Shown piece after piece: positions 1 through 47,069 of a DNA stretch of 47,069 nucleotides. Every line of letters begins with the position of its first letter. The first letter of the stretch is position 1. The position numbers and the translations under genes are program-made. The notes beneath the pieces were generated by a model that ran no database searches, had not been told where the DNA came from, and saw only the letters and a program-made list of their open reading frames with translations. The stretch is from Candidatus Bipolaricaulota bacterium (lineage in GTDB: Bacteria; Bipolaricaulota; Bipolaricaulia; UBA7950; UBA9294). Location: the NCBI GenBank assembly GCA_041302745.1, contig JBFYQP010000037.1, positions 1-47,069 of the forward strand, in the 5' to 3' direction.

Positions 1-807
1 AAGACGCGGAAGACCGCCGCGGACGTGAATCCCGAGATCCTCGCGCGAAAGACTCCGGGGTTCGTCGGCGCCGACCTCCGAAACCTGTGCAACGAGGCCG
101 CGCTGCTCGCGGCGCGCAAGAACAAGGAGACCATCGAGATGTCCGACTTCGAGGAGGCGACCGACCGCCTCTTCCTTGGGCTGCGCCGAAAGAGCGTCGT
201 CCCGACCGAGAAGGAGCGGAAGCTCACCGCGTACCACGAGAGCGGGCACACGCTGCTCGGCTTCATCCTGAAGCCCGCAGACAATGTGGTGCACAAGATC
301 TCGATCCTCCCGCGGTCGCACGGATCGATGGGCGTGACCCAGTCCCTGCCGCTCGAGGAGCGCTACAACCCCACGCAGATGGAATTCAAGGACGCCCTTG
401 CCGCGATGCTCGGCGGTCGTGCGGCGGAGGAGATCGTGTTCAGCGAGTTCGCCGCGGGGTCCGGCAGCGACCTCCGGGAGGCGACGCAGCTTGCGACGAA
501 GATGATCGTCGAGTGGGGGATGAATGAGGAGCTCGGCCCGATCAGCTTGGGTAGCGACCGGATCAACGTCTTTCTCGGCGAGGACATCGTGAAGTCGAAC
601 GAGCACTCCGAGGAGATCTCGGCGCTCGCGGACCGGGAGATCCGCGGGCTCCTGATCGGGGCCTACGAGAGGGCCAAGCAGCTTCTGACGAAGCACCGGG
701 ACGCTTTGGACAAGCTGGCGACGGAGGTTCTGGCCCGCGAGGAGATCTCCGGCGACGAGCTGACGGGGTTCCTGAACAACCTGATTCCTTCTCCCGCCGT
801 CGGATGA
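1..807 (+). CDS. ftsH: ATP-dependent zinc metalloprotease FtsH, C-terminal part (5' end outside window)
   Basis: The frame is open from base 1. It shows the end of the AAA module (GFVGADLRNLCNEAALLAARK) followed by the M41 peptidase domain with the HEXXH zinc site (AYHESGHTL). The stop overlaps the dxr start (ATGA). Confidence 0.9.
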   Translation, partial: KTRKTAADVNPEILARKTPGFVGADLRNLCNEAALLAARKNKETIEMSDFEEATDRLFLGLRRKSVVPTEKERKLTAYHESGHTLLGFILKPADNVVHKISILPRSHGSMGVTQSLPLEERYNPTQMEFKDALAAMLGGRAAEEIVFSEFAAGSGSDLREATQLATKMIVEWGMNEELGPISLGSDRINVFLGEDIVKSNEHSEEISALADREIRGLLIGAYERAKQLLTKHRDALDKLATEVLAREEISGDELTGFLNNLIPSPAVG

Positions 808-2033
808 CGAAGCGCCCACGCAACGTCGTGGTTCTCGGCTCCACCGGATCGATCGGAACGCAGACCCTTGACGTCGTAGAGCGACTCCAGGCCGCCGGCG
901 TGCCCTTGCGCATCGTCGGCCTCGCGGCCGGAGGGAACGTCGAACTCCTCGAGCAGCAGATCGAACGCGTCGAACCGGACGCAGTCTCCGTGGCGTCGGC
1001 GGCCCACGCCGAGAGGCTCCAAACCCGCTTCCCCGGCGTGCGCGTTCTCTGCGGAGAAGGAGGGCCGACGGACCTTGCCGCAGAGGACGACGTGGACATC
1101 GTCGTCAACGCGCTCGTCGGCGCCGTGGGGCTGATGCCGACGCTCGCCGGCGTGTCGCGCGGACGGACTGTCGCTCTGGCGAACAAGGAGAGCCTCGTCG
1201 TGGGTGGAAGCCTCGTACGCGACGCGCTCAAGACGGGCGGCGGCCACCTCATTCCGATCGACAGCGAGCACAGCGCCGTCCTGCAGTGCCTCGAGGCCGG
1301 ACGGCGCAAGGATGTGCGGCGGATCCTCCTGACGGCGTCGGGCGGCCCCTTCCGGGACGTCGCCCCGAGCGCACTCGCCCACGTCACGCCCCAGGACGCG
1401 TTGCGACATCCCACCTGGGCGATGGGTGCGAGGATCACGATCGACTCGGCGACAATGGTGAACAAGGCGTTTGAGGTGATCGAGGCCCACTACCTCTTCG
1501 GCGTGTCGTACGACCAGGTGGACGTGGTGCTGCATCCGGCATCGATCGTCCACTCGCTCGTCGAGTACCGCGACGGGTCGATCCTCGCCCAACTCGCGAC
1601 GCACGACATGCGAATCCCCATCCAGTACGCGCTCACGTACCCGGACCGGCTCGCGACGGACCTGCCGCGCCTCGACTTCGAGGCTCCACTCGCGGTCGAA
1701 TTCCGGCCCCTCGACCCCGCGACGTACCCGGCGTTCGCCACCGTGGTCTCCGCCGCGCGGACTGGGAGCAGCGCGCCGGCGGCGCTCAACGCAGCGGACG
1801 AGGTGCTCGTGCGCCGCTTCTTGGATGGAGAGATCCCGTTCCTCGGCATCGCCCGGGGGCTGGCCGCCGTCCTCGCGCGTTGGCGCGCGGAGATGGGCGG
1901 CGACGGGCACGACCCGATCGATCTGGGCGAGCTGCTCGCCGCGGATCGCTGGGCGCGCCGGATCGCACAGGACTTGGCTCTGCCGAAAGAGGGCGGGCGT
2001 GTCGGACTCGCCCGGGAGGACTCATGGACGTGA
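804..2033 (+). CDS. dxr: 1-deoxy-D-xylulose 5-phosphate reductoisomerase
   Basis: NADPH-binding N-terminus VVVLGSTGSIGTQTLDVV, plus LANKESLV and IPIDSEHSA motifs. The length (409 aa) is typical of Dxr/IspC. Confidence 0.9.
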   Translation: MTKRPRNVVVLGSTGSIGTQTLDVVERLQAAGVPLRIVGLAAGGNVELLEQQIERVEPDAVSVASAAHAERLQTRFPGVRVLCGEGGPTDLAAEDDVDIVVNALVGAVGLMPTLAGVSRGRTVALANKESLVVGGSLVRDALKTGGGHLIPIDSEHSAVLQCLEAGRRKDVRRILLTASGGPFRDVAPSALAHVTPQDALRHPTWAMGARITIDSATMVNKAFEVIEAHYLFGVSYDQVDVVLHPASIVHSLVEYRDGSILAQLATHDMRIPIQYALTYPDRLATDLPRLDFEAPLAVEFRPLDPATYPAFATVVSAARTGSSAPAALNAADEVLVRRFLDGEIPFLGIARGLAAVLARWRAEMGGDGHDPIDLGELLAADRWARRIAQDLALPKEGGRVGLAREDSWT

Positions 2034-2329
2034 CGACTGAGCGGGTGATGACGGCGATTCGCGGCGTGACCGACCCGGAGCTCGGGATCAGCGTCGTGGA
2101 CCTTGGACTGATCTACGATGTGCGTTGCGGCGACCGGCGCATCGACGTAGACATGACGCTCACGAGCCCGGGATGTCCGATGGGGCGACTCATTGCCTCG
2201 GACGTCGAAGAGGCGATTCGGCAGGCGTTGCCCGGAGTCGACGTTTCGGTCCACGTCGTCTGGGATCCGCCGTGGACGGCGGACCGTCTCTCGGCCGACG
2301 CGCGTCGACACCTCGGTTACGACGGCTGA
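2024..2329 (+). CDS. DUF59/MIP18-family Fe-S assembly protein (SufT/PaaD-like)
   Basis: An internal ATG at 2024 gives about 101 aa: MDVTTERVMTAIRGVTDPELGISVVDLGLIYDV...TLTSPGCPM, the characteristic DUF59 pattern. The longer track ORF (from 1880) is an Arg-rich extension overlapping dxr. Confidence 0.75.
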   Translation: MDVTTERVMTAIRGVTDPELGISVVDLGLIYDVRCGDRRIDVDMTLTSPGCPMGRLIASDVEEAIRQALPGVDVSVHVVWDPPWTADRLSADARRHLGYDG

Positions 2330-3831
2330 GCCGAGCCCCCGGAAGGTCGGCGGACCAGCCTCCACAGGGGCGTCAGGCGCACGAAAAGGCCGTAGGCGAG
2401 GAGCCCGACCAGCGTCGGGGCGAACACGCGGACGACGACGGGCGCCGAGCGCGCGGCCCAGTGGGTTGCGTACACAAGGCCCGTCATTCCCAGCGTCCCC
2501 GCCGCCGCGAGCGCGAGACGCCGCAAGAGCGAGGCCCATGGCGTCTTCTTGCGCAGAAAGACCAGCAAGACGGCGGCGTTCACGATCCCCGCGATTCCCG
2601 TCGCGAGCGCAAGCCCTCCCTCCTTCATCGGACCGACCAGGGCGAGGTCGAGGGCCACGTTCGTTGCCACCGACGCCAGAGCGCCGATGAGGGGCACGGT
2701 TGTCCGTCCCAGCGCGTAGAAGGCGCGCACCTGGACGTACACCCAGCCGTACGGCAGGAGCCCCACGAGGTAGAACGCGAGAACCCGCGCTGTGCGTAGC
2801 GTGTCTGCGGCGGCGAAGCTTCCGTGCTCGAAGAGGAGGCGAATGATGTCGGCTCCGAGCAGAGCCAATCCGGCCGTCGCGGGAAGCAGGACGAGGGCCG
2901 TCGCGGCCAGGCCGTCGCCGACGTACGTCGAGAACCGGACCGAGTCCCGCTCGACCTCCGCGGCCGACAGGCGCGGTAGCAGAGCCGTGGCGATGCTCAC
3001 GGCCAGAACGCCGAGAGGGAGCTGGAACAGCCGCATGCCGTACTGCAGCGCGGCGATGCTCCCGTCCGGCAGGTACGAGGCGAGCTTGTTGTCGACGAGG
3101 AGATTGATCTCGGACACCGCAAGGATGAACACCGCCGGCGCCATTCGCTGCAGCAGCGACCACACACCGCTGTGGATCGGGAAAAGCGTGAACGAGAAGC
3201 GGAAGCGCACCTTGCGCAGGGCGGGAAGCTGCGACAGGAGCTGCCCCGCTCCCCCGAGGAGCACGCCGGCGGCCAGACCGTACACCGGAGTCGACCAGCG
3301 GGGCGCGAGGAGGAGGGCTCCGGCAATCATCCCGACGTTGAACCACACGGGTGCGAACGACGGGGCGAAGAACCGCTCGTGGGCATTGAGGATTCCCATG
3401 AACACGGCGCCGAACCCGACGAGGGCGACGAACGGGAAGATGAACCGGGCGAGGGAGACGGTGAGCGCCATCTTCTCCGGCGCGAACCCGGTCGCGAGAA
3501 AGGGCACGTACCAGGGCGCGAGGAGAATCCCGACGGCGCAGAAGACAGGGAAGAGGACGATCAGGAGCGACAGGAGGTTGCTCGCGAACCGGTCGGCTTC
3601 CTCCGTGGAGGTGCGCAGTCCCGTGTAGATCGGCACGAACGCCGTAGCGAGTGCACCCTCCCCGAGCAGTTGTCGTAGGACGTTCGCGGCGAAGAACGCG
3701 ACAAGGAACGCGTCGTACGCGGCCGACGCGCCGAATTGAGCGGCGATGGACGCATCTCGCGCCAAGCCCAGGACGCGCGAGATGGCCGTCCCGAGGGCGA
3801 TCAGGAGGACGTCCCCTGCAAGGCTCTTCAT
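2317..3831 (-). CDS. murJ: Lipid II flippase MurJ (MviN family)
   Basis: N-terminus from M29 of the track ORF: MKSLAGDVLLIALGTAISRVLGLARDASIAAQFGASAAYDAFLVAF...ATAFVPIY, typical of MurJ. Polytopic membrane protein of about 504 aa. Confidence 0.85.
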   Translation of the reverse strand: MKSLAGDVLLIALGTAISRVLGLARDASIAAQFGASAAYDAFLVAFFAANVLRQLLGEGALATAFVPIYTGLRTSTEEADRFASNLLSLLIVLFPVFCAVGILLAPWYVPFLATGFAPEKMALTVSLARFIFPFVALVGFGAVFMGILNAHERFFAPSFAPVWFNVGMIAGALLLAPRWSTPVYGLAAGVLLGGAGQLLSQLPALRKVRFRFSFTLFPIHSGVWSLLQRMAPAVFILAVSEINLLVDNKLASYLPDGSIAALQYGMRLFQLPLGVLAVSIATALLPRLSAAEVERDSVRFSTYVGDGLAATALVLLPATAGLALLGADIIRLLFEHGSFAAADTLRTARVLAFYLVGLLPYGWVYVQVRAFYALGRTTVPLIGALASVATNVALDLALVGPMKEGGLALATGIAGIVNAAVLLVFLRKKTPWASLLRRLALAAAGTLGMTGLVYATHWAARSAPVVVRVFAPTLVGLLAYGLFVRLTPLWRLVRRPSGGSAQPS

Positions 3832-3955
3832 GGCTTGTCGGGGACGTGGCTCGGGTATGCGTCTCGAGCGGCGCCTCGCGGCGACAACGTGGAGTCCGCA
3901 AAGGCCGGGAGGCAACAGGCGACGGCGCTTCCCCCCGATCCGTCGCTCATGCGGG

Positions 3956-4426
3956 CTACTCCTCCTTCTTGCCCTCCTCGTCGACGCGGATCCGTACGTC
4001 GACGGCGATGTCCTTGTAGAGGCTGACGGTCACCGCGTGCGGCCCGAGCGTCTCGATGGCTCCATCCATGCGGATCTTCGAGGCCTCGACGTGTTCGCCG
4101 GTCGTCTCCAGGATCTGAGCGGCGATGTCTTCCGAGCGCACCGATCCGTACAGGTGGCCGTCTCCGTGAGCCTTGCGCGTGAAGACGAACGTCTGGTCCG
4201 CCAGCTTGGCCTTCAGCTGTCGGGCCTTCTCGGCGCGCTGGAGGAGCTCCGCTTCGTGGGCGGCCCTTTCCTTGGTGAACCGAGCGATGTTGTGCTCGCT
4301 CGGCTCGATGGCAAGGCCGCGAGGGAACAGGTAGTTGCGCGCGAACCCGCTCGCCACGTTCACAACCTCGCCGGCGTGGCCGACCTTGTCAATCGTACTC
4401 GTCAGAAGCACCTTAGCGATGATCAT
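3956..4426 (-). CDS. rplI: 50S ribosomal protein L9
   Basis: MIIAKVLLTSTIDKVGHAGEVVNVASGFARNYLFPRGLA matches the L9 N-domain. 156 aa. G-rich SD (GGGG) just upstream of the ATG at 4426. Confidence 0.9.
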   Translation of the reverse strand: MIIAKVLLTSTIDKVGHAGEVVNVASGFARNYLFPRGLAIEPSEHNIARFTKERAAHEAELLQRAEKARQLKAKLADQTFVFTRKAHGDGHLYGSVRSEDIAAQILETTGEHVEASKIRMDGAIETLGPHAVTVSLYKDIAVDVRIRVDEEGKKEE

Positions 4427-4453
4427 CACCCCATGTCCTTCGATCGTCGCGTG

Positions 4454-4482
4454 ATTGTAGAAGGGGCGGGACACCCCGTCAA
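4454..4482 (-). promoter_or_regulatory. Sigma70-type promoter for rplI (TTGACG-N17-TACAAT on minus strand)
   Basis: On the plus strand, CGTCAA lies at 4477-4482 and ATTGTA at 4454-4459 with a 17-nt spacer. The -10 box is about 27 nt upstream of the rplI ATG. Confidence 0.45.
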
Positions 4483-4524
4483 ACTGCGCTTCGGACCGCA
4501 CGGTACGGATATACTCCTTGCCTG

Positions 4525-5358
4525 ATGGTGGACTTGGTGCGGTGGTTCGAGCGGCGTGACCGCGTGCTCGTCGTGGGAATCCTGAACGCTACGCCGGACT
4601 CCTTCTTCGAAGGCAGTCGGTTTCCGTCGGCGTCGGAGGCCGTCGAGCGCGCCCTGCAGATGGAAGCCGAGGGCGCCGACGTGATCGACGTGGGCGGCGA
4701 ATCGAGTCGGCCGGGGTCGGAGCCGGTGCCGGCGGACGTCGAGTCGGCGCGCGTCGTTCCGATCATCGAAGGGATTCGGAAGCGAAGCGACGTCCTGGTC
4801 TCGGTGGACACCGTGAAGTCTGCGGTGGCTGGGGAGGCTTTGGCGGCGGGGGCCACGATCGTGAACGACATCAGCGCGCTTCGTCTTGACGCGGCCATGG
4901 CAGGGACCGTTGCCGCGGCCAACGCCTACGTCGTCCTCATGCACATGCAGGGGACGCCCGCCACGATGCAGAAGAAGCCTGAGTACAAGGACGTCGTCGA
5001 CGAGGTGCACGAGTTCCTCGCCGGACGGATCCGAGCGGCGGAGTGCGCCGGGATCCCGAGAGAACGGGTCATCATCGACCCCGGGATCGGGTTCGGCAAG
5101 CGGCTGTCCCACAACCTCGCGCTTCTGCGCAACGTCGAGCGGTTCACCGACCTGGGCCCGCCGGTGCTCGTCGGGGCGTCGCGGAAGTCCTTTCTGGGCG
5201 AGATTCTCGACCTTCCGGCCGAGGACCGGCTGGAGGGGACCTTGGCCGTCCACGCCGTCGCCGTGGCGCGTGGCGCGGACCTCATTCGGGTTCACGATGT
5301 GAAGGAGGGACGGCGGACGGCCGACGTGGCCCGTCGCCTACGACCCCATGCCGATTAG
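4525..5358 (+). CDS. folP: Dihydropteroate synthase
   Basis: VVGILNATPDSFFEGS, DVIDVGGESSRPG and later pterin-binding motifs. 277 aa. TATACT lies at 4510-4515, only 9 nt before the ATG, with no SD. Confidence 0.9.
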   Translation: MVDLVRWFERRDRVLVVGILNATPDSFFEGSRFPSASEAVERALQMEAEGADVIDVGGESSRPGSEPVPADVESARVVPIIEGIRKRSDVLVSVDTVKSAVAGEALAAGATIVNDISALRLDAAMAGTVAAANAYVVLMHMQGTPATMQKKPEYKDVVDEVHEFLAGRIRAAECAGIPRERVIIDPGIGFGKRLSHNLALLRNVERFTDLGPPVLVGASRKSFLGEILDLPAEDRLEGTLAVHAVAVARGADLIRVHDVKEGRRTADVARRLRPHAD

Positions 5359-5818
5359 CGTTCTCGAGTTCCTCGATCGCCCCGGGCGTCGACTCCCCGT
5401 GCACGCCGTGCTCGGCGGCTCGGACGCCGAAGTCGACGGCGTCCGGACGATCGGCGAGATCCAGATCGACGGCGAGGCGTTCGCCCAGCTGTCCACGCTC
5501 TACGTGGACGCAGACATCACGGCGCACATCGCCCAACCCTGCCGGCGGTGCCTTGCTCCAATCGACATCTTGTTCACGTTGCATGAGTCGTTCACCTTCC
5601 CGATCCCGCCTCAGGCGGAGGCGCTCGACGTGCGGCCGTACGTCATCGAGCTTGTGCTCTCCTCCCACGACGCGAACGTGCTGTGCCGTCCGGACTGCCG
5701 CGGCCTCTGCGCGATCTGTGGAGCAGACCTGAATCGTCATTCCGATCACCGCCACGCGGCCGGCGACGACGGGCGGCGGAAGCTCGGGGATTTCCTCGAT
5801 CCATGGTCGACGAAGTAG
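5348..5818 (+). CDS. DUF177 (YceD-like) protein
   Basis: About 156 aa with the paired Cys motifs typical of DUF177 (CRRCLAPI ... CRPDCRGLCAICGADLN). Confidence 0.75.
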   Translation: MPISVLEFLDRPGRRLPVHAVLGGSDAEVDGVRTIGEIQIDGEAFAQLSTLYVDADITAHIAQPCRRCLAPIDILFTLHESFTFPIPPQAEALDVRPYVIELVLSSHDANVLCRPDCRGLCAICGADLNRHSDHRHAAGDDGRRKLGDFLDPWSTK

Positions 5819-6306
5819 CCATCGGCTTCGATCCGGGTCTGGCGACGACGGGGTATGGCGTCGTCCAGGCGACGCTTCGGGGGTGGCGCGTTCTGGCGGG
5901 CGGAGTCATTGAGACCCCGGCGAATCACCCACGTGCGGATCGCCTCGGGACCCTGTCTGCCGAGGCGAGGGAACTGGTGGACCTGTACCGCCCGCGCGGC
6001 ATCGCCATTGAGGAGGTGTACTTCGCGACCAACGCGAAGTCGGCCATGAGGACGGCGGAGGCTCGCGGCGCGATCCTCGTCGCGGCGGCCGGCTTCCCGG
6101 TCCGCGGTTACACGCCACTGCAAGTGAAGAAGCGGATCACCGGCTACGGGCGGGCGAACAAGGCGCAGGTCCAGGCGATGGTGAAGCGGCTTCTCGCTCT
6201 GTCGGAGACGCCGAAGCCGGACGACATGGCGGACGCCCTCGCCCTGGCGCTCTGCTACCTTCTCGACCTTCGCAGCCCTGGAGGGGTCGACGATGTCTAC
6301 GTATGA
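5803..6306 (+). CDS. ruvC: Crossover junction endodeoxyribonuclease RuvC
   Basis: An ATG at 5803 gives MVDEVAIGFDPGLATTGYGVV (catalytic Asp motif), about 167 aa. The upstream part of the track ORF is Arg/Pro-rich and overlaps the DUF177 gene. Confidence 0.85.
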   Translation: MVDEVAIGFDPGLATTGYGVVQATLRGWRVLAGGVIETPANHPRADRLGTLSAEARELVDLYRPRGIAIEEVYFATNAKSAMRTAEARGAILVAAAGFPVRGYTPLQVKKRITGYGRANKAQVQAMVKRLLALSETPKPDDMADALALALCYLLDLRSPGGVDDVYV

Positions 6307-9043
6307 GGAGATCCTCCGGCTTCCCAGTCCTCAGGATGAGTCCCGCGTTCTCCTGTTCGACGGGCACTCCCACATCTACCGCGCCTACTACGCCATCCGC
6401 GACCTGTCCACTCCGAATGGGCGCCCCATCAATGCCGTCTTCGGGTTCTGGAAGACCCTCCTCCACGCGTTTCGCGACTACCCATCGGTCTACGCGGCGG
6501 TCGTACTCGACGCGGGTGGACGCACGTTCCGGCACGACCTGTACGGCGAGTACAAGGCGACGCGCAAACCGATGCCGGAGGACCTCTCGGCCCAGATGCC
6601 CATCATCGTCGATCTCCTCGGCATCCTCGGAATCCCTGTGGTGAGCCTTGCGGGGGTCGAGGCCGACGACGTGCTGGCGACCCTGGCGGGGCACGCCTCG
6701 GCGGAGGGGCTGCGGTGTCTCATCTCGACGAGCGACAAGGACATGGCGCAGGTCGTCAACGAGCGGGTTGCCCTGGTTCGTCCGACGGGGAGGGGCGCCG
6801 ACGCCGAGGGACAGGTGCTGGATCCGGACGGGGTTCGGCGTACCTACGGAGTCTCGCCCGATCAGATCGTCGACTTCCTCGCCATGGTCGGCGACACGTC
6901 GGACAACGTCCCCGGCGTCCCCGGGGTCGGCGAGAAGACGGCCGTCGAGCTCCTTCGGCAGTTCGGTTCGCTCGACAACCTCCTCGCCTCTCTCGATCTG
7001 GTTCGGAACGTCCGCATTCGCGAGAAGCTCCGCGAGAACGAGGCCGTTGCGCGCCGTGCGCAAGAACTGATTCGGCTTCGGACGGACCTCCCAACGGCGG
7101 GGGTTCGCGAGGTCTGCAGCCTTCGGGGGGTGGATGTCGCTTCACTGGCCTCGTTCTTTGCCGATGTGGGGTTTCGGAGTGCGCTGGAGGAACTCCGACT
7201 GAACGTGCCCCGTCCCGCTCCGGAGGCGCCGAGGCCGGCCGCGGCGGCCCCGGTTCTGGACTACCGCTGCGTGCTCGACGAGACGGGCCTAGCGGAGGTG
7301 ACGGCGGCTCTCGCCGGCGCCGAGCGGTTCGCCCTCGACCTCGAGACGACCGGCCTCGACCCGATGGACGCCGAGATCGTCGGGATCGCCGTATCTCCGG
7401 CTCCTCTGCTCGGCTATTACATCCCGGTCGGCCACGACGCCCTGGGCGCGCCGCCCCAGCTGGCCGTCGACCGCGTGCTGGAGGCCCTGCGGCCGTTCAT
7501 CGAAGCCGAGGCTCCGGCGATCATCGGGCAGAACCTGAAGTACGACATCACGATCCTCGAACGGTACGGCGTCCACCCGAGCGGTGTGGCCTTCGACTCG
7601 ATGATCGCCTCGCACCTTGTCCGCCCCGAGGAACGTCGGCACAACCTGGACGAGATCGCACGCGCCGTACTGGGCTACGAGACCGTGACCTACGAACAGG
7701 TGGCGGGGAAGAACGGCGCGTTCGCCGCCGTGCCCGTGGACCAGGCGACACGCTACGCGGCGGAGGATGCGGAGGTTGTCCAGCGACTGTACGGTCCCCT
7801 CTCGGCCGCGCTTCGAGAGGTCGGGGCCGCACGCCTGTTCGAGACCGTGGAGGTTCCGCTCGTTTCGGTGCTGGCGCGGATGGAGCGGAACGGCATCCTG
7901 GTCGACTGCGGGGAGTTGGCCGCCCAAGGCGACGAGATCCGCAAGGAGCTGGCGATCGTGGAGTTCGACCTGTTCGACATCGCCGGGGGCCCGTTCAACC
8001 CAAACTCGCCCAAGCAGGTGGCCGAGATCCTGTTCGATCGGCTTCGCCTGCCCGTTCGGACGCGAACGAAAAGCGGACCGTCCACCAGCGCGGACGTGCT
8101 CGCCGAACTCGCGGTTCAGCACCCGCTCCCCGGCAAGCTCATCGTCCATCGCGAGCTGAGGAAGCTCCTCTCGACGTACATCGAGCAGCTTCCCAAGGCG
8201 GTGAACCGCCGCACGGGCCGGATCCATACGAGCTTCCACCAGACGTCGACGGCAACGGGACGGTTGTCCTCGTCCGATCCGAACCTGCAAAACATCCCAA
8301 CCCGCACGGAGATCGGCGGGCGCATCCGCCAAGCGTTCGTGGCGCCTGCGGGGTGCGTCCTGGTGGGCGCCGACTACTCGCAAATCGAACTGCGCCTGTT
8401 GGGTCACCTGTCGGGCGACTCGGAGCTTCGCAAGGCGTTCGAATCGGGAGCCGACCTGCACAGGGTTACGGCGAGCCGCGTGTTCGGGGTGTCCGAGGAC
8501 CTCGTGACGGCGGCGCAGCGCGACGCCGCGAAGCGTATCAACTTCGGCATCCTTTACGGGATCAGTCCGTTCGGTCTCGCGAAGGAGCTTGGAACCTCCC
8601 AGACGGAGGCGAAGGCCTACATCGACCGGTTCTTCGCGACGTATCCGGACGCCCACGCGTACATCGAAACGCTGATCCAGCGGGCGACAGAGTGCGGTTA
8701 CGCGGAGACGCTGCTTGGGCGCCGACGCCCGTTGCGCGACCTCGGCTCGAAGGACGCGTCCCGTAGGAACTTCGACCGGCGGAACGCCGTGAACACGCCG
8801 ATTCAGGGGAGCGCGGCCGACCTGATCAAGTTGGCCATGATCGACATCGATCGCAAGATTCGGGATGCGCGGTGGCCGGCCAAGATGCTGCTGCAGATCC
8901 ACGACGAGCTGGTCTTCGAGGTCGAGGAGAGCGCGGGCTCCGAGGTCTCGGGTGAGATCGAGCGGGCGATGCGAGACGTCCTCGAGCTCCGCGTTCCCCT
9001 CGAGGTGAAGATGTCCGTCGGAAGACACTGGGGGGAGATCTGA
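6293..9043 (+). CDS. polA: DNA polymerase I (5'-3' exo, 3'-5' exo and polymerase domains)
   Basis: 916 aa. Exo motifs FALDLETTGLD, NLKYD and YAAEDA. Pol motifs DYSQIELR, RDAAKRINFGILYG and QIHDELVFE. Confidence 0.95.
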   Translation: MSTYEEILRLPSPQDESRVLLFDGHSHIYRAYYAIRDLSTPNGRPINAVFGFWKTLLHAFRDYPSVYAAVVLDAGGRTFRHDLYGEYKATRKPMPEDLSAQMPIIVDLLGILGIPVVSLAGVEADDVLATLAGHASAEGLRCLISTSDKDMAQVVNERVALVRPTGRGADAEGQVLDPDGVRRTYGVSPDQIVDFLAMVGDTSDNVPGVPGVGEKTAVELLRQFGSLDNLLASLDLVRNVRIREKLRENEAVARRAQELIRLRTDLPTAGVREVCSLRGVDVASLASFFADVGFRSALEELRLNVPRPAPEAPRPAAAAPVLDYRCVLDETGLAEVTAALAGAERFALDLETTGLDPMDAEIVGIAVSPAPLLGYYIPVGHDALGAPPQLAVDRVLEALRPFIEAEAPAIIGQNLKYDITILERYGVHPSGVAFDSMIASHLVRPEERRHNLDEIARAVLGYETVTYEQVAGKNGAFAAVPVDQATRYAAEDAEVVQRLYGPLSAALREVGAARLFETVEVPLVSVLARMERNGILVDCGELAAQGDEIRKELAIVEFDLFDIAGGPFNPNSPKQVAEILFDRLRLPVRTRTKSGPSTSADVLAELAVQHPLPGKLIVHRELRKLLSTYIEQLPKAVNRRTGRIHTSFHQTSTATGRLSSSDPNLQNIPTRTEIGGRIRQAFVAPAGCVLVGADYSQIELRLLGHLSGDSELRKAFESGADLHRVTASRVFGVSEDLVTAAQRDAAKRINFGILYGISPFGLAKELGTSQTEAKAYIDRFFATYPDAHAYIETLIQRATECGYAETLLGRRRPLRDLGSKDASRRNFDRRNAVNTPIQGSAADLIKLAMIDIDRKIRDARWPAKMLLQIHDELVFEVEESAGSEVSGEIERAMRDVLELRVPLEVKMSVGRHWGEI

Positions 9044-9072
9044 CGAGTCGGCGTCGGATCGTGTGGGGGATG

Positions 9073-9115
9073 GGGCGCGACACTCCGCGCCCGCCGGCGT
9101 GTAGGTACGCTACAC
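9073..9115 (+). terminator. Two hairpins downstream of polA (possible terminator)
   Basis: GGGCGCG-acactc-CGCGCCC (9073-9092) and GTGTAG-gtacg-CTACAC (9099-9115). There is no U-tract, so this is weak. Confidence 0.3.
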
Positions 9116-9126
9116 ACGGAGGAGTG

Positions 9127-10779
9127 ATGGCAAGGCGGATCGTAGGCACCTGGTTGGTCCTCGCAGCGGCGATCGCGTCCGCTTCGGTTCTCGCATCCGC
9201 TCGGGCGGACCTGATCGTGTCGAGCTTCGAGGTTAGGCCGCCGGTGCCGTTTCCCGGCACCGTGGCCACCTTGGTGGCGGTCGTCGAGAACGTGGGGGAC
9301 GGCCGCTTTGGCTCCTCGGTCTCCGTCCGGTTCTCGGTGGACGGTGAGGAGATCGCGAGTTCCACGATCGACGGAGGGATGGAGGGGCGTGGCCGGCGCG
9401 AGGTGACGACGTCCTGGACTGCGAAGGAGGGGCCGCACATCCTGACGGTAGACGTCGACCTGCCGTTCAACCGTGTCCCCGAATCGCGGGAGACCAACAA
9501 CTCCGCGTCGATCACGGTCTTCGTGCCGTTTGCCGCCGCGTCCTTGGAGGCCATTCGCGACGTCCGCGTAGCCGTGGCGGAGTTCGTCGACCAAAGCCGC
9601 GCCGGGTTTGTCAACATGGGTGCCGGCGTCGCCGACGAGTTGGCCGATCGGCTCCGCACGTCAGGTCTCATCGTCGTCGAGCGCGGCGAACTCGAGGCCA
9701 TCCTGCAGGAGCGGAGCCTGAGCCCGCTCCTCTTCGAGAACCTGGTCCTTGCGGCCCGCGAGCTTGGCGTCGATCTCGTGATTGCCGGCGCGGTGGATTC
9801 GGTGGGCGTCAAGGACGTCACGCTCAACCTGGGGATCGTCCGATTCTCCAGCGCCGTGGTCGATGTCCGCGCCTCGGCTCAGGTGGTCGACGCGCGGACA
9901 GGGGTCACGGTGTCCTCGGCGTCGGGCGAGGGACGAGAAGAGGGTGCGACGGGCGTCTCCGTCGATCTGTCGGGGTTCCTGGCCCTGGCGAACGCGTACG
10001 ACGTCTGCGGTGGAGGGCTGCGGAGCGACGACACGGTGTACTCGGTGGGAGAGACCGTGCCGATCGGCTACGCGAACGACGGGGACGGCGGTTGGTTCAG
10101 CGTCGAGATCTACACGGCGTCGGATGAGTTCCTCGGCTGGCTCGGATGGCGGTTCATGGGTGCGGGCGAGTGCGGGAAGTGGTTCTGGGATCAGCGGGAT
10201 ACGCTGGGCGCCCAGGTCGGCTCGGGAGTCTACAGCGCCAGGTTGTGGAACGGCACGTCGTACGCCGCCGTCGTGGGTTTCCAGATCCGTCCTGGGGGGA
10301 GCGCCTCCACGCCTCCGGTGGCGGAGATCACCGTCGGGACGGAGGCATTCGACCGCACGATCGCCGGCATGGCCGTGCATCAGGTCGTCGACCAGCTCGC
10401 GGCGTCCGTTCTTTCGGGCGTGGCGAGCAACGTCTCCCGCGCCGCGAACGAAGGGACGCTGTGGGGGGCGGCCTTAGCGACCGGCGGACAGCCGTCGGTG
10501 CTTGCGAGGGTCGGTCAGGTCGCCGCCACGCTCCCCGACGGGCGAGTGGCGATCAACATCGGATCGTCGTCCGGCGTCGCGGTCGGGGACCGGTTCGAGA
10601 TCCTTTCCGTCGAGAACCTTGTCTCCGACCCGCAGAGCCTCGAGATCCTCGGCTTCGATGTGACGGGCAAGAAGGGCGAGATCGAGATCGTGGAAGTGCG
10701 CGATCGCGTCTCTTACGGAGTCCGGACCTCCGACTTCGAGCCGAGCATTGGGGACATCGCCCGCTGGATCGGACCGTAG
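9127..10779 (+). CDS. Secreted multidomain protein: signal peptide, CARDB-like domain, CsgG-like domain with an inserted Ig/FlgD-like module
   Basis: GGAG SD at 9121-9124, followed by MARRIVGTWLVLAAAIASASVLASA (signal peptide). LIVSSFEVRPPVPFPGTVATLVAVVENVG is CARDB-like. VRVAVAEFVDQSRAGFVNMGAGVADELADRLRTSGLIVVERGELEAILQE is the CsgG/LpoB-type pattern. The C-terminal GRVAINIGSSSGVAVGDRFEI...GEIEIVEV fits the same family. Confidence 0.6.
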   Translation: MARRIVGTWLVLAAAIASASVLASARADLIVSSFEVRPPVPFPGTVATLVAVVENVGDGRFGSSVSVRFSVDGEEIASSTIDGGMEGRGRREVTTSWTAKEGPHILTVDVDLPFNRVPESRETNNSASITVFVPFAAASLEAIRDVRVAVAEFVDQSRAGFVNMGAGVADELADRLRTSGLIVVERGELEAILQERSLSPLLFENLVLAARELGVDLVIAGAVDSVGVKDVTLNLGIVRFSSAVVDVRASAQVVDARTGVTVSSASGEGREEGATGVSVDLSGFLALANAYDVCGGGLRSDDTVYSVGETVPIGYANDGDGGWFSVEIYTASDEFLGWLGWRFMGAGECGKWFWDQRDTLGAQVGSGVYSARLWNGTSYAAVVGFQIRPGGSASTPPVAEITVGTEAFDRTIAGMAVHQVVDQLAASVLSGVASNVSRAANEGTLWGAALATGGQPSVLARVGQVAATLPDGRVAINIGSSSGVAVGDRFEILSVENLVSDPQSLEILGFDVTGKKGEIEIVEVRDRVSYGVRTSDFEPSIGDIARWIGP

Positions 10780-10819
10780 ATCGCGCGGCCGGCACGCTTT
10801 CGGATAGACTTCGGACACC

Positions 10820-11293
10820 ATGGTGCGGTTCGGTGTGCGTGCGCTTCGTTGCCTTGTCGTGGGGGTCGTCCTCGTGGCGGCGACCACGACGGTTGCTCTG
10901 AGCGCGTCGTTTCGATCGATCGGCGTGCGATTCGTTATCCCGCTCGGGGACGTTCCGTTTCTCCTCGGCCTGGAGGCGGCGGCCGACGTCTCGTTCGGGG
11001 TCGCCTCGGCGACGTTCTTCCTCTCCGCGCGGGGGGAAACAGTGATCGCGATCTCGGGTGACGTCCGCCTGTCGAACGATCCCGATGCCGCGGAGATCTT
11101 CCTTCGGTTTTCGACGGGGATCTCGTACTTCGACCCCGCGCAGTCGTACCCCGCTCCGTTTCTTGGGGTCGGCTTTTCATGGGACGCCCGGCTGACCCCG
11201 GCGATCTCGGCTTCCGTTGCGGGCGAGTTCCTCTATCCGCTGTCGTTCCCGATGCCGCTCATGACCGTCGCCGGAAGGTGGTCTCCCGGATGA
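10820..11293 (+). CDS. Hypothetical small exported protein (beta-rich)
   Basis: N-terminal hydrophobic signal-like segment (LVVGVVLVAATTTVALSA) and alternating hydrophobic pattern. Its stop overlaps the glmM ATG (ATGA). No family recognised. Confidence 0.45.
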   Translation: MVRFGVRALRCLVVGVVLVAATTTVALSASFRSIGVRFVIPLGDVPFLLGLEAAADVSFGVASATFFLSARGETVIAISGDVRLSNDPDAAEIFLRFSTGISYFDPAQSYPAPFLGVGFSWDARLTPAISASVAGEFLYPLSFPMPLMTVAGRWSPG

Positions 11294-12636
11294 CGTCTCT
11301 GTTCGGAACCGACGGGGTCCGAGGCGAAGCAAATCGCCTTCTGACCCCCGAGCTTGCTGTGTCCCTCGCGCGGGCGGCGGCGGCTCGCCTCGTGCCGAAC
11401 GGAGGCCGCGTCATCATCGGACGAGACTCTCGGACGAGCGGGCCGATGCTCGAAGCCGCGCTCGCGGCGGGCTTCGCCTCAGCGGGCGTCGACGTGGGTC
11501 TGGCCGGGATCATCCCGACGCCCGCCATCTCGTTCCTCATCAAGGACGAGCGAGCGGATCTCGGCGCCGTGATCTCCGCCTCGCACAACCCTCCCGAGGA
11601 CAACGGGATCAAGTTCTTCGATCGGTCGGGGCGCAAGCTTGCGGCGGATCAAGAGGTGGAAATCGAGGCCGCTCTTCCAGGCCCGTTCGTCCCGGCGCCG
11701 CGCGCCGCGACGATCCGGCGACTCGAGGCGGCGGCCACACGGTATGCGGCGTTTCTGACGGGGGCCATCGAGAGCGAGGACGTCGACCTGTCCGGCCTCT
11801 CCATCGTGATGGACTGCGCGTTCGGGGCCACAGGGCCGATCGCCCCTCACGTCTTGCGTCACTTGGGCGCTCGCGTCGTCGAACTGAACACGGCGACCGA
11901 CGGCGATCGAATCAACGTGGGGTGCGGCTCGACCCACCTGGAGACCGTGCGTGCCGCCGTGGCGGAGCACCACGCCGATCTCGGGCTTGCGTTCGACGGG
12001 GATGGAGATCGCGTCCTTCTCGTCTCGGCGGGCGGGCAGACGATCGACGGCGACCAGGTCATCGGAATCGTCGCCCAGCACTGGCTCGAGCGCGGCCTCC
12101 TCACTCCGCGCGTCGTCGTGACCACCGTTCTCTCCAACTTCGGACTCGAGAAAGCGCTCACCCAGCAAGGTGTGGAGGTCGTCCGCACGCCGGTCGGGGA
12201 TCGCAACGTCGCCCAGGCGATGATTGCGCGCGGCGCGAAGATCGGCGGAGAGCCCTCCGGACACGTGATTTTCGCCGATCACGCCCCCACAGGCGACGGG
12301 ATTCTCACGGCCGTGAAGCTCCTCGAGATCGCCCACGAGGCGAAGACCGACCTCGAGACCCTGGCGCACCGCATACCCCTCTACCCCCAGGCGTCGCAGA
12401 ACGTCCCGTGTCGATGTCCGGAGGAGCTCGCCGGGCGCAAGGCGGTGGCCGGCCTGGTTGCGAAGGCCGAGAAGGGGCTCGGAGGGCGAGGCCGCGTGAT
12501 CGTTCGCGCGTCAGGGACCCAGCCGCTTCTGCGGATTCTCGTTGAGGCCGACAGCCAGTCGCTGTGCGATCGGACGTGCGCGGAACTCGCGACGGGACTC
12601 GAGCGCGAGATCGGCCGAGCCTCGCCGGCCGCCTGA
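11290..12636 (+). CDS. glmM: Phosphoglucosamine mutase
   Basis: MTSLFGTDGVRGEAN and the phosphoserine loop ISASHNPPEDNGIKF. 448 aa from the ATG at 11290. Confidence 0.9.
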   Translation: MTSLFGTDGVRGEANRLLTPELAVSLARAAAARLVPNGGRVIIGRDSRTSGPMLEAALAAGFASAGVDVGLAGIIPTPAISFLIKDERADLGAVISASHNPPEDNGIKFFDRSGRKLAADQEVEIEAALPGPFVPAPRAATIRRLEAAATRYAAFLTGAIESEDVDLSGLSIVMDCAFGATGPIAPHVLRHLGARVVELNTATDGDRINVGCGSTHLETVRAAVAEHHADLGLAFDGDGDRVLLVSAGGQTIDGDQVIGIVAQHWLERGLLTPRVVVTTVLSNFGLEKALTQQGVEVVRTPVGDRNVAQAMIARGAKIGGEPSGHVIFADHAPTGDGILTAVKLLEIAHEAKTDLETLAHRIPLYPQASQNVPCRCPEELAGRKAVAGLVAKAEKGLGGRGRVIVRASGTQPLLRILVEADSQSLCDRTCAELATGLEREIGRASPAA

Positions 12637-12644
12637 CGCGCGGC

Positions 12645-14099
12645 CTAGGCCGGGTCTGCCTCGAACGGGAACGTGAACACCGGGTTTCGAGCCGCCGCCG
12701 TCTGATCGAGCCGCCGCACCGGGGCTCGCGTCGGGGCCTCGTGCAAGAGCTCCGGATGCTCGCGCGCCTCGGCGGCGATCCGCTCCAGGATCTCCGCGAA
12801 CCGATCGAGAGTCTCCTTCGATTCGGTCTCCGTCGGCTCGATCATCAGGGCCTCGTGGACGATGAGCGGGAAGTAGACGGTCGGCGGGTGAATCCCGTAG
12901 TCGATCAGCCGCTTGGCGACGTCCAGCGTCGTCACGCCCTTTGCCAGCCCTTCCGAGCTCAGCACGAATTCGTGCTTGCAGAGGCGATCGTAGGGGAGCA
13001 CATAGGTTCGCTTGAGGCGCTCCTGGAGGTAGTTGGCGTTCAGGACGGCGTTGTCGCTGACGGCCCGCAATCCCTCGTCGCCGAGCTGCAGGATGTAGGT
13101 GTAGGCCTTGATGGCGACCAGGACGTTGCCGAAGAACGAATGGACGCTTCCGATGGACCCCGGGCAATCCCAGTCCAGGGCGTATCGATCGCGGCGCTTC
13201 ACGACGCGCGGAACCGGGAGGAAGTCGACCAAGGGCTCGGAGACCGCCACGGCGCCGGCTCCGGGGCCGCCTCCGCCATGCGGCGTCGACAAGGTCTTAT
13301 GAAGGTTGAAGTGGAAGACGTCGGCGCCCATGTCGCCCGGGCGGGCCCTGCCGATGAACGAGTTCAGGTTCGCGCCGTCGAAGTAGCAGAGGCCTCCGGC
13401 CTCGTGGACCGCCCGCGTGACCTCGAGGATGTTCTCCTCGAAGATCCCGAGCGTATTCGGGACGGTCAGCATGATCCCCGCCACGGTGTCGTCGAGCTGG
13501 GCGCGCAGGGCATCGAGGTCGACGGTGCCGCGGGCGTTCGATGGGATCTCCGTCACGGAGAAGCCGGCGACCGCGGCCGATGCGGGGTTCGTCCCGTGCG
13601 CCGAGTCGGGGAGAAGAACGCGCGTCCGTCGGCTTTCGCCGCGGGACTCGAAGTACTTGCGGAAGAGGAACATGCCGGTGAGCTCGCCGTGAGCGCCGGC
13701 GACCGGTTGGAGCGTGACGGCCGGGAGGCCTGCCACGCCCTGGAGGAGACGGGTGAGCTCGTACAGGAGCTCGAGGGAGCCTTGGACGTAGCGCTCGTCG
13801 GCGGCGGGATGAGCGTCGGCGAACCCCGGAAGGGCCGCCGTGTCCTCGTTCACCTTCGGGTTGTACTTCATCGTGCAGCTGCCGAGCGGGTAGATCCCGT
13901 CGTCGACGCCGTAGTTCAGCTTGCAGAGCCGCGTGTAGTGCCGGACGACCGTGGTTTCGCTCGTGTCGGGGATCCGAGGCGGCTTTGACCTGACCAGGTC
14001 CGCGCCAAGCCACGCGGCGGCGCCCTTCGCCGGGACGTCGCACGCGGGGAAGATCCCGTCGGCGGCCTCGGCGGCGCCTCGCTCGAAGATCGTTCTCAT
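12645..14099 (-). CDS. gcvPB: Glycine dehydrogenase (decarboxylating) subunit 2
   Basis: MRTIFERG...LGSCTMKYNPK and the PLP-lysine region FHFNLHKTLSTPHGGGGPG. The start overlaps the gcvPA stop (ATGA). The 735-aa track ORF is an out-of-gene extension. Confidence 0.9.
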   Translation of the reverse strand: MRTIFERGAAEAADGIFPACDVPAKGAAAWLGADLVRSKPPRIPDTSETTVVRHYTRLCKLNYGVDDGIYPLGSCTMKYNPKVNEDTAALPGFADAHPAADERYVQGSLELLYELTRLLQGVAGLPAVTLQPVAGAHGELTGMFLFRKYFESRGESRRTRVLLPDSAHGTNPASAAVAGFSVTEIPSNARGTVDLDALRAQLDDTVAGIMLTVPNTLGIFEENILEVTRAVHEAGGLCYFDGANLNSFIGRARPGDMGADVFHFNLHKTLSTPHGGGGPGAGAVAVSEPLVDFLPVPRVVKRRDRYALDWDCPGSIGSVHSFFGNVLVAIKAYTYILQLGDEGLRAVSDNAVLNANYLQERLKRTYVLPYDRLCKHEFVLSSEGLAKGVTTLDVAKRLIDYGIHPPTVYFPLIVHEALMIEPTETESKETLDRFAEILERIAAEAREHPELLHEAPTRAPVRRLDQTAAARNPVFTFPFEADPA

Positions 14100-15421
14100 C
14101 GCTTGCCTCCCAGGATGTCGACCACGCGGTCCAGTTCGGCTTGAGTGCGCCGTTCCGTCACCGCCAGGCGGAGCGCGTTCGGCACGCCGAGATCGGCCAT
14201 CGCCCGCGGCGACTCCACCAGGAACCCGCCAGCCTCGAGCCGTTCGCGGACGGCGTCGGCGTTCCCGCCGGACGGGCGGACGACGAACTCGTTGAAGAAC
14301 GGGCCGTCGAAGACGAGCGAGTAGCCCTTGAGTTTCGCGATCCTCGCCGCCAGGTAGTGGGCCTTCTCGAGGTTCAAGAGAGCGACCTGACGAAGGCCGC
14401 CGGCCCCGATGCTCGCGAGGTAGACGGTCGCCGTCAACGCGCAGTGGGCGGAGTTCGTGCAGATGTTGGACGTCGCCTTTTCGCGGCGGATGTGCTGCTC
14501 GCGCGTCTGAGCCGTCATCGTGTACCCGATGCGTCCGTCGGCGTCCACCGTGCGGCCGGCCACCCGCCCCGGGAGCTGCCGCAGGTGTTCCTTCCTGGTC
14601 GCGAAGAGGCCGAGGAGAGGTCCCCCATACCCCATGGGGAGGCCGAGACACTGCCCCTCGCCGACGACGATGTCCACGCCGAACGTTCCCGGCGGCTCCA
14701 GGATGCCCAGGGCAAGCGGGTACGTGACCGCGATGAGGAGCGCGTCGCCGAGGCGGGCCTTGAGTCCGTTCAGGGGTTCGAGGATGCCGAAGGCGTTCGG
14801 AGATTGGACGACGAAAGCGGAGATGTTCTCGGGAAGCCGAGCAAGGTCGCATCGACCCGTCGGAGTGAAGGGCACTTCGACCAGCTCGATTCCGGCCGCC
14901 CAGGCATAGGTGTCGACGACCCGCCGATCGTGGGAAAAGAGGTTGGCCGCTACCGCAACCCTGCCGCGCTTCCGGATGCGCTCGGCCATGAGAACCGCCT
15001 CGGCGAGCGCGGTAGCGCCGTCGTACATGGACGCGTTCGCGATCTCCATTCCCGTGAGTTCGGAGATCATCGTCTGGAATTCGAACATCACCGTGAGCGT
15101 TCCCTGACTGATCTCCGGCTGGTACGGCGTGTAGGCCGTGTAGAACTCGGAGCGGGACGCGACGTGGTGCACGGCGCGCGGGATGTAGTGGTCGTAGACG
15201 CCGCCGCCCACAAGCGGCACGCGCCCGGGAGCCTCGTTCGCCTCCGCGAGCCTCGCCAGCTCGCCGTACACCTCAAGCTCGCTTTGGGAGGGAAGGTCGA
15301 GCGGGCGATAGGCGTCGATTACGGACTGCGGGATGTCGGCGAACAGCTCATCGATCGACGACCGCCCGATGTCCCGCAACATCGCGCGACGATCTGCGTC
15401 AGCGTTCGGGATGTAGCGCAT
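14096..15421 (-). CDS. gcvPA: Glycine dehydrogenase (decarboxylating) subunit 1
   Basis: MRYIPNADADRRAMLRDIG...FYTAYTPYQPEISQGTL is typical of P-protein subunit 1. 441 aa. Confidence 0.9.
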   Translation of the reverse strand: MRYIPNADADRRAMLRDIGRSSIDELFADIPQSVIDAYRPLDLPSQSELEVYGELARLAEANEAPGRVPLVGGGVYDHYIPRAVHHVASRSEFYTAYTPYQPEISQGTLTVMFEFQTMISELTGMEIANASMYDGATALAEAVLMAERIRKRGRVAVAANLFSHDRRVVDTYAWAAGIELVEVPFTPTGRCDLARLPENISAFVVQSPNAFGILEPLNGLKARLGDALLIAVTYPLALGILEPPGTFGVDIVVGEGQCLGLPMGYGGPLLGLFATRKEHLRQLPGRVAGRTVDADGRIGYTMTAQTREQHIRREKATSNICTNSAHCALTATVYLASIGAGGLRQVALLNLEKAHYLAARIAKLKGYSLVFDGPFFNEFVVRPSGGNADAVRERLEAGGFLVESPRAMADLGVPNALRLAVTERRTQAELDRVVDILGGKR

Positions 15422-15434
15422 AGGACGTCGCTCT

Positions 15435-15812
15435 TCAGGCGATGAGCGCTTCGTAGGCCGCCGCGTCGAGGAGGCTCCCCGTCTCGGAGGGGTTCGCGAG
15501 CTGAATCACGGCGATCCAGCCGGCTTCGTGAGGCGACTGGTTCACCGTTTCGGGAGACTGCTCGAGGTCCCGGTTCACCTCGACGACCTTCCCGCTCACG
15601 GGGGCGTAGACGTCGCTTACGGCCTTGACGGACTCGACGGTGCCGAGGAGCCCGCCTTGCTTGACGTCGGCGCCGACCGTGGGGAGCTCGACGAACACAA
15701 CATCACCGAGCTCGGCCTGGGCGTGATCGGTGATCCCGACGCGGGCACGGTTTCCCTCGATCTTCACCCACTCGTGCTCCTTGGTGTAGCGGTACGCCGT
15801 TGAATACGCCAT
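15435..15812 (-). CDS. gcvH: Glycine cleavage system H protein
   Basis: 125 aa. YTKEHEWV and the lipoyl-lysine motif VESVKAVSD. GAGGAGG SD upstream. Confidence 0.9.
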   Translation of the reverse strand: MAYSTAYRYTKEHEWVKIEGNRARVGITDHAQAELGDVVFVELPTVGADVKQGGLLGTVESVKAVSDVYAPVSGKVVEVNRDLEQSPETVNQSPHEAGWIAVIQLANPSETGSLLDAAAYEALIA

Positions 15813-15884
15813 GTCTCCTCCTCATCCGCTCTCGATCGCGGCTCGCCGGGAATTATACGAGGCGTGAGACCGAGCGACCACCGC

Positions 15885-17291
15885 TCAGAACGGGGCGGCG
15901 CCGCCCTCGCCCCCCGTCATGGGGTAGAAGCTCGCGTACGCCTTATTGAAGTAGACCCTGACGGTGCCCGGGGGGCCGTGGCGCTGCTTGGACACGATGA
16001 TCTCGGCTTCCGAACCCGCTCCCTGGCCCGACGTCTCCGCGGTCTCCGACGGCTGGGCGTAGTAGTCCTCCCGGTAGATGAACATGACGACGTCGGCGTC
16101 CTGCTCGAGGGCGCCGCTCTCGCGGAGGTCCGACAGAACGGGGCGTTTGGACTCGCGCCGCTCTACGGCACGGGAGAGCTGGGAGACGGCGACGACGGGG
16201 ACGTTGAGCTCCCTCGCCAGCTTCTTGAGAGAGCGGGAGATGTAGGCGATCTCCTGCTCGCGCACGTCGGTCCGGATTCCGGCATCGACGAGCTGCAAGT
16301 AGTCGACAATGATCATGTCCAACCCGTGCTGAGTCGCCATTCGCCTGGCTTTGGCCCGAATCTCCAGCACGGAGACGCCCGGCGTGTCGTCGATGACGAT
16401 CGTCGACTTCTGGAACTTGCTGGCCGCGTTCGCGATGTCACGCCACTTGGGGGCCGGCACGTACCCGCCGCGCAGTCGGTGCAGGCTGACCTTCGCCTCG
16501 CCGCAGAGGAGCCGCTCCAGGAGCTGCTCTTTCGTCATCTCGAGCGAGAAGATGCCCACCGCGGCCTTGTCGCGAACGGCGGCATGGCGGGCGAGGCTGA
16601 GCGCAAGGCTCGTCTTCCCGGTGCCCGGCCGGCCGGCCACGATGACCAAGTCGGAGCGCTGCATCCCGGACGTAAGCTCGTCGAGCTCCTTGAAGCCCGT
16701 CGAGAAGCCGCGGATCGTCTGGTGATCCGGGTCGCGGTGGATCTCCTCCAGCGAGCCGATGTGCTCGTAGAGGAAGTCGTTGACCAGGAAGTACGGACGG
16801 TCAAGGCTGCTCTCCGTGATCTTGAAGATCAGGGATTCTGCGTGGTCGAGGATCTCGTCCGCCTCGCTGACTTCGTCATACCCGAGCTCGGAGATCTCTC
16901 CGCCGGCTTGGATGAGGGCTCGGAGAACCGCCTTTCGGCGGACGATGTCCGTGTAGTACGCGAGCGATGCGGTTGTGACGCTCCGGTTCTGGAGGTCATT
17001 GAGGTACACACGCCCGCCGGCGCGCTCCATGTCCCCCCGCTCGTCGAGGCGGTTCGCGACGGCGATGATGTCCGCCGGCTCCCCGCGAGAGAAGAGCTCG
17101 CGGATCGTCCGGAACAGCACGCGATGGCGCTGCACGTAGAAGTGCTCCGGGGTCAGCCGCTCGATCAGGATCGGGACGCTTCCGTCCGGATCGAGGAGGG
17201 CGGCTCCCAGCACTTGCTGCTCCGCCTCCACGTTCTTCGGAAGCTCGCGGATGCCTTCGCTCGGGGTCGATGGAACGTCGGGTTGTTTCAT
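15885..17291 (-). CDS. dnaB: Replicative DNA helicase DnaB
   Basis: From M37 of the track ORF: MKQPDV...PKNVEAEQQVLGAALLD and Walker A GRPGTGKTS, about 468 aa. The longer ORF would run through the rpsB promoter. Confidence 0.9.
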   Translation of the reverse strand: MKQPDVPSTPSEGIRELPKNVEAEQQVLGAALLDPDGSVPILIERLTPEHFYVQRHRVLFRTIRELFSRGEPADIIAVANRLDERGDMERAGGRVYLNDLQNRSVTTASLAYYTDIVRRKAVLRALIQAGGEISELGYDEVSEADEILDHAESLIFKITESSLDRPYFLVNDFLYEHIGSLEEIHRDPDHQTIRGFSTGFKELDELTSGMQRSDLVIVAGRPGTGKTSLALSLARHAAVRDKAAVGIFSLEMTKEQLLERLLCGEAKVSLHRLRGGYVPAPKWRDIANAASKFQKSTIVIDDTPGVSVLEIRAKARRMATQHGLDMIIVDYLQLVDAGIRTDVREQEIAYISRSLKKLARELNVPVVAVSQLSRAVERRESKRPVLSDLRESGALEQDADVVMFIYREDYYAQPSETAETSGQGAGSEAEIIVSKQRHGPPGTVRVYFNKAYASFYPMTGGEGGAAPF

Positions 17292-17306
17292 GACGGGACG
17301 ACGGGC

Positions 17307-17336
17307 ATTATAGACCGTCCCACCGGCGCGACCCAA
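17307..17336 (-). promoter_or_regulatory. Candidate dnaB promoter (TTGGGT-N18-TATAAT, minus strand)
   Basis: Plus-strand ATTATA at 17307-17312 and ACCCAA at 17331-17336. The -10 box ends 15 nt before the ATG and there is no SD. Confidence 0.4.
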
Positions 17337-17387
17337 CCGCAGCCCGATCGTGGGACCTGGATCGGCCTCTTCCCTGCAACGCATGGA

Positions 17388-17416
17388 TTGAAGGGGCATT
17401 GAGGGTTGGCTATACT
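17388..17416 (+). promoter_or_regulatory. Candidate rpsB promoter (TTGAAG-N17-TATACT)
   Basis: TTGAAG at 17388-17393 and TATACT at 17411-17416. GGAGG SD at 17441-17445. Confidence 0.45.
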
Positions 17417-17450
17417 CGCGCGAAATGACTTCAGAACCTTGGAGGGTGAT

Positions 17451-18269
17451 GTGGAAGTTCTAACGATGAAGGAGCTGCTCGAGACGGGCGTCCATTTCGG
17501 ACATCGTACGCGAAAGTGGAATCCGAAGATGGGTCGGTACATCTTCACCGAGCGCAAGGGAATCCACATCATCGACCTCGAGCAGACCGTCGACATGTTC
17601 CGCAAGGCCTACTACTTCGTGCGCGACCGCGTCGCCGGGGGTGGCGAGGTCCTGTTCGTGGGCACGAAGAAGCAGGTTCAAGGAACGATCGCCGAAGAGG
17701 CCCTGCGATGCGGTGCGCACTTTGTGAACCGCCGCTGGCTCGGAGGCACGCTCACGAACTTCCCGACGATCAAGCTCTCCATCGAGTGGATGAAGAAGCT
17801 CGAGACGATGGTCGAGGACGGAACCGTCGAGCACATGCCGAACAAGGAAGCGAGCCGGCTGCGCCGCGAGCTCTCCAAGCTCCAGAGGAACCTCGACGGG
17901 CTGCGCCACATGGAGCGTAGGCCCGATGTTCTTTACATCATCGATCCTGACGTCGAGCTGAATGCCGTCCGCGAGGCGAACATCCTGAAGATCCCCGTGA
18001 TCGCCATCGTGGACACGAACTGCAACCCCGATCCCATCGACTTCCTGATCCCTGGGAACGACGATGCGATCAAGGCGACCAAGCTCATCACCGCGCGGAT
18101 CGCCGACGCCGTGCTCGAGGGACGCGAGGGGCGGCAGGACGCTCCGGAAGCCGCAAAGGCGCCCGCCGCGGTGTCGGCGAACACCGAGGCCCCGGCTGCG
18201 GAAGAAGACACCGCCGTCGAGAAGCTTGCGGCCGCGGTGGGAGTCGAGACTGAGGAAGAGAGCGCTTAG
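17451..18269 (+). CDS. rpsB: 30S ribosomal protein S2
   Basis: [30 protein letters not shown] at 17451 lies 5 nt after GGAGG; the alternative start is ATG 17466. Acidic/Ala-rich C-terminal tail. Confidence 0.9.
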
Positions 18270-18273
18270 GACC

Positions 18274-18876
18274 ATGACCACCATTCGAAGCGAAGACGTC
18301 AAGAAGCTCCGCGCCGAGACCGGCGTGGGGATGATGGACTGCAAGAAGGCCCTCCAGGAAGCGAACGGCGATTTCGCCCGGGCGCGGCAGATCCTGCGCG
18401 AGCAAGGGCTGGAGCTCATGGGGCAGCAGGGGCGCGAGGCGAGCGAAGGCCGCGTTGAGTGCTACTCGCACCACAGCGCGAAGATCGGCGCCATGGTGGA
18501 GATCGCCTGCAACACCGACTTCGCCGCGAAGAGCGCCGACTTCGTTCAGTTCTCGAAGGATCTCGCGCTGCACATCGCGGCGGCGAAGCCGCGCTACATC
18601 GCCCCGGAGAACGTTCCGGCCGCCGATCTCGACCAGGAGCGCGAGGTCTACCGCAAGCAGCTTGAGAAGGAAGGGAAGCCGGCGCACATCATCGAGAAGG
18701 CGGTCGAGGGGCGGCTGAACCGCTTCTACGAGGAGAACTGCCTTCTGAAGCAGGCGTTTGCGAAGGACCCCACGGTCCGAGTCGAGGACCTGCTCGCGGA
18801 TCTCCGCACGAAGACCGGCGAGAACATCCTCATCAAGCGGTTTTCTCGCTACGAAGTGGGGGCCGGCGGAGCATGA
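18274..18876 (+). CDS. tsf: Elongation factor Ts (short, about 200-aa form)
   Basis: MTTIRSEDVKKLRAETGVGMMDCKKALQEANGDFARA (UBA-like N-domain). The ATG at 18274 follows the rpsB stop. Confidence 0.9.
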   Translation: MTTIRSEDVKKLRAETGVGMMDCKKALQEANGDFARARQILREQGLELMGQQGREASEGRVECYSHHSAKIGAMVEIACNTDFAAKSADFVQFSKDLALHIAAAKPRYIAPENVPAADLDQEREVYRKQLEKEGKPAHIIEKAVEGRLNRFYEENCLLKQAFAKDPTVRVEDLLADLRTKTGENILIKRFSRYEVGAGGA

Positions 18877-19568
18877 CGCCGGGGCCCTCGCGAGTCCTGC
18901 TCAAACTGAGCGGCGAGGCCCTGAAAGGACCCGAAGGCGCGTTCTCTCCCGATTCGCTCCGCCGAATCGCGGGAGAGATCGCGCCTCTCTCTTCGACGCA
19001 GATCGCCATCGTCGTCGGCGGAGGGAACGTCATTCGCGGAGCCCGCACTGAGGGGTTCGATCGTGTCGAAGCGGACACGCTCGGGATGCTCGCGACGGTC
19101 TTGAACGCCCTCGCGCTTCGAACCTACCTCGAGCGTGCGGGTCGCGACGTCTTCGTCCAGTCGGCGATCGGCACCGAGTTGACCGACTCGATCTCGCCCC
19201 GCGACGCGAGGAAGGCGCTCGCCGGAGGAGCGATCGTGGTGTTCGCGGGCGGGACGGGGAGCCCCCTCGTCACGACCGACACCGCCGCGGCGCTACGGGC
19301 TGTATCCATCGACGCCGACCTGCTCGCGAAAGCGTCGAACGTCCCCGGCGTGTTCGATCGCGACCCGGCCAAAGACTCGAACGCTCGTCGCTTGTCCGAC
19401 GTCTCGTTCGATGAGTTCCTCGCGGCACGGTACGGCGTGATGGATCAGGTCGCCGTCGAGATCTGTCGCGAACACCGTCTTCCGATCGAAGTGTTCGACT
19501 TCGATCGGCCGGGCGCGCTTCGCGCACTCACGGAAGGCAAGCGCGTCGGGACGCGAATCGGCGCGTAG
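18873..19568 (+). CDS. pyrH: UMP kinase
   Basis: VLLKLSGEAL and IAIVVGGGNVIRG. ATGA overlap with tsf. Confidence 0.9.
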   Translation: MTPGPSRVLLKLSGEALKGPEGAFSPDSLRRIAGEIAPLSSTQIAIVVGGGNVIRGARTEGFDRVEADTLGMLATVLNALALRTYLERAGRDVFVQSAIGTELTDSISPRDARKALAGGAIVVFAGGTGSPLVTTDTAAALRAVSIDADLLAKASNVPGVFDRDPAKDSNARRLSDVSFDEFLAARYGVMDQVAVEICREHRLPIEVFDFDRPGALRALTEGKRVGTRIGA

Positions 19569-19573
19569 CGGAC

Positions 19574-19602
19574 GGCCGCCGAGCCCTTCGGGGAGCGCGG
19601 CC
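19574..19602 (+). terminator. Hairpin with UUCG-type loop after pyrH (possible terminator in the convergent gap)
   Basis: GGCCGC...CCC-TTCG-GGG...GCGGCC: a 6-bp outer stem, an internal loop, then a 3-bp inner stem. No U-tract. Confidence 0.3.
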
Positions 19603-19682
19603 GCGAACTCCGCGACCGGCGTCCGGCTCTGTGGCTCTCTGTGCGCTCTGCGGTGGGTTCTGCACGTGCGCGCTTCGCAGAG

Positions 19683-21935
19683 CTAGACGCGGAGCCAACG
19701 AATGACCTCGCCGAAGCGCCGATCGGCCGCCGCCGCGGTCGCGGCGTCGACTCCGCGCCGATGCACAGCTCGTGCCGCCGCCTGAGCGGCCTCCATCAAG
19801 TCGAGATCGGCGACGAGGTCCGCGGCGCGGAACCGCGTCAGGAAGCCGTGCTGATGAGTTCCGAGTAGGTCCCCGGGACCGCGGATGCGAAGGTCCTCCT
19901 CGGCGATGGCAAACCCGTCCGAGACGTCGCGAAACGCCTCCAGGCGCCGCCGCGCGTCGTCCGTGCGCGCATCGGCGACCGCAAAGCAAAAGGACGGCTG
20001 CCCGGATCGCCCGATCCTTCCACGCAGCTGATGCAGCTGGGAAAGCCCGAACCGATCGGCGTGCTCGATCACCATGTAGTCCGCGTCGAGAACGTCGACG
20101 CCCACTTCGACCACGGTGGTCGACACGAGCAGGTGGACGTCGCCCCTCCGGAACCGGGCCATGACGTCAGCCTTCTCCGCCGCGGGGAGACGCCCGTGCA
20201 GGAGGCCGACGCGGGAGCGGGAGAACCGCTCGGACAGCTCCTCGTAGACCTTCACGGCGGCCTTGGCGTCGATCTTCTCGGACTCCTCGATGAGGGGAAG
20301 GATCACGTAGCCGCGCCGTCCTTCCAGAAGCGCCTTCTGCACTTCGTCGTAGACCGCTCCACGGCGCGACTCGGCGACCCAATGCGTCTTCGTCTGCTTC
20401 TCGCCCATCGGCAACTCGTCGAGAACCGACACGTCGAACTCGCCGAACAGGGTCAGCGCGATCGTCCGAGGAATCGGCGTCGCGCTCATGACGAGCAGGT
20501 CGACGTTCTCGCCCTTTTCTTCAATGAGCGAGCGCTGAACGACGCCGAAGCGGTGCTGTTCGTCGATGATCACGAGCCCGAGCCGCCCGAACGCTACGGA
20601 CTCTTGAATGAGCGCGTGCGTCCCCACGACGAGGTCCAGGTCCCCCTCCACAGAACGGCGAAGGTCGGGATCTCCCGACGTCGTTCCGGTGAGAAGGCCG
20701 ACGCGGACGGGAAGCCCTGCGAGCAGCCGCTCCAGGTTCGAGGCGTGCTGCTCGGCGAGAATCTCCGTTGGAACCATCAGCGCGACCTGGAATCCCGCCT
20801 CGATCGCGCAGAGGGCGGCTGCGACGGCGACGAGCGTCTTTCCGGAGCCGACGTCGCCCTGAAGAAGGCGCATCATTCGCAGGGGTTCCGAGAGGTCCCG
20901 TCGGATCTCGCGCAGAGCGCGCTGCTGCGCGGCCGTCAGGGGAAACGGGAGGCTGGCAAGAAGCGAGTTCACGAGCTGTCCCGATCCACCGTGGGGCGCG
21001 CCGGTGCGGTCGCGAGTCGTCGTCAAGAGCCCGATCTGAAGGAGGAACAGCTCCTCGAACGCGAGGGCGCGCCGCGCTCGGTTGAAGTCGTCGGCCCCGG
21101 AGGGACGATGGATGGACGCGATGGCCTCGCGCGTGTCCGGAAGGCCCGCTTCGGCGCGTACGTCGGCGGGGACGACGTCGCGAATCGCGGGGAGATACGG
21201 ATCGAGGTTCCGCTCAACGAGCGACCGGACGAAGCGGTCGGTGAGTCCTTCCGTGGCCGGGTAGATCGGGACGAGCCGCCCAATCTCCTGACCTGCTCCG
21301 GCGGGCTCCCACGTCGGGGACGGCATCTGCCACTCGCGGAACTTCCACTCCGCTCGGCCGAACACGTCAACCTCTTCGCCGCGGCGGAGCTGTTGGGCAA
21401 TCCACGGCTGGTTAAACCAGACGGCGTACAGGAACCCGGTTCCGTCACCGATCGCCGCCTTGATCACCGTCATTCCTCGGCCGACGCGGTGCTGGTCGAC
21501 GGCAAGGATCTTGCCCCGGACGACGGCCTCGTCGCCCGACGCGAGGCTTCCGATGGAAACGAAGCGCGTGCGATCCTCGAGGCGGCGAGGAAGGTAGTAG
21601 AGCAGGTCTTCCACTGTGAGCACCCCGAGCTTCTCGAGCAGCTCGGCTCGCTTGGCGCCGACGCCGCGGAGGCCGGCGACCGATGTCGTCAGGTCCGCTC
21701 CGCCGGCGTCGGCAGGCGGCCCCTGAAGGTGATCGACCAGCCTCGCGATCATCCGTTGGCGGTCGAAGTGGGAGGCCTTGTCGTAGCCGACGACGATTGA
21801 GTGCGCCGAGGGGAGTTGACGCTCGACGAACGCCTCGATCCCGCACGTGACGGCCGTGTCCTGGAACCCGGTCGAGCGCTCAAGCCTGAGGACCTTCTCG
21901 ATGGTGGTTCTTGGATCGCCGTTCTCTTGTGGCAT
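19683..21935 (-). CDS. recG: ATP-dependent DNA helicase RecG
   Basis: From the internal MPQENGD: 750 aa with a wedge domain, LLQGDVGSGKTLVA (Walker A), VIIDEQHRFGV (motif II) and QLRGRIGR. The 960-aa track ORF extends over the def gene. Confidence 0.9.
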   Translation of the reverse strand: MPQENGDPRTTIEKVLRLERSTGFQDTAVTCGIEAFVERQLPSAHSIVVGYDKASHFDRQRMIARLVDHLQGPPADAGGADLTTSVAGLRGVGAKRAELLEKLGVLTVEDLLYYLPRRLEDRTRFVSIGSLASGDEAVVRGKILAVDQHRVGRGMTVIKAAIGDGTGFLYAVWFNQPWIAQQLRRGEEVDVFGRAEWKFREWQMPSPTWEPAGAGQEIGRLVPIYPATEGLTDRFVRSLVERNLDPYLPAIRDVVPADVRAEAGLPDTREAIASIHRPSGADDFNRARRALAFEELFLLQIGLLTTTRDRTGAPHGGSGQLVNSLLASLPFPLTAAQQRALREIRRDLSEPLRMMRLLQGDVGSGKTLVAVAAALCAIEAGFQVALMVPTEILAEQHASNLERLLAGLPVRVGLLTGTTSGDPDLRRSVEGDLDLVVGTHALIQESVAFGRLGLVIIDEQHRFGVVQRSLIEEKGENVDLLVMSATPIPRTIALTLFGEFDVSVLDELPMGEKQTKTHWVAESRRGAVYDEVQKALLEGRRGYVILPLIEESEKIDAKAAVKVYEELSERFSRSRVGLLHGRLPAAEKADVMARFRRGDVHLLVSTTVVEVGVDVLDADYMVIEHADRFGLSQLHQLRGRIGRSGQPSFCFAVADARTDDARRRLEAFRDVSDGFAIAEEDLRIRGPGDLLGTHQHGFLTRFRAADLVADLDLMEAAQAAARAVHRRGVDAATAAAADRRFGEVIRWLRV

Positions 21936-21955
21936 ATCGGACGCTACTTTATAAT
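21927..21955 (+). promoter_or_regulatory. Candidate def-fmt promoter (TTGTGG-N17-TATAAT)
   Basis: TATAAT at 21950-21955 and TTGTGG at 21927-21932. The recG start codon (21933-21935) lies inside the spacer. The -10 box ends 13 nt before the def ATG. Confidence 0.4.
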
Positions 21956-21968
21956 GCGCCCGACGGCC

Positions 21969-22475
21969 ATGCAAGGAAAGAAGAGCCCCATTCGCACCTT
22001 TGGCGATCCCGCGCTGCGGCGCCCGGCCGAGGTCGTCGAGGCGATCGACGACGACGTCCGGGAGATCTGCCGCGCCATGGTTGAAGCGATGCTCCGTGCG
22101 GGCGGCGCGGGAATTGCCGCGCCGCAGATCGGGATCTCCAAGCGGATCATTGTTCTGGATGTCGACGGGCAGTTCCACATCCTCATCAACCCCGAGCTCC
22201 TTGCGAGCGAGGGCGAGACGGAGGAGACGACGGAGGGGTGCCTGAGCGTTCCGGGGGTCAACGCCCCCGTCGTGCGCAGCGCGCGCGCGACCGTCGCCGG
22301 CACCACGCTCGCCGGCGAACGCGTCGAGATCACCGGCGAAGGCCTGCTCGCTCGCGCCATCCAGCATGAGATGGACCATCTCGACGGCCAGCTGTTCTTG
22401 GATCACCTCAGCCCTGCTCGCAGGCGGAGCCTGCTCCAGCAGTACAAGCGCCGAAAGCGTGACGAGGAGGACTAG
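21969..22475 (+). CDS. def: Peptide deformylase
   Basis: GIAAPQIG, EGCLSVPG and HEMDHLDG motifs. An ATG at 21969 gives 168 aa. ATG 21954 would lie inside the -10 box. Confidence 0.85.
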   Translation: MQGKKSPIRTFGDPALRRPAEVVEAIDDDVREICRAMVEAMLRAGGAGIAAPQIGISKRIIVLDVDGQFHILINPELLASEGETEETTEGCLSVPGVNAPVVRSARATVAGTTLAGERVEITGEGLLARAIQHEMDHLDGQLFLDHLSPARRRSLLQQYKRRKRDEED

Positions 22476-22476
22476 C

Positions 22477-23400
22477 GTGCGCGTCATCTTCCTCGGGACC
22501 GGCGAATTCGCCCGCCCGGCACTCTCCCGGCTGGCGGAGCGGCACGACGTCGTCCTGGTCGTCACTCAACCGGATCGTCCCGCAGGCCGCCACGCCGAGC
22601 CGTCCGCCCCGCCGGTGAAGGACGAAGCGGGGTCGCTCGGTCTCTCGCTCTTCCAGCCGGAGCGAATCAACACGCAGGAGTCCGTGTCGCGGCTGCGTTC
22701 CGCGAAGGCCGACATCCTCGTCGTGGCCGCGTACGGCCAACTCCTCAAGCCGGAGGTGCTCGACGCTGCCCCCCGCGGTGCGGTGAACCTCCACGCCTCG
22801 CTCCTCCCCGCGTACCGCGGCGCGGCGCCGATTCAGTGGGCGATCCGGCGGGGCGAGTCGCGGAGCGGGATCACCACGTTTCAACTCGACCGAGGGATGG
22901 ACACCGGCCCGCTGCTTCTGCGGAGGCCGCTCGACATCGGCCCGGACGAAACCGCAGGGGACTTGGAGCGGCGCATGGCCGTGCTCGGAGCGGACCTGAT
23001 CCTCGAGACCCTCGAAGGCCTCGCAACAGGAACGATCGCCCCGCGCCCCCAGCCGGAGGGCGGCGCCTCGCTTGCTCCTCGACTGACGAAGGACGACGGC
23101 CGGGTTGATTGGACCCGAACGGCCGCCGAGGTCCACAACCTCGTGCGGGGCATGTCGCCGTGGCCGGGCGCGTGGACCCTTCTCTCGGGAGAGCGAATCA
23201 AGCTCTTGCGTACTGCGAGAACGGGCGTCGCGGTCGGACGGATCGAGCCCGGCCTCATCGGGCCGCGGGAGGCGCGGCAGCTCTTGATCGCCTGCGCCGA
23301 CGAACTCCTCGAGGTCGTTCTGGTTCAGAGGGAAGGGCGTCCCCGGACGACGGGACGCGAGTTCCTGAACGGGATGCGTCCCGGGTCCCGCTTCGAGTGA
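22477..23400 (+). CDS. fmt: Methionyl-tRNA formyltransferase
   Basis: GTG at 22477 after a GAGGAGG SD. VRVIFLGTGEFA and HASLLPAYRGAAPIQWAI. 307 aa. Confidence 0.9.
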   Translation: MRVIFLGTGEFARPALSRLAERHDVVLVVTQPDRPAGRHAEPSAPPVKDEAGSLGLSLFQPERINTQESVSRLRSAKADILVVAAYGQLLKPEVLDAAPRGAVNLHASLLPAYRGAAPIQWAIRRGESRSGITTFQLDRGMDTGPLLLRRPLDIGPDETAGDLERRMAVLGADLILETLEGLATGTIAPRPQPEGGASLAPRLTKDDGRVDWTRTAAEVHNLVRGMSPWPGAWTLLSGERIKLLRTARTGVAVGRIEPGLIGPREARQLLIACADELLEVVLVQREGRPRTTGREFLNGMRPGSRFE

Positions 23401-23574
23401 GAACCAGCGGGGGTCCCGCTTCGAGTGAGAACCAACGGGGTCCCGTTCTGACTGAGAACCAACGGGGTCCCGTTCTGACTGAGAACCAGCGGGGTCCCAC
23501 TCTGACTGAGAACCAGCGGGGTCCCGTTCTGACTGAGAGGCAGCGGGGTCCCGCTCTGACTGAGAGGCAGCGGG
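23383..23574. repeat. Tandem array, 7 head-to-tail copies of a 27-bp unit (GGGGTCCCGYTCTGACTGAGAACCARC-like)
   Basis: Units lie at 23383-23409 (variant: the 5' G run is 3 nt instead of 4, with one extra G at the unit 1/unit 2 junction), 23410-36, 23437-63, 23464-90, 23491-517, 23518-44 and 23545-71, followed by a decayed tail. The array fills the convergent gap between fmt (stop 23398-23400, inside unit 1) and the PPC-domain gene (stop 23582-23584). Confidence 0.9.
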
Positions 23575-23581
23575 AGGCGGC

Positions 23582-23998
23582 TCAGCGGCTGCTGGTCGGG
23601 TAGAGCCCGGCGCCGCCCCACGGTTCCGCACGGCGCTCCAATCGGATGCCCTCGAAGATGCGGATGGCGATCTCGGCCGTGTTCGTCACCGTCGCGCCGA
23701 GCAGGTGGCCGCCGCACGCGGATCCGTCCTGCCTGGCGACGGAAACGTGACAGTGAATGGCGCGGCCCTCCGCGGACGTGGCGAAGCTGCCCTGGATCGA
23801 TAGAAGCTCGACCGGCTCTGCGATGCAATGCTCCTCGAATGTTCTTCCGTTCCAGTACCCCGTCCGAAGGTCCCGAAGCATCCCGATTCCGGCCAGGATC
23901 GCGCCCGAGTCGATGGCGAGATCTCCCAGGCGAGCCATCAGGTCTTCGCCGTCGACGAGGCGGACGACGAGGTCGCTTCCCTCTTTCGCATGGAACAT
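23582..23998 (-). CDS. PPC (DUF296) domain protein
   Basis: From the internal ATG: MFHAKEGSDLVVRLVDGEDLMARL...LLSIQGSF...HCHVSVA...GGHL, the DUF296/PPC pattern. 138 aa. GGAG SD upstream. Confidence 0.7.
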   Translation of the reverse strand: MFHAKEGSDLVVRLVDGEDLMARLGDLAIDSGAILAGIGMLRDLRTGYWNGRTFEEHCIAEPVELLSIQGSFATSAEGRAIHCHVSVARQDGSACGGHLLGATVTNTAEIAIRIFEGIRLERRAEPWGGAGLYPTSSR

Positions 23999-24083
23999 GT
24001 CTCTCCTTCTCGGAGCGGCGCCCGCTCCGCTGGGCGACGAAGCCCGCTTGTGCACCGGCGGCCTGCTCCCTATCCTGTCACCC

Positions 24084-24752
24084 ATGGTTCGACAAGCCGA
24101 TCCGGATTGGGTCCTACGCCGGCTGCGCGATGCGCTCGGGCCTGTCCCGCAGGTCGCGAGCGATCCTGTGGAGACGCTCGTCCTGACGATCCTCTCTCAG
24201 AACACCACGGACGTCAACCGAGACCGTGCCTACGGATCTCTGATGGCTCGGTTCGGGTCGGCCGATGCGATCGCCGACGCCGAGGTCGAGGAGATCGCGG
24301 CCGCAGTCTCCCCGGCGGGTCTCCAATGCCAGAAGGCGGCGTCGATCCGCGCCGTCCTCCGGAGAGTCAGGGCTCGCGAGGGTTCTTTGGATCTCTCGTT
24401 CCTCGGACGCATGTCGACCGAAGAGGCGCTCGCGTGGCTTCTTGCGTCCCCCGGCGTCGGCGAGAAGACGGCGAGCATCGTGCTTCTGTTCTCGTTCGGG
24501 CGGCCGGTGTTTCCCGTCGACACCCACATTCGCCGGATCCTGAATCGGCTTGGCTGGATTGCCGGCAGCGGCAGCCCATACCGGCAGGCCAACGAACTCC
24601 TCCCTAAGGACGCCTCAAGGATGCGGGACCTGCACCTGCTCCTCATCGAACTCGGGCGGAGAATCTGCCGCGCACGCCGTGCCGACTGTGCGATCTGTCC
24701 GCTCGCGGAGCGATGCGACTCCAGCGGCCGCGTGAGGGCTGGGGTATCATGA
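24084..24752 (+). CDS. Endonuclease III-family HhH-GPD DNA glycosylase
   Basis: HhH motif LLASPGVGEKTASIVLLF, the VDTHIRRI Asp, and a C-terminal C-x6-C-x2-C-x5-C [4Fe-4S] loop (CRARRADCAICPLAERC). 222 aa from the ATG at 24084. Confidence 0.8.
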   Translation: MVRQADPDWVLRRLRDALGPVPQVASDPVETLVLTILSQNTTDVNRDRAYGSLMARFGSADAIADAEVEEIAAAVSPAGLQCQKAASIRAVLRRVRAREGSLDLSFLGRMSTEEALAWLLASPGVGEKTASIVLLFSFGRPVFPVDTHIRRILNRLGWIAGSGSPYRQANELLPKDASRMRDLHLLLIELGRRICRARRADCAICPLAERCDSSGRVRAGVS

Positions 24753-24771
24753 CCTGCGAGCGTAGGAGGGA

Positions 24772-25269
24772 ATGATGCGGGATTCCGTGGAGCTGTTGGC
24801 CAAGGAGCTCCTGGCGCGAGGGTGGAAGCTCGCCGTCGCGGAGTCATGCACGGGAGGCGGCCTCGGAGCAAGGATCACGGACACCGCGGGGAGTTCCGCC
24901 TATTTCCTCGGCGGGATCATCGCGTACGACAACCGAGTCAAGAAGGACATGCTGGGCGTTCCCGACGCTGTGTTCGCCGAGTCGGGAGCGGTCAGTCGGC
25001 CGTCGGCCGAGGCGATGGCGGCAGGCTGCTTGCGCCGCTTCGGGGCGGACGTCGCGGTGTCGATTACGGGAATCGCGGGCCCCGGCGGGGGAACGCCCGG
25101 CAAGCCGGTCGGGCTTGTCTACATTGCCGCCGCGACGGGGAGCGGCGAGCTGTCCGAGGAAAGGCACTTCTCGGGAGACCGCGCATCCGTGAGGCGTCAG
25201 GCGGTGGACGCCGCGCTTCGGCTTGCTCTCGCGGCGGTCCGCGCCGCGGGATCGCCGCGGATGCCTTGA
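24772..25269 (+). CDS. cinA: CinA C-terminal-domain protein (nicotinamide-nucleotide amidohydrolase PncC-like)
   Basis: [44 protein letters not shown] is the stand-alone CinA_C pattern. 165 aa. Confidence 0.85.
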
Positions 25270-25295
25270 TCGCCCCTCGTTGTCCGAGCTAGACT
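25266..25295 (+). promoter_or_regulatory. Candidate promoter giving a leaderless mRNA (TTGATC-N18-TAGACT, then 6 nt, then ATG)
   Basis: TTGATC at 25266-25271, TAGACT at 25290-25295 and ATG at 25302. No SD. Confidence 0.35.
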
Positions 25296-25301
25296 CCGCA
25301 C

Positions 25302-26402
25302 ATGAAACGGCCGCTCCGGAGCACGCTCCAATTCCTCGCATCCCTCGTGGTCGGACTGGGCGGCGTCGCGGCCGTTCTTTACTTCGTCGGTTGGCGGGAG
25401 ACCCTCGGAGAGATGAGGGCGCTCGGACCGCTCGGCATGCTCTCCGTCCTCGGCTTGGTGGCCCTCCCGATGCTCGCCTGGATCCTCTGCTGGAGTGTGA
25501 TTCTCTACGCCCAGGGGATCCGGATCCCCCTGGGCCGGCGGGTCGGCGCGCAGCTCTCCGGCTACTCGATGACCTACCTGACGCCGACGATGTACTTCGG
25601 GGGAGAACCCATCCGCGCCTTCCTCGTGGCGGACAAGGAACGGGCTCCGATGACGCGCGTGTTCGCCACGATCATCGTGGAGCGATTCCTCGGCGGACTG
25701 AGCATGGTCGGCTTCATCCTGATCGGAAGCTTCTACGCCATCGTTTCCCCGGACCTTCCCGCGAATGAGAAGCGCCTTCTCATTGCCGGGCTGGCCTTCG
25801 TGACCTTCTGGATCTTCGTCGGCCTGGTGAACTTCGCGGGGAACCTGAAGTGGGTCAGTCGGGTCGTCCGCTTCCTCGGACGGCCGATGCCCCGGTGGCA
25901 GGATGCGCTGCGGCGCGCCGCCGACAAGATCTCGGAGACGGAAGACGAGGTGGGAATCGCCTTCACGAAGCATTGGAGAGCCACGCTGGTCGTCCTCGCG
26001 CTCCAGGGTGTGGCGACCCTTTGTGCATTCATGCGGCCCGAGGTGTTCTTCCGCTTCTCGGCGGGGCACGGCTTCACCTTCTCGCAGCTCTCGCTCCTGT
26101 TTACGTTGAACGTCCTCCTGTCCTTCTTCTTGTGGATCACCCCAGGAGGCCTGGGCACGGGCGAGGCGGGGCTGATCGGCATCTTCCACCTCATCGCGCC
26201 GCAGGCCACGAGCGGCGCGGTGGTGGCGTATTCGCTTGTCTACAAGTTTGCCGAGTGGCTCCTCGTCATTGCCGGAGTCGTGTACATGCTGCAGCGGGGG
26301 ATGGGTTTCCTCGGGCGGAGGAGAGCAGAACCCCACCCCACCAGGGTGCCGAGGCATCGACCCGGCGCACCTACGGCAGGGGGTCGAACGGACGGGCCGT
26401 GA
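25302..26402 (+). CDS. UPF0104 / LPG-synthase-TM (flippase-like) family membrane protein
   Basis: Polytopic membrane protein with the family-typical ITPGGLGTGEAGLIG segment. The Arg/Pro-rich C-terminal tail overlaps the ftsX 3' end by 32 nt, so the true end is uncertain. Confidence 0.65.
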   Translation: MKRPLRSTLQFLASLVVGLGGVAAVLYFVGWRETLGEMRALGPLGMLSVLGLVALPMLAWILCWSVILYAQGIRIPLGRRVGAQLSGYSMTYLTPTMYFGGEPIRAFLVADKERAPMTRVFATIIVERFLGGLSMVGFILIGSFYAIVSPDLPANEKRLLIAGLAFVTFWIFVGLVNFAGNLKWVSRVVRFLGRPMPRWQDALRRAADKISETEDEVGIAFTKHWRATLVVLALQGVATLCAFMRPEVFFRFSAGHGFTFSQLSLLFTLNVLLSFFLWITPGGLGTGEAGLIGIFHLIAPQATSGAVVAYSLVYKFAEWLLVIAGVVYMLQRGMGFLGRRRAEPHPTRVPRHRPGAPTAGGRTDGP

Positions 26403-27198
26403 GGTAGCTCGCCCCGAACAGGCCGGAGAGCCCTCCCATCAGGAGCCCCAACAGAACCGACAGAAGTCCCACCCCGATCAGACGCGGCGTGGTCAGGGGC
26501 AGCGCGGGATTCGCCCCGCCCGTCGTCGCCTGGAACACGTAGAGGCCGACGAACAGCACGACGCTCGCGAGAGCTCCCATGAGAAGGCCGAGCACGACGA
26601 GCGGCGGGTACATCGTGCGCTCGGAGACGCCGGACAGGCGCATCAGCCGGATTTCGTTGCGGAACGTGTGGAGCAGCGCGCGAAACCCTCTCCGCGTGAG
26701 GAACAGGAACGCACACGCACTGACGAGAAGCCCGCATAGAAGGCCGATCCGAGCGTTCCTGGACAGCGCCAGCCCCGGCGTGCCGATCGCCGCCGTGCCC
26801 ACCTCCGCGCCGTCCACGCCGCTCATCGCCCGGAGCGCGGCAGCCAGGCCGCGCGCGGCGGCGGCCGACGTCGCACGGACGAGGAAGCGCCCTCCCGTCG
26901 ACGTTGGGGTGACCTGGGTCGCGAACTCGAAGCGAACCTCCCGGACGTCCGAGCGCTCCTGAATTGTGGCGAACAGGTCGTCGATCGCCGCGGTGGACAA
27001 GCGGGGCGAGAGGTACACCACGACCCGATCGGCCGTCAGCATAGCGCCCTGGGTTCCCCCCGCGATTGGGAACAGGTAGAACGAGGCGAACGCCGCAAGG
27101 AAGAGGAACAGGGATAGGATCGCGAGCGAGAACAGGATGCCGCTCCGGGTTCGAATGGCTCCGAGCAGCTCGCGCTCGAGGAACAGGAACTCGTTCAT
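26371..27198 (-). CDS. ftsX: Cell division permease FtsX
   Basis: 275 aa. TM1, then an extracytoplasmic domain of about 100 aa, then three C-terminal TMs. It overlaps the ftsE stop (ATGA-type). Confidence 0.75.
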   Translation of the reverse strand: MNEFLFLERELLGAIRTRSGILFSLAILSLFLFLAAFASFYLFPIAGGTQGAMLTADRVVVYLSPRLSTAAIDDLFATIQERSDVREVRFEFATQVTPTSTGGRFLVRATSAAAARGLAAALRAMSGVDGAEVGTAAIGTPGLALSRNARIGLLCGLLVSACAFLFLTRRGFRALLHTFRNEIRLMRLSGVSERTMYPPLVVLGLLMGALASVVLFVGLYVFQATTGGANPALPLTTPRLIGVGLLSVLLGLLMGGLSGLFGASYLTARPFDPLP

Positions 27199-27848
27199 GG
27201 GGAGACCACCGTCCCGTCGACCAGGCGAAGAGCCCGGCTTGCGGCGGCCGCGTGGGAAAGCGGGCCCCGCGTGGCGACGACGATCGTCGAGCGTCCGTCG
27301 TGGAACCGGGTGACGAGCGCGTCGAGCTCCTCCTGCTCGGCGGGGTCGAGTCCCGCGAACGGGTCATCGAGGAGCAGCACGAGCGGCGAGTTGCACACGG
27401 CCAAGGCGAGGCCAAGCTTCGCGCGCTCGACGGGAGACAAGTCCTCGGCGTCGGTGGCCTGCTCCCGAATCATGCCGACGGCCTCAAGGGCGACGTACGC
27501 CTTCTCCTGGGCCTGATCGCGGACCTCGCCGAGAACCCGGAGCTTGAACAGGACGTTGTCGAGGACGGTGCGCGGCAGCGGAGAGAACCCCTGCGGGTAG
27601 AACCCGATTCTCCGTTGCAGCTCAAGAATCTTCTGCCGGCTCAGTCGAGCCACGTTTCGTCCGTGGACAAGGATCTGCCCTCGTTGCGGCGCAATGACGG
27701 CGGCGAGCAGCGCAAGCAGAAGGGACTTGCCCGAGGACGGAGGGCCGAGAAGAACGACCGACTCCCCGCGGTCGACGTGCAGGTGAACGTCCTCGAGGAT
27801 CTTGATCCCATCCTCTGTAGAGTAGTGGAGCTCCGAAACCTGGATCAT
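27195..27848 (-). CDS. ftsE: FtsE-like ABC ATPase with degenerate catalytic motifs
   Basis: Walker A GPPSSGKS and the Q-loop (IGFYPQG) are present. The signature motif reads LSPVERAK, Walker B reads LLLDD-P (no catalytic Glu), and the H-loop reads VATRG (Arg in place of His). Confidence 0.8.
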   Translation of the reverse strand: MIQVSELHYSTEDGIKILEDVHLHVDRGESVVLLGPPSSGKSLLLALLAAVIAPQRGQILVHGRNVARLSRQKILELQRRIGFYPQGFSPLPRTVLDNVLFKLRVLGEVRDQAQEKAYVALEAVGMIREQATDAEDLSPVERAKLGLALAVCNSPLVLLLDDPFAGLDPAEQEELDALVTRFHDGRSTIVVATRGPLSHAAAASRALRLVDGTVVSP

Positions 27849-28702
27849 GACGCCCCTCGGGCGCTCGCGAACCGCTCCCGCCCCGACAGGTCGCGGTCGA
27901 TCCGGACGTCGGTCAGCCCGGCGGTTGCCATCTCGCGTGACACGGTCTCGCCTTGACCGTCGCCGATCTCCAGCAGCACGCGTCCGCCGGGCAGGAGATG
28001 GTCTCCAACGTCCGCCAGGATCGTGGAGATCGCCTGCGTCCCGTCCTTGCCGCCGTCAAGGGCGACGCGAGGTTCGTGGTCGCGAACCTCGACGGCGAGA
28101 CCCTCGACGGCGCCCGAAGCGACGTAGGGAGGATTCGAGACCACCAGGTCAAACCGGCCGGAGACGCTCCCGAACCAGTCGCTCTCGACGAACTCGATTC
28201 GATCGGCCACGTCGTTGAGCGTGGCGTTGGCGCGTGCCAGGTCGATGGCCGCCGCGGAGACGTCGGCGGCCGTGACGGCCGCTCGAGGGAGATAGCGCGC
28301 AAGGCAAACGGCGATGACGCCGGACCCCGTCCCGAGGTCGAGACACCGGATTTCGCGGTCGCGCGCTGCGAGCCGCAGCGTGTGGTCGAGCAACTCCTCG
28401 GTCTCCGACCGAGGGATGAGCGCGTCACGACTCACGCGGAAGCGAAGTCCGAAGAAGGTCACCTCGCCGATCAGGTGCTGGAGCGGCTCGCCCGCTCGAC
28501 GACGCTGAACGAACGTGCGGAAACGCGATCGCTCTTCGACACTGAGGGGCTTGTCGGGCGAGAGGTAGAGGTGAAGACGATCCACCTCGAGGGCGTGAGC
28601 AAGGAGGATTTCGGCCTCCAGACGGGGTTGGACGATGCCGGCTCCCTCGAAGTAGCCGCGAGTCCAGCTCAATACCTCGCGGATCGTCCACTCAGCAGCC
28701 AC
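27845..28702 (-). CDS. prmC: Release-factor glutamine N5-methyltransferase PrmC/HemK
   Basis: SAM motif CLDLGTGSGVIAV and catalytic VVSNPPYV. The GTG at 28702 is preferred, because the track start (TTG 28780) lies in the AT-richer promoter region of the divergent gene. Confidence 0.85.
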   Translation of the reverse strand: MAAEWTIREVLSWTRGYFEGAGIVQPRLEAEILLAHALEVDRLHLYLSPDKPLSVEERSRFRTFVQRRRAGEPLQHLIGEVTFFGLRFRVSRDALIPRSETEELLDHTLRLAARDREIRCLDLGTGSGVIAVCLARYLPRAAVTAADVSAAAIDLARANATLNDVADRIEFVESDWFGSVSGRFDLVVSNPPYVASGAVEGLAVEVRDHEPRVALDGGKDGTQAISTILADVGDHLLPGGRVLLEIGDGQGETVSREMATAGLTDVRIDRDLSGRERFASARGAS

Positions 28703-28761
28703 CCTGATCCCCCCATCTTGCGAGCAGTACGCTCGCCCCCGCTCGATACCATAGCAAAACC

Positions 28762-28790
28762 TTGTAGGGAATTCAAGCAATGACTATAAT
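28762..28790 (+). promoter_or_regulatory. Candidate promoter for the yacL-like gene (TTGTAG-N17-TATAAT)
   Basis: TTGTAG at 28762-28767 and TATAAT at 28785-28790, in the only AT-rich patch of the prmC/yacL divergent gap. Confidence 0.4.
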
Positions 28791-28810
28791 GGAGCGGGTT
28801 CTGAGGATCC

Positions 28811-29893
28811 ATGGGCCCTGCCCGAGGTGACGCGATGCTCATCCCTGGAGTCTTCGTCGCCGTCCTCCTGGTTCTTGGGGGAGCGGTTTCGTATTCCTAT
28901 CGGATCTTTCCAGCCGTCGGGGCGTGGTCGGCATCCACCTCGAGCGCGTTCTTCGGCGCGCTGGGAGGAGTCGTCTCCGCGGGTCTGGTCTACGGAGCCT
29001 GGAGGGGACTCGTGCGCCCGGCCTTGCAGGAGGGGCGGGGCGTGAAGGTCGTGAATGCGCTTGTCGTGGGTCTCGCGGGCGCCGTTCTCGGCGCCGTCTT
29101 TTGCGCTGCGCTCGGGTTCCTTCTTCCGCCCTCCGTCGGCGTGCGGATTGCCCAGGGGGCCTTTCTTGCGGGAGGCGCCCTCGTGGGGATGGGGGTAGGT
29201 CTCTCGCTTCCGGGAGCCGCATGGCGACCTGCAAGCGCGGAGAACGCGGAGGCGTCGGCGCCTTCCAAGCGACCTCTGGGTCGCGGGAAGGTCATCGACA
29301 CGAGCGTCATCATCGACGGACGCATCGGCGACCTAGCCTCCACGGGATTCCTCGAGGGGGAGATTCTGATCCCCGAGTTTGTTCTCGCGGAGTTGCAGAA
29401 CGTCGCGGACTCCTCGGACGCGACGCGCCGACGGAAAGGGCGAAGAGGCCTTGAGATCCTTCGTAGCCTGATGGAAAACGACGCGATCAACATCCGGGTT
29501 GTGCGCCGAGACTACCCGACGGTCCCGGAGGTCGACCGGAAGCTCATCTGCCTTGCCCGCGAGGAGGACGCCGTGCTCGTCACGACGGACTACAACCTGA
29601 ACCGGGTGGCGCACGTGGAAGGGATTGGGATCCTCAACGTGAACGAGCTGGCGAACGCGGTGAAGCCCCGCTTCGTGCCGGGCGAGTCGATCGACGTCGA
29701 AGTCATCGATCGGGGCGCGGAGATCAACCAGGGCGTGGGCTATCTCGACGACGGCACGATGATCGTCGTCGAGAACGGACGTCGTCACATCGGACGGACG
29801 ATCAAGGCGACGGTGAAGAGCACGCTCCAGACCGAGGCGGGCCGAATGCTCTTTGTCGAGCCGGCGAACGAGACGCCGCGATGGGATCGATAG
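28811..29893 (+). CDS. Membrane-anchored PIN plus TRAM domain protein (YacL-like)
   Basis: N-terminal TM segments, a PIN domain (KVIDTSVIIDGRI...VTTDYNLNRVA) and a C-terminal TRAM domain (GVGYLDDGTMIVVENG). Its position upstream of ispD matches the Bacillus yacL-ispD synteny. Confidence 0.8.
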   Translation: MGPARGDAMLIPGVFVAVLLVLGGAVSYSYRIFPAVGAWSASTSSAFFGALGGVVSAGLVYGAWRGLVRPALQEGRGVKVVNALVVGLAGAVLGAVFCAALGFLLPPSVGVRIAQGAFLAGGALVGMGVGLSLPGAAWRPASAENAEASAPSKRPLGRGKVIDTSVIIDGRIGDLASTGFLEGEILIPEFVLAELQNVADSSDATRRRKGRRGLEILRSLMENDAINIRVVRRDYPTVPEVDRKLICLAREEDAVLVTTDYNLNRVAHVEGIGILNVNELANAVKPRFVPGESIDVEVIDRGAEINQGVGYLDDGTMIVVENGRRHIGRTIKATVKSTLQTEAGRMLFVEPANETPRWDR

Positions 29894-29907
29894 GAGGCCG
29901 AGACGGC

Positions 29908-30405
29908 ATGAGCAGGGGGGTGCGCGTCATCGCGTTGGGGCTTGCGGTGCTCGCCGCGGTGAGTGGGTGTTCCTTCTTCGGGAATGAGGAGCCGGCGCTC
30001 ACGAACTGGGAGCCGACGTTGTCGCCCGACGGGACGCGTCTCGCGTTCGAGTCGCTCGTCGACAAGCACCTCGAGCTGTTCGTGCGGGACCTCGCGACGG
30101 GGTCGACCGAGCAGCTGACCGAGAACAAGGACGAAGACTGGGCCCCCGCTTGGGCCCCCGACGGCGCACGGATCGCCTTCGCCTCGAATCGCGGCGACAA
30201 CAATGACATCTACATCCTCGACCTCTCGTCGCGGCAGGCCGTGCGCGTGACGACCGACCCCGGCGACGACATCAACCCCAATTGGGGAAGCGACGGCCGC
30301 GTCTACTTCAACTCGAATCGGTCCGGCGTCTGGGAAATCTACGCCGTCGGCCCGGACGGCAGCGGGCTCACGAAGCTGACCGAGACGCCCGCCAAGGGCA
30401 AGTAG
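29908..30405 (+). CDS. Lipoprotein with PD40 (TolB-like beta-propeller) repeats
   Basis: AGGAGG SD at 29892-29897. MSRGVRVIALGLAVLAAVSGC contains a lipobox. Repeated SPDG/APDG...IAF...D(I/L)Y units follow. Confidence 0.7.
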   Translation: MSRGVRVIALGLAVLAAVSGCSFFGNEEPALTNWEPTLSPDGTRLAFESLVDKHLELFVRDLATGSTEQLTENKDEDWAPAWAPDGARIAFASNRGDNNDIYILDLSSRQAVRVTTDPGDDINPNWGSDGRVYFNSNRSGVWEIYAVGPDGSGLTKLTETPAKGK

Positions 30406-30406
30406 C

Positions 30407-31111
30407 GTGCAGGTCAGCGCGATCATCGTCGCCGCCGGCCGCGGGGTTCGGATGGGGGCGGCGGAGAACAAGGTCTTCCTCCTCCTCGGTGGGACGCCGA
30501 TTCTCACGCGAACGATCGCTGCGTTCGCGAAAGCGCCGCGCGTTTCGGAGATCGTCGTCGTCGCGCGTGAGGGGGAAGAGGACAAGGTTGCTTCGCTCCT
30601 GCCGCCCGGCGCGGCGGGACGCGTGCGGATTGTGCAGGGCGGCGCGGAGCGGCGGGACTCCTCCCTTGCGGGCGTGCGCGTCGCGACGGGCGATGTTGTT
30701 CTGATCCACGACGGAGCGAGACCGCTCGTGTCCGCGGGGTTGATCGATCGCGTCATCGACGGCGCGGCGGCCCACGGCGCGTGCGTTCCTGTGTTCGGTG
30801 CCGTGGATACGGTCCGCCGAGTCGACGGGGCGGGGTACCTCCTTCCTGCGGCCATCGAGCGGGCCGGGCTTGTCAACATCCAGACCCCGCAGGGGTTCCG
30901 GGCGGACCTGATTCGTCGGTGCCTCGCGGGCGCGGTCGATCCGGCGCTTCCCGACGACGCCGCGGCGGTGCTCGCCGCAGGCTTCCCGGTGGTCACCGTG
31001 GCGGGAGAGCGGGCGAACCTCAAGGTCACGACGACCGCGGATCTTGCCCTGGCGGAGGCCCTTCTTGCTTCGCGGGAGCCGCTCGTTGCCCGGTTCGGCA
31101 AGCCCGGCTAG
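30407..31111 (+). CDS. ispD: 2-C-methyl-D-erythritol 4-phosphate cytidylyltransferase
   Basis: GTG start. VSAIIVAAGRGVRMG...NKVFL is the IspD signature. 234 aa. Confidence 0.9.
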   Translation: MQVSAIIVAAGRGVRMGAAENKVFLLLGGTPILTRTIAAFAKAPRVSEIVVVAREGEEDKVASLLPPGAAGRVRIVQGGAERRDSSLAGVRVATGDVVLIHDGARPLVSAGLIDRVIDGAAAHGACVPVFGAVDTVRRVDGAGYLLPAAIERAGLVNIQTPQGFRADLIRRCLAGAVDPALPDDAAAVLAAGFPVVTVAGERANLKVTTTADLALAEALLASREPLVARFGKPG

Positions 31112-31145
31112 AATGCTCGTCGACTCGTCTGTCAAGGAGGCGTTC

Positions 31146-31832
31146 ATGGTTCGAGCGAAGAAGAGCGTGGGATTGGTGTTTGTCGTGGCAGTTCTCGTGT
31201 TTGGAGTCGCCGCCTCGGCGTACGCGATGGATTTCGATGCCTACGTCGTGGGCGACGTGGCGGCCTGGATGCTGAACAACGACACGGGGGCCGCGGTGAC
31301 CGGGATCCACATCGAGTTCGATCAAGAGGTCACCATCACCAGCAAGGTCGAGGTCGGCGGGCTCCTGCCGGCGTTGGGCGGGCCGACGGGAACGACGTTC
31401 GACTTCAACGGCGGGTCGCTCGTAGCGGGCGGCACCCTCATCCTGGAGTGGCAGCCGGCCGACGCAAAGCCGTCGTACATCCTGTGGATGAACGGCGAGC
31501 GAGCGGCGGGCAGACCGTACTTCACGACGGTGGCCCAGCTCGGGTACCTCTTCGGCGTGGGCATCGTTCATCTGCGTGAGACGAACCCGGCGCTTCTCGG
31601 AGCGGCGTTCGCGCAGTTCTTCGCGGACAACCAGGCGTACCTTGCCGGAGTCTCGGCCTCGCTTGGGATGTCGCTCGCGGACTCGCTGATGCCGATCATC
31701 ATGTCGGCGCCGGCGGAGGGAATCCAGAACTTCTTCAACACCATCGTTGGAATGCTCGGCGTGACCTCGATTGGCGATCTTCTCGAGGGAGCCGTCGACT
31801 TCTCTTCGCTGTTGAACGCGCTCGGCCTGTAG
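31146..31832 (+). CDS. Hypothetical secreted protein
   Basis: AAGGAGG SD at 31134-31140. Signal peptide MVRAKKSVGLVFVVAVLVFGVAASAYA. No family recognised. Confidence 0.5.
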   Translation: MVRAKKSVGLVFVVAVLVFGVAASAYAMDFDAYVVGDVAAWMLNNDTGAAVTGIHIEFDQEVTITSKVEVGGLLPALGGPTGTTFDFNGGSLVAGGTLILEWQPADAKPSYILWMNGERAAGRPYFTTVAQLGYLFGVGIVHLRETNPALLGAAFAQFFADNQAYLAGVSASLGMSLADSLMPIIMSAPAEGIQNFFNTIVGMLGVTSIGDLLEGAVDFSSLLNALGL

Positions 31833-31860
31833 ACGCACGGCAGCGCCTTACGACGATCAT

Positions 31861-31896
31861 GACGGGAGGCCCGCGCGGCCTCCCGTCTCCTTTCTC
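31861..31896. terminator. Strong bidirectional hairpin terminator at the boundary of the catabolic cluster
   Basis: GACGGGAGGCC-cgcgc-GGCCTCCCGTC is a perfect 11-bp stem (31861-31887), followed by TCCTTTCTC on the plus strand. It lies between two convergent stops (31832 and 31900). Confidence 0.6.
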
Positions 31897-31899
31897 GGG

Positions 31900-32961
31900 T
31901 CAACTGTGCGAATGTCGGTGGTGCGCGTCCGGGGTGTGCGGGTGAGAGTGCTCGGACGGCGCGTGCGCGTGAGCATGCGAGTGCCTGTACGCGGCCCCCG
32001 CTCGCTCCGCCGCGTGCGAATGGGCGTGGTGCTCGTCGTGCACGTGAGCGTGCGTGTGAACGATCGGCTCGTGGGTGTGTCGGTGCGCGTGCCGTTCCCG
32101 CAGAAGAAGCACGAGGGCGAGGACCATCAGTGCGGCTCCCCCGTAGAACGACACGCGCGGCGCCTCGGGGAACAGGGCGAACGAGAGAATGGCGCCGGCG
32201 AACGGCGCGGCCGCGAAGACGGCGCCGGTCCTCGCCGTCCCTAGATTTCGCAGCGAGCGGACGAAGAGGGCGATGCTTGCCCCGTAGCATGCGGCGCCGA
32301 CCGCCAAGGCTGCGAGGGCGACGCCGTACGGCGGCAGCGGGCGGCCCAGGCCGACGGCGAGCCCGAGCGAGAAACTGCTGGCGACCAGCCCCTTGACGGT
32401 CGTGATCAATTTGGGGTCCCGGAGCGAGATCTGACGAGTGAGGTTGTTGTCGAGCCCCCAGAAGACGCAGGCGCCGAGAATGAGCAGAGCCCCCGGCGCG
32501 AAGCCCCAGCCTGCCGACGGATCGACGGAGAGGAGAGCGCCGCCGGCCGAGACGGCGGCCACGGCGGCCCACGTCCTGCCTCCGACCGCCTCGCGGAAGA
32601 GAGCGCCGGCGATCAGGGCCGTCGCGACGACCTCGAAGTTGAGAAGAAGGGATGCGGACGCCGCCTGCGTCGTCGTCAAGCCCAGGAGGAGGAGGATCGG
32701 TCCGGCCACTCCGCCCGCGACGACGGCGCCGGCAAGCCATGGAAGGTCCTGCCGTTCAAGCCCCGCCTCTCGATGCGTTGAAGCCCGGCCATTCGACGAC
32801 GGAGTGAGAGCACGCCACGCCAAAGCGAGGATTCCGAGGAAAGCGCCCGCGCCGAGGTAGAGGAGTCCCGCGAGGGCGATCGGGTCGACCTTCGCGAGGA
32901 GAACCTTGGAGAGCGGAGCGGAAATGCCGAACAGAAGGGCCGAGACGATTGCGTAGGCCAT
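31900..32961 (-). CDS. DMT/EamA-family permease with a histidine-rich C-terminal tail
   Basis: Two EamA-like halves (about 10 TM segments; FGISAPLSK, LGTARTGAVFAAAPFAG). The last 63 residues contain 23 His in HxH patterns. GAGGAGG SD, 19 nt after the stop of the XDH-family gene. Confidence 0.75.
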   Translation of the reverse strand: MAYAIVSALLFGISAPLSKVLLAKVDPIALAGLLYLGAGAFLGILALAWRALTPSSNGRASTHREAGLERQDLPWLAGAVVAGGVAGPILLLLGLTTTQAASASLLLNFEVVATALIAGALFREAVGGRTWAAVAAVSAGGALLSVDPSAGWGFAPGALLILGACVFWGLDNNLTRQISLRDPKLITTVKGLVASSFSLGLAVGLGRPLPPYGVALAALAVGAACYGASIALFVRSLRNLGTARTGAVFAAAPFAGAILSFALFPEAPRVSFYGGAALMVLALVLLLRERHAHRHTHEPIVHTHAHVHDEHHAHSHAAERAGAAYRHSHAHAHAPSEHSHPHTPDAHHRHSHS

Positions 32962-32980
32962 CCCTGGCCCCTCCTCGGGG

Positions 32981-35248
32981 CTAGACCGGCGCCCTCAGCA
33001 ACTCCCGCACGTACGGCGGGTCGAGCGGGTAGCGGCTTGGGTCGCGCCCGATCGCATGGGCGACCGCGCGGGCGACGGCGGCGTGCGCCGCCATGAGAGG
33101 CACCTCGCCGATCCCCTTCATGCCGAACGGCCCGGCGGGAAACGCCGCCTCGACGAAGTCGACGCGGACGTCGAGCGGGACGTCGCGAATCGTCGGCATC
33201 CGGTACGTCGTCAGGCCGTTCACGACAAGGCGGCCGTCCTTCTGCGGAATGGACTCCGACAACGCGAACCCGAGACCCTGGGCGATTCCGCCCTCGACCT
33301 GTCCCGCGGCCAGCGCCCGATTGAGGATCGTGCCGGAGTCGTGGGCCGCCGCGAAATCGACGACGTGAGCCTCCCCCGTGGCGAGGTCGACCTCGACCTC
33401 GGCGACGTGTGTCGCGAACGCGTAGACCGGGTAGGCGTCACCGAGTCCGGTCTCGGGATCCCAGCTCACGGGCTCCGTCTTCGCCCACCCCTCGACGGCG
33501 GGGTCGACGTTGCGCACCCAGAAGGCCCGCGCGATGTCGCTCCAGCGTTCGGCAACCGCGGCGTCGGGGATTCCGAGCTGGCGCGCGACGGCTGCGACTC
33601 GCTCGCGAAGCTTGCGCGCCGCGTCGAGCACCGCGAGCGCGGCCATCATCGTCCCGCGCGACGCCACGGTCGGCCCGCCGTCCGGGACGCGAGACGTGTC
33701 GACCGGCGCGAGGTGGACGCGCTCCATCGGCACGCCGAGGGCCTCGGCCGCGACCTGAAGGACCGCCGTGGAGAGGCCCTGCCCCATCTCGACCGTTCCT
33801 ACGGCCACCGTGACCGAGCCGTCGGCCTCGAGTTTCATGGCAGCACCGGCCTTGTCGAGGGACGGCGCCTTGCCGCCCAATCCCACGCCGTAGAGAACGC
33901 AGGAGACTCCCAGGCCGCGGCGGCGATCCGTGTGTGTCCGGTTGAACGCCTCGACGCGGGAGAGCCGCGCCGCCCAGTCGGCAAGCTCCGCGGCACGGTC
34001 GAGCGTCTCTGCGATCCCCACGCTCGCTTCGACACGGTGATCGGTCGAGGTTCGGTCGCCGGGGCGCAGGACGTTGCGCCGTCGAACGTCGATGCGATCG
34101 AGTCCGAGGCGCTCCGCGATCCGATCCATCTGCGACTCGTGGGGGAAGATGACCTGGGGGCTCCCGAACCCGCGAAACGCCCCGTTGGGCACGGTGTTCG
34201 TCGCCACAGAACGCGCGACGACGTGCACGTTCGGAATCCGGTACGGTCCCGCGGCGGTCACCAGGCTTCGCCACAGGACGGCGGAGGATAGGGTTTGGTA
34301 GGCGCCGGCGTTGAGCACAACGTCGACGTCGATGGCCGTGATGGTGCCGTCGGCCTTCGCCCCCGTCCGGTAGCGCACACGGGCCGGATGCCGCTTGCTC
34401 GTCGTGAGCACGTCCTCTCCGCGTTCCAGGACGAGCTTCGCCGGTCGGCGCGTCGTCCACGCCACGAGGGCGGCGAGAGACGCGATCAGCGATGGGACGT
34501 CCTCCTTGCCTCCGAATGCCCCTCCCGTGGCTGTTTGGATCACGCGAACCTTGGCGAGCGGAAGGCCGAGGACCTTGGCGACCGCGCCCTGCACGTAGAA
34601 CGGGCACTGCATCGACGCGTAGACCGCGATCGATCCGGCTTCGTCGGGAACGGCGATCGCCCCCTGGGGCTCGAGGTAGGCGTGCTCCTGGTAGCCGGTC
34701 TCGTACTCCCCTTCGACGACGACATCCGCCTGCGTGAACCCCTCGTCGACGTTGCCCTTCGCGAGGACCATCCGATTGAAGACGTTGCCTCCGCCCTCGG
34801 CGGCCGCCGCCACGCAGACAATGGGTGCATCGGGCTCGACGGCCCGCCTCGTGTCGGTGACCGCGGGGAGCGGCTCGTACTCGACGCGCACCTCGAGCGC
34901 CGCCTTTCGGGCGGCGCGACGCGACGTCGCCCCAACCAGGGCCACCGGTTCGCCGATGTAGCGAACGACGCCGTCCGCGAGCGCAGGTTGATCGTCATAG
35001 ATCACGTGCACGGCGTTCGCGCCGGGGACGTCCCGTTGGGTCACGACGCAGTCGACGTCCGGATCGCCAAGCGCTTTGGAAGCGTCGATCGAGAGGACCT
35101 TGGCGTGCGGGTGGGGGCTGCGAACGACGGCGACGTGGAGCATGCCGGGGAAGGCGAGGTCGTCGACGTACCTCGCCTCACCCCGAACCTTGTCGACCGC
35201 GTCCGGTCGAGGAACGCTCGCGCCGATCAGCGTCGTTCGCTTCTCCAT
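32981..35248 (-). CDS. Xanthine dehydrogenase/aldehyde oxidase-family molybdopterin-binding subunit
   Basis: From M48 of the track ORF: MEKRTTLIGASVPRPDAVDKVRGEARYVDDL (a/b-hammerhead start), large Mo-binding domains, and a C-terminal KGIGEVPL catalytic-Glu motif. About 755 aa with no fused [2Fe-2S] or FAD domain. Confidence 0.85.
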   Translation of the reverse strand: MEKRTTLIGASVPRPDAVDKVRGEARYVDDLAFPGMLHVAVVRSPHPHAKVLSIDASKALGDPDVDCVVTQRDVPGANAVHVIYDDQPALADGVVRYIGEPVALVGATSRRAARKAALEVRVEYEPLPAVTDTRRAVEPDAPIVCVAAAAEGGGNVFNRMVLAKGNVDEGFTQADVVVEGEYETGYQEHAYLEPQGAIAVPDEAGSIAVYASMQCPFYVQGAVAKVLGLPLAKVRVIQTATGGAFGGKEDVPSLIASLAALVAWTTRRPAKLVLERGEDVLTTSKRHPARVRYRTGAKADGTITAIDVDVVLNAGAYQTLSSAVLWRSLVTAAGPYRIPNVHVVARSVATNTVPNGAFRGFGSPQVIFPHESQMDRIAERLGLDRIDVRRRNVLRPGDRTSTDHRVEASVGIAETLDRAAELADWAARLSRVEAFNRTHTDRRRGLGVSCVLYGVGLGGKAPSLDKAGAAMKLEADGSVTVAVGTVEMGQGLSTAVLQVAAEALGVPMERVHLAPVDTSRVPDGGPTVASRGTMMAALAVLDAARKLRERVAAVARQLGIPDAAVAERWSDIARAFWVRNVDPAVEGWAKTEPVSWDPETGLGDAYPVYAFATHVAEVEVDLATGEAHVVDFAAAHDSGTILNRALAAGQVEGGIAQGLGFALSESIPQKDGRLVVNGLTTYRMPTIRDVPLDVRVDFVEAAFPAGPFGMKGIGEVPLMAAHAAVARAVAHAIGRDPSRYPLDPPYVRELLRAPV

Positions 35249-35250
35249 CC

Positions 35251-36276
35251 CTAGAGACGACCTCCCATCGTCAGGGTGAGGATCGCCTTCTGCGTGTGCA
35301 GACGGTTCTCCGCCTGGTCGAGGATCCACGACAGCTTGTTGTCGCACACCTCGGCGTCCGCCTCGTTGCCGCGGTCGACGGGCATGCACTGGAGGAGGTA
35401 CCCGGGGTCGCCAAGTCTCTTCTGGCGCTCCGTCGAGTACTTCCAGTTCACGTACTTCTTTGCGATCTCGGCTTCCTTCTCCTTGCCGATCTCGTAGCGG
35501 TCTTTCGTGAACCAGTTGCGCGGGAAGACGACGGTCGCCCCGTCCAGTGCCTTGTCAAGATCGTGCGAGATCTCGAACGACCCGCCCGACGCCGACGCGA
35601 GGTCGCGACAGTCTTGCATGACCTTCGGGTCGAGGTCGTACTCGGGCGGGTTGGCGACGACGACATTCATGCCGTACAGGGACGAGATGAGCGCCGTTCC
35701 CTGCACCGAGCACCAGCCGCGGATCCACGGCGACCAGGCCCACATGATGACGATCTTCTTTCGTTTCACGTCGCCGTCGAGCTTCTCGTGCATCGTGTAG
35801 ATGTCGGTCAGCGACTGGCAGGGGTGGTTGATGTCCGAGGCCATGTTGATGATCGGCACGCGGCAGTGCTTGGCGAACTTCTGCATCACCTCGTCCGCCT
35901 CGCCGTAGTGGCGGATCTTGTCATCGAGGAGGCGAATGCCCACGCCGTCGCAATACCGCTCCATCGCCTCGGCGGTGTCCTTCACCGTCTCCCCGGCGCC
36001 CGGCTTGTCCTCGAGCGACAAGCGCGTCGTCTGCGGGTCGATGAACTGCGCGTGCCCGCCGAGCTGCGTCATCGCCGTCTCGAACGACATGCGCGTTCGC
36101 GTCGAGCCGGCGAAGAACATCATCGCGAACGTCTTGTACTCGAGCGTCGGGTGAGGAATGCGGCTGTAGTACGCGCCCTTCAGCTGGTCGGTGACCTTCA
36201 TCGCGATGTCGTATTCCTCGCGAGTCCAGTCGAGCTCGCTGATGAGGTCCCGTCCCGCGAGATCAAACCAACTCAT
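35251..36276 (-). CDS. YgeW-like carbamoyltransferase, divergent paralogue (QCMP instead of HCLP)
   Basis: Carbamoyl-phosphate motifs GSTRTRMSFETAMTQLGG and NHPCQSL. WAWSP...FPRNW is YgeW-like. There is no SMG ornithine loop. GAAGGAGG SD. Confidence 0.8.
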   Translation of the reverse strand: MSWFDLAGRDLISELDWTREEYDIAMKVTDQLKGAYYSRIPHPTLEYKTFAMMFFAGSTRTRMSFETAMTQLGGHAQFIDPQTTRLSLEDKPGAGETVKDTAEAMERYCDGVGIRLLDDKIRHYGEADEVMQKFAKHCRVPIINMASDINHPCQSLTDIYTMHEKLDGDVKRKKIVIMWAWSPWIRGWCSVQGTALISSLYGMNVVVANPPEYDLDPKVMQDCRDLASASGGSFEISHDLDKALDGATVVFPRNWFTKDRYEIGKEKEAEIAKKYVNWKYSTERQKRLGDPGYLLQCMPVDRGNEADAEVCDNKLSWILDQAENRLHTQKAILTLTMGGRL

Positions 36277-36393
36277 GAAACCTCCTTCGCAACGGCACGA
36301 GCCGCAGAGAGCGCAGGGGATTGGGGAGATCGCTCACGAACCGTGGACTCCATCTCGGCGTCCTCTGCGTCCTCTGCGGTGTGCTTCCCCGTT

Positions 36394-37431
36394 CTAGCCC
36401 ATGATGCAGGCCATCATCCCTTTCTGGCCGTGGAGGCGGTTCGCCGCCTGTTCGATGATCACGGAGTTCGGGCCGTCGATGACGTCGTCGGTGACCTCCA
36501 TGTCACGATCCGCGGGCAAGCAGTGCATGTAGATCGCGTTGTTCGTCAGCTTCATCTTCTCCGACGTCGTGATCCAATGCTTGTTCGCCTCGAAGACGGC
36601 CTTCGCCTTCTCCGCGTCCATCGGCGTCTTGCCGTCGGTCGCCTGGACCGTCCACGCCTTCGGGTACACGACGTCGGCGCCCTTGAAGGCTTGGTCCATG
36701 TCGTTCACGACCTTGAACGCCCCGCCGTGCCGCTTCGCGAGGTCCTTCGACGCCTGGAGCACCTTCGGGTCGAGGTCGAGGCCCTTCGGGTGCGCGAGGG
36801 TGACGTCCATGCCCATCGTCGACGCGGCGATGATGCAGCTCTGCGGCACCGCGAGCGGCTTCTCGACCGAGCCGGAGTACGCCCAGCTCATGACGAACTT
36901 CTTGCCCTGCAGGTTGTGGCCGAGCTTCTCCTGCATCGTCATGACGTCGGCCAGGTCCTGGCACGGGTGGTACATGTCGTCTTCCATGTTGATGACCGGG
37001 ACCTTGGACCACTCGGCGAACTCGCGGACGATCCGGTTCCCCTTTCCGTAGATCCAGTCGGTGTACTTGCCGTAGATGCGGATCGCGATGGCGTCGCCCA
37101 TCTCGGCCAGCACGCGGGCGACATCGCTGATGCGCTCCGTCGAGTAGGCCTTCTCATCGCCCTTGAGGGCCGGGGTGTACACGGCGCCGGGCTGCAGGAA
37201 GTGGGCGTGGCCGCCGAGCTGCGTCATGGCGGTCTCGAACGAGTTCCGCGTTCGCAGCGACGTGTTGTAGAACATCATGTGAAGCGTCTGCCCGTCGAGC
37301 ACCTTGTGGGGCTCGCGGCGGATGAACTTGCGCTTCAGGTCGTGCGCGGTGTCGAGCATGGCGTCGATCTCGTCGCGCGAAAACTCCAACCAGGTGATGA
37401 AATCTCGTCCTCGTAGCGTGGTGTTCGACAT
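36394..37431 (-). CDS. YgeW-type carbamoyltransferase (substrate unknown)
   Basis: TSLRTRNSFETAMTQLGG, YHPCQDL, MSWAYSGSVEKPLAVPQS...MDVTLAHPKGLDLDP, DVVYPKAWT and YMHCLPAD closely parallel E. coli YgeW as I recall its sequence. Confidence 0.85.
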   Translation of the reverse strand: MSNTTLRGRDFITWLEFSRDEIDAMLDTAHDLKRKFIRREPHKVLDGQTLHMMFYNTSLRTRNSFETAMTQLGGHAHFLQPGAVYTPALKGDEKAYSTERISDVARVLAEMGDAIAIRIYGKYTDWIYGKGNRIVREFAEWSKVPVINMEDDMYHPCQDLADVMTMQEKLGHNLQGKKFVMSWAYSGSVEKPLAVPQSCIIAASTMGMDVTLAHPKGLDLDPKVLQASKDLAKRHGGAFKVVNDMDQAFKGADVVYPKAWTVQATDGKTPMDAEKAKAVFEANKHWITTSEKMKLTNNAIYMHCLPADRDMEVTDDVIDGPNSVIIEQAANRLHGQKGMMACIMG

Positions 37432-37446
37432 GGTCTCTCCTTGGAT

Positions 37447-38403
37447 CTACTCCCTCGTGATCGTGGTTCCCGCTTTGCCTTCCAGCGCGTCCGTCGCCTT
37501 GTCGAGCGACGTGATGATCGCCTTCTCGCCGCCCGACTCGATGAACCGGATGGCGGCGCGCACCTTGGGCTCCATCGAGCCCTTGGCGAAATGCCCTTCG
37601 GCGGCGTACTTCTTTGCCTCGGCCACCGTCATTCGGGCGAGGCTCGTCTCCTGCGGCGTCTTGTAGTGCAGCTTCACCTGGGCGACGTCGGTCAGGATCA
37701 TGAAGATCGAGGCCTTCACGTCGGCGGCGAGCCGCTCGCCGGCGAGGTCTTTGTCGATGACGGCGTCAACGCCCTTCAGCCCTCCGTTCTCGCGCAAGAC
37801 GGGGATCCCGCCGCCGCCGGAGGCGATGACGATCGTGCGGGCGTCGACGAGCTGGCGGATGGCCTCCTTCTCGAAGATCTCGACAGGGTCCGGGGACGCG
37901 ACGACGCGGCGCCACCCGCGGCCGGCGTCCTCTTTCACGTCGTAGCCCTTCTCCTTCTTCAGGCGGGCGGCCTCGTCTGCGCTGTAGAACGGGCCGACCG
38001 GCTTCGTCGGGTTGGCGAACGCGGGATCGGCCTTGTCGACGACGACCTGCGTGACGATCGTCGCGACCGGGATCGAGCCCTTTCCCTTCGCCGCGAGGAG
38101 GTTGATCAGGTTCTGCTGAATCATGTAGCCGATCAGCCCCTGGCTCTCCGCGCCACAGACGTAGAGAGGCATCGGTGCGGCGACCTCCTTGCCCACTTCG
38201 TTCTGGAGCAGGATGTTGCCGACCTGCGGGCCGTTCCCGTGGGTCACGACGATCTTGTACTTGCCCGAGTCCACCATGTGAGCGAGCTGCTCGCACGTGA
38301 TGTGGACGTTCTTCATTTGTTCTTCGAACGTTCCGCGCTGCCCCGGCTGAAGAATGGCGTTTCCGCCCAGGGCAACGACGACCAGCTTCTTCTCGACTTG
38401 CAT
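37447..38403 (-). CDS. arcC: Carbamate kinase
   Basis: KLVVVALGGNAILQPGQ, VVTHGNGPQVG and later carbamate-kinase blocks. 318 aa. Its stop lies 15 nt upstream of the carbamoyltransferase start. Confidence 0.9.
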   Translation of the reverse strand: MQVEKKLVVVALGGNAILQPGQRGTFEEQMKNVHITCEQLAHMVDSGKYKIVVTHGNGPQVGNILLQNEVGKEVAAPMPLYVCGAESQGLIGYMIQQNLINLLAAKGKGSIPVATIVTQVVVDKADPAFANPTKPVGPFYSADEAARLKKEKGYDVKEDAGRGWRRVVASPDPVEIFEKEAIRQLVDARTIVIASGGGGIPVLRENGGLKGVDAVIDKDLAGERLAADVKASIFMILTDVAQVKLHYKTPQETSLARMTVAEAKKYAAEGHFAKGSMEPKVRAAIRFIESGGEKAIITSLDKATDALEGKAGTTITRE

Positions 38404-38455
38404 TCCATCACCCTTCCTGTTTCGTTGGCGGATGGGTTCGGGCCTAGGCTGCGGC

Positions 38456-39163
38456 CTACGCCTCCCAGATCTCCCGCATCCGCGTCCAATGCTCGACCAT
38501 CTTCGTGAACGCCGCGTCCTCGTCCTGGTCCTCGACAGCGTCGAGGATCTCCCGGTGCAGGTCGACGACGTGCTGCAGATCGCTCACGTTCTTCAAGTAG
38601 TAGTGCCGTGTGAACTCCCGGTAGACCCTCTGATCCATCGTGTCGATCAGCGGGACGAGGGCGGACCCCACGAGAGGGTTCCCCGCCGCGTCGGCCAGGG
38701 CGCGATGGAACGCCTTGTCGGCCGCGAAGTACGCGTCGAAGTCGTTCTCTCCGGCCCGGACACGCATCGTTTCGAGAATCTCGCGGAGCTGCTCGATCGC
38801 GGCCTCGTCCGACTTCTCGGCGGCCATCGCCGCCACGGGCGGCTCGAGGGCTTCGCGAGCCTCCATCACCTCGAGACAGCCGGCCTCGCTCTCAATCAGG
38901 TGGAGCGTGTTCGACTCGTCCGTTGTCGACGGCGCCCGCAGCACGTAGTTCCCGCTTCCGGGACGCGACTCGATGATCGCCATCGCTTGGAGAGCCGACA
39001 GCGCCTCGCGGATGGACGGTCGGCTCACGCCCATCTGCTCGGCCAGCTCAAACTCCGACGGAAGGCGGCTCCCCACGGGGAAATCGCCTCGGTGGATCGC
39101 GTCAACGATCTGCTCGGCGGCGATCGCCGAGACCTTCCGCGACTGCACCCTACTGAACCGCAT
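38456..39163 (-). CDS. GntR-family transcriptional regulator, FadR/FCD subfamily
   Basis: wHTH LPSEFELAEQMGVSRPSIREALSALQAMAIIESRPGSGNYV, followed by an all-helical FCD-like C-domain. The ATG at 39163 is preceded by AAGGAG; the track's GTG 39181 is less likely. Confidence 0.85.
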   Translation of the reverse strand: MRFSRVQSRKVSAIAAEQIVDAIHRGDFPVGSRLPSEFELAEQMGVSRPSIREALSALQAMAIIESRPGSGNYVLRAPSTTDESNTLHLIESEAGCLEVMEAREALEPPVAAMAAEKSDEAAIEQLREILETMRVRAGENDFDAYFAADKAFHRALADAAGNPLVGSALVPLIDTMDQRVYREFTRHYYLKNVSDLQHVVDLHREILDAVEDQDEDAAFTKMVEHWTRMREIWEA

Positions 39164-39274
39164 TGCCGTCTCCTTCTTCACTCGATCTTGTGTCGTTCCC
39201 TTCGATGATACCCCCGCTCGCGCGGGCAGACCCAGCCGGTGCGGCGCAGGGCCCTTGGGCGTAGGCCATTCGCC

Positions 39275-40384
39275 TCATGGGCGAGCCTCCTTCACGGGGA
39301 CGAGGCCTCCTCCCCTCTGCAGGAGGAGGGCCGCCGCGGGGCAGGACGAGGCACAGAGTCCGCATCCGCGGCAGTCCGCTTCGACGATCGTCTCTGCGCT
39401 TCGCCGTGCCCCGTACGGGCAGACGCGGACGCAGACTCCGCACTGCGTGCAGGCCGTGCGGCTCCAGGCGAATGTCCAACCCTCTCGAACCTGCGTTCCG
39501 TTCGAAGCGGCGACAAGTGCCGGGAGGCCCGCCCCCGTCGCTTCGCCCGGGCTCTGGAACCCCAGCGAGGCAAGGCGCGCCGACACGTCCCGAAGGAGGT
39601 CGCCGAAGACCGACACGCCGTGCAGCACGGGCGCCGTGCAGACTCCGACGGCGGTCGCCCCCGCGTAGAGCATCTCGAGGACATCGTCGGCGGTTTCGAC
39701 GCCCCCCGTCCCGATGATGGGGCATCCCGTTTCGCGCGCGATGTCGGCAACGACGCGGAGAGCGATGGGAAGGATCGGCCGTCCCGAGAGCCACCCGTAT
39801 CCTCCGAGCCGCGGGCGGCGCGAGGCGAGGTCGAAGCGCAGTGCCGGCCCGACGGAGTCAATGGCTGTGATGGCCGATGCGCCGTTCGCGAGGCACGCGC
39901 GGGCGGTCTCGACGACGCCCGGCGCGTTGGCGCTCACCTTCGCGAACACCGGCACGGAGGCGCGCCTCACCGCCTCCTCGACCATGCCGGGCACGGCCGA
40001 ACCGTCGTACGAGACGACCTCGAGCGCGCAGGCTCCTGCTTCGGCCAACGCGCCGGCGAGCGCGCGCACATCCTCGCGCGTCAGCCCCACGCTCGCGATC
40101 ACCACGGTCCCCGCCTGGCGGGCGCGCGGGATCTCCCGCTCGATCCACCGTTCGGGGGAGAGGTCGGACCAGCGTTCGGCGTTCAGGAGCCCGCCGCTCG
40201 ACCGCGCGATGTGCGGCACCGGGTTCACGGCCGCGCGCACGCCGATGGTCTTCGTGACGACGGCGCCGGCGCCGGCGCGGGTGGCGCGCGCGAGCGCGTC
40301 CCCGTCAAACGAGAGCGGGCCCGAGGCGAGCACGAAGGGCGTTCGGAGCTTCAGGCCGCACAGGTTCGTCGCAAGGTCGATCAT
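39275..40384 (-). CDS. PreA-like (DHODH/dihydropyrimidine dehydrogenase-fold) FMN protein with a C-terminal 2x[4Fe-4S] ferredoxin domain
   Basis: MIDLATNLCGLKLRTPFVLASGP, FAKVSAN and IIGTGGVETADDVLEMLYAGATAVGVCTA (FMN barrel). CTQCGVCVRVCP and CRGCGLCASSCP clusters. ATGA overlap with the upstream gene. Confidence 0.75.
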   Translation of the reverse strand: MIDLATNLCGLKLRTPFVLASGPLSFDGDALARATRAGAGAVVTKTIGVRAAVNPVPHIARSSGGLLNAERWSDLSPERWIEREIPRARQAGTVVIASVGLTREDVRALAGALAEAGACALEVVSYDGSAVPGMVEEAVRRASVPVFAKVSANAPGVVETARACLANGASAITAIDSVGPALRFDLASRRPRLGGYGWLSGRPILPIALRVVADIARETGCPIIGTGGVETADDVLEMLYAGATAVGVCTAPVLHGVSVFGDLLRDVSARLASLGFQSPGEATGAGLPALVAASNGTQVREGWTFAWSRTACTQCGVCVRVCPYGARRSAETIVEADCRGCGLCASSCPAAALLLQRGGGLVPVKEARP

Positions 40385-41700
40385 CGGCCCCCCTTCGTCC
40401 ACAGGCGGCGTGCCTGGGCGTGGGCCTCGCGGCGCGCGGCCTCAAGGTCGACGGCCAGGAGTTCGCCGTCCCTGAAGAGCACCCGTCCGTCGACGACCGT
40501 GAGAGCGACATCCGCCCCGGACCGGAACAGAACGAGCTGTTCGGCGACGTTCTCGGCCGTGAGGGGCGTGTCGAGGTCGAGGCGTACGCCGACCACGTCG
40601 GCGCGTCGCCCCGGCGCTAGGAGGCCCGCGTTGACGCCGACGGCGTCGGCGCCCCACGCCGTGGCCATGGCGAGCACCGTCCGTGCCGGCATGACTCGCG
40701 CGTCGCGTCGCACTCCCTTGTGGATGAGGAAGGCGGTGCGCATGACCTCGAACGGGTCGTTGATGTACCCGTCGGTGCCGAGGCCGGGGCGCATCCCGGC
40801 CTCGAGCATCTCGGGGATCGGGGCGACGCCTCCGCCGACCTCGCAGTTGCTCGCCGGCATGTGGGCGAGGCGCACCCGCCGCTTCGCCAGCACCGCGATC
40901 TCGTCTTCGTCGAGCGAGACGCCCTGCGAGGCGAGCACCGAGCTGTCCCAGAACCCCAGGCGGTCGTACCAGATCGCAGGCCGCACTCCGTATCGCTCGA
41001 GGGTGAACGACGGCTCGTAGTCGCTCTCGGAGAGATGAAGGTGGATGCGGACGCCCGACTCGACGGCGAGGGCCTTTCCTTCCCGCACGAACGCCTCCGA
41101 GCACGAGAACGACGTGTGCAGGCTCATCATCCCGGTCACGCGCCCCGTTCCGTGCGCGGCGGCGAATCCGGCGTTCTCGAACAGCGCCGCCCGCGCCGCG
41201 GCCTCGCCGTGGCGCTCGGACGCCTCGAGCGAAAGCACGGCGCGGATGCCCGTCTCCTCGGCGACGCGGGCCTCGACGTCGAGAACGCCGGACGCCGCGC
41301 GCGGCGCCTCGAGGACGTCGCACACGGTCGTGATGCCGAAGCGGATCATCCTCGCGCAGGCGAGGCGGAAGGCCGCCTCGACCATCGCGGCGTCGAGACG
41401 ATCTTCGACGCGCGGCCACCAGAACTCGGCGAGGAACGGGTAGAACCCGGCCGGCGGCTCCGCAAGGGGGATGCCGTGCGCCAGGATGCCGTAGGAGTGC
41501 ATGTGCGCGTTGACGAATCCCGGCATCAGGAGGAGGTCGCGCGCGTCGATCGTCTCGATCCCCGGCCGCGTTGCGGCGAGGGTCTCGTTGGGGCCGACGT
41601 CCGCGATCGCGCCGTCGACGATCCGCACGCCCCACCCCGTTTGCAGTAGAGCGTCGGCCGCCGTCAGCAGGGCTCCGCCGAGAAGGATCCGCTCAGTCAT
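40381..41700 (-). CDS. SsnA-like metal-dependent amidohydrolase (chlorohydrolase/deaminase superfamily)
   Basis: LLMPGFVNAHMHSYGILAHGI...FLAEFWWPRVEDRLD parallels E. coli SsnA (PGIVCSHNHFYSGLSRGI...LWWRLDRALD) as I recall it. HxH, later His residues and Asp (GTDGY) are present. Confidence 0.75.
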   Translation of the reverse strand: MTERILLGGALLTAADALLQTGWGVRIVDGAIADVGPNETLAATRPGIETIDARDLLLMPGFVNAHMHSYGILAHGIPLAEPPAGFYPFLAEFWWPRVEDRLDAAMVEAAFRLACARMIRFGITTVCDVLEAPRAASGVLDVEARVAEETGIRAVLSLEASERHGEAAARAALFENAGFAAAHGTGRVTGMMSLHTSFSCSEAFVREGKALAVESGVRIHLHLSESDYEPSFTLERYGVRPAIWYDRLGFWDSSVLASQGVSLDEDEIAVLAKRRVRLAHMPASNCEVGGGVAPIPEMLEAGMRPGLGTDGYINDPFEVMRTAFLIHKGVRRDARVMPARTVLAMATAWGADAVGVNAGLLAPGRRADVVGVRLDLDTPLTAENVAEQLVLFRSGADVALTVVDGRVLFRDGELLAVDLEAARREAHAQARRLWTKGGR

Positions 41701-43603
41701 GGCGCAGCGCCTCCAGCCGAGCGGCGACGTCGGGGAGCTCGAGGCGAAGGAGCGTGTCAGGCGTCGGCCAGCCGCGCTCGGCGTCCCACCCGCGGAGCGC
41801 GTAGTACTCGTCGAGCATCTCCTCGGCGTGGGCGATCTCGCCGCGCGCGCCCATCGACGGCGACGGCTCTTCTTTGAAGCGGCGCGGGAGCCGATCGTCG
41901 GCGCGCGTGATTCCGTGCACGGCGTTGTAGGCGCGCATCAGGTTGTAGATCCGCTCGCCGGTTTTCCGCAGGGCGTCGGGCGTCGTCTCGACCCCGGTCG
42001 CGTAGGTCAGGCCTTCCGCAAGGTCGGGCCAGTAGACCTCGGCCATCACGAACGTTCCGCCGGACTTGCAGACGCCGACGGAGTCAACGACGGCGCCGTA
42101 GTCCTCCCCATCCTTCACCAGGAACGGCTTGTGTTTGGTCGCGTGGGGGTCCGCCATCTCCGGCAGGAACGCGGCGCCGTAGCGTCGAGCGACCTCGTTG
42201 GGGCTCCCGGTCTCGTCGATCGTCGGGAACGCCTTCAGGTGGTCGGCGCCGCGGCTCGACGTGATGTGCGCGAGCCCCATCGACTGCTGGGCGCGGCCGT
42301 CCTGAGCGGGGATCTCGAGTCCCTTGACCTCCATGGCGTACTCCTCGGCGCCCCGGCCGATGCGGTGTGCCGCCTCGCGCACCCCGAGCGACAGGAGGTC
42401 GCCGAAACCCTCGCGGCGCGCAATGCGCTCGATCAGTTCGAGCATGACGTGGTAGTCGCCCCACCGCAGTTCTAGGCCGTCGGTGTCGGCCTTCGTCAGG
42501 AGCCCCTTCTCGAAGAGCTCGAACGCGAACGAGATCGATCGCCCGGCCGAGATGGTGTCCATTCCCAAGCGGTCGCACCGCTCGTTCGCGTGAAGGATGG
42601 ACGGGAGGTTGTCGTTTCCGACCGCGGCGCCGAACGCGTTCAGGGTCTCATACTCGAGACTGGACGTCACCGCTCCGGCAAACTCCCCGGACGTCACGTG
42701 GAAGACCTTGTCGCAGCGGATCGGACAGCCGAAGCACCCTGCGTCCTTCACCCAGTGGTTGCGGCGCAGGGCGTCGCCGGCGATGCGGTCCGCGGCCGCG
42801 AAGTCGCCCGACTGGAAGTTGCGCGTCGGGAACCGCCCGATCTCGTTCACGACGGAGACGAGGCCCGACGTTCCGTGCCGGGAGATCGACGGGTAGAACT
42901 CGTTTCTTCGGATCCGTTCGTGCATCGCCCGCGCGAGCCGGGTGAACTCCGTCGGAGAGGCGATCGGCACGGGACGCGAGCCGCGGACGGCGATCGCCTT
43001 CAGCCGCTTCGCGCCCATCACAGTGCCCACGCCCGTTCGGGCGAGGCTGCGGTTCGGTGAGGCCTGGATGGACGCGTAGCGAACGCCATTCTCCGCCGCG
43101 GGACCGACGCAGGCGACCATGACTCGGTCGTCGGCCTTCGCCCGCCGGATTGCGGCCTCCGTCTCGACCGTATCGAGCCCCCACAGGTCGGCGGCGTCCT
43201 CGAGCTTCGCGCGGCCGTCGTCGATCCAGAGCCACACGGGGCGGCTTGCCTGGCCGGTGAAGACGAGGAAGTCGTAGCCGCTCCGCTTCAGCTCCGGGCC
43301 GAACATACCGCCGCAGTTGGCGTCGCCGTAGATGCCGGTGAGGGGAGACTTTGCGATGGCTTCGAAGCGCCCGGAGGTCGGCCAGGCCGTGCCGCACAGG
43401 GGGCCGGACGCGAGGATCAGATCGCTCTCCGGCGAGAGCGCGTCGACGGCGGGCGGAACCTCGTCCCAAAGAATGCGGACGCCGAACCCGTTTCCCCCGA
43501 GGTAGCGGAGGCGGAGCTCCCGGGGCGTCTCGGCCGCGACGATCTCGCCGTTCGATAGATCGACTCGCAAGGACTGACCTGCGTAACCGCCGGTTCGGCT
43601 CAT
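41693..43603 (-). CDS. Aldehyde:ferredoxin oxidoreductase-family (tungsto/molybdopterin) enzyme, copy B
   Basis: From the internal MSRTGGYAGQSLRVDLSNG: 636 aa. AFOR_N pattern (LGGNGFG...ASGPLCGT), [4Fe-4S] ligands CFGCPIRC plus DSVGVCKSG, and SSRGADH. The 1023-aa track ORF is a run-on into the upstream gene. Confidence 0.85.
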   Translation of the reverse strand: MSRTGGYAGQSLRVDLSNGEIVAAETPRELRLRYLGGNGFGVRILWDEVPPAVDALSPESDLILASGPLCGTAWPTSGRFEAIAKSPLTGIYGDANCGGMFGPELKRSGYDFLVFTGQASRPVWLWIDDGRAKLEDAADLWGLDTVETEAAIRRAKADDRVMVACVGPAAENGVRYASIQASPNRSLARTGVGTVMGAKRLKAIAVRGSRPVPIASPTEFTRLARAMHERIRRNEFYPSISRHGTSGLVSVVNEIGRFPTRNFQSGDFAAADRIAGDALRRNHWVKDAGCFGCPIRCDKVFHVTSGEFAGAVTSSLEYETLNAFGAAVGNDNLPSILHANERCDRLGMDTISAGRSISFAFELFEKGLLTKADTDGLELRWGDYHVMLELIERIARREGFGDLLSLGVREAAHRIGRGAEEYAMEVKGLEIPAQDGRAQQSMGLAHITSSRGADHLKAFPTIDETGSPNEVARRYGAAFLPEMADPHATKHKPFLVKDGEDYGAVVDSVGVCKSGGTFVMAEVYWPDLAEGLTYATGVETTPDALRKTGERIYNLMRAYNAVHGITRADDRLPRRFKEEPSPSMGARGEIAHAEEMLDEYYALRGWDAERGWPTPDTLLRLELPDVAARLEALRHD

Positions 43604-45456
43604 CCTCGCCCTCCGACGTCGGCCAGCCACCGTTCGAGGCCCAGCCCTTGGAGGGTCTCCCGCGTCGGGATCCCGTTCGCGTCCCAGCCGCGCAGCGCGT
43701 AGTAGCGGGCGAGCATCTCGTCGAAGCCTTCGATGACGTGGAGCGTCGTCCGTCCGCCTCGCTCCACGGGCATCGGCTCCTCCGTGAATCGGCTCGGAAG
43801 CCGGTCGTCCTTGGACGACAACCCCAGACGGACATTGAACATCCGTTCGAGGTTGACGATGCGCTCCCCGGCGCGCAGGAGTTCGTCGCCCGTCGTCTCG
43901 ACGCCGAGCGCGCGGGCCCCGCGGGCAAGGTCCTCCGGGTGCAGCGGATGGGTCTCCACCGTGCTGAACTTGCAGACGCCGAGCGAGTCGGCCACGGCGC
44001 AGTAGTGCTCGCTGAAGACAACCAGGTCGGGCTTGTGGCGCTCGTCGCTCGGATCCATGACGTCCGGCAGGACGTGGGCCAGGTGCATGCGAGCGGCCTC
44101 CTCGAGCCCGGCGGTATCGATCGTCGGCAACGCGTAGAGATGGTCGGCGCCGCGGTTCGACGTCGCGTGCCCGAGGCCGAAGCTCTTCGCCACGCGGCCC
44201 TCCTGCGACGGGATCTCGAGGCCTTTGACCTCCATGGCGTACCGGGGGGCGTCGCCGCCCAGGGTCGCCGCGGCCGCACGCACGCCGGAAGCAAGGAGGT
44301 CGCCGATGCCGCTGCGCGAGGAGATCCGCCGGACGACCTCGACGACCGTCTCGGGGTCCCCCCACTCGAGCGACAGGGTCTCGTCGTCGAGCAGCCCGCG
44401 CTCGTGGCACTCCATGGCGAACGCGATCGCGGCCCCGGTCGACAGCGTGTCGAGGCCGAGCTCGTTGCAGAGCATGTTGGCGTAGAGGATGACTTCCGGA
44501 TCGGAGCAGTCGCACTGCGGCCCGAGGGAGTCGACGGTCTCGTACTCCGGCCCCGCCGTCGTGCAGGCGTAGGCCCCGCCGCGAACCGTCGAGATGCGGC
44601 CGCACCGGATCGGACAGCCCAAGCAGCCTTTGACCTCCGACTTGTAGGCCTCGAGGGCCTCGGCGTCGATCCGGTCGATGAACGCGACCTGGCCCCGCTG
44701 GTGGTTCTTTGCGGGCAGGTCGCCGATCTCGTTCTTGATCGCCGTCAAGAACGGCGTGCCCCATCGACTCAGGTTCTGGATGGACGGGGCCGAGAGCAGC
44801 CGCTCGGTTGCCCGCCGCGCCTCGGCGAGGAACGCTCTAGGCGCTCGATCGGGCGGGACCCTGTCGACGACGACGGCCTTCAGGTTCTTCGATCCGAACA
44901 CCGCGCCGCCCCCGGTGCGCGCCGCCGCGCGGCCGCCGTCGTTGATCACGGCGGCGAACCGGACGCCGTTCTCGCCCGCCGGGCCGATGCTCGCCACGGC
45001 GGCGTCTGGGTATCGCTCGTGCAGGGTCGCTTCGGTCTCCCGGGTCGTCTTTCCCCAGAGGTCGCCGGCCGGCCGGACGGCCACCGACCCGCGACCCACG
45101 AGGAGGTGAGTCGGCGTCTCGGCGCGCCCGCGCACGACGATCGCGTCGAAGCCGCACGCCGCGAGGAACGGGCCGAGCTTGCCGCCGGCGTTGGCATACC
45201 CGTAGCACCCCGTCAACGGCGATCGGAACGTGAGGTGGTAGCGCGAGGCGGCCGGCCACGGCGTGCCGGAGAAGAGCCCCGACGTGAGGATGAGGGCGCT
45301 CTCCGGATCGAGGGGGGCGATGCCGGGGGGCGCCAGGTCGTAGATCAGGCTGGCTCCGTATCCGCGCCCGCCGAGGAACTCGTCGAGCCGATCCCTCGGC
45401 GTGTCAACGATCTCGGTCGCGCCGAGAGAAAGGTCCACGTACGCTGTCTTCCGCAT
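43600..45456 (-). CDS. Aldehyde:ferredoxin oxidoreductase-family enzyme, copy A
   Basis: MRKTAYVDLSLGATEIV...LGGRGYG...TSGLFSGT, CLGCPIRC plus DSLGVCKFS, and SNRGADH. 618 aa. ATGA overlap with copy B. Confidence 0.85.
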   Translation of the reverse strand: MRKTAYVDLSLGATEIVDTPRDRLDEFLGGRGYGASLIYDLAPPGIAPLDPESALILTSGLFSGTPWPAASRYHLTFRSPLTGCYGYANAGGKLGPFLAACGFDAIVVRGRAETPTHLLVGRGSVAVRPAGDLWGKTTRETEATLHERYPDAAVASIGPAGENGVRFAAVINDGGRAAARTGGGAVFGSKNLKAVVVDRVPPDRAPRAFLAEARRATERLLSAPSIQNLSRWGTPFLTAIKNEIGDLPAKNHQRGQVAFIDRIDAEALEAYKSEVKGCLGCPIRCGRISTVRGGAYACTTAGPEYETVDSLGPQCDCSDPEVILYANMLCNELGLDTLSTGAAIAFAMECHERGLLDDETLSLEWGDPETVVEVVRRISSRSGIGDLLASGVRAAAATLGGDAPRYAMEVKGLEIPSQEGRVAKSFGLGHATSNRGADHLYALPTIDTAGLEEAARMHLAHVLPDVMDPSDERHKPDLVVFSEHYCAVADSLGVCKFSTVETHPLHPEDLARGARALGVETTGDELLRAGERIVNLERMFNVRLGLSSKDDRLPSRFTEEPMPVERGGRTTLHVIEGFDEMLARYYALRGWDANGIPTRETLQGLGLERWLADVGGRG

Positions 45457-45539
45457 CTTGAGAACTCCGCCCGCGCGCTCGGCCCGGCCTCCGGCGAGCG
45501 TGCGAGGCTCCGGTTCCCCCTCCTGCCCGTCCTGTTTGG

Positions 45540-45587
45540 TGGTCAGCTTGTCAGACTGGATTGTACACAGTCCTTCGTAGGCCGCAA
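45540..45587 (-). promoter_or_regulatory. Promoter (TTGCGG-N16-TACAAT) plus candidate operator for the AOR operon
   Basis: On the minus strand, TTGCGG lies at 45587-45582 and TACAAT at 45565-45560. After 3 nt comes the palindromic heptamer GTCTGAC (45556-45550), with a second CTGACCA at 45546-45540. This is the only AT-richer patch in the 148-nt gap. Confidence 0.45.
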
Positions 45588-45604
45588 CGCCGAGGCCTTG
45601 CCGG

Positions 45605-46984
45605 CTACCGGCTCTTCGAGGCCTCCCGATTCCCTCCGGTGCGGACAGGACGTCCTCGCCCGGGAGCCGCCACGATTCGCCCCTTCTCCGAGACGACCTC
45701 GCCCCTCGACAGGGTGGCGGTCACGCGGCCGACGATCGGTCGCCCTTCGTAGGGAGAGAAGTCGGTGTGGGAGTGGAGGTCCGCGGCGGCGACCTTCGAC
45801 GTGCTGTCTGGGTCGTATAGGACGACGTCGGCGTCGGACCCGACGTCGAGGGCGCCCTTGCGTGGGTAGATGCCCAGGCGTTTTGCCGGGCGCTCGCAGA
45901 GGATGCGAGCGAGGTCGGTCAGGTGGAGGCGCCCCGTGGCGGCGCCCTCCGTGTAGAGGAGCGGGAGCAGGGTCTCGACGCCCGGGAGTCCGTACGGAAG
46001 ATCGAGGAACGAGCCGTGCCACGTCTTCTGCTCGCGGGTGAACGGGCAGTGGTCCGTGGCGACGTAGTCGATGTCCTGGCTGCGGAGGCCGGCCCAAAGC
46101 GCCTCCCGATCGCCGTCCGTGCGCAGCGGCGGCGCCGCCGAGAAGAGGCGCCCGTCGTCGCGGTCGTAGACGGCGCTCGTCAGGAGAAGGTACTGCGGGC
46201 AGGTTTCCGCGCTGATGGAAGCCCCGTCGGATCGTGCCGTGCGGACCGCGTCGAGGCCGATGTGCGAGCTGACGTGCACGATGTGCAGCGGGCAGCCGGC
46301 TCTGCGCGCGGCTCCCGCGACCTGCGAGATCGCGACCTGCTCTGCGAGGTCGGGGCGCGCCGCGGCCAGCGTTCGCATGCGGCCGCGATCCTCGTCCGTC
46401 AGGCGCGCGGCGATCGATTGGATCAGCCCGTCGTCCTCGGCGTGGACGACCGCCAGGGCGCCCAGCCGAGCCAGCTCGCGGAACGCCGCGGCCATCTCCC
46501 GCGGACCCGTCCGGCGCCCCGACGCGGCGTACGTCGTGTAAAACTTGAAGCTCGAGATCCCGAGATCCACCGCGTCGCGGAACTCGCCCTCCCGCCCCGC
46601 GTGCCACCCGACCACCTCTCCGTGCAGGGCATAGTCGACGACCGAAGGGGCCGCGTCCGCGAGGCGTTCTTCGATCCCTTGCGGGATCGTTCGCCCGGGG
46701 GCGCCGACCGTGAAGTCGACGATCGTCGTGACCCCGCCGCACGCCGCGGCTTGGCTTCCGGAGAGGAAGTCGTCGCTCGAGCGGGTTCCGGCGACAGGCA
46801 GCGCCATGTGGACGTGGGCGTCGATCACGCCCGGGAAGACGAGGAGCCCCGAGGCGTCGAGCTCGCGCCGGCCTCGGAGCCCGGGACCGACGGCGGCGAC
46901 GCGCTCTCCGTCGACGGCGACGTCGGCCGACTCGACGGCAAGCGGGCTGACCAGGGTTCCGTTGCGGATGACGAGATCGTACAT
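45605..46984 (-). CDS. D-hydantoinase/dihydropyrimidinase (cyclic amidohydrolase)
   Basis: MYDLVIRNGTLV...GVIDAHVHM, SSFKFY (carboxylated-Lys position), VVHAEDD, LHIVHVSS and VATDHCPF: the full DHPase metal-ligand set. GAGGAG SD. 459 aa. Confidence 0.85.
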   Translation of the reverse strand: MYDLVIRNGTLVSPLAVESADVAVDGERVAAVGPGLRGRRELDASGLLVFPGVIDAHVHMALPVAGTRSSDDFLSGSQAAACGGVTTIVDFTVGAPGRTIPQGIEERLADAAPSVVDYALHGEVVGWHAGREGEFRDAVDLGISSFKFYTTYAASGRRTGPREMAAAFRELARLGALAVVHAEDDGLIQSIAARLTDEDRGRMRTLAAARPDLAEQVAISQVAGAARRAGCPLHIVHVSSHIGLDAVRTARSDGASISAETCPQYLLLTSAVYDRDDGRLFSAAPPLRTDGDREALWAGLRSQDIDYVATDHCPFTREQKTWHGSFLDLPYGLPGVETLLPLLYTEGAATGRLHLTDLARILCERPAKRLGIYPRKGALDVGSDADVVLYDPDSTSKVAAADLHSHTDFSPYEGRPIVGRVTATLSRGEVVSEKGRIVAAPGRGRPVRTGGNREASKSR

Positions 46985-47024
46985 GGGCTCCTCTTTTCGC
47001 GGCGGAATGCAGGATCTTGCGAAC

Positions 47025-47065
47025 TGGTCAGACAGCATGATAGCATTGCCCGAACGAGGCCTCAA
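47025..47065 (-). promoter_or_regulatory. Promoter (TTGAGG-N17-TATCAT) plus candidate operator for the hydantoinase gene
   Basis: On the minus strand, TTGAGG lies at 47065-47060 and TATCAT at 47042-47037. After 3 nt comes GTCTGAC (47033-47027), which overlaps CTGACCA (47031-47025). On the plus strand the site reads CTGGTCAGACAG. Confidence 0.45.
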
Positions 47066-47069
47066 CCGG

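Follow-up and report, generated by a model that had tools for sequence, protein, structure and literature searches.

The gene cluster at positions 31900-47065 probably encodes a Bipolaricaulota variant of the anaerobic uric-acid/purine pathway that was elucidated in 2025 in gut bacteria. What is new in it is a dedicated tungsten-type AOR subfamily within the purine operon. The window, that is, the whole stretch of DNA analysed, comprises positions 1 to 47,069 of contig JBFYQP010000037.1 from a Candidatus Bipolaricaulota bacterium (GCA_041302745.1), and we consider the region to be probably a chromosomal operon set for anaerobic reductive purine degradation of the urate/2,8-dioxopurine type. 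Apart from the AORs, the enzyme families correspond to the set of the reductive urate/2,8-dioxopurine pathway of 2025, in which ATP is likewise made from carbamoyl phosphate. In that pathway, urate is converted to 2,8-dioxopurine, which is dearomatised by YgfK or a PreA-like UacX and processed by SsnA and HyuA, followed by YgeW/YqeA with ATP formation, YgeY, and YgeX (PMC12507026; bioRxiv 10.1101/2025.04.24.650524). UacX (PF01180) serves as an alternative to YgfK (PMC12507026). The initial annotation regarded the pathway as undescribed and the E. coli chemistry as largely unassigned, a view that these reports have made outdated. Its placement of the cluster as a purine-type anaerobic N-heterocycle module akin to the ygeW-ssnA-xdhD neighbourhood of E. 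coli is supported, as is the ATP branch through a carbamoyltransferase and carbamate kinase.

Operon architecture

Family assignments, operon structure, and neighbourhood conservation constitute the observed level of this analysis. All eleven minus-strand ORFs were present, with the families (Pfam/NCBIfam), order, overlaps, and gaps that had been read initially:

31861-31887, no strand: GC-rich hairpin (11-bp stem) separating the DMT gene from a convergent plus-strand gene
31900-32961, minus strand: EamA/DMT-family permease, final gene of the cluster, with a His-rich C-terminal tail of about 60 residues (Pfam EamA, 88 bits; translation)
32981-35248, minus strand: XDH-family molybdopterin subunit, 755 aa (Ald_Xan_dh_C and MoCoBD_1/2)
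35251-36276, minus strand: carbamoyltransferase 2 (CT2), OTCace fold (Pfam/NCBIfam)
36289-36393, no strand: CT1/CT2 spacer, an indel site (blastn against L013)
36394-37431, minus strand: carbamoyltransferase 1 (CT1), OTCace fold (Pfam/NCBIfam)
37447-38403, minus strand: carbamate kinase of the YqeA/ArcC type (TIGR00746, 436 bits, cutoff 358)
38456-39181, minus strand: GntR-family regulator with an FCD effector domain (profile match)
39275-40384, minus strand: UacX-like reductase with an FMN (DHO_dh) domain and a C-terminal 2x[4Fe-4S] domain (Pfam/NCBIfam)
40381-41700, minus strand: SsnA-like (TRZ/ATZ-SsnA-like) amidohydrolase, termed clade W (Pfam/NCBIfam)
41693-43603, minus strand: AOR-B, 636 aa (family profiles)
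43600-45456, minus strand: AOR-A, 618 aa (family profiles)
45560-45587, minus strand: possible promoter of the AOR-A operon, TTGCGG-16 nt-TACAAT (by eye, below the scanner threshold)
45605-46987, minus strand: D-hydantoinase/dihydropyrimidinase, HyuA-like (TIGR02033, 395.6 bits, cutoff 393.25)
47037-47065, minus strand: sigma-70-like site TTGAGG-17-TATCAT upstream of the hydantoinase (sigma-70 scan)

The AOR-A/AOR-B and SsnA-like/reductase junctions read as ATGA overlaps in the sequence, and AOR-B overlaps the SsnA-like gene by 8 nt. CT1 and CT2 are separated by 117 nt, of which 105 nt are listed above as the indel site, CT2 and XDH by 2 nt, and XDH and the DMT gene by 19 nt. Two promoters had been proposed. 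The hydantoinase site passes the sigma-70 scan and lies within the divergent region common to the hydantoinase and a PLP-enzyme gene outside the window, but the second promoter is a motif found by eye that scores under the threshold. Likewise, the stem of the proposed terminator is present, but a T-run is missing on the operon strand, where the sequence 3' of the hairpin is ATGATCGTCG; the T-rich tail occurs on the plus strand only, toward the convergent gene.

Enzymes of the putative purine pathway

The XDH-family Mo subunit keeps the purine-type motifs GGKE, FRGFG, and GEVP, as read by eye from the translation. Its top NCBIfam match is pucD at 554 bits, under the cutoff of 784, and it is 32.5% identical to E. 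coli XdhA as opposed to 29% to XdhD. There were zero matches in the window to XdhB/XdhC as its Fe-S or FAD partner, and the E606 loop of XdhD is missing from the subunit; both observations weaken the purine reading. Ring activation, as envisaged in the initial annotation, is a putative role of this subunit. The UacX-like reductase would presumably dearomatise the ring in a ferredoxin-linked reaction; in almost every related locus, its gene adjoins that of the clade-W amidohydrolase. The SsnA-like assignment of this amidohydrolase fits by family and position, but the protein, which shares 26% identity with SsnA of E. coli, falls below the cutoffs of both SsnA models (230 bits vs 444; 221 vs 455.5). 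In urate clusters that are canonical in other respects, clade W stands in the place of SsnA. Its neighbours in Bacillota, Spirochaetes, and others are XDH/XdhB/XdhC, YgeY, YgeX, Hyu, and CT1-like genes, and the L020 locus carries YgeX, W, XDH, XdhB, XdhC, UacX, YgeY, and Hyu. The hydantoinase is 38% identical to E. coli HyuA.

The carbamoyltransferases had been labelled as YgeW-type, which holds insofar as the CT1 clade is sister to true YgeW, with members also found in UacX-type purine clusters, but both enzymes fall short of the YgeW equivalog cutoff (167 and 103 bits, cutoff 500). CT1 is probably the functional equivalent of YgeW. CT2 belongs to a divergent lineage found only in the window and in the 92%-identical sister strain L013 and branches deeper than CT1; it has the motifs STRTR and HPCQ, and QCMPVD where HCLP is expected. 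The ornithine-binding SMG loop of OTCase is missing from both proteins, which, together with the position of CT1 beside the YgeW clade, supports that they are other than ordinary ornithine/aspartate enzymes. The carbamate kinase is 49% identical to E. coli YqeA and would form ATP from carbamoyl phosphate and ADP.

At the CT1/CT2 spacer, L013 holds 2.2 kb encoding a true YgeY hydrolase (NF009555, 529 bits, cutoff 321) and a third carbamoyltransferase (blastn). The PLP-enzyme gene lies directly past the right edge of the window; this enzyme recurs at the YgeX position in YgfK-type urate clusters without YgeX. The reported lack of YgeX, YgeY, and YgfK is thus correct for the window itself, but the absence of the first two is due partly to the window edge and partly to a strain-specific indel, and UacX stands in for the third. 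The supposedly strict pairing of two AORs, two amidohydrolases, and two carbamoyltransferases is not conserved, as the L013 insertion demonstrates: relatives carry three carbamoyltransferases and YgeY, or zero, and many have one AOR.

We infer all reactions of the cluster by analogy with the corresponding enzymes of E. coli and C. difficile. A C2- and C8-oxidised purine would be converted to the level of 2,8-dioxopurine, and the ring would be reduced by the UacX-like FMN/Fe-S enzyme. The clade-W amidohydrolase would then open the pyrimidine ring and the hydantoinase the hydantoin ring, giving 2,3-diureidopropionate. CT1, and probably also CT2 in this YgeY-less strain, would cleave the ureido groups by phosphorolysis, yielding carbamoyl phosphate, from which carbamate kinase would generate ATP, possibly two per purine. 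The PLP enzyme outside the window may complete the route to pyruvate and ammonia.

The actual substrate could be another heterocycle because the SsnA-like protein, CT1, CT2, and XDH share 26-35% identity with their E. coli counterparts and all four lie below the curated equivalog cutoffs for the purine pathway. With a pyrimidine (uracil, thymine, orotate) or hydantoin as the substrate, the PreA-like enzyme would serve as a dihydropyrimidine dehydrogenase that depends on ferredoxin, and the hydantoinase would be a dihydropyrimidinase. N-carbamoyl-beta-amino acids would be the substrates for phosphorolysis by the carbamoyltransferases, and semialdehydes arising from transamination would be oxidised by the AORs. 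The hydantoinase indeed scores above the dihydropyrimidinase model cutoff, and the reductase is PreA/DHODH-like. However, the operon holds a purine-type XDH Mo subunit, L013 has a true YgeY, the clade-W and UacX-like proteins occur in clusters with XDH-ABC, YgeX, and YgeY, and profile searches of the cluster found neither an aminotransferase nor a beta-ureidopropionase. We regard such a substrate as improbable and retain the purine reading.

AORs associated with purine genes

AOR-A and AOR-B are paralogues with 46% identity. AOR-A is the founder of an 'A-type' AOR subfamily specifically tied to the clade-W/UacX-like pair, and AOR-B orthologues are confined to two-AOR loci. Both retain the aldehyde-oxidising residues T243/E313/H448, and position 427 is Gln in every A/B-type member. 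The pair has an A-type AOR next to it in six or more named lineages, namely Bipolaricaulota, Chloroflexota, a Bacillota MAG, Spirochaetales, Thermotogae, and Sediminicultor. Among metagenome loci, 20 of 32 A/B-type but 0 of 48 generic AOR loci were linked to the pair (p=6e-11, with kinship ignored); where at least 4 kb was available on both flanks, the pair was present in 10/11 and 0/13, respectively. This adjacency is kept across several phyla and gene orders, arguing against a chance juxtaposition. We found no paper on a link between AORs and purine-degradation genes, and the earlier statement that no characterised pathway joins AORs to the enzymes of the cluster stands, with the link now seen to be conserved and subfamily-specific.

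The AORs might instead be generic aldehyde-detoxifying or fermentative enzymes, functionally unlinked to the purine genes beside them. An AOR-ferredoxin-AOR-ThiS arrangement on a single short contig of Methanosarcinaceae (L093), where no purine genes are visible, would agree with this, as would some A-type loci without partner genes, all on short or cut contigs. The translational coupling of the AOR genes, the conserved adjacency, and the flank-controlled linkage make this explanation very improbable. Both AORs are integral to the pathway variant rather than bystanders.

The smallest conserved unit consists of the AOR(s), W, and the UacX-like protein. Bipolaricaulota operons without XDH contain ABC transporter genes and genes for ADP-ribosylglycohydrolase-like, ribokinase, deaminase-like, AOR-A/B, W, UacX-like, and Hyu proteins. 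XDH is present in 5 of 17 AOR-positive loci versus all 9 AOR-negative clade-W loci, and an A-type AOR occurs together with a complete three-subunit XDH in L094, L017, L105, L112, and L121. L017-type loci retain an AOR even though their UacX carries a fused NAD(P)H-type module, indicating that the AOR does more than donate electrons to UacX.

We tentatively favour, as a possible role of the AORs, acid/aldehyde-level redox chemistry at purine C6. Together with ferredoxin, they would interconvert urate (or a ring-opened 5-carboxylate) and 2,8-dioxopurine (or a ring-opened 5-carbaldehyde), replacing or supplementing an XdhD/DOPDH-type Mo enzyme. The uneven distribution of XDH, the XDH-free Bipolaricaulota AOR-A/B operons, the composition of the minimal unit, and the retention of the AOR beside the NAD(P)H-fused UacX point to this role. 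The standard T243/E313/H448 residues and the coexistence of A-type AORs with three-subunit XDHs point away from it, and genomes with AORs only could have XDH genes elsewhere. To our knowledge, action of an AOR-family enzyme on purines or lactams has never been demonstrated, which also counts against this role.

A redox loop, close to the logic of the initial annotation, seems rather unlikely. In it, the AORs would work in their normal oxidative direction on an aldehyde released from the ring after its reduction and return reduced ferredoxin to the UacX-like reductase, so that the pathway would be redox-neutral. The aldehyde could derive, for example, from an aminal carbon that hydrolysis frees once urate has been reduced at C4=C5, or be formaldehyde out of a reduced formamidine carbon. 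Such a loop would be consistent with the full set of aldehyde-oxidising WOR residues in both AORs, which are nearest to P. furiosus AOR, with the ferredoxin-type clusters in the UacX-like enzyme, and with a 4x[4Fe-4S] ferredoxin between the two AORs in Chloroflexota; other regiochemistry is conceivable as clade W is separate from the SsnA type of E. coli. However, the published pathway has no aldehyde intermediate, and the downstream genes of AOR-positive loci (YgeY, the YgeW-like carbamoyltransferase, the PLP enzyme/YgeX, and, in L017, alanine dehydrogenase) point to the canonical diaminopropionate-to-pyruvate ending. The L017-type operons, which keep an AOR although UacX is equipped with an NAD(P)H-type module, speak against the loop as well. 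C6 chemistry is our tentative preference.

Comparison with known systems

The E. coli cluster ygeW-ygeX-ygeY-hyuA-yqeA ... ygfK-ssnA-ygfM-xdhD shares with the window an XDH-family Mo enzyme, a reductase for the ring, ring-opening enzymes of the SsnA and hydantoinase types, and ATP formation by carbamoyltransferase and carbamate kinase. In contrast to E. coli, the window has a UacX-like protein for YgfK, lacks YgfM and YgeY, has another PLP enzyme next door in place of YgeX, and carries two carbamoyltransferases and two AORs, the latter being absent from the E. coli cluster; its proteins are 26-49% identical to their counterparts, most of them below equivalog cutoffs. The C. difficile-type variant with UacX and UacY (PMC12507026) is alike in having a PreA-like ferredoxin-type reductase for YgfK and an XDH without an FAD subunit. 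However, C. difficile removes the ureido group hydrolytically (UacY), without YgeW and carbamate kinase, whereas the window encodes the phosphorolytic ATP-yielding route together with AORs, and its amidohydrolase belongs to a separate clade (W).

The 'Dehydrogenase X1' of Barba et al. 2013, a DHODH/DPD-like enzyme, is clustered with hyuA, ygeW, ygeY, ssnA, xdhABC, and yqeA (PMC4016543), a neighbourhood for which AOR-family genes are unmentioned. The arginine deiminase pathway, with its catabolic ornithine carbamoyltransferase and carbamate kinase, resembles the cluster in substrate-level phosphorylation via carbamoyl phosphate, but the carbamoyltransferases of the window lack the SMG loop, CT1 lies beside YgeW, and the context is purine rather than arginine. 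The top structural-sequence matches of the AORs are Pyrococcus furiosus AOR (PDB 1aor) and bacterial AORs (8c0z, 9mqx, 9g7j), at 390 and 437 bits. All of them share T243, E313, and H448, as well as the four cysteines of the [4Fe-4S] cluster and both pterin motifs, whereas the AORs of the window form a distinct subfamily, with their genes inside purine-degradation operons.

Layout of the cluster

The stretch, of about 68% G+C, carries housekeeping genes from 1 to 31800 (FtsH, Dxr, MurJ, FolP-like, PolA, GcvP/H, DnaB, RpsB/Tsf/PyrH, RecG, Fmt, IspD and others), followed from 31900 to the right edge by eleven minus-strand genes, which open reading frames and family assignments placed where the initial annotation had them. 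Besides those listed here, they encode a carbamate kinase, a GntR/FCD regulator, a UacX-like reductase, an SsnA-like amidohydrolase and a D-hydantoinase.

31900-32961, minus strand: EamA/DMT permease
32981-35248, minus strand: XDH-family Mo subunit
35251-36276, minus strand: carbamoyltransferase CT2
36394-37431, minus strand: carbamoyltransferase CT1
41693-43603, minus strand: aldehyde:ferredoxin oxidoreductase AOR-B
43600-45456, minus strand: aldehyde:ferredoxin oxidoreductase AOR-A

The ATGA overlaps joining AOR-A to AOR-B and the SsnA-like gene to the reductase gene, the 8-nt overlap of AOR-B with the SsnA-like gene, and the gaps of 117 nt (CT1/CT2), 2 nt (CT2/XDH) and 19 nt (XDH/DMT) were confirmed. 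The 11-bp hairpin proposed as the operon terminator exists at 31861-31887, with its T-rich tail on the plus strand rather than the operon strand, and it would thus suit the convergent gene no less than the cluster. Two promoters had also been proposed: the site upstream of the hydantoinase gene passed a sigma-70 scan, whereas that of the AOR genes is a by-eye TTGCGG-16-TACAAT, which did not. An Rfam scan of the window and of L002, a related locus reaching past the right edge, found no purine or Moco/Wco riboswitch. A 'Candidatus Bipolaricaulis sp.' MAG encodes a protein with 83% identity to AOR-A, whose next relatives are also from Bipolaricaulota, and contigs of near-identical strains (99.7-99.8% over the overlap) run on past the right edge.

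The CT2, CT1 and carbamate kinase genes (35251-38403) have a first-codon-position G+C of 0.57-0.61 against 0.68-0.76 in the adjoining genes, with third-position values of 0.87-0.94 and a fall in regional G+C to 0.64. Their amino-acid composition is unlike that of the rest of the cluster, and they could have been acquired from elsewhere. The C-terminal tail of the EamA/DMT permease, about 60 residues, is mostly histidine in HxHxH repeats, a hint of metal binding; in the related loci L093 and L008/L009, EamA genes are likewise found within or close to the AOR operons. Genes for the glycine-cleavage P-protein (two subunits) and H-protein occur at 12645-15812, about 16 kb from the cluster; they are probably housekeeping genes, pertinent only if the pathway ended in glycine.

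Counterparts of the urate-degrading enzymes

The initial annotation regarded the reactions catalysed by the E. coli ygeW-ssnA-xdhD cluster as still largely unassigned. This view is out of date, as two papers solved the pathway in 2025 (PMC12507026; bioRxiv 10.1101/2025.04.24.650524). XdhD reduces urate to 2,8-dioxopurine, which is dearomatised by YgfK or, in C. difficile, by the PreA-like, probably ferredoxin-dependent UacX; SsnA and HyuA then open both rings to give 2,3-diureidopropionate (PMC12507026; bioRxiv 10.1101/2025.04.24.650524). YgeW phosphorolyses one ureido group, YqeA makes ATP from the carbamoyl phosphate, YgeY takes off the other ureido group, and YgeX releases pyruvate and ammonia (PMC12507026; bioRxiv 10.1101/2025.04.24.650524). 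A DHODH-like enzyme, 'X1', had been tied to genes of this type already in 2013 (PMC4016543). Given the published pathway, the content of our cluster other than the AORs corresponds to an enzyme set that has been described.

Identity to the E. coli proteins is low, amounting to 26% for SsnA, 29-32% for XdhD/XdhA, 35% and 28% for YgeW, 38% for HyuA and 49% for YqeA. Among these homologues, only the hydantoinase (TIGR02033, 395.6 bits, cutoff 393.25) and the carbamate kinase (TIGR00746, 436 bits, cutoff 358) pass their curated models. Since the NCBIfam equivalog tests for YgeX, YgeW and SsnA failed, we did not file the proteins as members of these families and used gene context and trees instead.

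For the context test, one genome per GTDB species was scanned with an alignment of the SsnA-like protein, followed by a tblastn presence/absence matrix. Three amidohydrolase clades were told apart: W (window type), E (E. coli SsnA type) and A (deaminase-like type). Clade W members score 300 bits or more against the window protein but only about 100-150 bits against E. coli SsnA. The window protein stays below both SsnA models (TIGR03314, 221 bits, cutoff 455.5; NF005540, 230 bits, cutoff 444). Clade W genes almost always adjoin a UacX-like gene (UacX' in the gene orders below) and are found in clusters with XDH, XdhB and XdhC, YgeY, YgeX, hydantoinase and CT1-like genes, among them clusters of a Dorea MAG (L020) and of cultured Bacillota, for example Pseudoflavonifractor gallinarum (L021). 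In the tblastn matrix, clade W never shared a locus with the E. coli-type clade, so W takes the SsnA position; the window protein is thus an SsnA analogue by context and not a member by sequence. The published survey based on SsnA (IPR017700) misses this whole clade. The UacX-like reductase combines a DHO_dh domain (PF01180, 108 bits) with two Fer4 motifs, as expected of the YgfK/UacX type, and the pairing of its gene with the amidohydrolase gene, overlapping by ATGA, is conserved across related loci. In Sediminicultor-type operons (L017:2803-5304; also L108 and L121), the UacX-like reductase and a YgfK/GltD-like NAD(P)H-type module form one fusion protein (833 aa), and an alanine dehydrogenase gene, which fits a pyruvate end product, precedes the amidohydrolase gene.

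In agreement with the initial annotation, the carbamoyltransferases are not ordinary ornithine or aspartate enzymes: the ornithine-binding SMG loop is absent and the OTCase/ATCase models stay below cutoff. Neither reaches the YgeW model TIGR03316 (CT1 167 bits, CT2 103 bits, cutoff 500), and the only model that CT1 passes is that for N-acetylornithine carbamoyltransferase (320 bits, cutoff 288). CT1 and a third carbamoyltransferase of L013, a collinear, 92%-identical relative, fall in a clade sister to true YgeW that also occurs in UacX-type clusters; CT2 represents a deeper lineage, seen only in the window and L013. All three proteins have SxRTR and HPxQ; CT1 shares HCLPAD with YgeW, where CT2 reads QCMPVD. 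YgeY is absent from the window. L013 has 2.2 kb between CT1 and CT2 (8112-10346) against 105 nt in the window (36289-36393), and in this insert lie the genes for a true YgeY (529 bits, cutoff 321) and for the third carbamoyltransferase; the 105-nt spacer gave no blastn match to L013.

The location of CT1 beside the carbamate kinase reproduces the YgeW/YqeA arrangement, which was shown to make ATP (PMC12507026; bioRxiv 10.1101/2025.04.24.650524). In the YgeY-less strain, CT2 would be the obvious candidate for removing the second ureido group, and if both enzymes act, up to two ATP might be gained per purine. Having carbamoyltransferases in twos or threes hints that ATP may be conserved from both ureido groups. 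The two papers differ on which ureido group YgeW removes first (PMC12507026; bioRxiv 10.1101/2025.04.24.650524), so that either substrate order may apply in our cluster.

The XDH-family Mo subunit has all three domains and is nearer to XdhA (32.5%) than to XdhD (29%). Its translation keeps the GGKE, FRGFG and GE motifs, which we take to be purine-binding and catalytic residues of xanthine oxidoreductases. No gene for an [2Fe-2S]/Fe-S or FAD subunit was found anywhere in the window; XdhB and XdhC adjoin the XDH in the related loci L017, L031, L094, L105 and L121. The E606 loop of XdhD is missing from the window protein and from most cluster XDHs, that of Veillonella included, and was dropped as a marker of urate reductase.

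Beyond position 47069, L002 carries a gene, divergent from that of the hydantoinase, for a 492-aa fold-type-II PLP enzyme (L002:1188-2666, minus strand). The protein matches cysteine-synthase models alone, and weakly (83 bits); it has no real similarity to YgeX and failed as an equivalog of this diaminopropionate ammonia-lyase. Homologues (52-58% identity) are encoded in YgeX-less urate clusters of the YgfK/SsnA type in Holophagaceae and Ignavibacteriales, and the enzyme is probably a non-orthologous substitute for the ammonia-lyase. The gene beside it (L002:178-1191, minus strand) encodes a THEP1-like NTPase fused to a PPOX/F420-type pyridoxamine-oxidase-like domain.

A purine substrate of the urate/2,8-dioxopurine type is best supported, as judged from context. 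Of the reductive pyrimidine (Pyd) pathway for uracil and thymine, PydA-like and PydB-like folds are present in the cluster; there is no beta-ureidopropionase (PydC) or aminotransferase there, and the context is of the purine type. A different heterocycle as the substrate appears improbable.

AORs linked to clade W and the UacX-like reductase

AOR-A and AOR-B are paralogues, 46% identical, with both AFOR_N and AFOR_C domains (227 and 407 bits in AOR-A, 251 and 433 bits in AOR-B) and intact pterin motifs. Their nearest matches are genuine AORs (390 and 437 bits to P. furiosus 1aor), and identities as BamB-like ring reductases or as FOR, GAPOR or WOR5 were rejected because true AORs score best for both. 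From the published list of cofactor and catalytic residues in PfAOR numbering (PMC13328260), T243, E313, H448 and the four [4Fe-4S] cysteines are kept in both AORs of the window as well as in their relatives, 44 of the A type and 23 of the B type. Tyr427 of PfAOR is Gln in every A-type (44/44) and B-type (23/23) AOR; the generic AORs sampled with them carry His, Gln or Tyr at this position, with Gln in 13 of 53, and the exchange was therefore discarded as diagnostic of the subfamily.

The AOR linkage proved to be conserved across several phyla and in several gene orders. A-type orthologues (45-67% identity) adjoin clade W/UacX' in every AOR-containing locus (in the metagenome, 20 of 32 A/B-type loci), and B-type orthologues are confined to loci with two AORs. 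The block AOR-A/AOR-B/W/UacX'/hydantoinase, with overlapping genes, recurs in other Bipolaricaulota; the order in Chloroflexota is AOR-ferredoxin-AOR-ThiS-W-UacX'. Single A-type AORs lie within the cluster in a Bacillota MAG, Spirochaetales, Thermotogae and Sediminicultor, the order in the last being W-UacX-AOR-Hyu-XDH-XdhB-XdhC. In L094, the AOR gene lies between a YgeY-like peptidase gene and a complete three-subunit XDH.

The metagenome scan with the A-type alignment brought back both A/B-type and generic AORs, the latter serving as a built-in control. None of the 48 generic loci had W and/or UacX', against the 20 of 32 for the A/B type (p = 6e-11, kinship ignored); when only loci flanked on each side by 4 kb or more were counted, the linkage was 10/11 versus 0/13, likewise ignoring kinship. 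A chance juxtaposition of the AOR genes is disfavoured by these figures and appears highly improbable. In the searchable literature, we found no link of AORs or tungsten to urate, hydantoinase or purine metabolism of Bipolaricaulota.

In other Bipolaricaulota (L005-L007, L015, L104, L119 and L120), the AOR-A/AOR-B/W/UacX' block occurs together with FTR-like and MCH-like genes, which are divergent and stay well under the NCBIfam cutoffs for the H4MPT enzymes (162 vs 297 and 114 vs 229). It is also linked to genes for a DAGK_cat-like protein, a TRZ/ATZ deaminase-like amidohydrolase, a GlcD-like flavoprotein and its CCG/Fe-S partner, an ADP-ribosylglycohydrolase-like protein, a ribokinase and sugar-type ABC transporters. 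These loci have no genes for XDH, carbamoyltransferase or carbamate kinase, and they look like a nucleoside-utilisation version of the pathway. In XDH-less operons of other Bipolaricaulota, the genes run from sugar-type ABC transport by way of an ADP-ribosylglycohydrolase-like gene, a ribokinase gene (TIGR02152, 306 bits, cutoff 300), a deaminase-like amidohydrolase gene and AOR-A/B to W, UacX' and hydantoinase. Genes for MtmB-like, URO-D-type methyltransferase, pterin-binding and RACo-like proteins adjoin AOR/W/UacX' in Thermotogae, Spirochaetales and Bipolaricaulota loci (L019:6279-8902, L031:8869-9699, L006:19179-21851), which may hint at C1 transfer or be a coincidence.

Possible role of the AORs and relation to the known pathway

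The minimal conserved unit consists of AOR(s), W and UacX', paralleling the published upper pathway of XdhD, UacX and SsnA. XDH genes are present in 5 of the 17 AOR-containing loci, whereas all nine AOR-less clade W loci have them. The fusion of L017-type UacX to an NAD(P)H-type module, with the AOR still kept, indicates that the AOR does more than supply electrons. By our own chemical reasoning, C6 would be at the acid level in urate and at the aldehyde level in 2,8-dioxopurine, and ring opening would yield a carboxylate and a carbaldehyde, respectively; AORs interconvert just this couple. Because of the XDH counts, the XDH-less operons, the minimal unit, the fusion and these redox levels, we tentatively prefer a role in which the A-type AOR would replace or assist the XdhD/DOPDH step. 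AORs acting on purines are, however, without precedent, the active-site residues are standard, and A-type AORs stand alongside full XDHs in several loci.

It is conceivable, if rather doubtful, that the A-type AOR, joined by AOR-B in loci that have it, uses ferredoxin and probably tungsten for acid/aldehyde redox at purine C6 and so interconverts urate and 2,8-dioxopurine. The reaction could proceed through the ring-opened carboxylate and carbaldehyde, and the enzyme may also perform other purine (de)hydroxylations. The redox loop of the initial annotation, in which the AORs oxidise a ring-derived aldehyde and return reduced ferredoxin to ring reduction, would suit standard AOR active sites; with the AOR kept beside the NAD(P)H-type fusion, we consider it unlikely. 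Another role within the pathway is a further alternative.

Should C6 redox indeed be the function, anaerobic cleavage of the purine ring would have an entry route independent of XDH and selenium, and the A-type AOR would be the first of its family to act physiologically on a substrate derived from a heterocycle. More generally, AORs acting on purine-derived intermediates would give the environmentally widespread Bipolaricaulota, Chloroflexota, Spirochaetota and Thermotogota a Mo/Se-independent entry into anaerobic purine degradation. A 2026 survey found a defined physiological role for only 5 of 92 clades of tungsten-containing oxidoreductases (PMC13328260). One such clade can now be tied to a concrete pathway that is biochemically tractable, as its substrates are commercial or enzymatically made and the assays are published.

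The initial annotation had described an undescribed AOR-linked module for N-heterocycles; its observations hold, and its interpretation is supported in part. Judged by sequence, the cluster is a distant version of the urate/2,8-dioxopurine pathway, and it is a new variant of this known pathway, not a categorically new module. Its new testable element is the dedicated AOR subfamily within anaerobic purine-degradation operons. Secondary to this are the other departures from the E. coli system, namely the non-SsnA amidohydrolase clade, the non-YgeW carbamoyltransferase paralogues, the YgeX substitute and the orphan XDH Mo subunit.

Follow-up and report, generated by a model that had tools for sequence, protein, structure and literature searches.

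Anaerobic degradation of urate was worked out only in 2025, and the reductive uric-acid gene set comprises an Xdh-type molybdenum enzyme, a YgfK/UacX reductase, SsnA, HyuA, a carbamoyltransferase, a carbamate kinase, the amidase YgeY and the lyase YgeX, with an energy yield that depends on one YgeW/carbamate kinase step (PMC12507026; bioRxiv 10.1101/2025.04.24.650524). In E. coli, YgeW takes off one ureido group phosphorolytically and YgeY hydrolyses off the other; phosphorolysis of 2,3-diureidopropionate has been published for E. coli YgeW only. The regiochemistry of YgeW is disputed in the literature. The same logic, in which a ureido group is phosphorolysed to carbamoyl phosphate and ATP is formed by carbamate kinase, underlies the catabolic ornithine, putrescine and oxamate transcarbamylases (arginine deiminase, agmatine deiminase and allantoin fermentation), though their second substrates differ and the oxamate enzyme of E. 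coli is a member of a different, unrelated family (PMC11326118). Two different carbamoyltransferases have been described side by side, together with xdh and hyuA, in Nocardioides sp. JS614, where a subgroup 2 pseudo-ATCase adjoins a YgeW homologue (Barba et al. 2013, PMC4016543), and this arrangement was found in 21 Chloroflexota, Actinomycetota and other loci, usually with a carbamate kinase and without YgeY.

The locus compared here lies on contig JBFYQP010000037.1 of Candidatus Bipolaricaulota bacterium (GCA_041302745.1), forward-strand positions 1 to 47,069, the whole of which is referred to as the window (Table 1). As in the YgeW/YqeA systems of E. coli and Clostridium, carbamoyltransferase genes sit beside a carbamate kinase gene (CK) among clustered genes of the Xdh, reductase, SsnA and HyuA types, but two enzymes (TC1 and TC2) occur here instead of one and the operon lacks the YgeY amidase and the YgeX lyase. 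Full-length open reading frames bear out a preliminary description that had placed two distinct carbamoyltransferases beside one carbamate kinase, and the two amidohydrolases it listed are also present (SsnA-like and HyuA-like).

Table 1. Features of the minus-strand gene run and its two carbamoyltransferase genes (window coordinates).
Feature	Coordinates	Strand	Basis
GC-rich palindrome, 11 pairs, just downstream of EamA gene	31861..31887		Consensus scan
EamA-family transporter, final gene of minus-strand run	31900..32961	-	Pfam
Xanthine-dehydrogenase-type (Xdh) molybdopterin subunit, 755 aa	32981..35248	-	Pfam, NCBIfam
TC2, carbamoyltransferase, 341 aa	35251..36276	-	Pfam, NCBIfam, AlphaFold2, Foldseek
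TC2 codons Q296-C297-M298-P299, HxLP-equivalent motif	35380..35391	-	
TC1, carbamoyltransferase, 345 aa	36394..37431	-	Pfam, NCBIfam, PDB sequence search, alignment, tree
TC1 codons S58-L59-R60-T61-R62, carbamoyl-phosphate-binding SxRTR motif	37246..37260	-	
Carbamate kinase (CK), 318 aa	37447..38403	-	TIGR00746, BLASTP
Transcriptional regulator, GntR/FCD family	38456..39181	-	Pfam
PydA/UacX-like reductase, DHO_dh domain and two [4Fe-4S] motifs	39275..40402	-	Pfam, NCBIfam
SsnA-like amidohydrolase, 439 aa	40381..41700	-	Pfam, NCBIfam, BLASTP
Aldehyde:ferredoxin oxidoreductase family protein, copy a, ~636 aa	41693..43603	-	Pfam; length by comparison with L092
Aldehyde:ferredoxin oxidoreductase family protein, copy b, 618 aa	43600..45456	-	Pfam
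HyuA-like D-hydantoinase/dihydropyrimidinase, ~459 aa	45605..46984	-	TIGR02033, BLASTP; length from L092/L093

CK matches TIGR00746 at 436 bits (cut-off 358; NCBIfam) and is 49% identical to E. coli YqeA (BLASTP), with TC1 directly downstream after a gap of 15 nt. The Xdh-type subunit, the ATG of which lies 3 nt past the TC2 stop codon, has no Fe-S or FAD domains in Pfam and NCBIfam searches. The HyuA-like hydantoinase passes TIGR02033 (395 bits, cut-off 393) and is 38% identical to E. coli HyuA (BLASTP), while the SsnA-like amidohydrolase scores below the SsnA model (230 bits, cut-off 444; NCBIfam), shares 26% identity with E. coli SsnA (BLASTP) and has a chlorohydrolase model as its top family match. 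The PydA/UacX-like reductase corresponds to the "X1" dehydrogenase of Barba 2013 (PMC4016543; for UacX, PMC12507026) and is a candidate for reductive dearomatisation of the purine. Copy b of the aldehyde:ferredoxin oxidoreductases has P. furiosus AOR (1aor, 390 bits) as its top PDB match. A GntR/FCD regulator occupies the matching position in five related loci (L002, L005, L007, L008, L014), and the palindrome downstream of the EamA gene is a possible operon terminator, from a scan with a count not above shuffled expectation. A search of the operon and of 2-3 kb past the end of the window turned up no M20/YgeY gene. What becomes of diaminopropionate would depend on an uncharacterised PLP enzyme encoded immediately beyond the window. 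With an Xdh subunit, a UacX-like reductase, a HyuA-like hydantoinase, CK and carbamoyltransferases all present, and a divergent SsnA-like protein, the operon probably represents a variant form of the gene cluster for the reductive uric-acid (2,8-dioxopurine) pathway, and these components match the published enzyme set (PMC12507026; bioRxiv 10.1101/2025.04.24.650524). Because the SsnA-like protein is divergent, the degraded heterocycle may be other than urate.

Both carbamoyltransferases are very probably catabolic enzymes of this purine cluster that feed the kinase. A more specific proposal, to which we give somewhat less than an even chance, is that, in a Bipolaricaulota variant of the pathway, 2,3-diureidopropionate loses both of its ureido groups by phosphorolysis through TC1 and TC2. 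Urate would be dehydroxylated by the Xdh-type molybdenum enzyme, its ring reduced by the UacX-like flavin/Fe-S reductase, the six-membered ring opened by the SsnA-like hydrolase and the five-membered ring opened by the HyuA-like hydantoinase to give 2,3-diureidopropionate. Without YgeY, both ureido groups would then be phosphorolysed, one by TC1 and one by TC2, each yielding carbamoyl phosphate from which the adjacent CK would form ATP, for up to two ATP per purine. The proposal is based on gene content and order, including the conserved order CK-TC1-TC2-Xdh, on intact carbamoyl-phosphate-binding residues, on purifying selection, on differing second-substrate residues and on the near-exclusivity between YgeY and a second carbamoyltransferase in related clusters; the substrates, and which enzyme would handle which ureido group, are inferred.

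YgeY and a second carbamoyltransferase hardly ever share a locus. Of 58 species-representative loci that carry a TC1-like gene and extend far enough upstream, 22 have YgeY only, 21 a second carbamoyltransferase only, one both and 14 neither (Fisher p = 1.6e-5, shared ancestry ignored), and the state switches between sister leaves of the tree (e.g., L051/L052). The second carbamoyltransferase of these loci is the pseudo-ATCase, not TC2, and belongs to the ATCase branch (STRT/HPTQ/HSLP), whereas that of the window is a YgeW-lineage paralogue. Every related Bipolaricaulota-type locus that spans CK-TC1-TC2 keeps the three genes contiguous (L002-L005, L007-L009, L012, L014), and TC2 is followed by Xdh in L001, L002 and L005-L009. 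In L003, the genes that precede the TC1/TC2 pair encode an F420 reductase, two PLP enzymes and a true SsnA (36% identity to the E. coli protein). Three related Bipolaricaulota lineages (L005-L009, L012, L014) carry an ArgE/DapE-type M20 hydrolase, just 24% identical to YgeY, together with TC1 and TC2, so the second carbamoyltransferase is not always a simple replacement of the amidase. Beyond the Bipolaricaulota, TC2 was found in two MAGs, L015 (Thorarchaeota) and L017 (an unclassified bacterium). Most TC1-clade loci of sufficient length place TC1 next to a carbamate kinase; solo TC1-clade genes also occur in other contexts, for instance within an ABC-transporter operon (L063).

These distributions bear on an alternative that is unlikely but deserves weight, in which one carbamoyltransferase acts on purine-derived diureidopropionate and its partner serves another branch by phosphorolysing some other carbamoyl compound, such as N-carbamoyl-beta-alanine from uracil (through the operon's PydA-like reductase and dihydropyrimidinase-like hydrolase) or the product of an unknown Xdh/AFOR substrate. 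The reductase is related to PydA/PreA, and TIGR02033 accepts the hydrolase, the pair corresponding to the first two enzymes of reductive pyrimidine degradation, and both the M20 hydrolase kept beside TC1 and TC2 in some relatives and the solo TC1-clade genes are compatible with separate roles. The PydA-like gene, however, was found only in this window's lineage, while the core CK-TC1-TC2, shared across lineages and with Xdh next to it in several, occurs alongside SsnA/HyuA-type genes, and the exclusivity between YgeY and a second carbamoyltransferase points to one shared pathway step.

TC1 and TC2 are 38.5% identical to each other, each with OTCace_N and OTCace domains (Pfam, E 1e-27 to 1e-41) and transcarbamylase superfamily scores (PF02729 and PF00185) of 94-140 bits against cut-offs of ~30. 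The shared blocks reported in the preliminary description, including WA(Y/W)S and (Y/F)P(K/R)xW, were recovered by regular expressions from both translations, with SLRTR (aa 58), SFETAMTQLGGHA, HPCQ, WAYS, YPKAW and HCLP in TC1 and STRTR, SFETAMTQLGGHA, HPCQ, WAWS, FPRNW and QCMP (aa 296) in TC2; the conserved strand beta-4 arginine is R118 in TC1 and R115 in TC2. The same searches found neither the DxxxSMG motif of OTCases nor the RxQxER and HPLP motifs of ATCases in either protein, as had been stated for DxxxSMG and HPLPR. SLRTR had been taken as a substitution that alters a carbamoyl-phosphate contact, but it is invariant in the TC1 clade (13/13) and in alignments A2/A3, and variants of this motif are known as S[LT]RT in OTCases/YTCases and S[LM]RT in AOTCase/SOTCase (PMC4016543 Table 1; PMC4581275 Table 1), where AOTCase reads S49-M50-R51-T52 and SOTCase S47-L48-R49-T50 (PMC4581275 Table 1). 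It is thus an ordinary variant and the clade norm, not a lesion. QCMP had been read correctly in TC2, but the oddity implied for it is not supported, with Q in 73 (QCMP) and H in 36 (HCMP) of 120 orthologues at the start of a motif in which C-M-P is fixed, and the side chain of the HxLP histidine reported to make no substrate contact (PMC4581275).

The residues that bind carbamoyl phosphate are intact in both enzymes. S58, T59, R60, T61, R62, R115, H151, P152, C153, Q154, M298, P299 and R325 of TC2 are invariant over 18 orthologues (alignment A1), and the carbamoyl-phosphate residues of TC1 are likewise invariant (alignments A2/A3). Orthologues number 120 for TC1 (76-93% identity) and 120 full-length for TC2 (61-92% identity), and both genes are under purifying selection (dN/dS 0.09-0.29 overall; TC1 0.09-0.14, TC2 0.10-0.29, compared to 0.17-0.19 for CK). 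The second-substrate pockets differ. At the site of AOTCase E144 and YgeW Q160, the YgeW-type clade has Q, TC1 has E and TC2 has A, and at the site of AOTCase K252 and YgeW K270, TC1 has K and TC2 has R; the proline-rich loop of TC1 is YgeW-like (SGSVEKPLAVPQ), and the corresponding region of TC2 has a single proline (WSPWIRGWCSVQ). Such a loop, an extended 120's loop and a trefoil knot in the fold mark the knotted transcarbamylases (the group of AOTCase, SOTCase and YTCase). The earlier idea that two catabolic enzymes with different pockets phosphorolyse two N-carbamoyl intermediates for ATP thereby gains support in its core from operon content, selection, pocket residues and YgeY exclusivity, though not the weight it had placed on SLRTR and QCMP. 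As a guess, TC1 would act on the ureido group of YgeW, because it keeps the YgeW/AOTCase-type lysine and the S..K of the proline-rich loop, and TC2, with its remodelled pocket rich in Ala, Arg and Trp, might take the remaining mono-ureido-diaminopropionate. TC1 departs from the YgeW-type clade at Q160, so it is uncertain that it is the paralogue isofunctional with YgeW. The candidate substrates named earlier had included carbamoyl-diaminopropionate-type compounds, as the 2025 pathway papers would predict.

The same residues make it improbable that TC1 and TC2 form one hetero-oligomeric enzyme in which one paralogue is mainly structural or regulatory for a single activity. Such an arrangement would fit two genes of similar length that are adjacent and co-inherited in Bipolaricaulota-type loci with both intact, in a family in which each active site of the trimer borrows the 80's loop of its neighbouring subunit (PMC4581275). 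Each enzyme nevertheless keeps a full set of carbamoyl-phosphate-binding residues under purifying selection, and L001 has TC2 but no TC1. In other phyla, the second enzyme is ATCase-type and too distant to co-trimerise with a YgeW-lineage protein, so the recurring pattern is one of two enzymes.

Family placement addresses a third possibility, and a very remote one, that TC1 is a biosynthetic N-acetyl- or N-succinyl-ornithine carbamoyltransferase lying beside a catabolic enzyme by chance. TC1 passes the AOTCase model NF003384 (320 bits, cut-off 288), which TC2 fails (220 bits), and its closest solved relative is X. campestris AOTCase (236 bits, PDB sequence search); that of TC2 is P. furiosus OTCase, with AOTCase second. 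Both proteins resemble AOTCase (X. campestris) and SOTCase (B. fragilis) in length, in extended 80's and 120's loops and in HPCQ, and TC1 shares with them an S[LM]RT form of the phosphate motif and has equivalents of AOTCase E144 and K252, which TC2 lacks. At the three discriminating positions, the T/P/E of TC1 fits the SOTCase pattern [ASPVQ]/P/[VIE] at two; SOTCase is further marked by the succinyl-binding residues H176, R178 and R278. Against this, the AOTCase specificity residues Glu92, Asn185 and Lys302 and Trp77 of the 80's loop (PMC4581275) are all missing from TC1, with the triad replaced by T98/P192/E312 and Trp77 by a Thr preceded by an invariant Tyr. In a neighbour-joining tree (200 bootstraps; two or three AOTCase-type references, none of them SOTCase), YgeW, TC1-like proteins and TC1 form a clade (89.5%) that TC2 joins as a small sister clade (91.5%), with AOTCase outside and TC1 grouping with AOTCase in 0/200 bootstraps. 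None of the loci examined has arg genes in the neighbourhood of TC1 or another member of its clade, the context being catabolic and in most clade loci including a carbamate kinase neighbour, and in the complete genome CP070725.1 TC1 has shrunk to an 88-codon remnant. These results indicate that NF003384 over-calls TC1. NCBI annotates TC1 orthologues as N-acetylornithine carbamoyltransferase, and the public annotation of hundreds of such genes as N-acetylornithine/ornithine carbamoyltransferase appears to be wrong.

The resemblance to YgeW, asserted earlier as YgeW-type like E. coli YgeW, is upheld in part, by the tree grouping (~90% bootstrap for the shared lineage) and the catabolic context, and TC1 has the WAYS..S..KPL..VPQ proline-rich loop and YPK.W lysine in common with it. 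In YgeW the 80's loop is short, includes Gln98 and has no Trp, and the second-substrate site contains Q160 and K270. By alignment, TC1 and TC2 (35% and 28% identical to E. coli YgeW) are ~50 residues shorter, with no extra helix at either the N or the C terminus, no 130s insertion and no long 240's loop, that of TC1 being just slightly longer than that of AOTCase; their 80's loops are longer and AOTCase-like. Neither protein reaches the YgeW equivalog models NF005538/TIGR03316 (TC1 178/167 bits, TC2 107/103 bits; cut-offs 453/500), and both score below the NCBIfam models for OTCase, PTCase (188-213 bits, cut-off 500) and ATCase, leaving TC2 below all curated family cut-offs. "YgeW-type" is therefore apt for TC1 and TC2 in the broad sense only, as members of the YgeW lineage in the tree. 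The AlphaFold2 model of TC2 (pLDDT 82.8) gives Foldseek TM-scores of 0.83-0.85 against AOTCase, equal to those against P. furiosus OTCase.

Misregistered motifs or a decaying copy, which the preliminary description had itself considered, find no support in the correctly read QCMP and the selection on both genes, and a reading of one gene, TC2 being the likelier, as a dead duplicate in decay is largely refuted and scarcely credible, since the replaced HxLP histidine, the failed family cut-offs and the visibly decayed cluster of L001 are outweighed by 120 full-length orthologues at 61-92% identity, dN/dS of 0.10-0.29, invariance of the remaining carbamoyl-phosphate residues, alternation of Q and H within an otherwise conserved motif, NCLP variants known among other family members (PMC4581275) and a strong ribosome-binding site (Shine-Dalgarno-like GAAGGAGG 6 nt 5' of the TC2 ATG).

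Two carbamoyltransferases in the purine cluster suggest that ATP is gained from both ureido groups, compared to one in E. coli. It is possible, though somewhat less likely than not, that these loci represent a high-yield form of the reductive purine pathway, unrecognised so far, in which both ureido groups are phosphorolysed to two carbamoyl phosphates and two ATP per purine, and which evolved on two or more occasions when a second carbamoyltransferase was recruited and took over from YgeY, namely TC2 (Bipolaricaulota, L015 and L017) and the pseudo-ATCase (Chloroflexota and Actinomycetota). If so, TC2 and the pseudo-ATCase would share a new activity, that of a mono-ureido-diaminopropionate carbamoyltransferase, one or two new substrate specificities would be added to the transcarbamylase family, and comparison of the enzyme pairs, as a natural experiment, could resolve in which order YgeW cleaves the ureido groups, a disputed point. 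The two-transferase module would also be an option for engineers of uricolytic probiotics. With two phosphorolytic steps, purines would support twice as much substrate-level phosphorylation, which would help to explain how energy-limited subsurface Bipolaricaulota and Chloroflexota live on nucleobases.

The two carbamoyltransferase genes of the window, TC1 and TC2, lie in a minus-strand operon that runs from a HyuA-like hydantoinase gene through two aldehyde:ferredoxin oxidoreductase (AFOR) family genes, an SsnA-like amidohydrolase, a PydA/UacX-type protein, a GntR/FCD regulator, and a carbamate kinase (CK) to TC1, TC2, an Xdh-type molybdopterin subunit, and an EamA transporter. The G+C content of the window, from a member of the Candidatus Bipolaricaulota (the former Acetothermia), is about 68%. 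CK is directly upstream of TC1 with a gap of 15 nt, TC2 is preceded by a strong Shine-Dalgarno sequence, and the ATG of the Xdh subunit lies 3 nt past the TC2 stop codon. The remaining genes in the window are housekeeping genes, and a scan of the window for promoters and terminators gave no excess over the shuffled expectation. On contigs with an identical AFOR gene, a divergently transcribed PLP enzyme of ~492 aa occurs just past the window end, and no M20 peptidase was present in the 2-3 kb past that end.

Genes of the minus-strand operon, in order of transcription, and the PLP enzyme in related loci from other genomes (L numbers)
Feature	Coordinates	Strand	Remarks
HyuA-like hydantoinase	45605-46984	-	passes TIGR02033; 38% identity to EcHyuA
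AFOR-family genes, two	43600-45456; 41693-43603	-	domain annotation; tandem, spanning 41693-45456
SsnA-like amidohydrolase	40381-41700	-	26% identity to EcSsnA
PydA/UacX-type protein	39275-40402	-	DHO_dh + 2x[4Fe-4S]
GntR/FCD regulator	38456-39181	-	
Carbamate kinase (CK)	37447-38403	-	TIGR00746, 436 bits (cut-off 358); 49% identity to E. coli YqeA
TC1	36394-37431	-	345 aa; both aspartate/ornithine carbamoyltransferase domains
TC2	35251-36276	-	341 aa; both aspartate/ornithine carbamoyltransferase domains
Xdh-type molybdopterin subunit	32981-35248	-	755 aa
EamA transporter	31900-32961	-	
PLP enzyme	L008:4454-5923; L002:5204-6664; L003:7498-8964; L092:45-1526		L092: just past window end

In the reductive uric-acid pathway set out in two 2025 studies, XdhD converts urate to 2,8-dioxopurine, the ring is reduced by YgfK, or by UacX in Clostridia, and SsnA then HyuA open both rings to give 2,3-diureidopropionate; one ureido group is phosphorolysed by YgeW, with YqeA converting the carbamoyl phosphate to ATP, the other is hydrolysed by the M20 amidase YgeY, and YgeX converts diaminopropionate to pyruvate (PMC12507026; bioRxiv 10.1101/2025.04.24.650524). 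The target ureido group of YgeW is disputed in the literature, with the 3-ureido group cleaved first in bioRxiv 10.1101/2025.04.24.650524. The window operon possesses homologues for every step up to diureidopropionate, then two carbamoyltransferases and CK, and no YgeY or YgeX gene is present in it. No paper describing either this cluster in the Bipolaricaulota or a version of the pathway with two carbamoyltransferases was found in a literature search.

Several of the upstream components have distinct features. The Xdh-type protein consists of a hammerhead and two molybdopterin-binding domains only, its identity to E. coli XdhA (33%) slightly exceeds that to XdhD (29%), and no gene for a [2Fe-2S] or FAD subunit was seen in the annotated parts of the window. 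The SsnA-like amidohydrolase is divergent, with an N-ethylammeline chlorohydrolase model as its best NCBIfam match, and the same divergent type is also found as a second amidohydrolase beside a true SsnA in several Chloroflexota clusters. The tandem AFOR genes, which belong to a tungstopterin family, lie between the HyuA-like and SsnA-like genes; they were absent from all 89 other related loci examined and occur in L092-L095, loci fetched with the AFOR protein itself. BamB-like dearomatising chemistry was rejected for the AFOR pair on the strength of copy b (43600-45456), which matches benzoyl-CoA reductase BamB at 186 bits over the N-terminal third only, against 390 bits to its best match, the canonical P. 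furiosus AOR. One possibility is that the AFOR pair supplies reduced ferredoxin to the Xdh and UacX-like enzymes.

TC1 and TC2 share 38.5% identity, with carbamoyltransferase domains detected in both at E-values of 1e-27 to 1e-41. All of the motifs quoted in the preliminary description are present as read in the translations, and both proteins lack DxxxSMG and HPLP, as it had stated, as well as RxQxER. Its label of "YgeW-type" applies at the level of the broad lineage (see the tree below), but both proteins fail the YgeW family models and are without the YgeW insertions. The YgeW equivalog scores were 178/167 bits for TC1 and 107/103 bits for TC2 (cut-offs, 453/500), while the NCBI model for N-acetylornithine carbamoyltransferase (AOTCase), NF003384, accepts TC1 (320 bits; cut-off, 288). 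Among proteins of solved structure, TC1 is nearest to the X. campestris AOTCase (236 bits; YgeW, 156 bits) and TC2 to the P. furiosus OTCase (186 bits; YgeW, 91 bits). A Foldseek comparison of the predicted TC2 model indicated a generic transcarbamylase fold, equally close to P. furiosus OTCase and AOTCase (TM 0.83-0.85). TC1 and TC2 were aligned with EcYgeW, XcAOTCase, two OTCases, and EcPyrB. Both keep the ENRLH arginine, both have 80's and 120's loops extended as in the AOTCase and N-succinylornithine carbamoyltransferase (SOTCase) group, and in both the terminal helices, 130s insertion, and long 240's loop of YgeW are missing.

The conflict among model scores was resolved with a neighbour-joining tree of 124 sequences, among them few AOTCase/SOTCase references, and a subset of 37 taxa was bootstrapped 200 times (Kimura-corrected p-distances). 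E. coli YgeW is nested in a large TC1-like clade from uricolytic clusters (bootstrap 100%), which is joined by the TC1 clade at 89.5% and by TC2 at 91.5%, with AOTCase outside. Phylogenetically, TC1 and TC2 are thus placed in a broadly defined YgeW lineage, of which E. coli YgeW is a derived, insertion-rich member. The identification of TC1 as an AOTCase, suggested by NF003384, was rejected because the AOTCase-defining residues W77, E92, N185, and K302 (PMC4581275) are replaced by T, T, P, and E, because TC1 groups with YgeW, and because it lies near arginine genes in none of the loci examined; no arginine-biosynthesis genes surround the solo TC1-clade genes (L063, L032, L015). The AOTCase name on TC1 is, from these comparisons, most likely an over-call. 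The listed TC1 orthologues (P0121-P0240) are named "N-acetylornithine carbamoyltransferase" as a result of acceptance by NF003384, likely a systematic misannotation.

The SLRTR of TC1 had been taken for an unusual substitution and proved to be ordinary: motif tables for OTCases, AOTCase/SOTCase, and YgeW enzymes (YTCases) give S[LT]RT or S[LM]RT (PMC4016543; PMC4581275), the carbamoyl-phosphate-site residues include M50 in AOTCase and L48 in SOTCase (PMC4581275), and SLRTR is invariant across the TC1 clade. The QCMP of TC2 is a genuine departure from HxLP, but its first residue is variable (of 120 listed orthologues, 73 have Q and 36 have H), with C-M-P fixed; HxLP side chains are reported to make no substrate contact, and NCLP variants exist (PMC4581275). 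Differences in the second-substrate site are more informative. Where AOTCase has E144 and YgeW Q160, Q is found in the YgeW-type clade, E in TC1, and A (A146) in TC2; the equivalent of K252/K270 is a lysine in TC1 and an arginine, R253, in TC2; and the "proline-rich" loop is Trp-rich instead in TC2.

Neither copy is decaying, a prospect that the preliminary description had raised. Each has at least 120 full-length orthologues (76-93% identity for TC1; 61-92% for TC2), the carbamoyl-phosphate-binding residues are all invariant in both orthologue alignments, and dN/dS is low in comparisons with three or four relatives (TC1, 0.09-0.14; TC2, 0.10-0.29; CK, 0.17-0.19). The TC2 clade is small, with ~seven 50%-identity clusters at ≥40% identity among the 1.8 billion sequences of the library searched, and TC2 with a TC1-clade partner also occurs in two MAGs, one from Thorarchaeota (L015) and one from an unclassified bacterium (L017). 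The latter (8938-14163) carries, in this order, TC1-clade, TC2-clade, CK, PLP enzyme, and ArgI-like OTCase genes, that is, three carbamoyltransferases and one CK.

CK, TC1, and TC2 are contiguous in every related locus that spans them (L002-L005, L007-L009, L012, L014); in L001, L002, and L005-L009 the gene after TC2 is Xdh. L002 additionally possesses a HyuA-like gene and a 486-aa PLP enzyme, and L003 possesses a true SsnA (36% to EcSsnA), two PLP enzymes, CK, TC1, TC2, and an F420-dependent luciferase-like reductase matching the "Chloroflexota variant" reductase of PMC12507026. In three lineages an ArgE/DapE-type M20 hydrolase (24% identity to YgeY) lies between the regulator and CK. The cluster is eroded in L001 (CP070725.1, a closed 1.73-Mb Bipolaricaulota genome; 9615-12820), where TC2 is intact, TC1 is reduced to its last 88 codons adjoining an Omp85 gene, Xdh is truncated to 568 aa, and no carbamate kinase is present in the cluster. 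A fold-type-II PLP enzyme of ~486-493 aa, which scores 70 bits to cysteine synthases and falls under all NCBIfam cut-offs, is found beside carbamoyltransferase/kinase genes in >25 uricolytic-type clusters, and a ThrC-like PLP enzyme of ~418 aa is as common. YgeX is rare in clusters with the ~486-493-aa enzyme, and one or both PLP enzymes may replace diaminopropionate ammonia-lyase.

Genome contigs were searched with the TC2 alignment, the patterns DQAENRLH and MTQLGGHA being common to TC1-like proteins. About five true TC2 loci were among the matches listed. Outside the Bipolaricaulota-type set, at least 68 species-representative loci carry a TC1-like gene; they span Chloroflexota, Actinomycetota, Woeseiaceae, Ignavibacteria, Marinimicrobia, Bacilli, and other groups. 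In most of these loci, genes for SsnA, HyuA, Xdh, a YgfK/UacX/F420 reductase, CK, and two PLP enzymes lie nearby. The TC1-like gene is immediately preceded by either a YgeY-type amidase or a PyrB-like STRT/HPTQ/HSLP protein, the latter corresponding to the pseudo-ATCase noted beside a YgeW homologue in Nocardioides (Barba et al., PMC4016543). In the pseudo-ATCase loci (Chloroflexota, Actinomycetota, and others; L020, L024, L031, L038, L040, L042, L043, L045, L047, L049-L051, L054, L055, L057, L058, L060-L062, L067, L071), CK is usual and a YgeY-type amidase almost never present. Among the 58 listed loci with enough upstream sequence, 22 have YgeY only, 21 a second carbamoyltransferase only, one has both, and 14 have neither (Fisher's exact p = 1.6e-5 for exclusivity, kinship ignored). 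CK occurs within 4 kb in 17 of the 21 two-transferase loci versus 9 of the 22 YgeY loci, and the two states swap between sister leaves of the TC1-like tree (e.g., L051 and L052). Of the indirect evidence that the role of the YgeY amidase could be filled by a second carbamoyltransferase, this exclusivity and alternation are the strongest.

Judging by homology, the window operon would follow the published pathway up to diureidopropionate. TC1 is favoured as the YgeW equivalent because it keeps the YgeW-loop Lys and S..K, and the remodelled pocket of TC2 leads us to guess that it would act on the mono-ureido product. The weak points of this proposal are the divergent SsnA-like protein, the replacement of YgeX by a PLP enzyme, the M20 hydrolase kept in some relatives, and the departure of TC1 from the YgeW-type clade at Q160. 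From chemical reasoning, N-alpha-carbamoyl-diaminopropionate resembles a shortened N-acetylornithine and an ATCase-type enzyme would be expected for the alpha-ureido group, which would fit the preprint order of cleavage, 3-ureido first. The preliminary idea that two N-carbamoyl intermediates are phosphorolysed for ATP was broadly right, built on a real, partly over-read observation and now tied to a recently described pathway: TC1 and TC2 would each phosphorolyse one ureido group of diureidopropionate, and CK would harvest both carbamoyl phosphates.

Follow-up and report, generated by a model that had tools for sequence, protein, structure and literature searches.

Two tandem genes in the 47,069-nucleotide stretch of Candidatus Bipolaricaulota DNA analysed here (the window) encode members of the aldehyde ferredoxin oxidoreductase (AOR) family, AOR-A and AOR-B, which belong to a previously undescribed clade of these tungstopterin oxidoreductases. 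By sequence comparison the clade is a fixed part of an anaerobic operon for the reductive degradation of purine-type rings, and the two proteins are tentatively regarded as tungsten enzymes dedicated to that pathway, which may act on the heterocycle and would not be general scavengers of aldehydes. This reading is supported by the intact family residues of both proteins, their separate clade, the replacement of Tyr427 by Gln as a signature, the conserved SsnA-like and UacX context, the pathway gene content of the operon, the displacement of Xdh and PreT, the lack of an aldehyde source, and translational coupling. Counting against it, we know of no AOR-family enzyme that hydroxylates or dehydroxylates an N-heterocycle.

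The AOR genes lie in an operon of 11 genes on the minus strand (Table 1), ordered hydantoinase, AOR-A, AOR-B, SsnA-like amidohydrolase, UacX-like (PreA-like) reductase, regulator, carbamate kinase, two carbamoyltransferases, XDH molybdenum subunit and transporter, with four coupled genes inside. Read from the sequence, the AOR-A stop and AOR-B start codons overlap in ATGA (43603-43600), AOR-B and the SsnA-like gene overlap by 8 nt (ATGACTGA, 41700-41693), and the SsnA-like and PreA-like genes overlap in another ATGA (40384-40381). An earlier note on this DNA had taken such overlaps to imply one translational unit; all three are confirmed, and tight or overlapping junctions are kept in other Bipolaricaulota, so that AOR-A, AOR-B, the SsnA-like protein and UacX are predicted to be translationally coupled, in this genome and in its relatives. 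The candidate promoter given in Table 1 is the only promoter-like site within positions 31500-47069.

Table 1. Features of the candidate ring-degradation operon, with positions counted from the first letter of the window.
Feature	Position	Strand	Remarks
Candidate operon promoter, sigma-70-like, upstream of hydantoinase gene	47037..47065	-	Consensus match only, at window edge
HyuA-like D-hydantoinase/dihydropyrimidinase, operon gene 1	45605..46987	-	TIGR02033 395.6 bits (cut-off 393.25)
AOR-A, AOR-family (tungstopterin + [4Fe-4S]) oxidoreductase	43600..45456	-	618 aa; AOR-A clade
AOR-B, AOR-family paralogue	41693..43603	-	636 aa; AOR-B clade
SsnA-like (TRZ/ATZ-type) amidohydrolase, Amidohydro_1	40381..41700	-	Below every equivalog cut-off
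UacX/PreA/PydA-like FMN reductase, DHO_dh fold (PF01180), C-terminal 2x[4Fe-4S]	39275..40384	-	Below PreA equivalog cut-off
GntR/FadR-family transcriptional regulator	38456..39181	-	Operon gene 6
Carbamate kinase (YqeA/ArcC type)	37447..38403	-	TIGR00746 435.9 bits (cut-off 358)
Carbamoyltransferase 1, N-acetylornithine-carbamoyltransferase-like	36394..37431	-	35% identity to YgeW
Carbamoyltransferase 2	35251..36276	-	28% identity to YgeW
XDH-family Mo-binding large subunit, no adjacent 2Fe-2S or FAD subunit	32981..35248	-	pucD/xdhB/XdhA models 500-554 bits, below cut-offs
Membrane protein (transporter), His-rich C-terminal tail, last operon gene	31900..32961	-	EamA-like by eye; no NCBIfam match
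GC-rich hairpin, 11-bp stem, between convergent genes; likely operon end	31861..31887	.	Sequence

The reductive urate / 2,8-dioxopurine pathway, described in 2025, is encoded by the ygeW-xdhD cluster of E. coli and, in a variant with UacX, by clusters of C. difficile and C. sporogenes; it requires four electrons, the clostridial UacX and XdhD being thought to use reduced ferredoxin, and it includes no carboxylate-to-aldehyde step (bioRxiv 10.1101/2025.05.19.654654, 10.1101/2025.04.24.650524). By its gene content the window operon is a variant of this pathway, which strongly supports a heterocycle-degradation context for the AORs. Common to both are a hydantoinase (38% identical to E. coli HyuA in the window), an SsnA-type gene next to one for a UacX-type FMN/Fe-S reductase, YgeW-type carbamoyltransferase genes with a carbamate kinase (49% identical to E. 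coli YqeA), an XDH-family molybdenum subunit, and a divergent PLP enzyme, which here lies immediately past the end of the window. The UacX-like protein has the attributes of a dearomatising reductase (YgfK/UacX), namely a DHO_dh fold, two [4Fe-4S] clusters and coupling to the SsnA-like gene. Elsewhere, the SsnA-like family co-localises with Xdh-like, HyuA, YgeY, carbamoyltransferase, carbamate kinase, YgeX and UacX genes and a PreT-like partner, all of them families known from the published pathway, and thus works in the same kind of cluster.

The differences are also considerable. The two AORs fill the place adjacent to SsnA and UacX that XdhD usually occupies, and YgeY is absent from the window, where a second carbamoyltransferase may replace it; the two carbamoyltransferases score 167 and 103 bits against the YgeW equivalog (cut-off 500), whereas the carbamate kinase exceeds its own cut-off. 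No YgeX equivalog is present in the window, the PLP enzyme past its end being CysK/CBS-like. The molybdenum subunit has neither an Fe-S domain nor Fe-S/FAD partners and is nearer to E. coli XdhA (32.5% identity) than to XdhD (29%). With no more than 26% identity to E. coli SsnA, and with scores of 221-230 bits in the SsnA models TIGR03314 and NF005540, short of their cut-offs of 444-455, the SsnA-like protein leaves the exact ring substrate to inference, be it urate, xanthine or another purine- or pyrimidine-like compound.

Both AORs are covered over their full length by the AFOR_N (PF02730) and AFOR_C (PF01314) domains (domain search, E 2.5e-67 to 1.7e-129), and the [4Fe-4S] ligand motif C-x2-C-x3-C, the fourth cysteine and the RGADH block occur in each as had been reported: KGCLGCPIRCGR, DSLGVCK and NRGADH in AOR-A, and AGCFGCPIRCDK, DSVGVCK and SRGADH in AOR-B, all read from the sequence. 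The proteins are as clearly diverged from each other as the earlier note had held, with 46% identity. The cluster ligands are Cys278, Cys281, Cys285 and Cys495 in AOR-A, which also keeps Thr234, Glu306 and His439, and Cys290, Cys293, Cys297 and Cys512 in AOR-B, which also keeps Thr245, Glu319 and His455. The best-scoring solved structure is P. furiosus AOR (PfAOR), at 390 bits for AOR-A and 437 bits for AOR-B in a PDB sequence comparison, and the NCBIfam model NF007354 (aldehyde ferredoxin oxidoreductase) matches the N-terminal third only, with 161.6 and 241.8 bits against a cut-off of 868. Neither N-terminus (MRKTAYVDL... in AOR-A, MSRTGGYAG... in AOR-B) carries a twin-arginine motif.

The active site of characterised AORs includes Thr243, Glu313, Tyr427 and His448 in PfAOR numbering (PMC13328260), and this set is incomplete in the window AORs, in which Tyr427 is replaced (Gln418 in AOR-A, Gln434 in AOR-B). 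The cluster ligands, Glu313, His448 and Thr243 bear out the view that both proteins look functional; the loss of Tyr427 qualifies it. The same replacement is found in all 50 members of the A and B clades, while Tyr occupies the position in all five solved aldehyde-oxidising AOR/FOR enzymes. Invariant throughout the 29 AOR-A and 21 AOR-B sequences are the four cluster cysteines (C288, C291, C295 and C494 in PfAOR), the pterin contacts Arg76, Arg182 and Asp489, and Thr243, Glu313 and His448. The Tyr427 to Gln substitution is a signature of the clade, located within the active site or close to it, to which the changes I89Y, Y439H, M453P, P456D and G500E also belong.

Placement in an AOR-family tree, as the earlier note had proposed, put both copies outside the solved aldehyde-oxidising AORs. 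When 105 AORs were joined in a neighbour-joining tree and bootstrapped 100 times, the AOR-A and AOR-B clades each received a support of 100 and their union 95, and PfAOR, 9mqx, AaAOR and CaAFOR fell outside the A+B clade in 100 of the 100 replicates; the two are sister clades, the branches of a single ancient duplication. The solved AORs of 'clade 87' (PDB 1AOR, 9MQX, 9G7J, 8C0Z), PfAOR among them, are the best PDB matches (344-437 bits) and share both domains, the four cysteines, Arg76/Arg182/Asp489 and Thr243/Glu313/His448. They differ from the window proteins, in which Tyr427 is Gln, Tyr439 is His, Cys447 is Asp and the Fe-bridge residues Glu332/His383 are lost, and they stand alone, whereas the window AORs form an obligate paralogue pair inside a heterocycle-degradation operon and have no AorA/AorC or Bfu-type subunits with them.

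The genomic context of the clade is equally distinctive. An SsnA-like gene is present at all loci with enough flanking DNA whose AOR is at least 48% identical to AOR-A; a UacX-like gene nearly always accompanies it and HyuA often does, the usual order being AORA-AORB-SsnA-UacX. Where the AOR is at most 43% identical to AOR-A, this SsnA-like context is found at none of about 40 loci. Synteny of the A/B clade with the SsnA-like gene spans Bipolaricaulota, Chloroflexota, some Bacillota and others. A compact Chloroflexota operon reads CT-AORA-HyuA-Fdx-AORB-MoaD-SsnA-UacX, and neither the window operon nor the genes identified by similarity in this compact operon include an aldehyde-generating enzyme. 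Related Bipolaricaulota operons add a second TRZ/ATZ amidohydrolase, a GlcD/CCG-type dehydrogenase, and FTR-like, MCH-like, ribokinase and ADP-ribosylglycohydrolase-like genes, the last four of which hint at a nucleoside-derived substrate and possibly a different ring chemistry.

Loci of at least 12 kb around an SsnA-like gene were compared over flanks of 10 kb on either side, so that Xdh may be encoded at some other site of the same genomes. An Xdh-type gene occurs in 14 of 23 such loci without an AOR, in 4 of 9 with AOR-A only and in 1 of 23 with both AOR-A and AOR-B. A PreT-like partner of UacX, found in many AOR-free loci, never occurs in A+B loci. The A+B clade thus seems to be a substitute for the molybdenum enzyme commonly found in the pathway. 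The anti-correlation with Xdh is phylogenetically non-independent, since the A+B loci come mainly from Bipolaricaulota and Chloroflexota, and the replacement is not one for all, because the window retains an XDH molybdenum subunit and four AOR-A-only loci carry Xdh. The counterpart would be XdhD (2,8-dioxopurine dehydrogenase), a molybdenum and sometimes selenium-dependent enzyme of the xanthine oxidase family, with which the AOR pair shares its position relative to SsnA and UacX, a near mutual exclusion, and a proposed role in which a carbon of the purine ring is reversibly hydroxylated or dehydroxylated on entry to the pathway. The families are unrelated, AORs having a bis-pyranopterin W/Mo centre plus a single [4Fe-4S] cluster as against Mo-MCD/MPT and 2x[2Fe-2S] with or without FAD in XdhD, and we infer an equivalence of function.

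As to electron partners, the earlier note had seen no separate ferredoxin, AorA/AorC-type partner or maturation gene, which holds for the window and does not extend to Chloroflexota. A search of all frames of the 47-kb window for CxxCxxCxxxCP ferredoxin motifs found only two, both in the C-terminus of the PreA-like protein, and the window contains no WorS/AorA-, AorC- or MoaD-like genes and no Tat-signal WorS or membrane partners of the YdhV-type/Class V WOR kind. The Chloroflexota AOR-B orthologues have a WorS-type poly-ferredoxin gene (4x[4Fe-4S]) upstream and a ThiS/MoaD-like gene downstream, and the lack of these genes is specific to the present lineage. In the WOR scheme, Class I consists of WorL alone and Class II of WorL with the poly-ferredoxin WorS, with or without the ThiS-like WorX (PMC13328260); by gene content the window AORs are Class I (WorL only), and the Chloroflexota orthologues are Class II because of the genes on either side of them. 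For the window enzymes, the Fe-S domain of the PreA-like protein is a plausible electron partner.

If the AORs are pathway-dedicated, they would carry out the ring-carbon hydroxylation or dehydroxylation performed elsewhere by molybdenum hydroxylases (XdhD/DOPDH, XDH), for example the two-electron reduction of urate to 2,8-dioxopurine at C6 and possibly the conversion of xanthine to urate at C8, which in chemical terms is acid/aldehyde interconversion in aza form (N-C(=O)-N <-> N=CH-N). From the [4Fe-4S] cluster of each AOR, electrons would flow to ferredoxin or straight to the 2x[4Fe-4S] domain of UacX, which would then reduce the dioxopurine. Opening of the two rings would fall to the SsnA-like enzyme and the hydantoinase, and the two carbamoyltransferases and carbamate kinase would convert the two ureido groups to ATP. 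If the substrate is xanthine, the entry steps would be redox-neutral provided that one AOR oxidises and the other reduces, and pyruvate oxidation could pay for the UacX step. The boldest form of this proposal, in which the pair would be the first tungsten N-heterocycle hydroxylase/dehydroxylases, one oxidising a purine C-H (e.g., xanthine C8) and the other reductively stripping urate of its C6 oxygen to form 2,8-dioxopurine, jointly forming an entry independent of molybdenum hydroxylases and selenium and wired directly to the UacX Fe-S domain, is rather unlikely as it stands; if true, Bipolaricaulota and Chloroflexota would gain such an entry to the reductive purine pathway. The earlier note had anticipated that an AOR role in heterocycle degradation would be new, and the literature search found no paper tying AORs to the reductive urate / 2,8-dioxopurine pathway.

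Retention of the core catalytic Glu313, His448 and Thr243 of aldehyde oxidation means that an aldehyde or acid substrate is possible, and on this basis the AORs could instead be an electron-input module that oxidises a metabolic or environmental aldehyde and feeds low-potential electrons to the UacX Fe-S domain (and the Xdh subunit), replacing NAD(P)H-dependent partners of the PreT/YgfM type. The identity of the best PDB matches as genuine aldehyde:ferredoxin oxidoreductases, the absence of PreT from A+B loci, the four-electron demand of the published pathway and the presumed use of reduced ferredoxin by clostridial UacX/XdhD agree with it. It is nevertheless judged improbable: these operons have no conserved aldehyde-producing enzyme, a generic donor gives little reason for two long-diverged paralogues, each with an invariant signature of its own, the invariant Gln at position 427 departs from every characterised aldehyde oxidiser, and the strong anti-correlation is with Xdh and not with PreT alone.

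Action on another intermediate, through carboxylate or lactam reduction of a ring-opened or partly reduced compound or as a BamB-like aid to UacX in dearomatisation, is also unlikely; the compound would be purine-derived or another N-heterocycle, possibly nucleoside-derived, and not urate or xanthine itself. The extra genes of related Bipolaricaulota operons do suggest a broader or different substrate, and the SsnA-like and UacX proteins fall below equivalog cut-offs. BamB (PDB 4Z3W), the catalytic subunit of class II benzoyl-CoA reductase, performs a low-potential, non-aldehyde ring reaction and is a precedent for such reductive chemistry in the AOR family. However, UacX already supplies the dearomatising reductase, and the carboxylate-to-aldehyde step has no place in the published pathway. 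A BamB-type identity was itself rejected, the similarity being far lower than to PfAOR (186 bits for AOR-A and 241 for AOR-B) and BamC-I-type electron-bifurcation partner genes being absent from the window.

That the two are ordinary broad-spectrum, aldehyde-detoxifying AORs inserted by coincidence into an N-heterocycle operon, as the top score of PfAOR and the plain database label 'aldehyde ferredoxin oxidoreductase family protein' might suggest, is largely refuted and very improbable, given the synteny across phyla that distant AORs lack, the separation from solved AORs and the overlapping start and stop codons. Where the earlier note had weighed a well-characterised AOR clade with unrelated neighbours against its own proposal, the pair was found in a clade of its own, accompanied by SsnA-like genes across phyla.

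The right third of the window (G+C content of the whole approximately 68%) is one long row of minus-strand genes, in which the AOR-family paralogues AOR-A and AOR-B lie between a hydantoinase gene and the genes for an SsnA-like amidohydrolase and a UacX-like FMN/Fe-S reductase. The earlier note's assignment of both proteins to the AOR family stands, AFOR_N and AFOR_C being matched over the full length of each; the cysteine motifs and RGADH block that it had quoted are found in both, and the divergence that it had described amounts to 46% identity. The start/stop overlaps that it had taken to imply a single translational unit are likewise present: the ATGA overlap at the AOR-A/AOR-B junction (43603-43600) reads ...GGAGGGCGAGGATGAGCC..., the overlap ATGACTGA between AOR-B and the SsnA-like gene (41700-41693) reads ...CGCCATGACTGAGCGG... 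and the ATGA overlap between the SsnA-like and UacX-like genes (40384-40381) reads ...GGCCGATGATCGAC..., and at the level of the sequence the four genes are translationally coupled. Other Bipolaricaulota repeat the tight or overlapping junctions (for example L012 and L009, the latter with overlaps of 10 and 8 nt and a gap of 3 nt; both are homologous loci in other genomes or metagenomes). The sole promoter-like match is directly upstream of the hydantoinase gene, and the spacer behind that gene, which is the one gap of any size between the first five genes, gave neither an Rfam match nor a terminator-like site. A riboswitch or leader RNA hinting at a ligand was not found by Rfam at gathering thresholds in the window and five homologous loci, nor at E ≤ 1 over 38300-47069. 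The GC-rich hairpin that separates the convergent genes is likely the end of the operon. The Xdh-family Mo-binding subunit, which has no fused or adjacent 2Fe-2S/FAD subunit, is packed tightly behind the second carbamoyltransferase with a gap of 2 nt. The membrane protein that follows it is without NCBIfam match and carries a long histidine-rich C-terminal tail (HTHAHVHDEHHAHSH...HSHAHAHAPSEHSHPH...), a feature suggestive of metal binding.

Features of the operon, its surroundings, and the homologous loci discussed in the text (L numbers are handles of loci in other genomes or metagenomes)
Feature	Position or locus	Strand	Remarks
D-hydantoinase/dihydropyrimidinase (HyuA)	46987-45605	minus	TIGR02033 395.6 bits, cut-off 393.25
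Spacer, hydantoinase to AOR-A	45457-45604		148 nt
AOR-A	45456-43600	minus	second in transcription direction
AOR-B	43603-41693	minus	third in transcription direction
TRZ/ATZ/SsnA-like amidohydrolase	41700-40381	minus	fourth in transcription direction
Dihydroorotate-dehydrogenase-fold protein with C-terminal 2x[4Fe-4S] domain (PreA/PydA/UacX-like)	40384-39275	minus	fifth in transcription direction
GntR/FadR regulator		minus	after UacX-like gene
Carbamate kinase		minus	after regulator; TIGR00746 436 bits, cut-off 358
Two carbamoyltransferases		minus	after carbamate kinase
Xdh-family Mo-binding subunit	32981-35248	minus	after carbamoyltransferases
Membrane protein, histidine-rich tail	31900-32961	minus	last gene of operon; EamA-like on our own inspection
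GC-rich hairpin	31861-31887		between convergent genes
474-aa ORF	12564-13988	plus	no Pfam match
572-aa protein	9061-10779	plus	CARDB and CsgG-like domains
CysK/CBS/SbnA-like PLP enzyme, 492 aa	L002:178-2666		past right window end, divergent from hydantoinase gene
Chloroflexota poly-ferredoxin and ThiS/MoaD-like genes	L013:13279-15984; L014:11883-14481; L016:9059-11679; L023:13271-16067
Second Bipolaricaulota group	L009:812-17244; also L012, L017, L018, L020, L021, L088, L092, L093, L096, L098
AOR-A-only loci	L114, L137, L110, L141, L032, L100, L125
Thermoplasmata MAG AOR pair	L043:9437-17792		Gln at position 427

The reductive urate (2,8-dioxopurine) pathway has been described in two 2025 preprints (Li et al., 10.1101/2025.05.19.654654; Liu et al., 10.1101/2025.04.24.650524). 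In these accounts, XdhD converts urate to 2,8-dioxopurine in the first step, dearomatisation is carried out by YgfK or, in clostridia, by the PydA-like FMN/Fe-S enzyme UacX, the two rings are opened by SsnA and HyuA, both ureido groups are taken off by YgeW and the carbamate kinase YqeA (or UacY), along with YgeY, and diaminopropionate is converted to pyruvate by YgeX (10.1101/2025.05.19.654654, 10.1101/2025.04.24.650524). Comparison of the window proteins with the Escherichia coli pathway cluster gave identities of 49% for the carbamate kinase (to YqeA), 38% for the hydantoinase (to HyuA), 35 and 28% for carbamoyltransferases 1 and 2 (to YgeW), 32.5 and 29% for the Mo subunit (to XdhA and XdhD, respectively), and 26% for the SsnA-like protein (to SsnA); the SsnA-like and UacX-like proteins miss the curated equivalog cut-offs. 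When metagenomes were scanned with an alignment of 14 SsnA-like orthologues, the family (43-60% identity) proved to have two types of neighbourhood, one with AORs and the other with Xdh-type Mo hydroxylases, HyuA, YgeY-like peptidases, carbamoyltransferases, carbamate kinase, YgeX, and UacX with a PreT-like NAD(P)H subunit. Since these neighbours are the gene families that make up the pathway as published, the window operon is read as a distant variant of it, and its composition is that of the reductive purine pathway. The remainder of the window, which is housekeeping, yielded neither YgeX nor YgeY; the second carbamoyltransferase probably stands in for YgeY, and the divergent PLP enzyme past the right window end, which is followed in L002 by a DUF2478/NTPase domain fused to a PNPOx/F420-type domain, may replace YgeX. 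That the genes for this enzyme and the NTPase/PNPOx-like fusion adjoin the window on the right is seen on contigs of the Candidatus Bipolaricaulota MAG GCA_041302755.1 (JBFYRA010000031), which share a protein with the window operon.

The AOR-A/AOR-B clade is widespread, occurring in Bipolaricaulota, Chloroflexota, and some Bacillota. With AOR-A as query, more than 100 database clusters (90% identity level) were matched at 52-85% identity, and the named matches come from Bipolaricaulota and Chloroflexota/Anaerolineae. Scanning one genome per GTDB species yielded 80 loci, which were then searched with the window proteins by tblastn. Wherever an AOR at least 48% identical to AOR-A had enough flanking DNA, an SsnA-like gene was present, accompanied nearly always by a UacX-like gene and often by HyuA, usually in the order AORA-AORB-SsnA-UacX; among the approximately 40 loci with AORs at most 43% identical, tblastn revealed the SsnA-like/UacX-like association in none. 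In a neighbour-joining tree of 105 AORs (including those of five solved PDB structures, with sequences rebuilt from phmmer alignments), the 29 sequences of AOR-A and the 21 of AOR-B make up two sister clades. Bootstrapping (100 replicates, 49 representatives) gave values of 100 for A, 100 for B, and 95 for A+B, and the AOR of Pyrococcus furiosus (PfAOR), 9MQX, the Aromatoleum AOR, and Clostridium autoethanogenum AFOR fell outside A+B in 100/100 replicates. AOR-A and AOR-B thus form a separate clade with conserved synteny, which is very probably an AOR clade dedicated to the pathway and not a general aldehyde scavenger. Lineages with AOR-A only comprise two Bacillota loci, Sediminicultor, and some loci labelled Thermotogae.

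In both clades there is no variation at the four cluster cysteines or at Arg76, Arg182, Asp489, Thr243, Glu313, and His448 (PfAOR numbering), and AOR-A and AOR-B are AOR-family proteins with intact cluster and pterin ligands. Position 427 is Gln in all 50 A- and B-clade sequences in place of Tyr, a residue that belongs to the set highly conserved among aldehyde-oxidising members (PMC13328260) and is present in 5/5 solved AOR/FOR enzymes; among the other 55 AORs it is Tyr in 38, His in 13, Gln in two, and Val in one. Further signature residues common to A and B are I89Y, Y439H, M453P, P456D, and G500E, and the two are told apart at positions 91, 255, 256, 309, 338, 357, 428, and 450. Membership of the characterised aldehyde-oxidising AOR group is ruled out by Gln427, by the NF007354 equivalog scores (162 bits for AOR-A and 242 bits for AOR-B, cut-off 868), and by phylogenetic placement, and a BamB-like or YdhV-like identity by scores and partner genes. 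Outside A+B, Gln427 is found in the two sequences of the Thermoplasmata MAG pair, an outgroup placed beside the A+B clade in the tree; both of these AORs come with a WorS-type ferredoxin of their own (WorS being the poly-ferredoxin subunit), and their neighbours are genes for an HpaB-like protein and an MFS transporter, not purine-pathway genes, so that Gln427 is not by itself a marker of the pathway association.

The relationship between AORs and Mo hydroxylases was examined by counting loci in which the DNA flanking the SsnA-like gene totals at least 12 kb (coverage ±10 kb). An Xdh-type large subunit is encoded in 14/23 loci without an AOR (up to three copies per locus), 4/9 AOR-A-only loci, and 1/23 loci with both AOR-A and AOR-B, namely the window itself, the counts not being phylogenetically independent; such a distribution would be expected if the AOR pair had displaced the Mo hydroxylase step(s) non-orthologously. 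A PreT-like UacX partner occurs only in loci without AOR-B. The AOR-A-only loci L114 and L137 have the order SsnA-UacX-PreT-like-AORA-HyuA-Xdh, the start of which is shared by L110 and L141 before their contigs end, and therefore combine one AOR, one Mo hydroxylase, and an NAD(P)H-type UacX partner.

Lineages also differ in accessory genes. Chloroflexota have a compact operon (CT-AORA-HyuA-Fdx-AORB-MoaD-SsnA-UacX, CT being carbamoyltransferase), in which a WorS-like poly-ferredoxin of approximately 135-177 aa directly precedes AOR-B and a ThiS/MoaD-like protein ending in GG directly follows it. The earlier note had observed that the operon contains no separate ferredoxin, AorA/AorC-type partner, or cofactor-maturation gene, and the window does lack a separate ferredoxin, WorS/AorA, AorC, or MoaD-like gene, six-frame CxxCxxCxxxCP motifs occurring only in the PreA-like C-terminus; the motif scan and Pfam and NCBIfam scans of the called ORFs detected no hidden ferredoxin, WorS, or MoaD gene there. 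Given the Chloroflexota operons, the absence of the WorS-like and ThiS/MoaD-like genes from the window is a secondary loss in this lineage, and the putative electron partner is then the Fe-S domain of UacX or a ferredoxin encoded elsewhere. In a second Bipolaricaulota group the AORA-AORB-SsnA-UacX core is followed by HyuA where the contig is long enough, and is preceded or followed in the operon by genes for NAD-kinase-like, FTR-like, and MCH-like proteins, a second TRZ/ATZ amidohydrolase, GlcD-like and CCG Fe-S proteins, an ADP-ribosylglycohydrolase-like protein, and ribokinase. The FTR-like and MCH-like genes are of the bacterial type, formyltransferase/cyclohydrolase homologues with scores below equivalog cut-offs. 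Such gene content points to a nucleoside or purine feed; it suggests a variant supplied with nucleosides and involving formyl-group chemistry.

Mo hydroxylases of the xanthine oxidase family accept both aldehydes and heterocycles as substrates. We tentatively propose, at somewhat less than even probability, that the AORs hydroxylate or dehydroxylate purine ring carbons and thereby feed the UacX/SsnA-like/hydantoinase pathway, the interconversion of N-C(=O)-N and N=CH-N being an aza-analogue of the acid/aldehyde interconversion of AORs. One of the two AORs would turn urate into 2,8-dioxopurine by reduction at C6 and the other may oxidise xanthine at C8, with ferredoxin or the Fe-S domain of UacX receiving the electrons by way of the [4Fe-4S] clusters of the AORs; the rest of the pathway, with its ATP yield, would then fall to UacX, the SsnA-like enzyme, the hydantoinase, both carbamoyltransferases, and the carbamate kinase. 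It is unlikely that the AORs are instead an aldehyde-driven electron-input module for UacX, a reading that has to accommodate the replacement of Tyr427 and the scarcity of Mo hydroxylases beside AOR pairs. A similarly small chance attaches to action on another intermediate or on a non-purine ring. Coincidental adjacency, weighed with the conserved synteny, is very improbable.

In a 2026 classification of the tungsten oxidoreductase (WOR) family, a member with a defined physiological role was available in only 5/92 clades (PMC13328260); purine, pyrimidine, amidohydrolase, and hydantoin contexts are unmentioned in it, as are tungsten and AORs in the pathway preprints (10.1101/2025.05.19.654654, 10.1101/2025.04.24.650524). 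No literature linking AORs or tungsten to ssnA, hydantoinase, dioxopurine, or purine degradation was found. A known enzyme family is here recruited, duplicated, and modified in its active site within a recently discovered pathway, and one more WOR clade gains a concrete physiological context, anaerobic reductive purine degradation having been worked out only in 2025. There is a realistic chance that the AOR pair brings a new substrate class to the family. If the AORs do replace the Mo hydroxylase, which is Se-dependent in clostridia, AOR-family chemistry would reach N-heterocycles beyond aldehydes and benzoyl-CoA, the entry of purines into the pathway in subsurface anaerobes lacking XdhD would be explained, and urate removal would have a tungsten-based, low-potential catalyst. 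Should they be a dedicated electron-input partner of a PydA/UacX-type reductase, as on the conservative reading, this would still be new physiological wiring for the family.

The remaining genes of the window are housekeeping (an ftsH fragment, dxr, murJ, rplI, folP, polA, a glmM-like gene, gcvP/H, dnaB, rpsB, tsf, pyrH, recG, and fmt). Among them lie the 474-aa ORF and the gene for the 572-aa protein, both apparently unrelated to the AOR finding.
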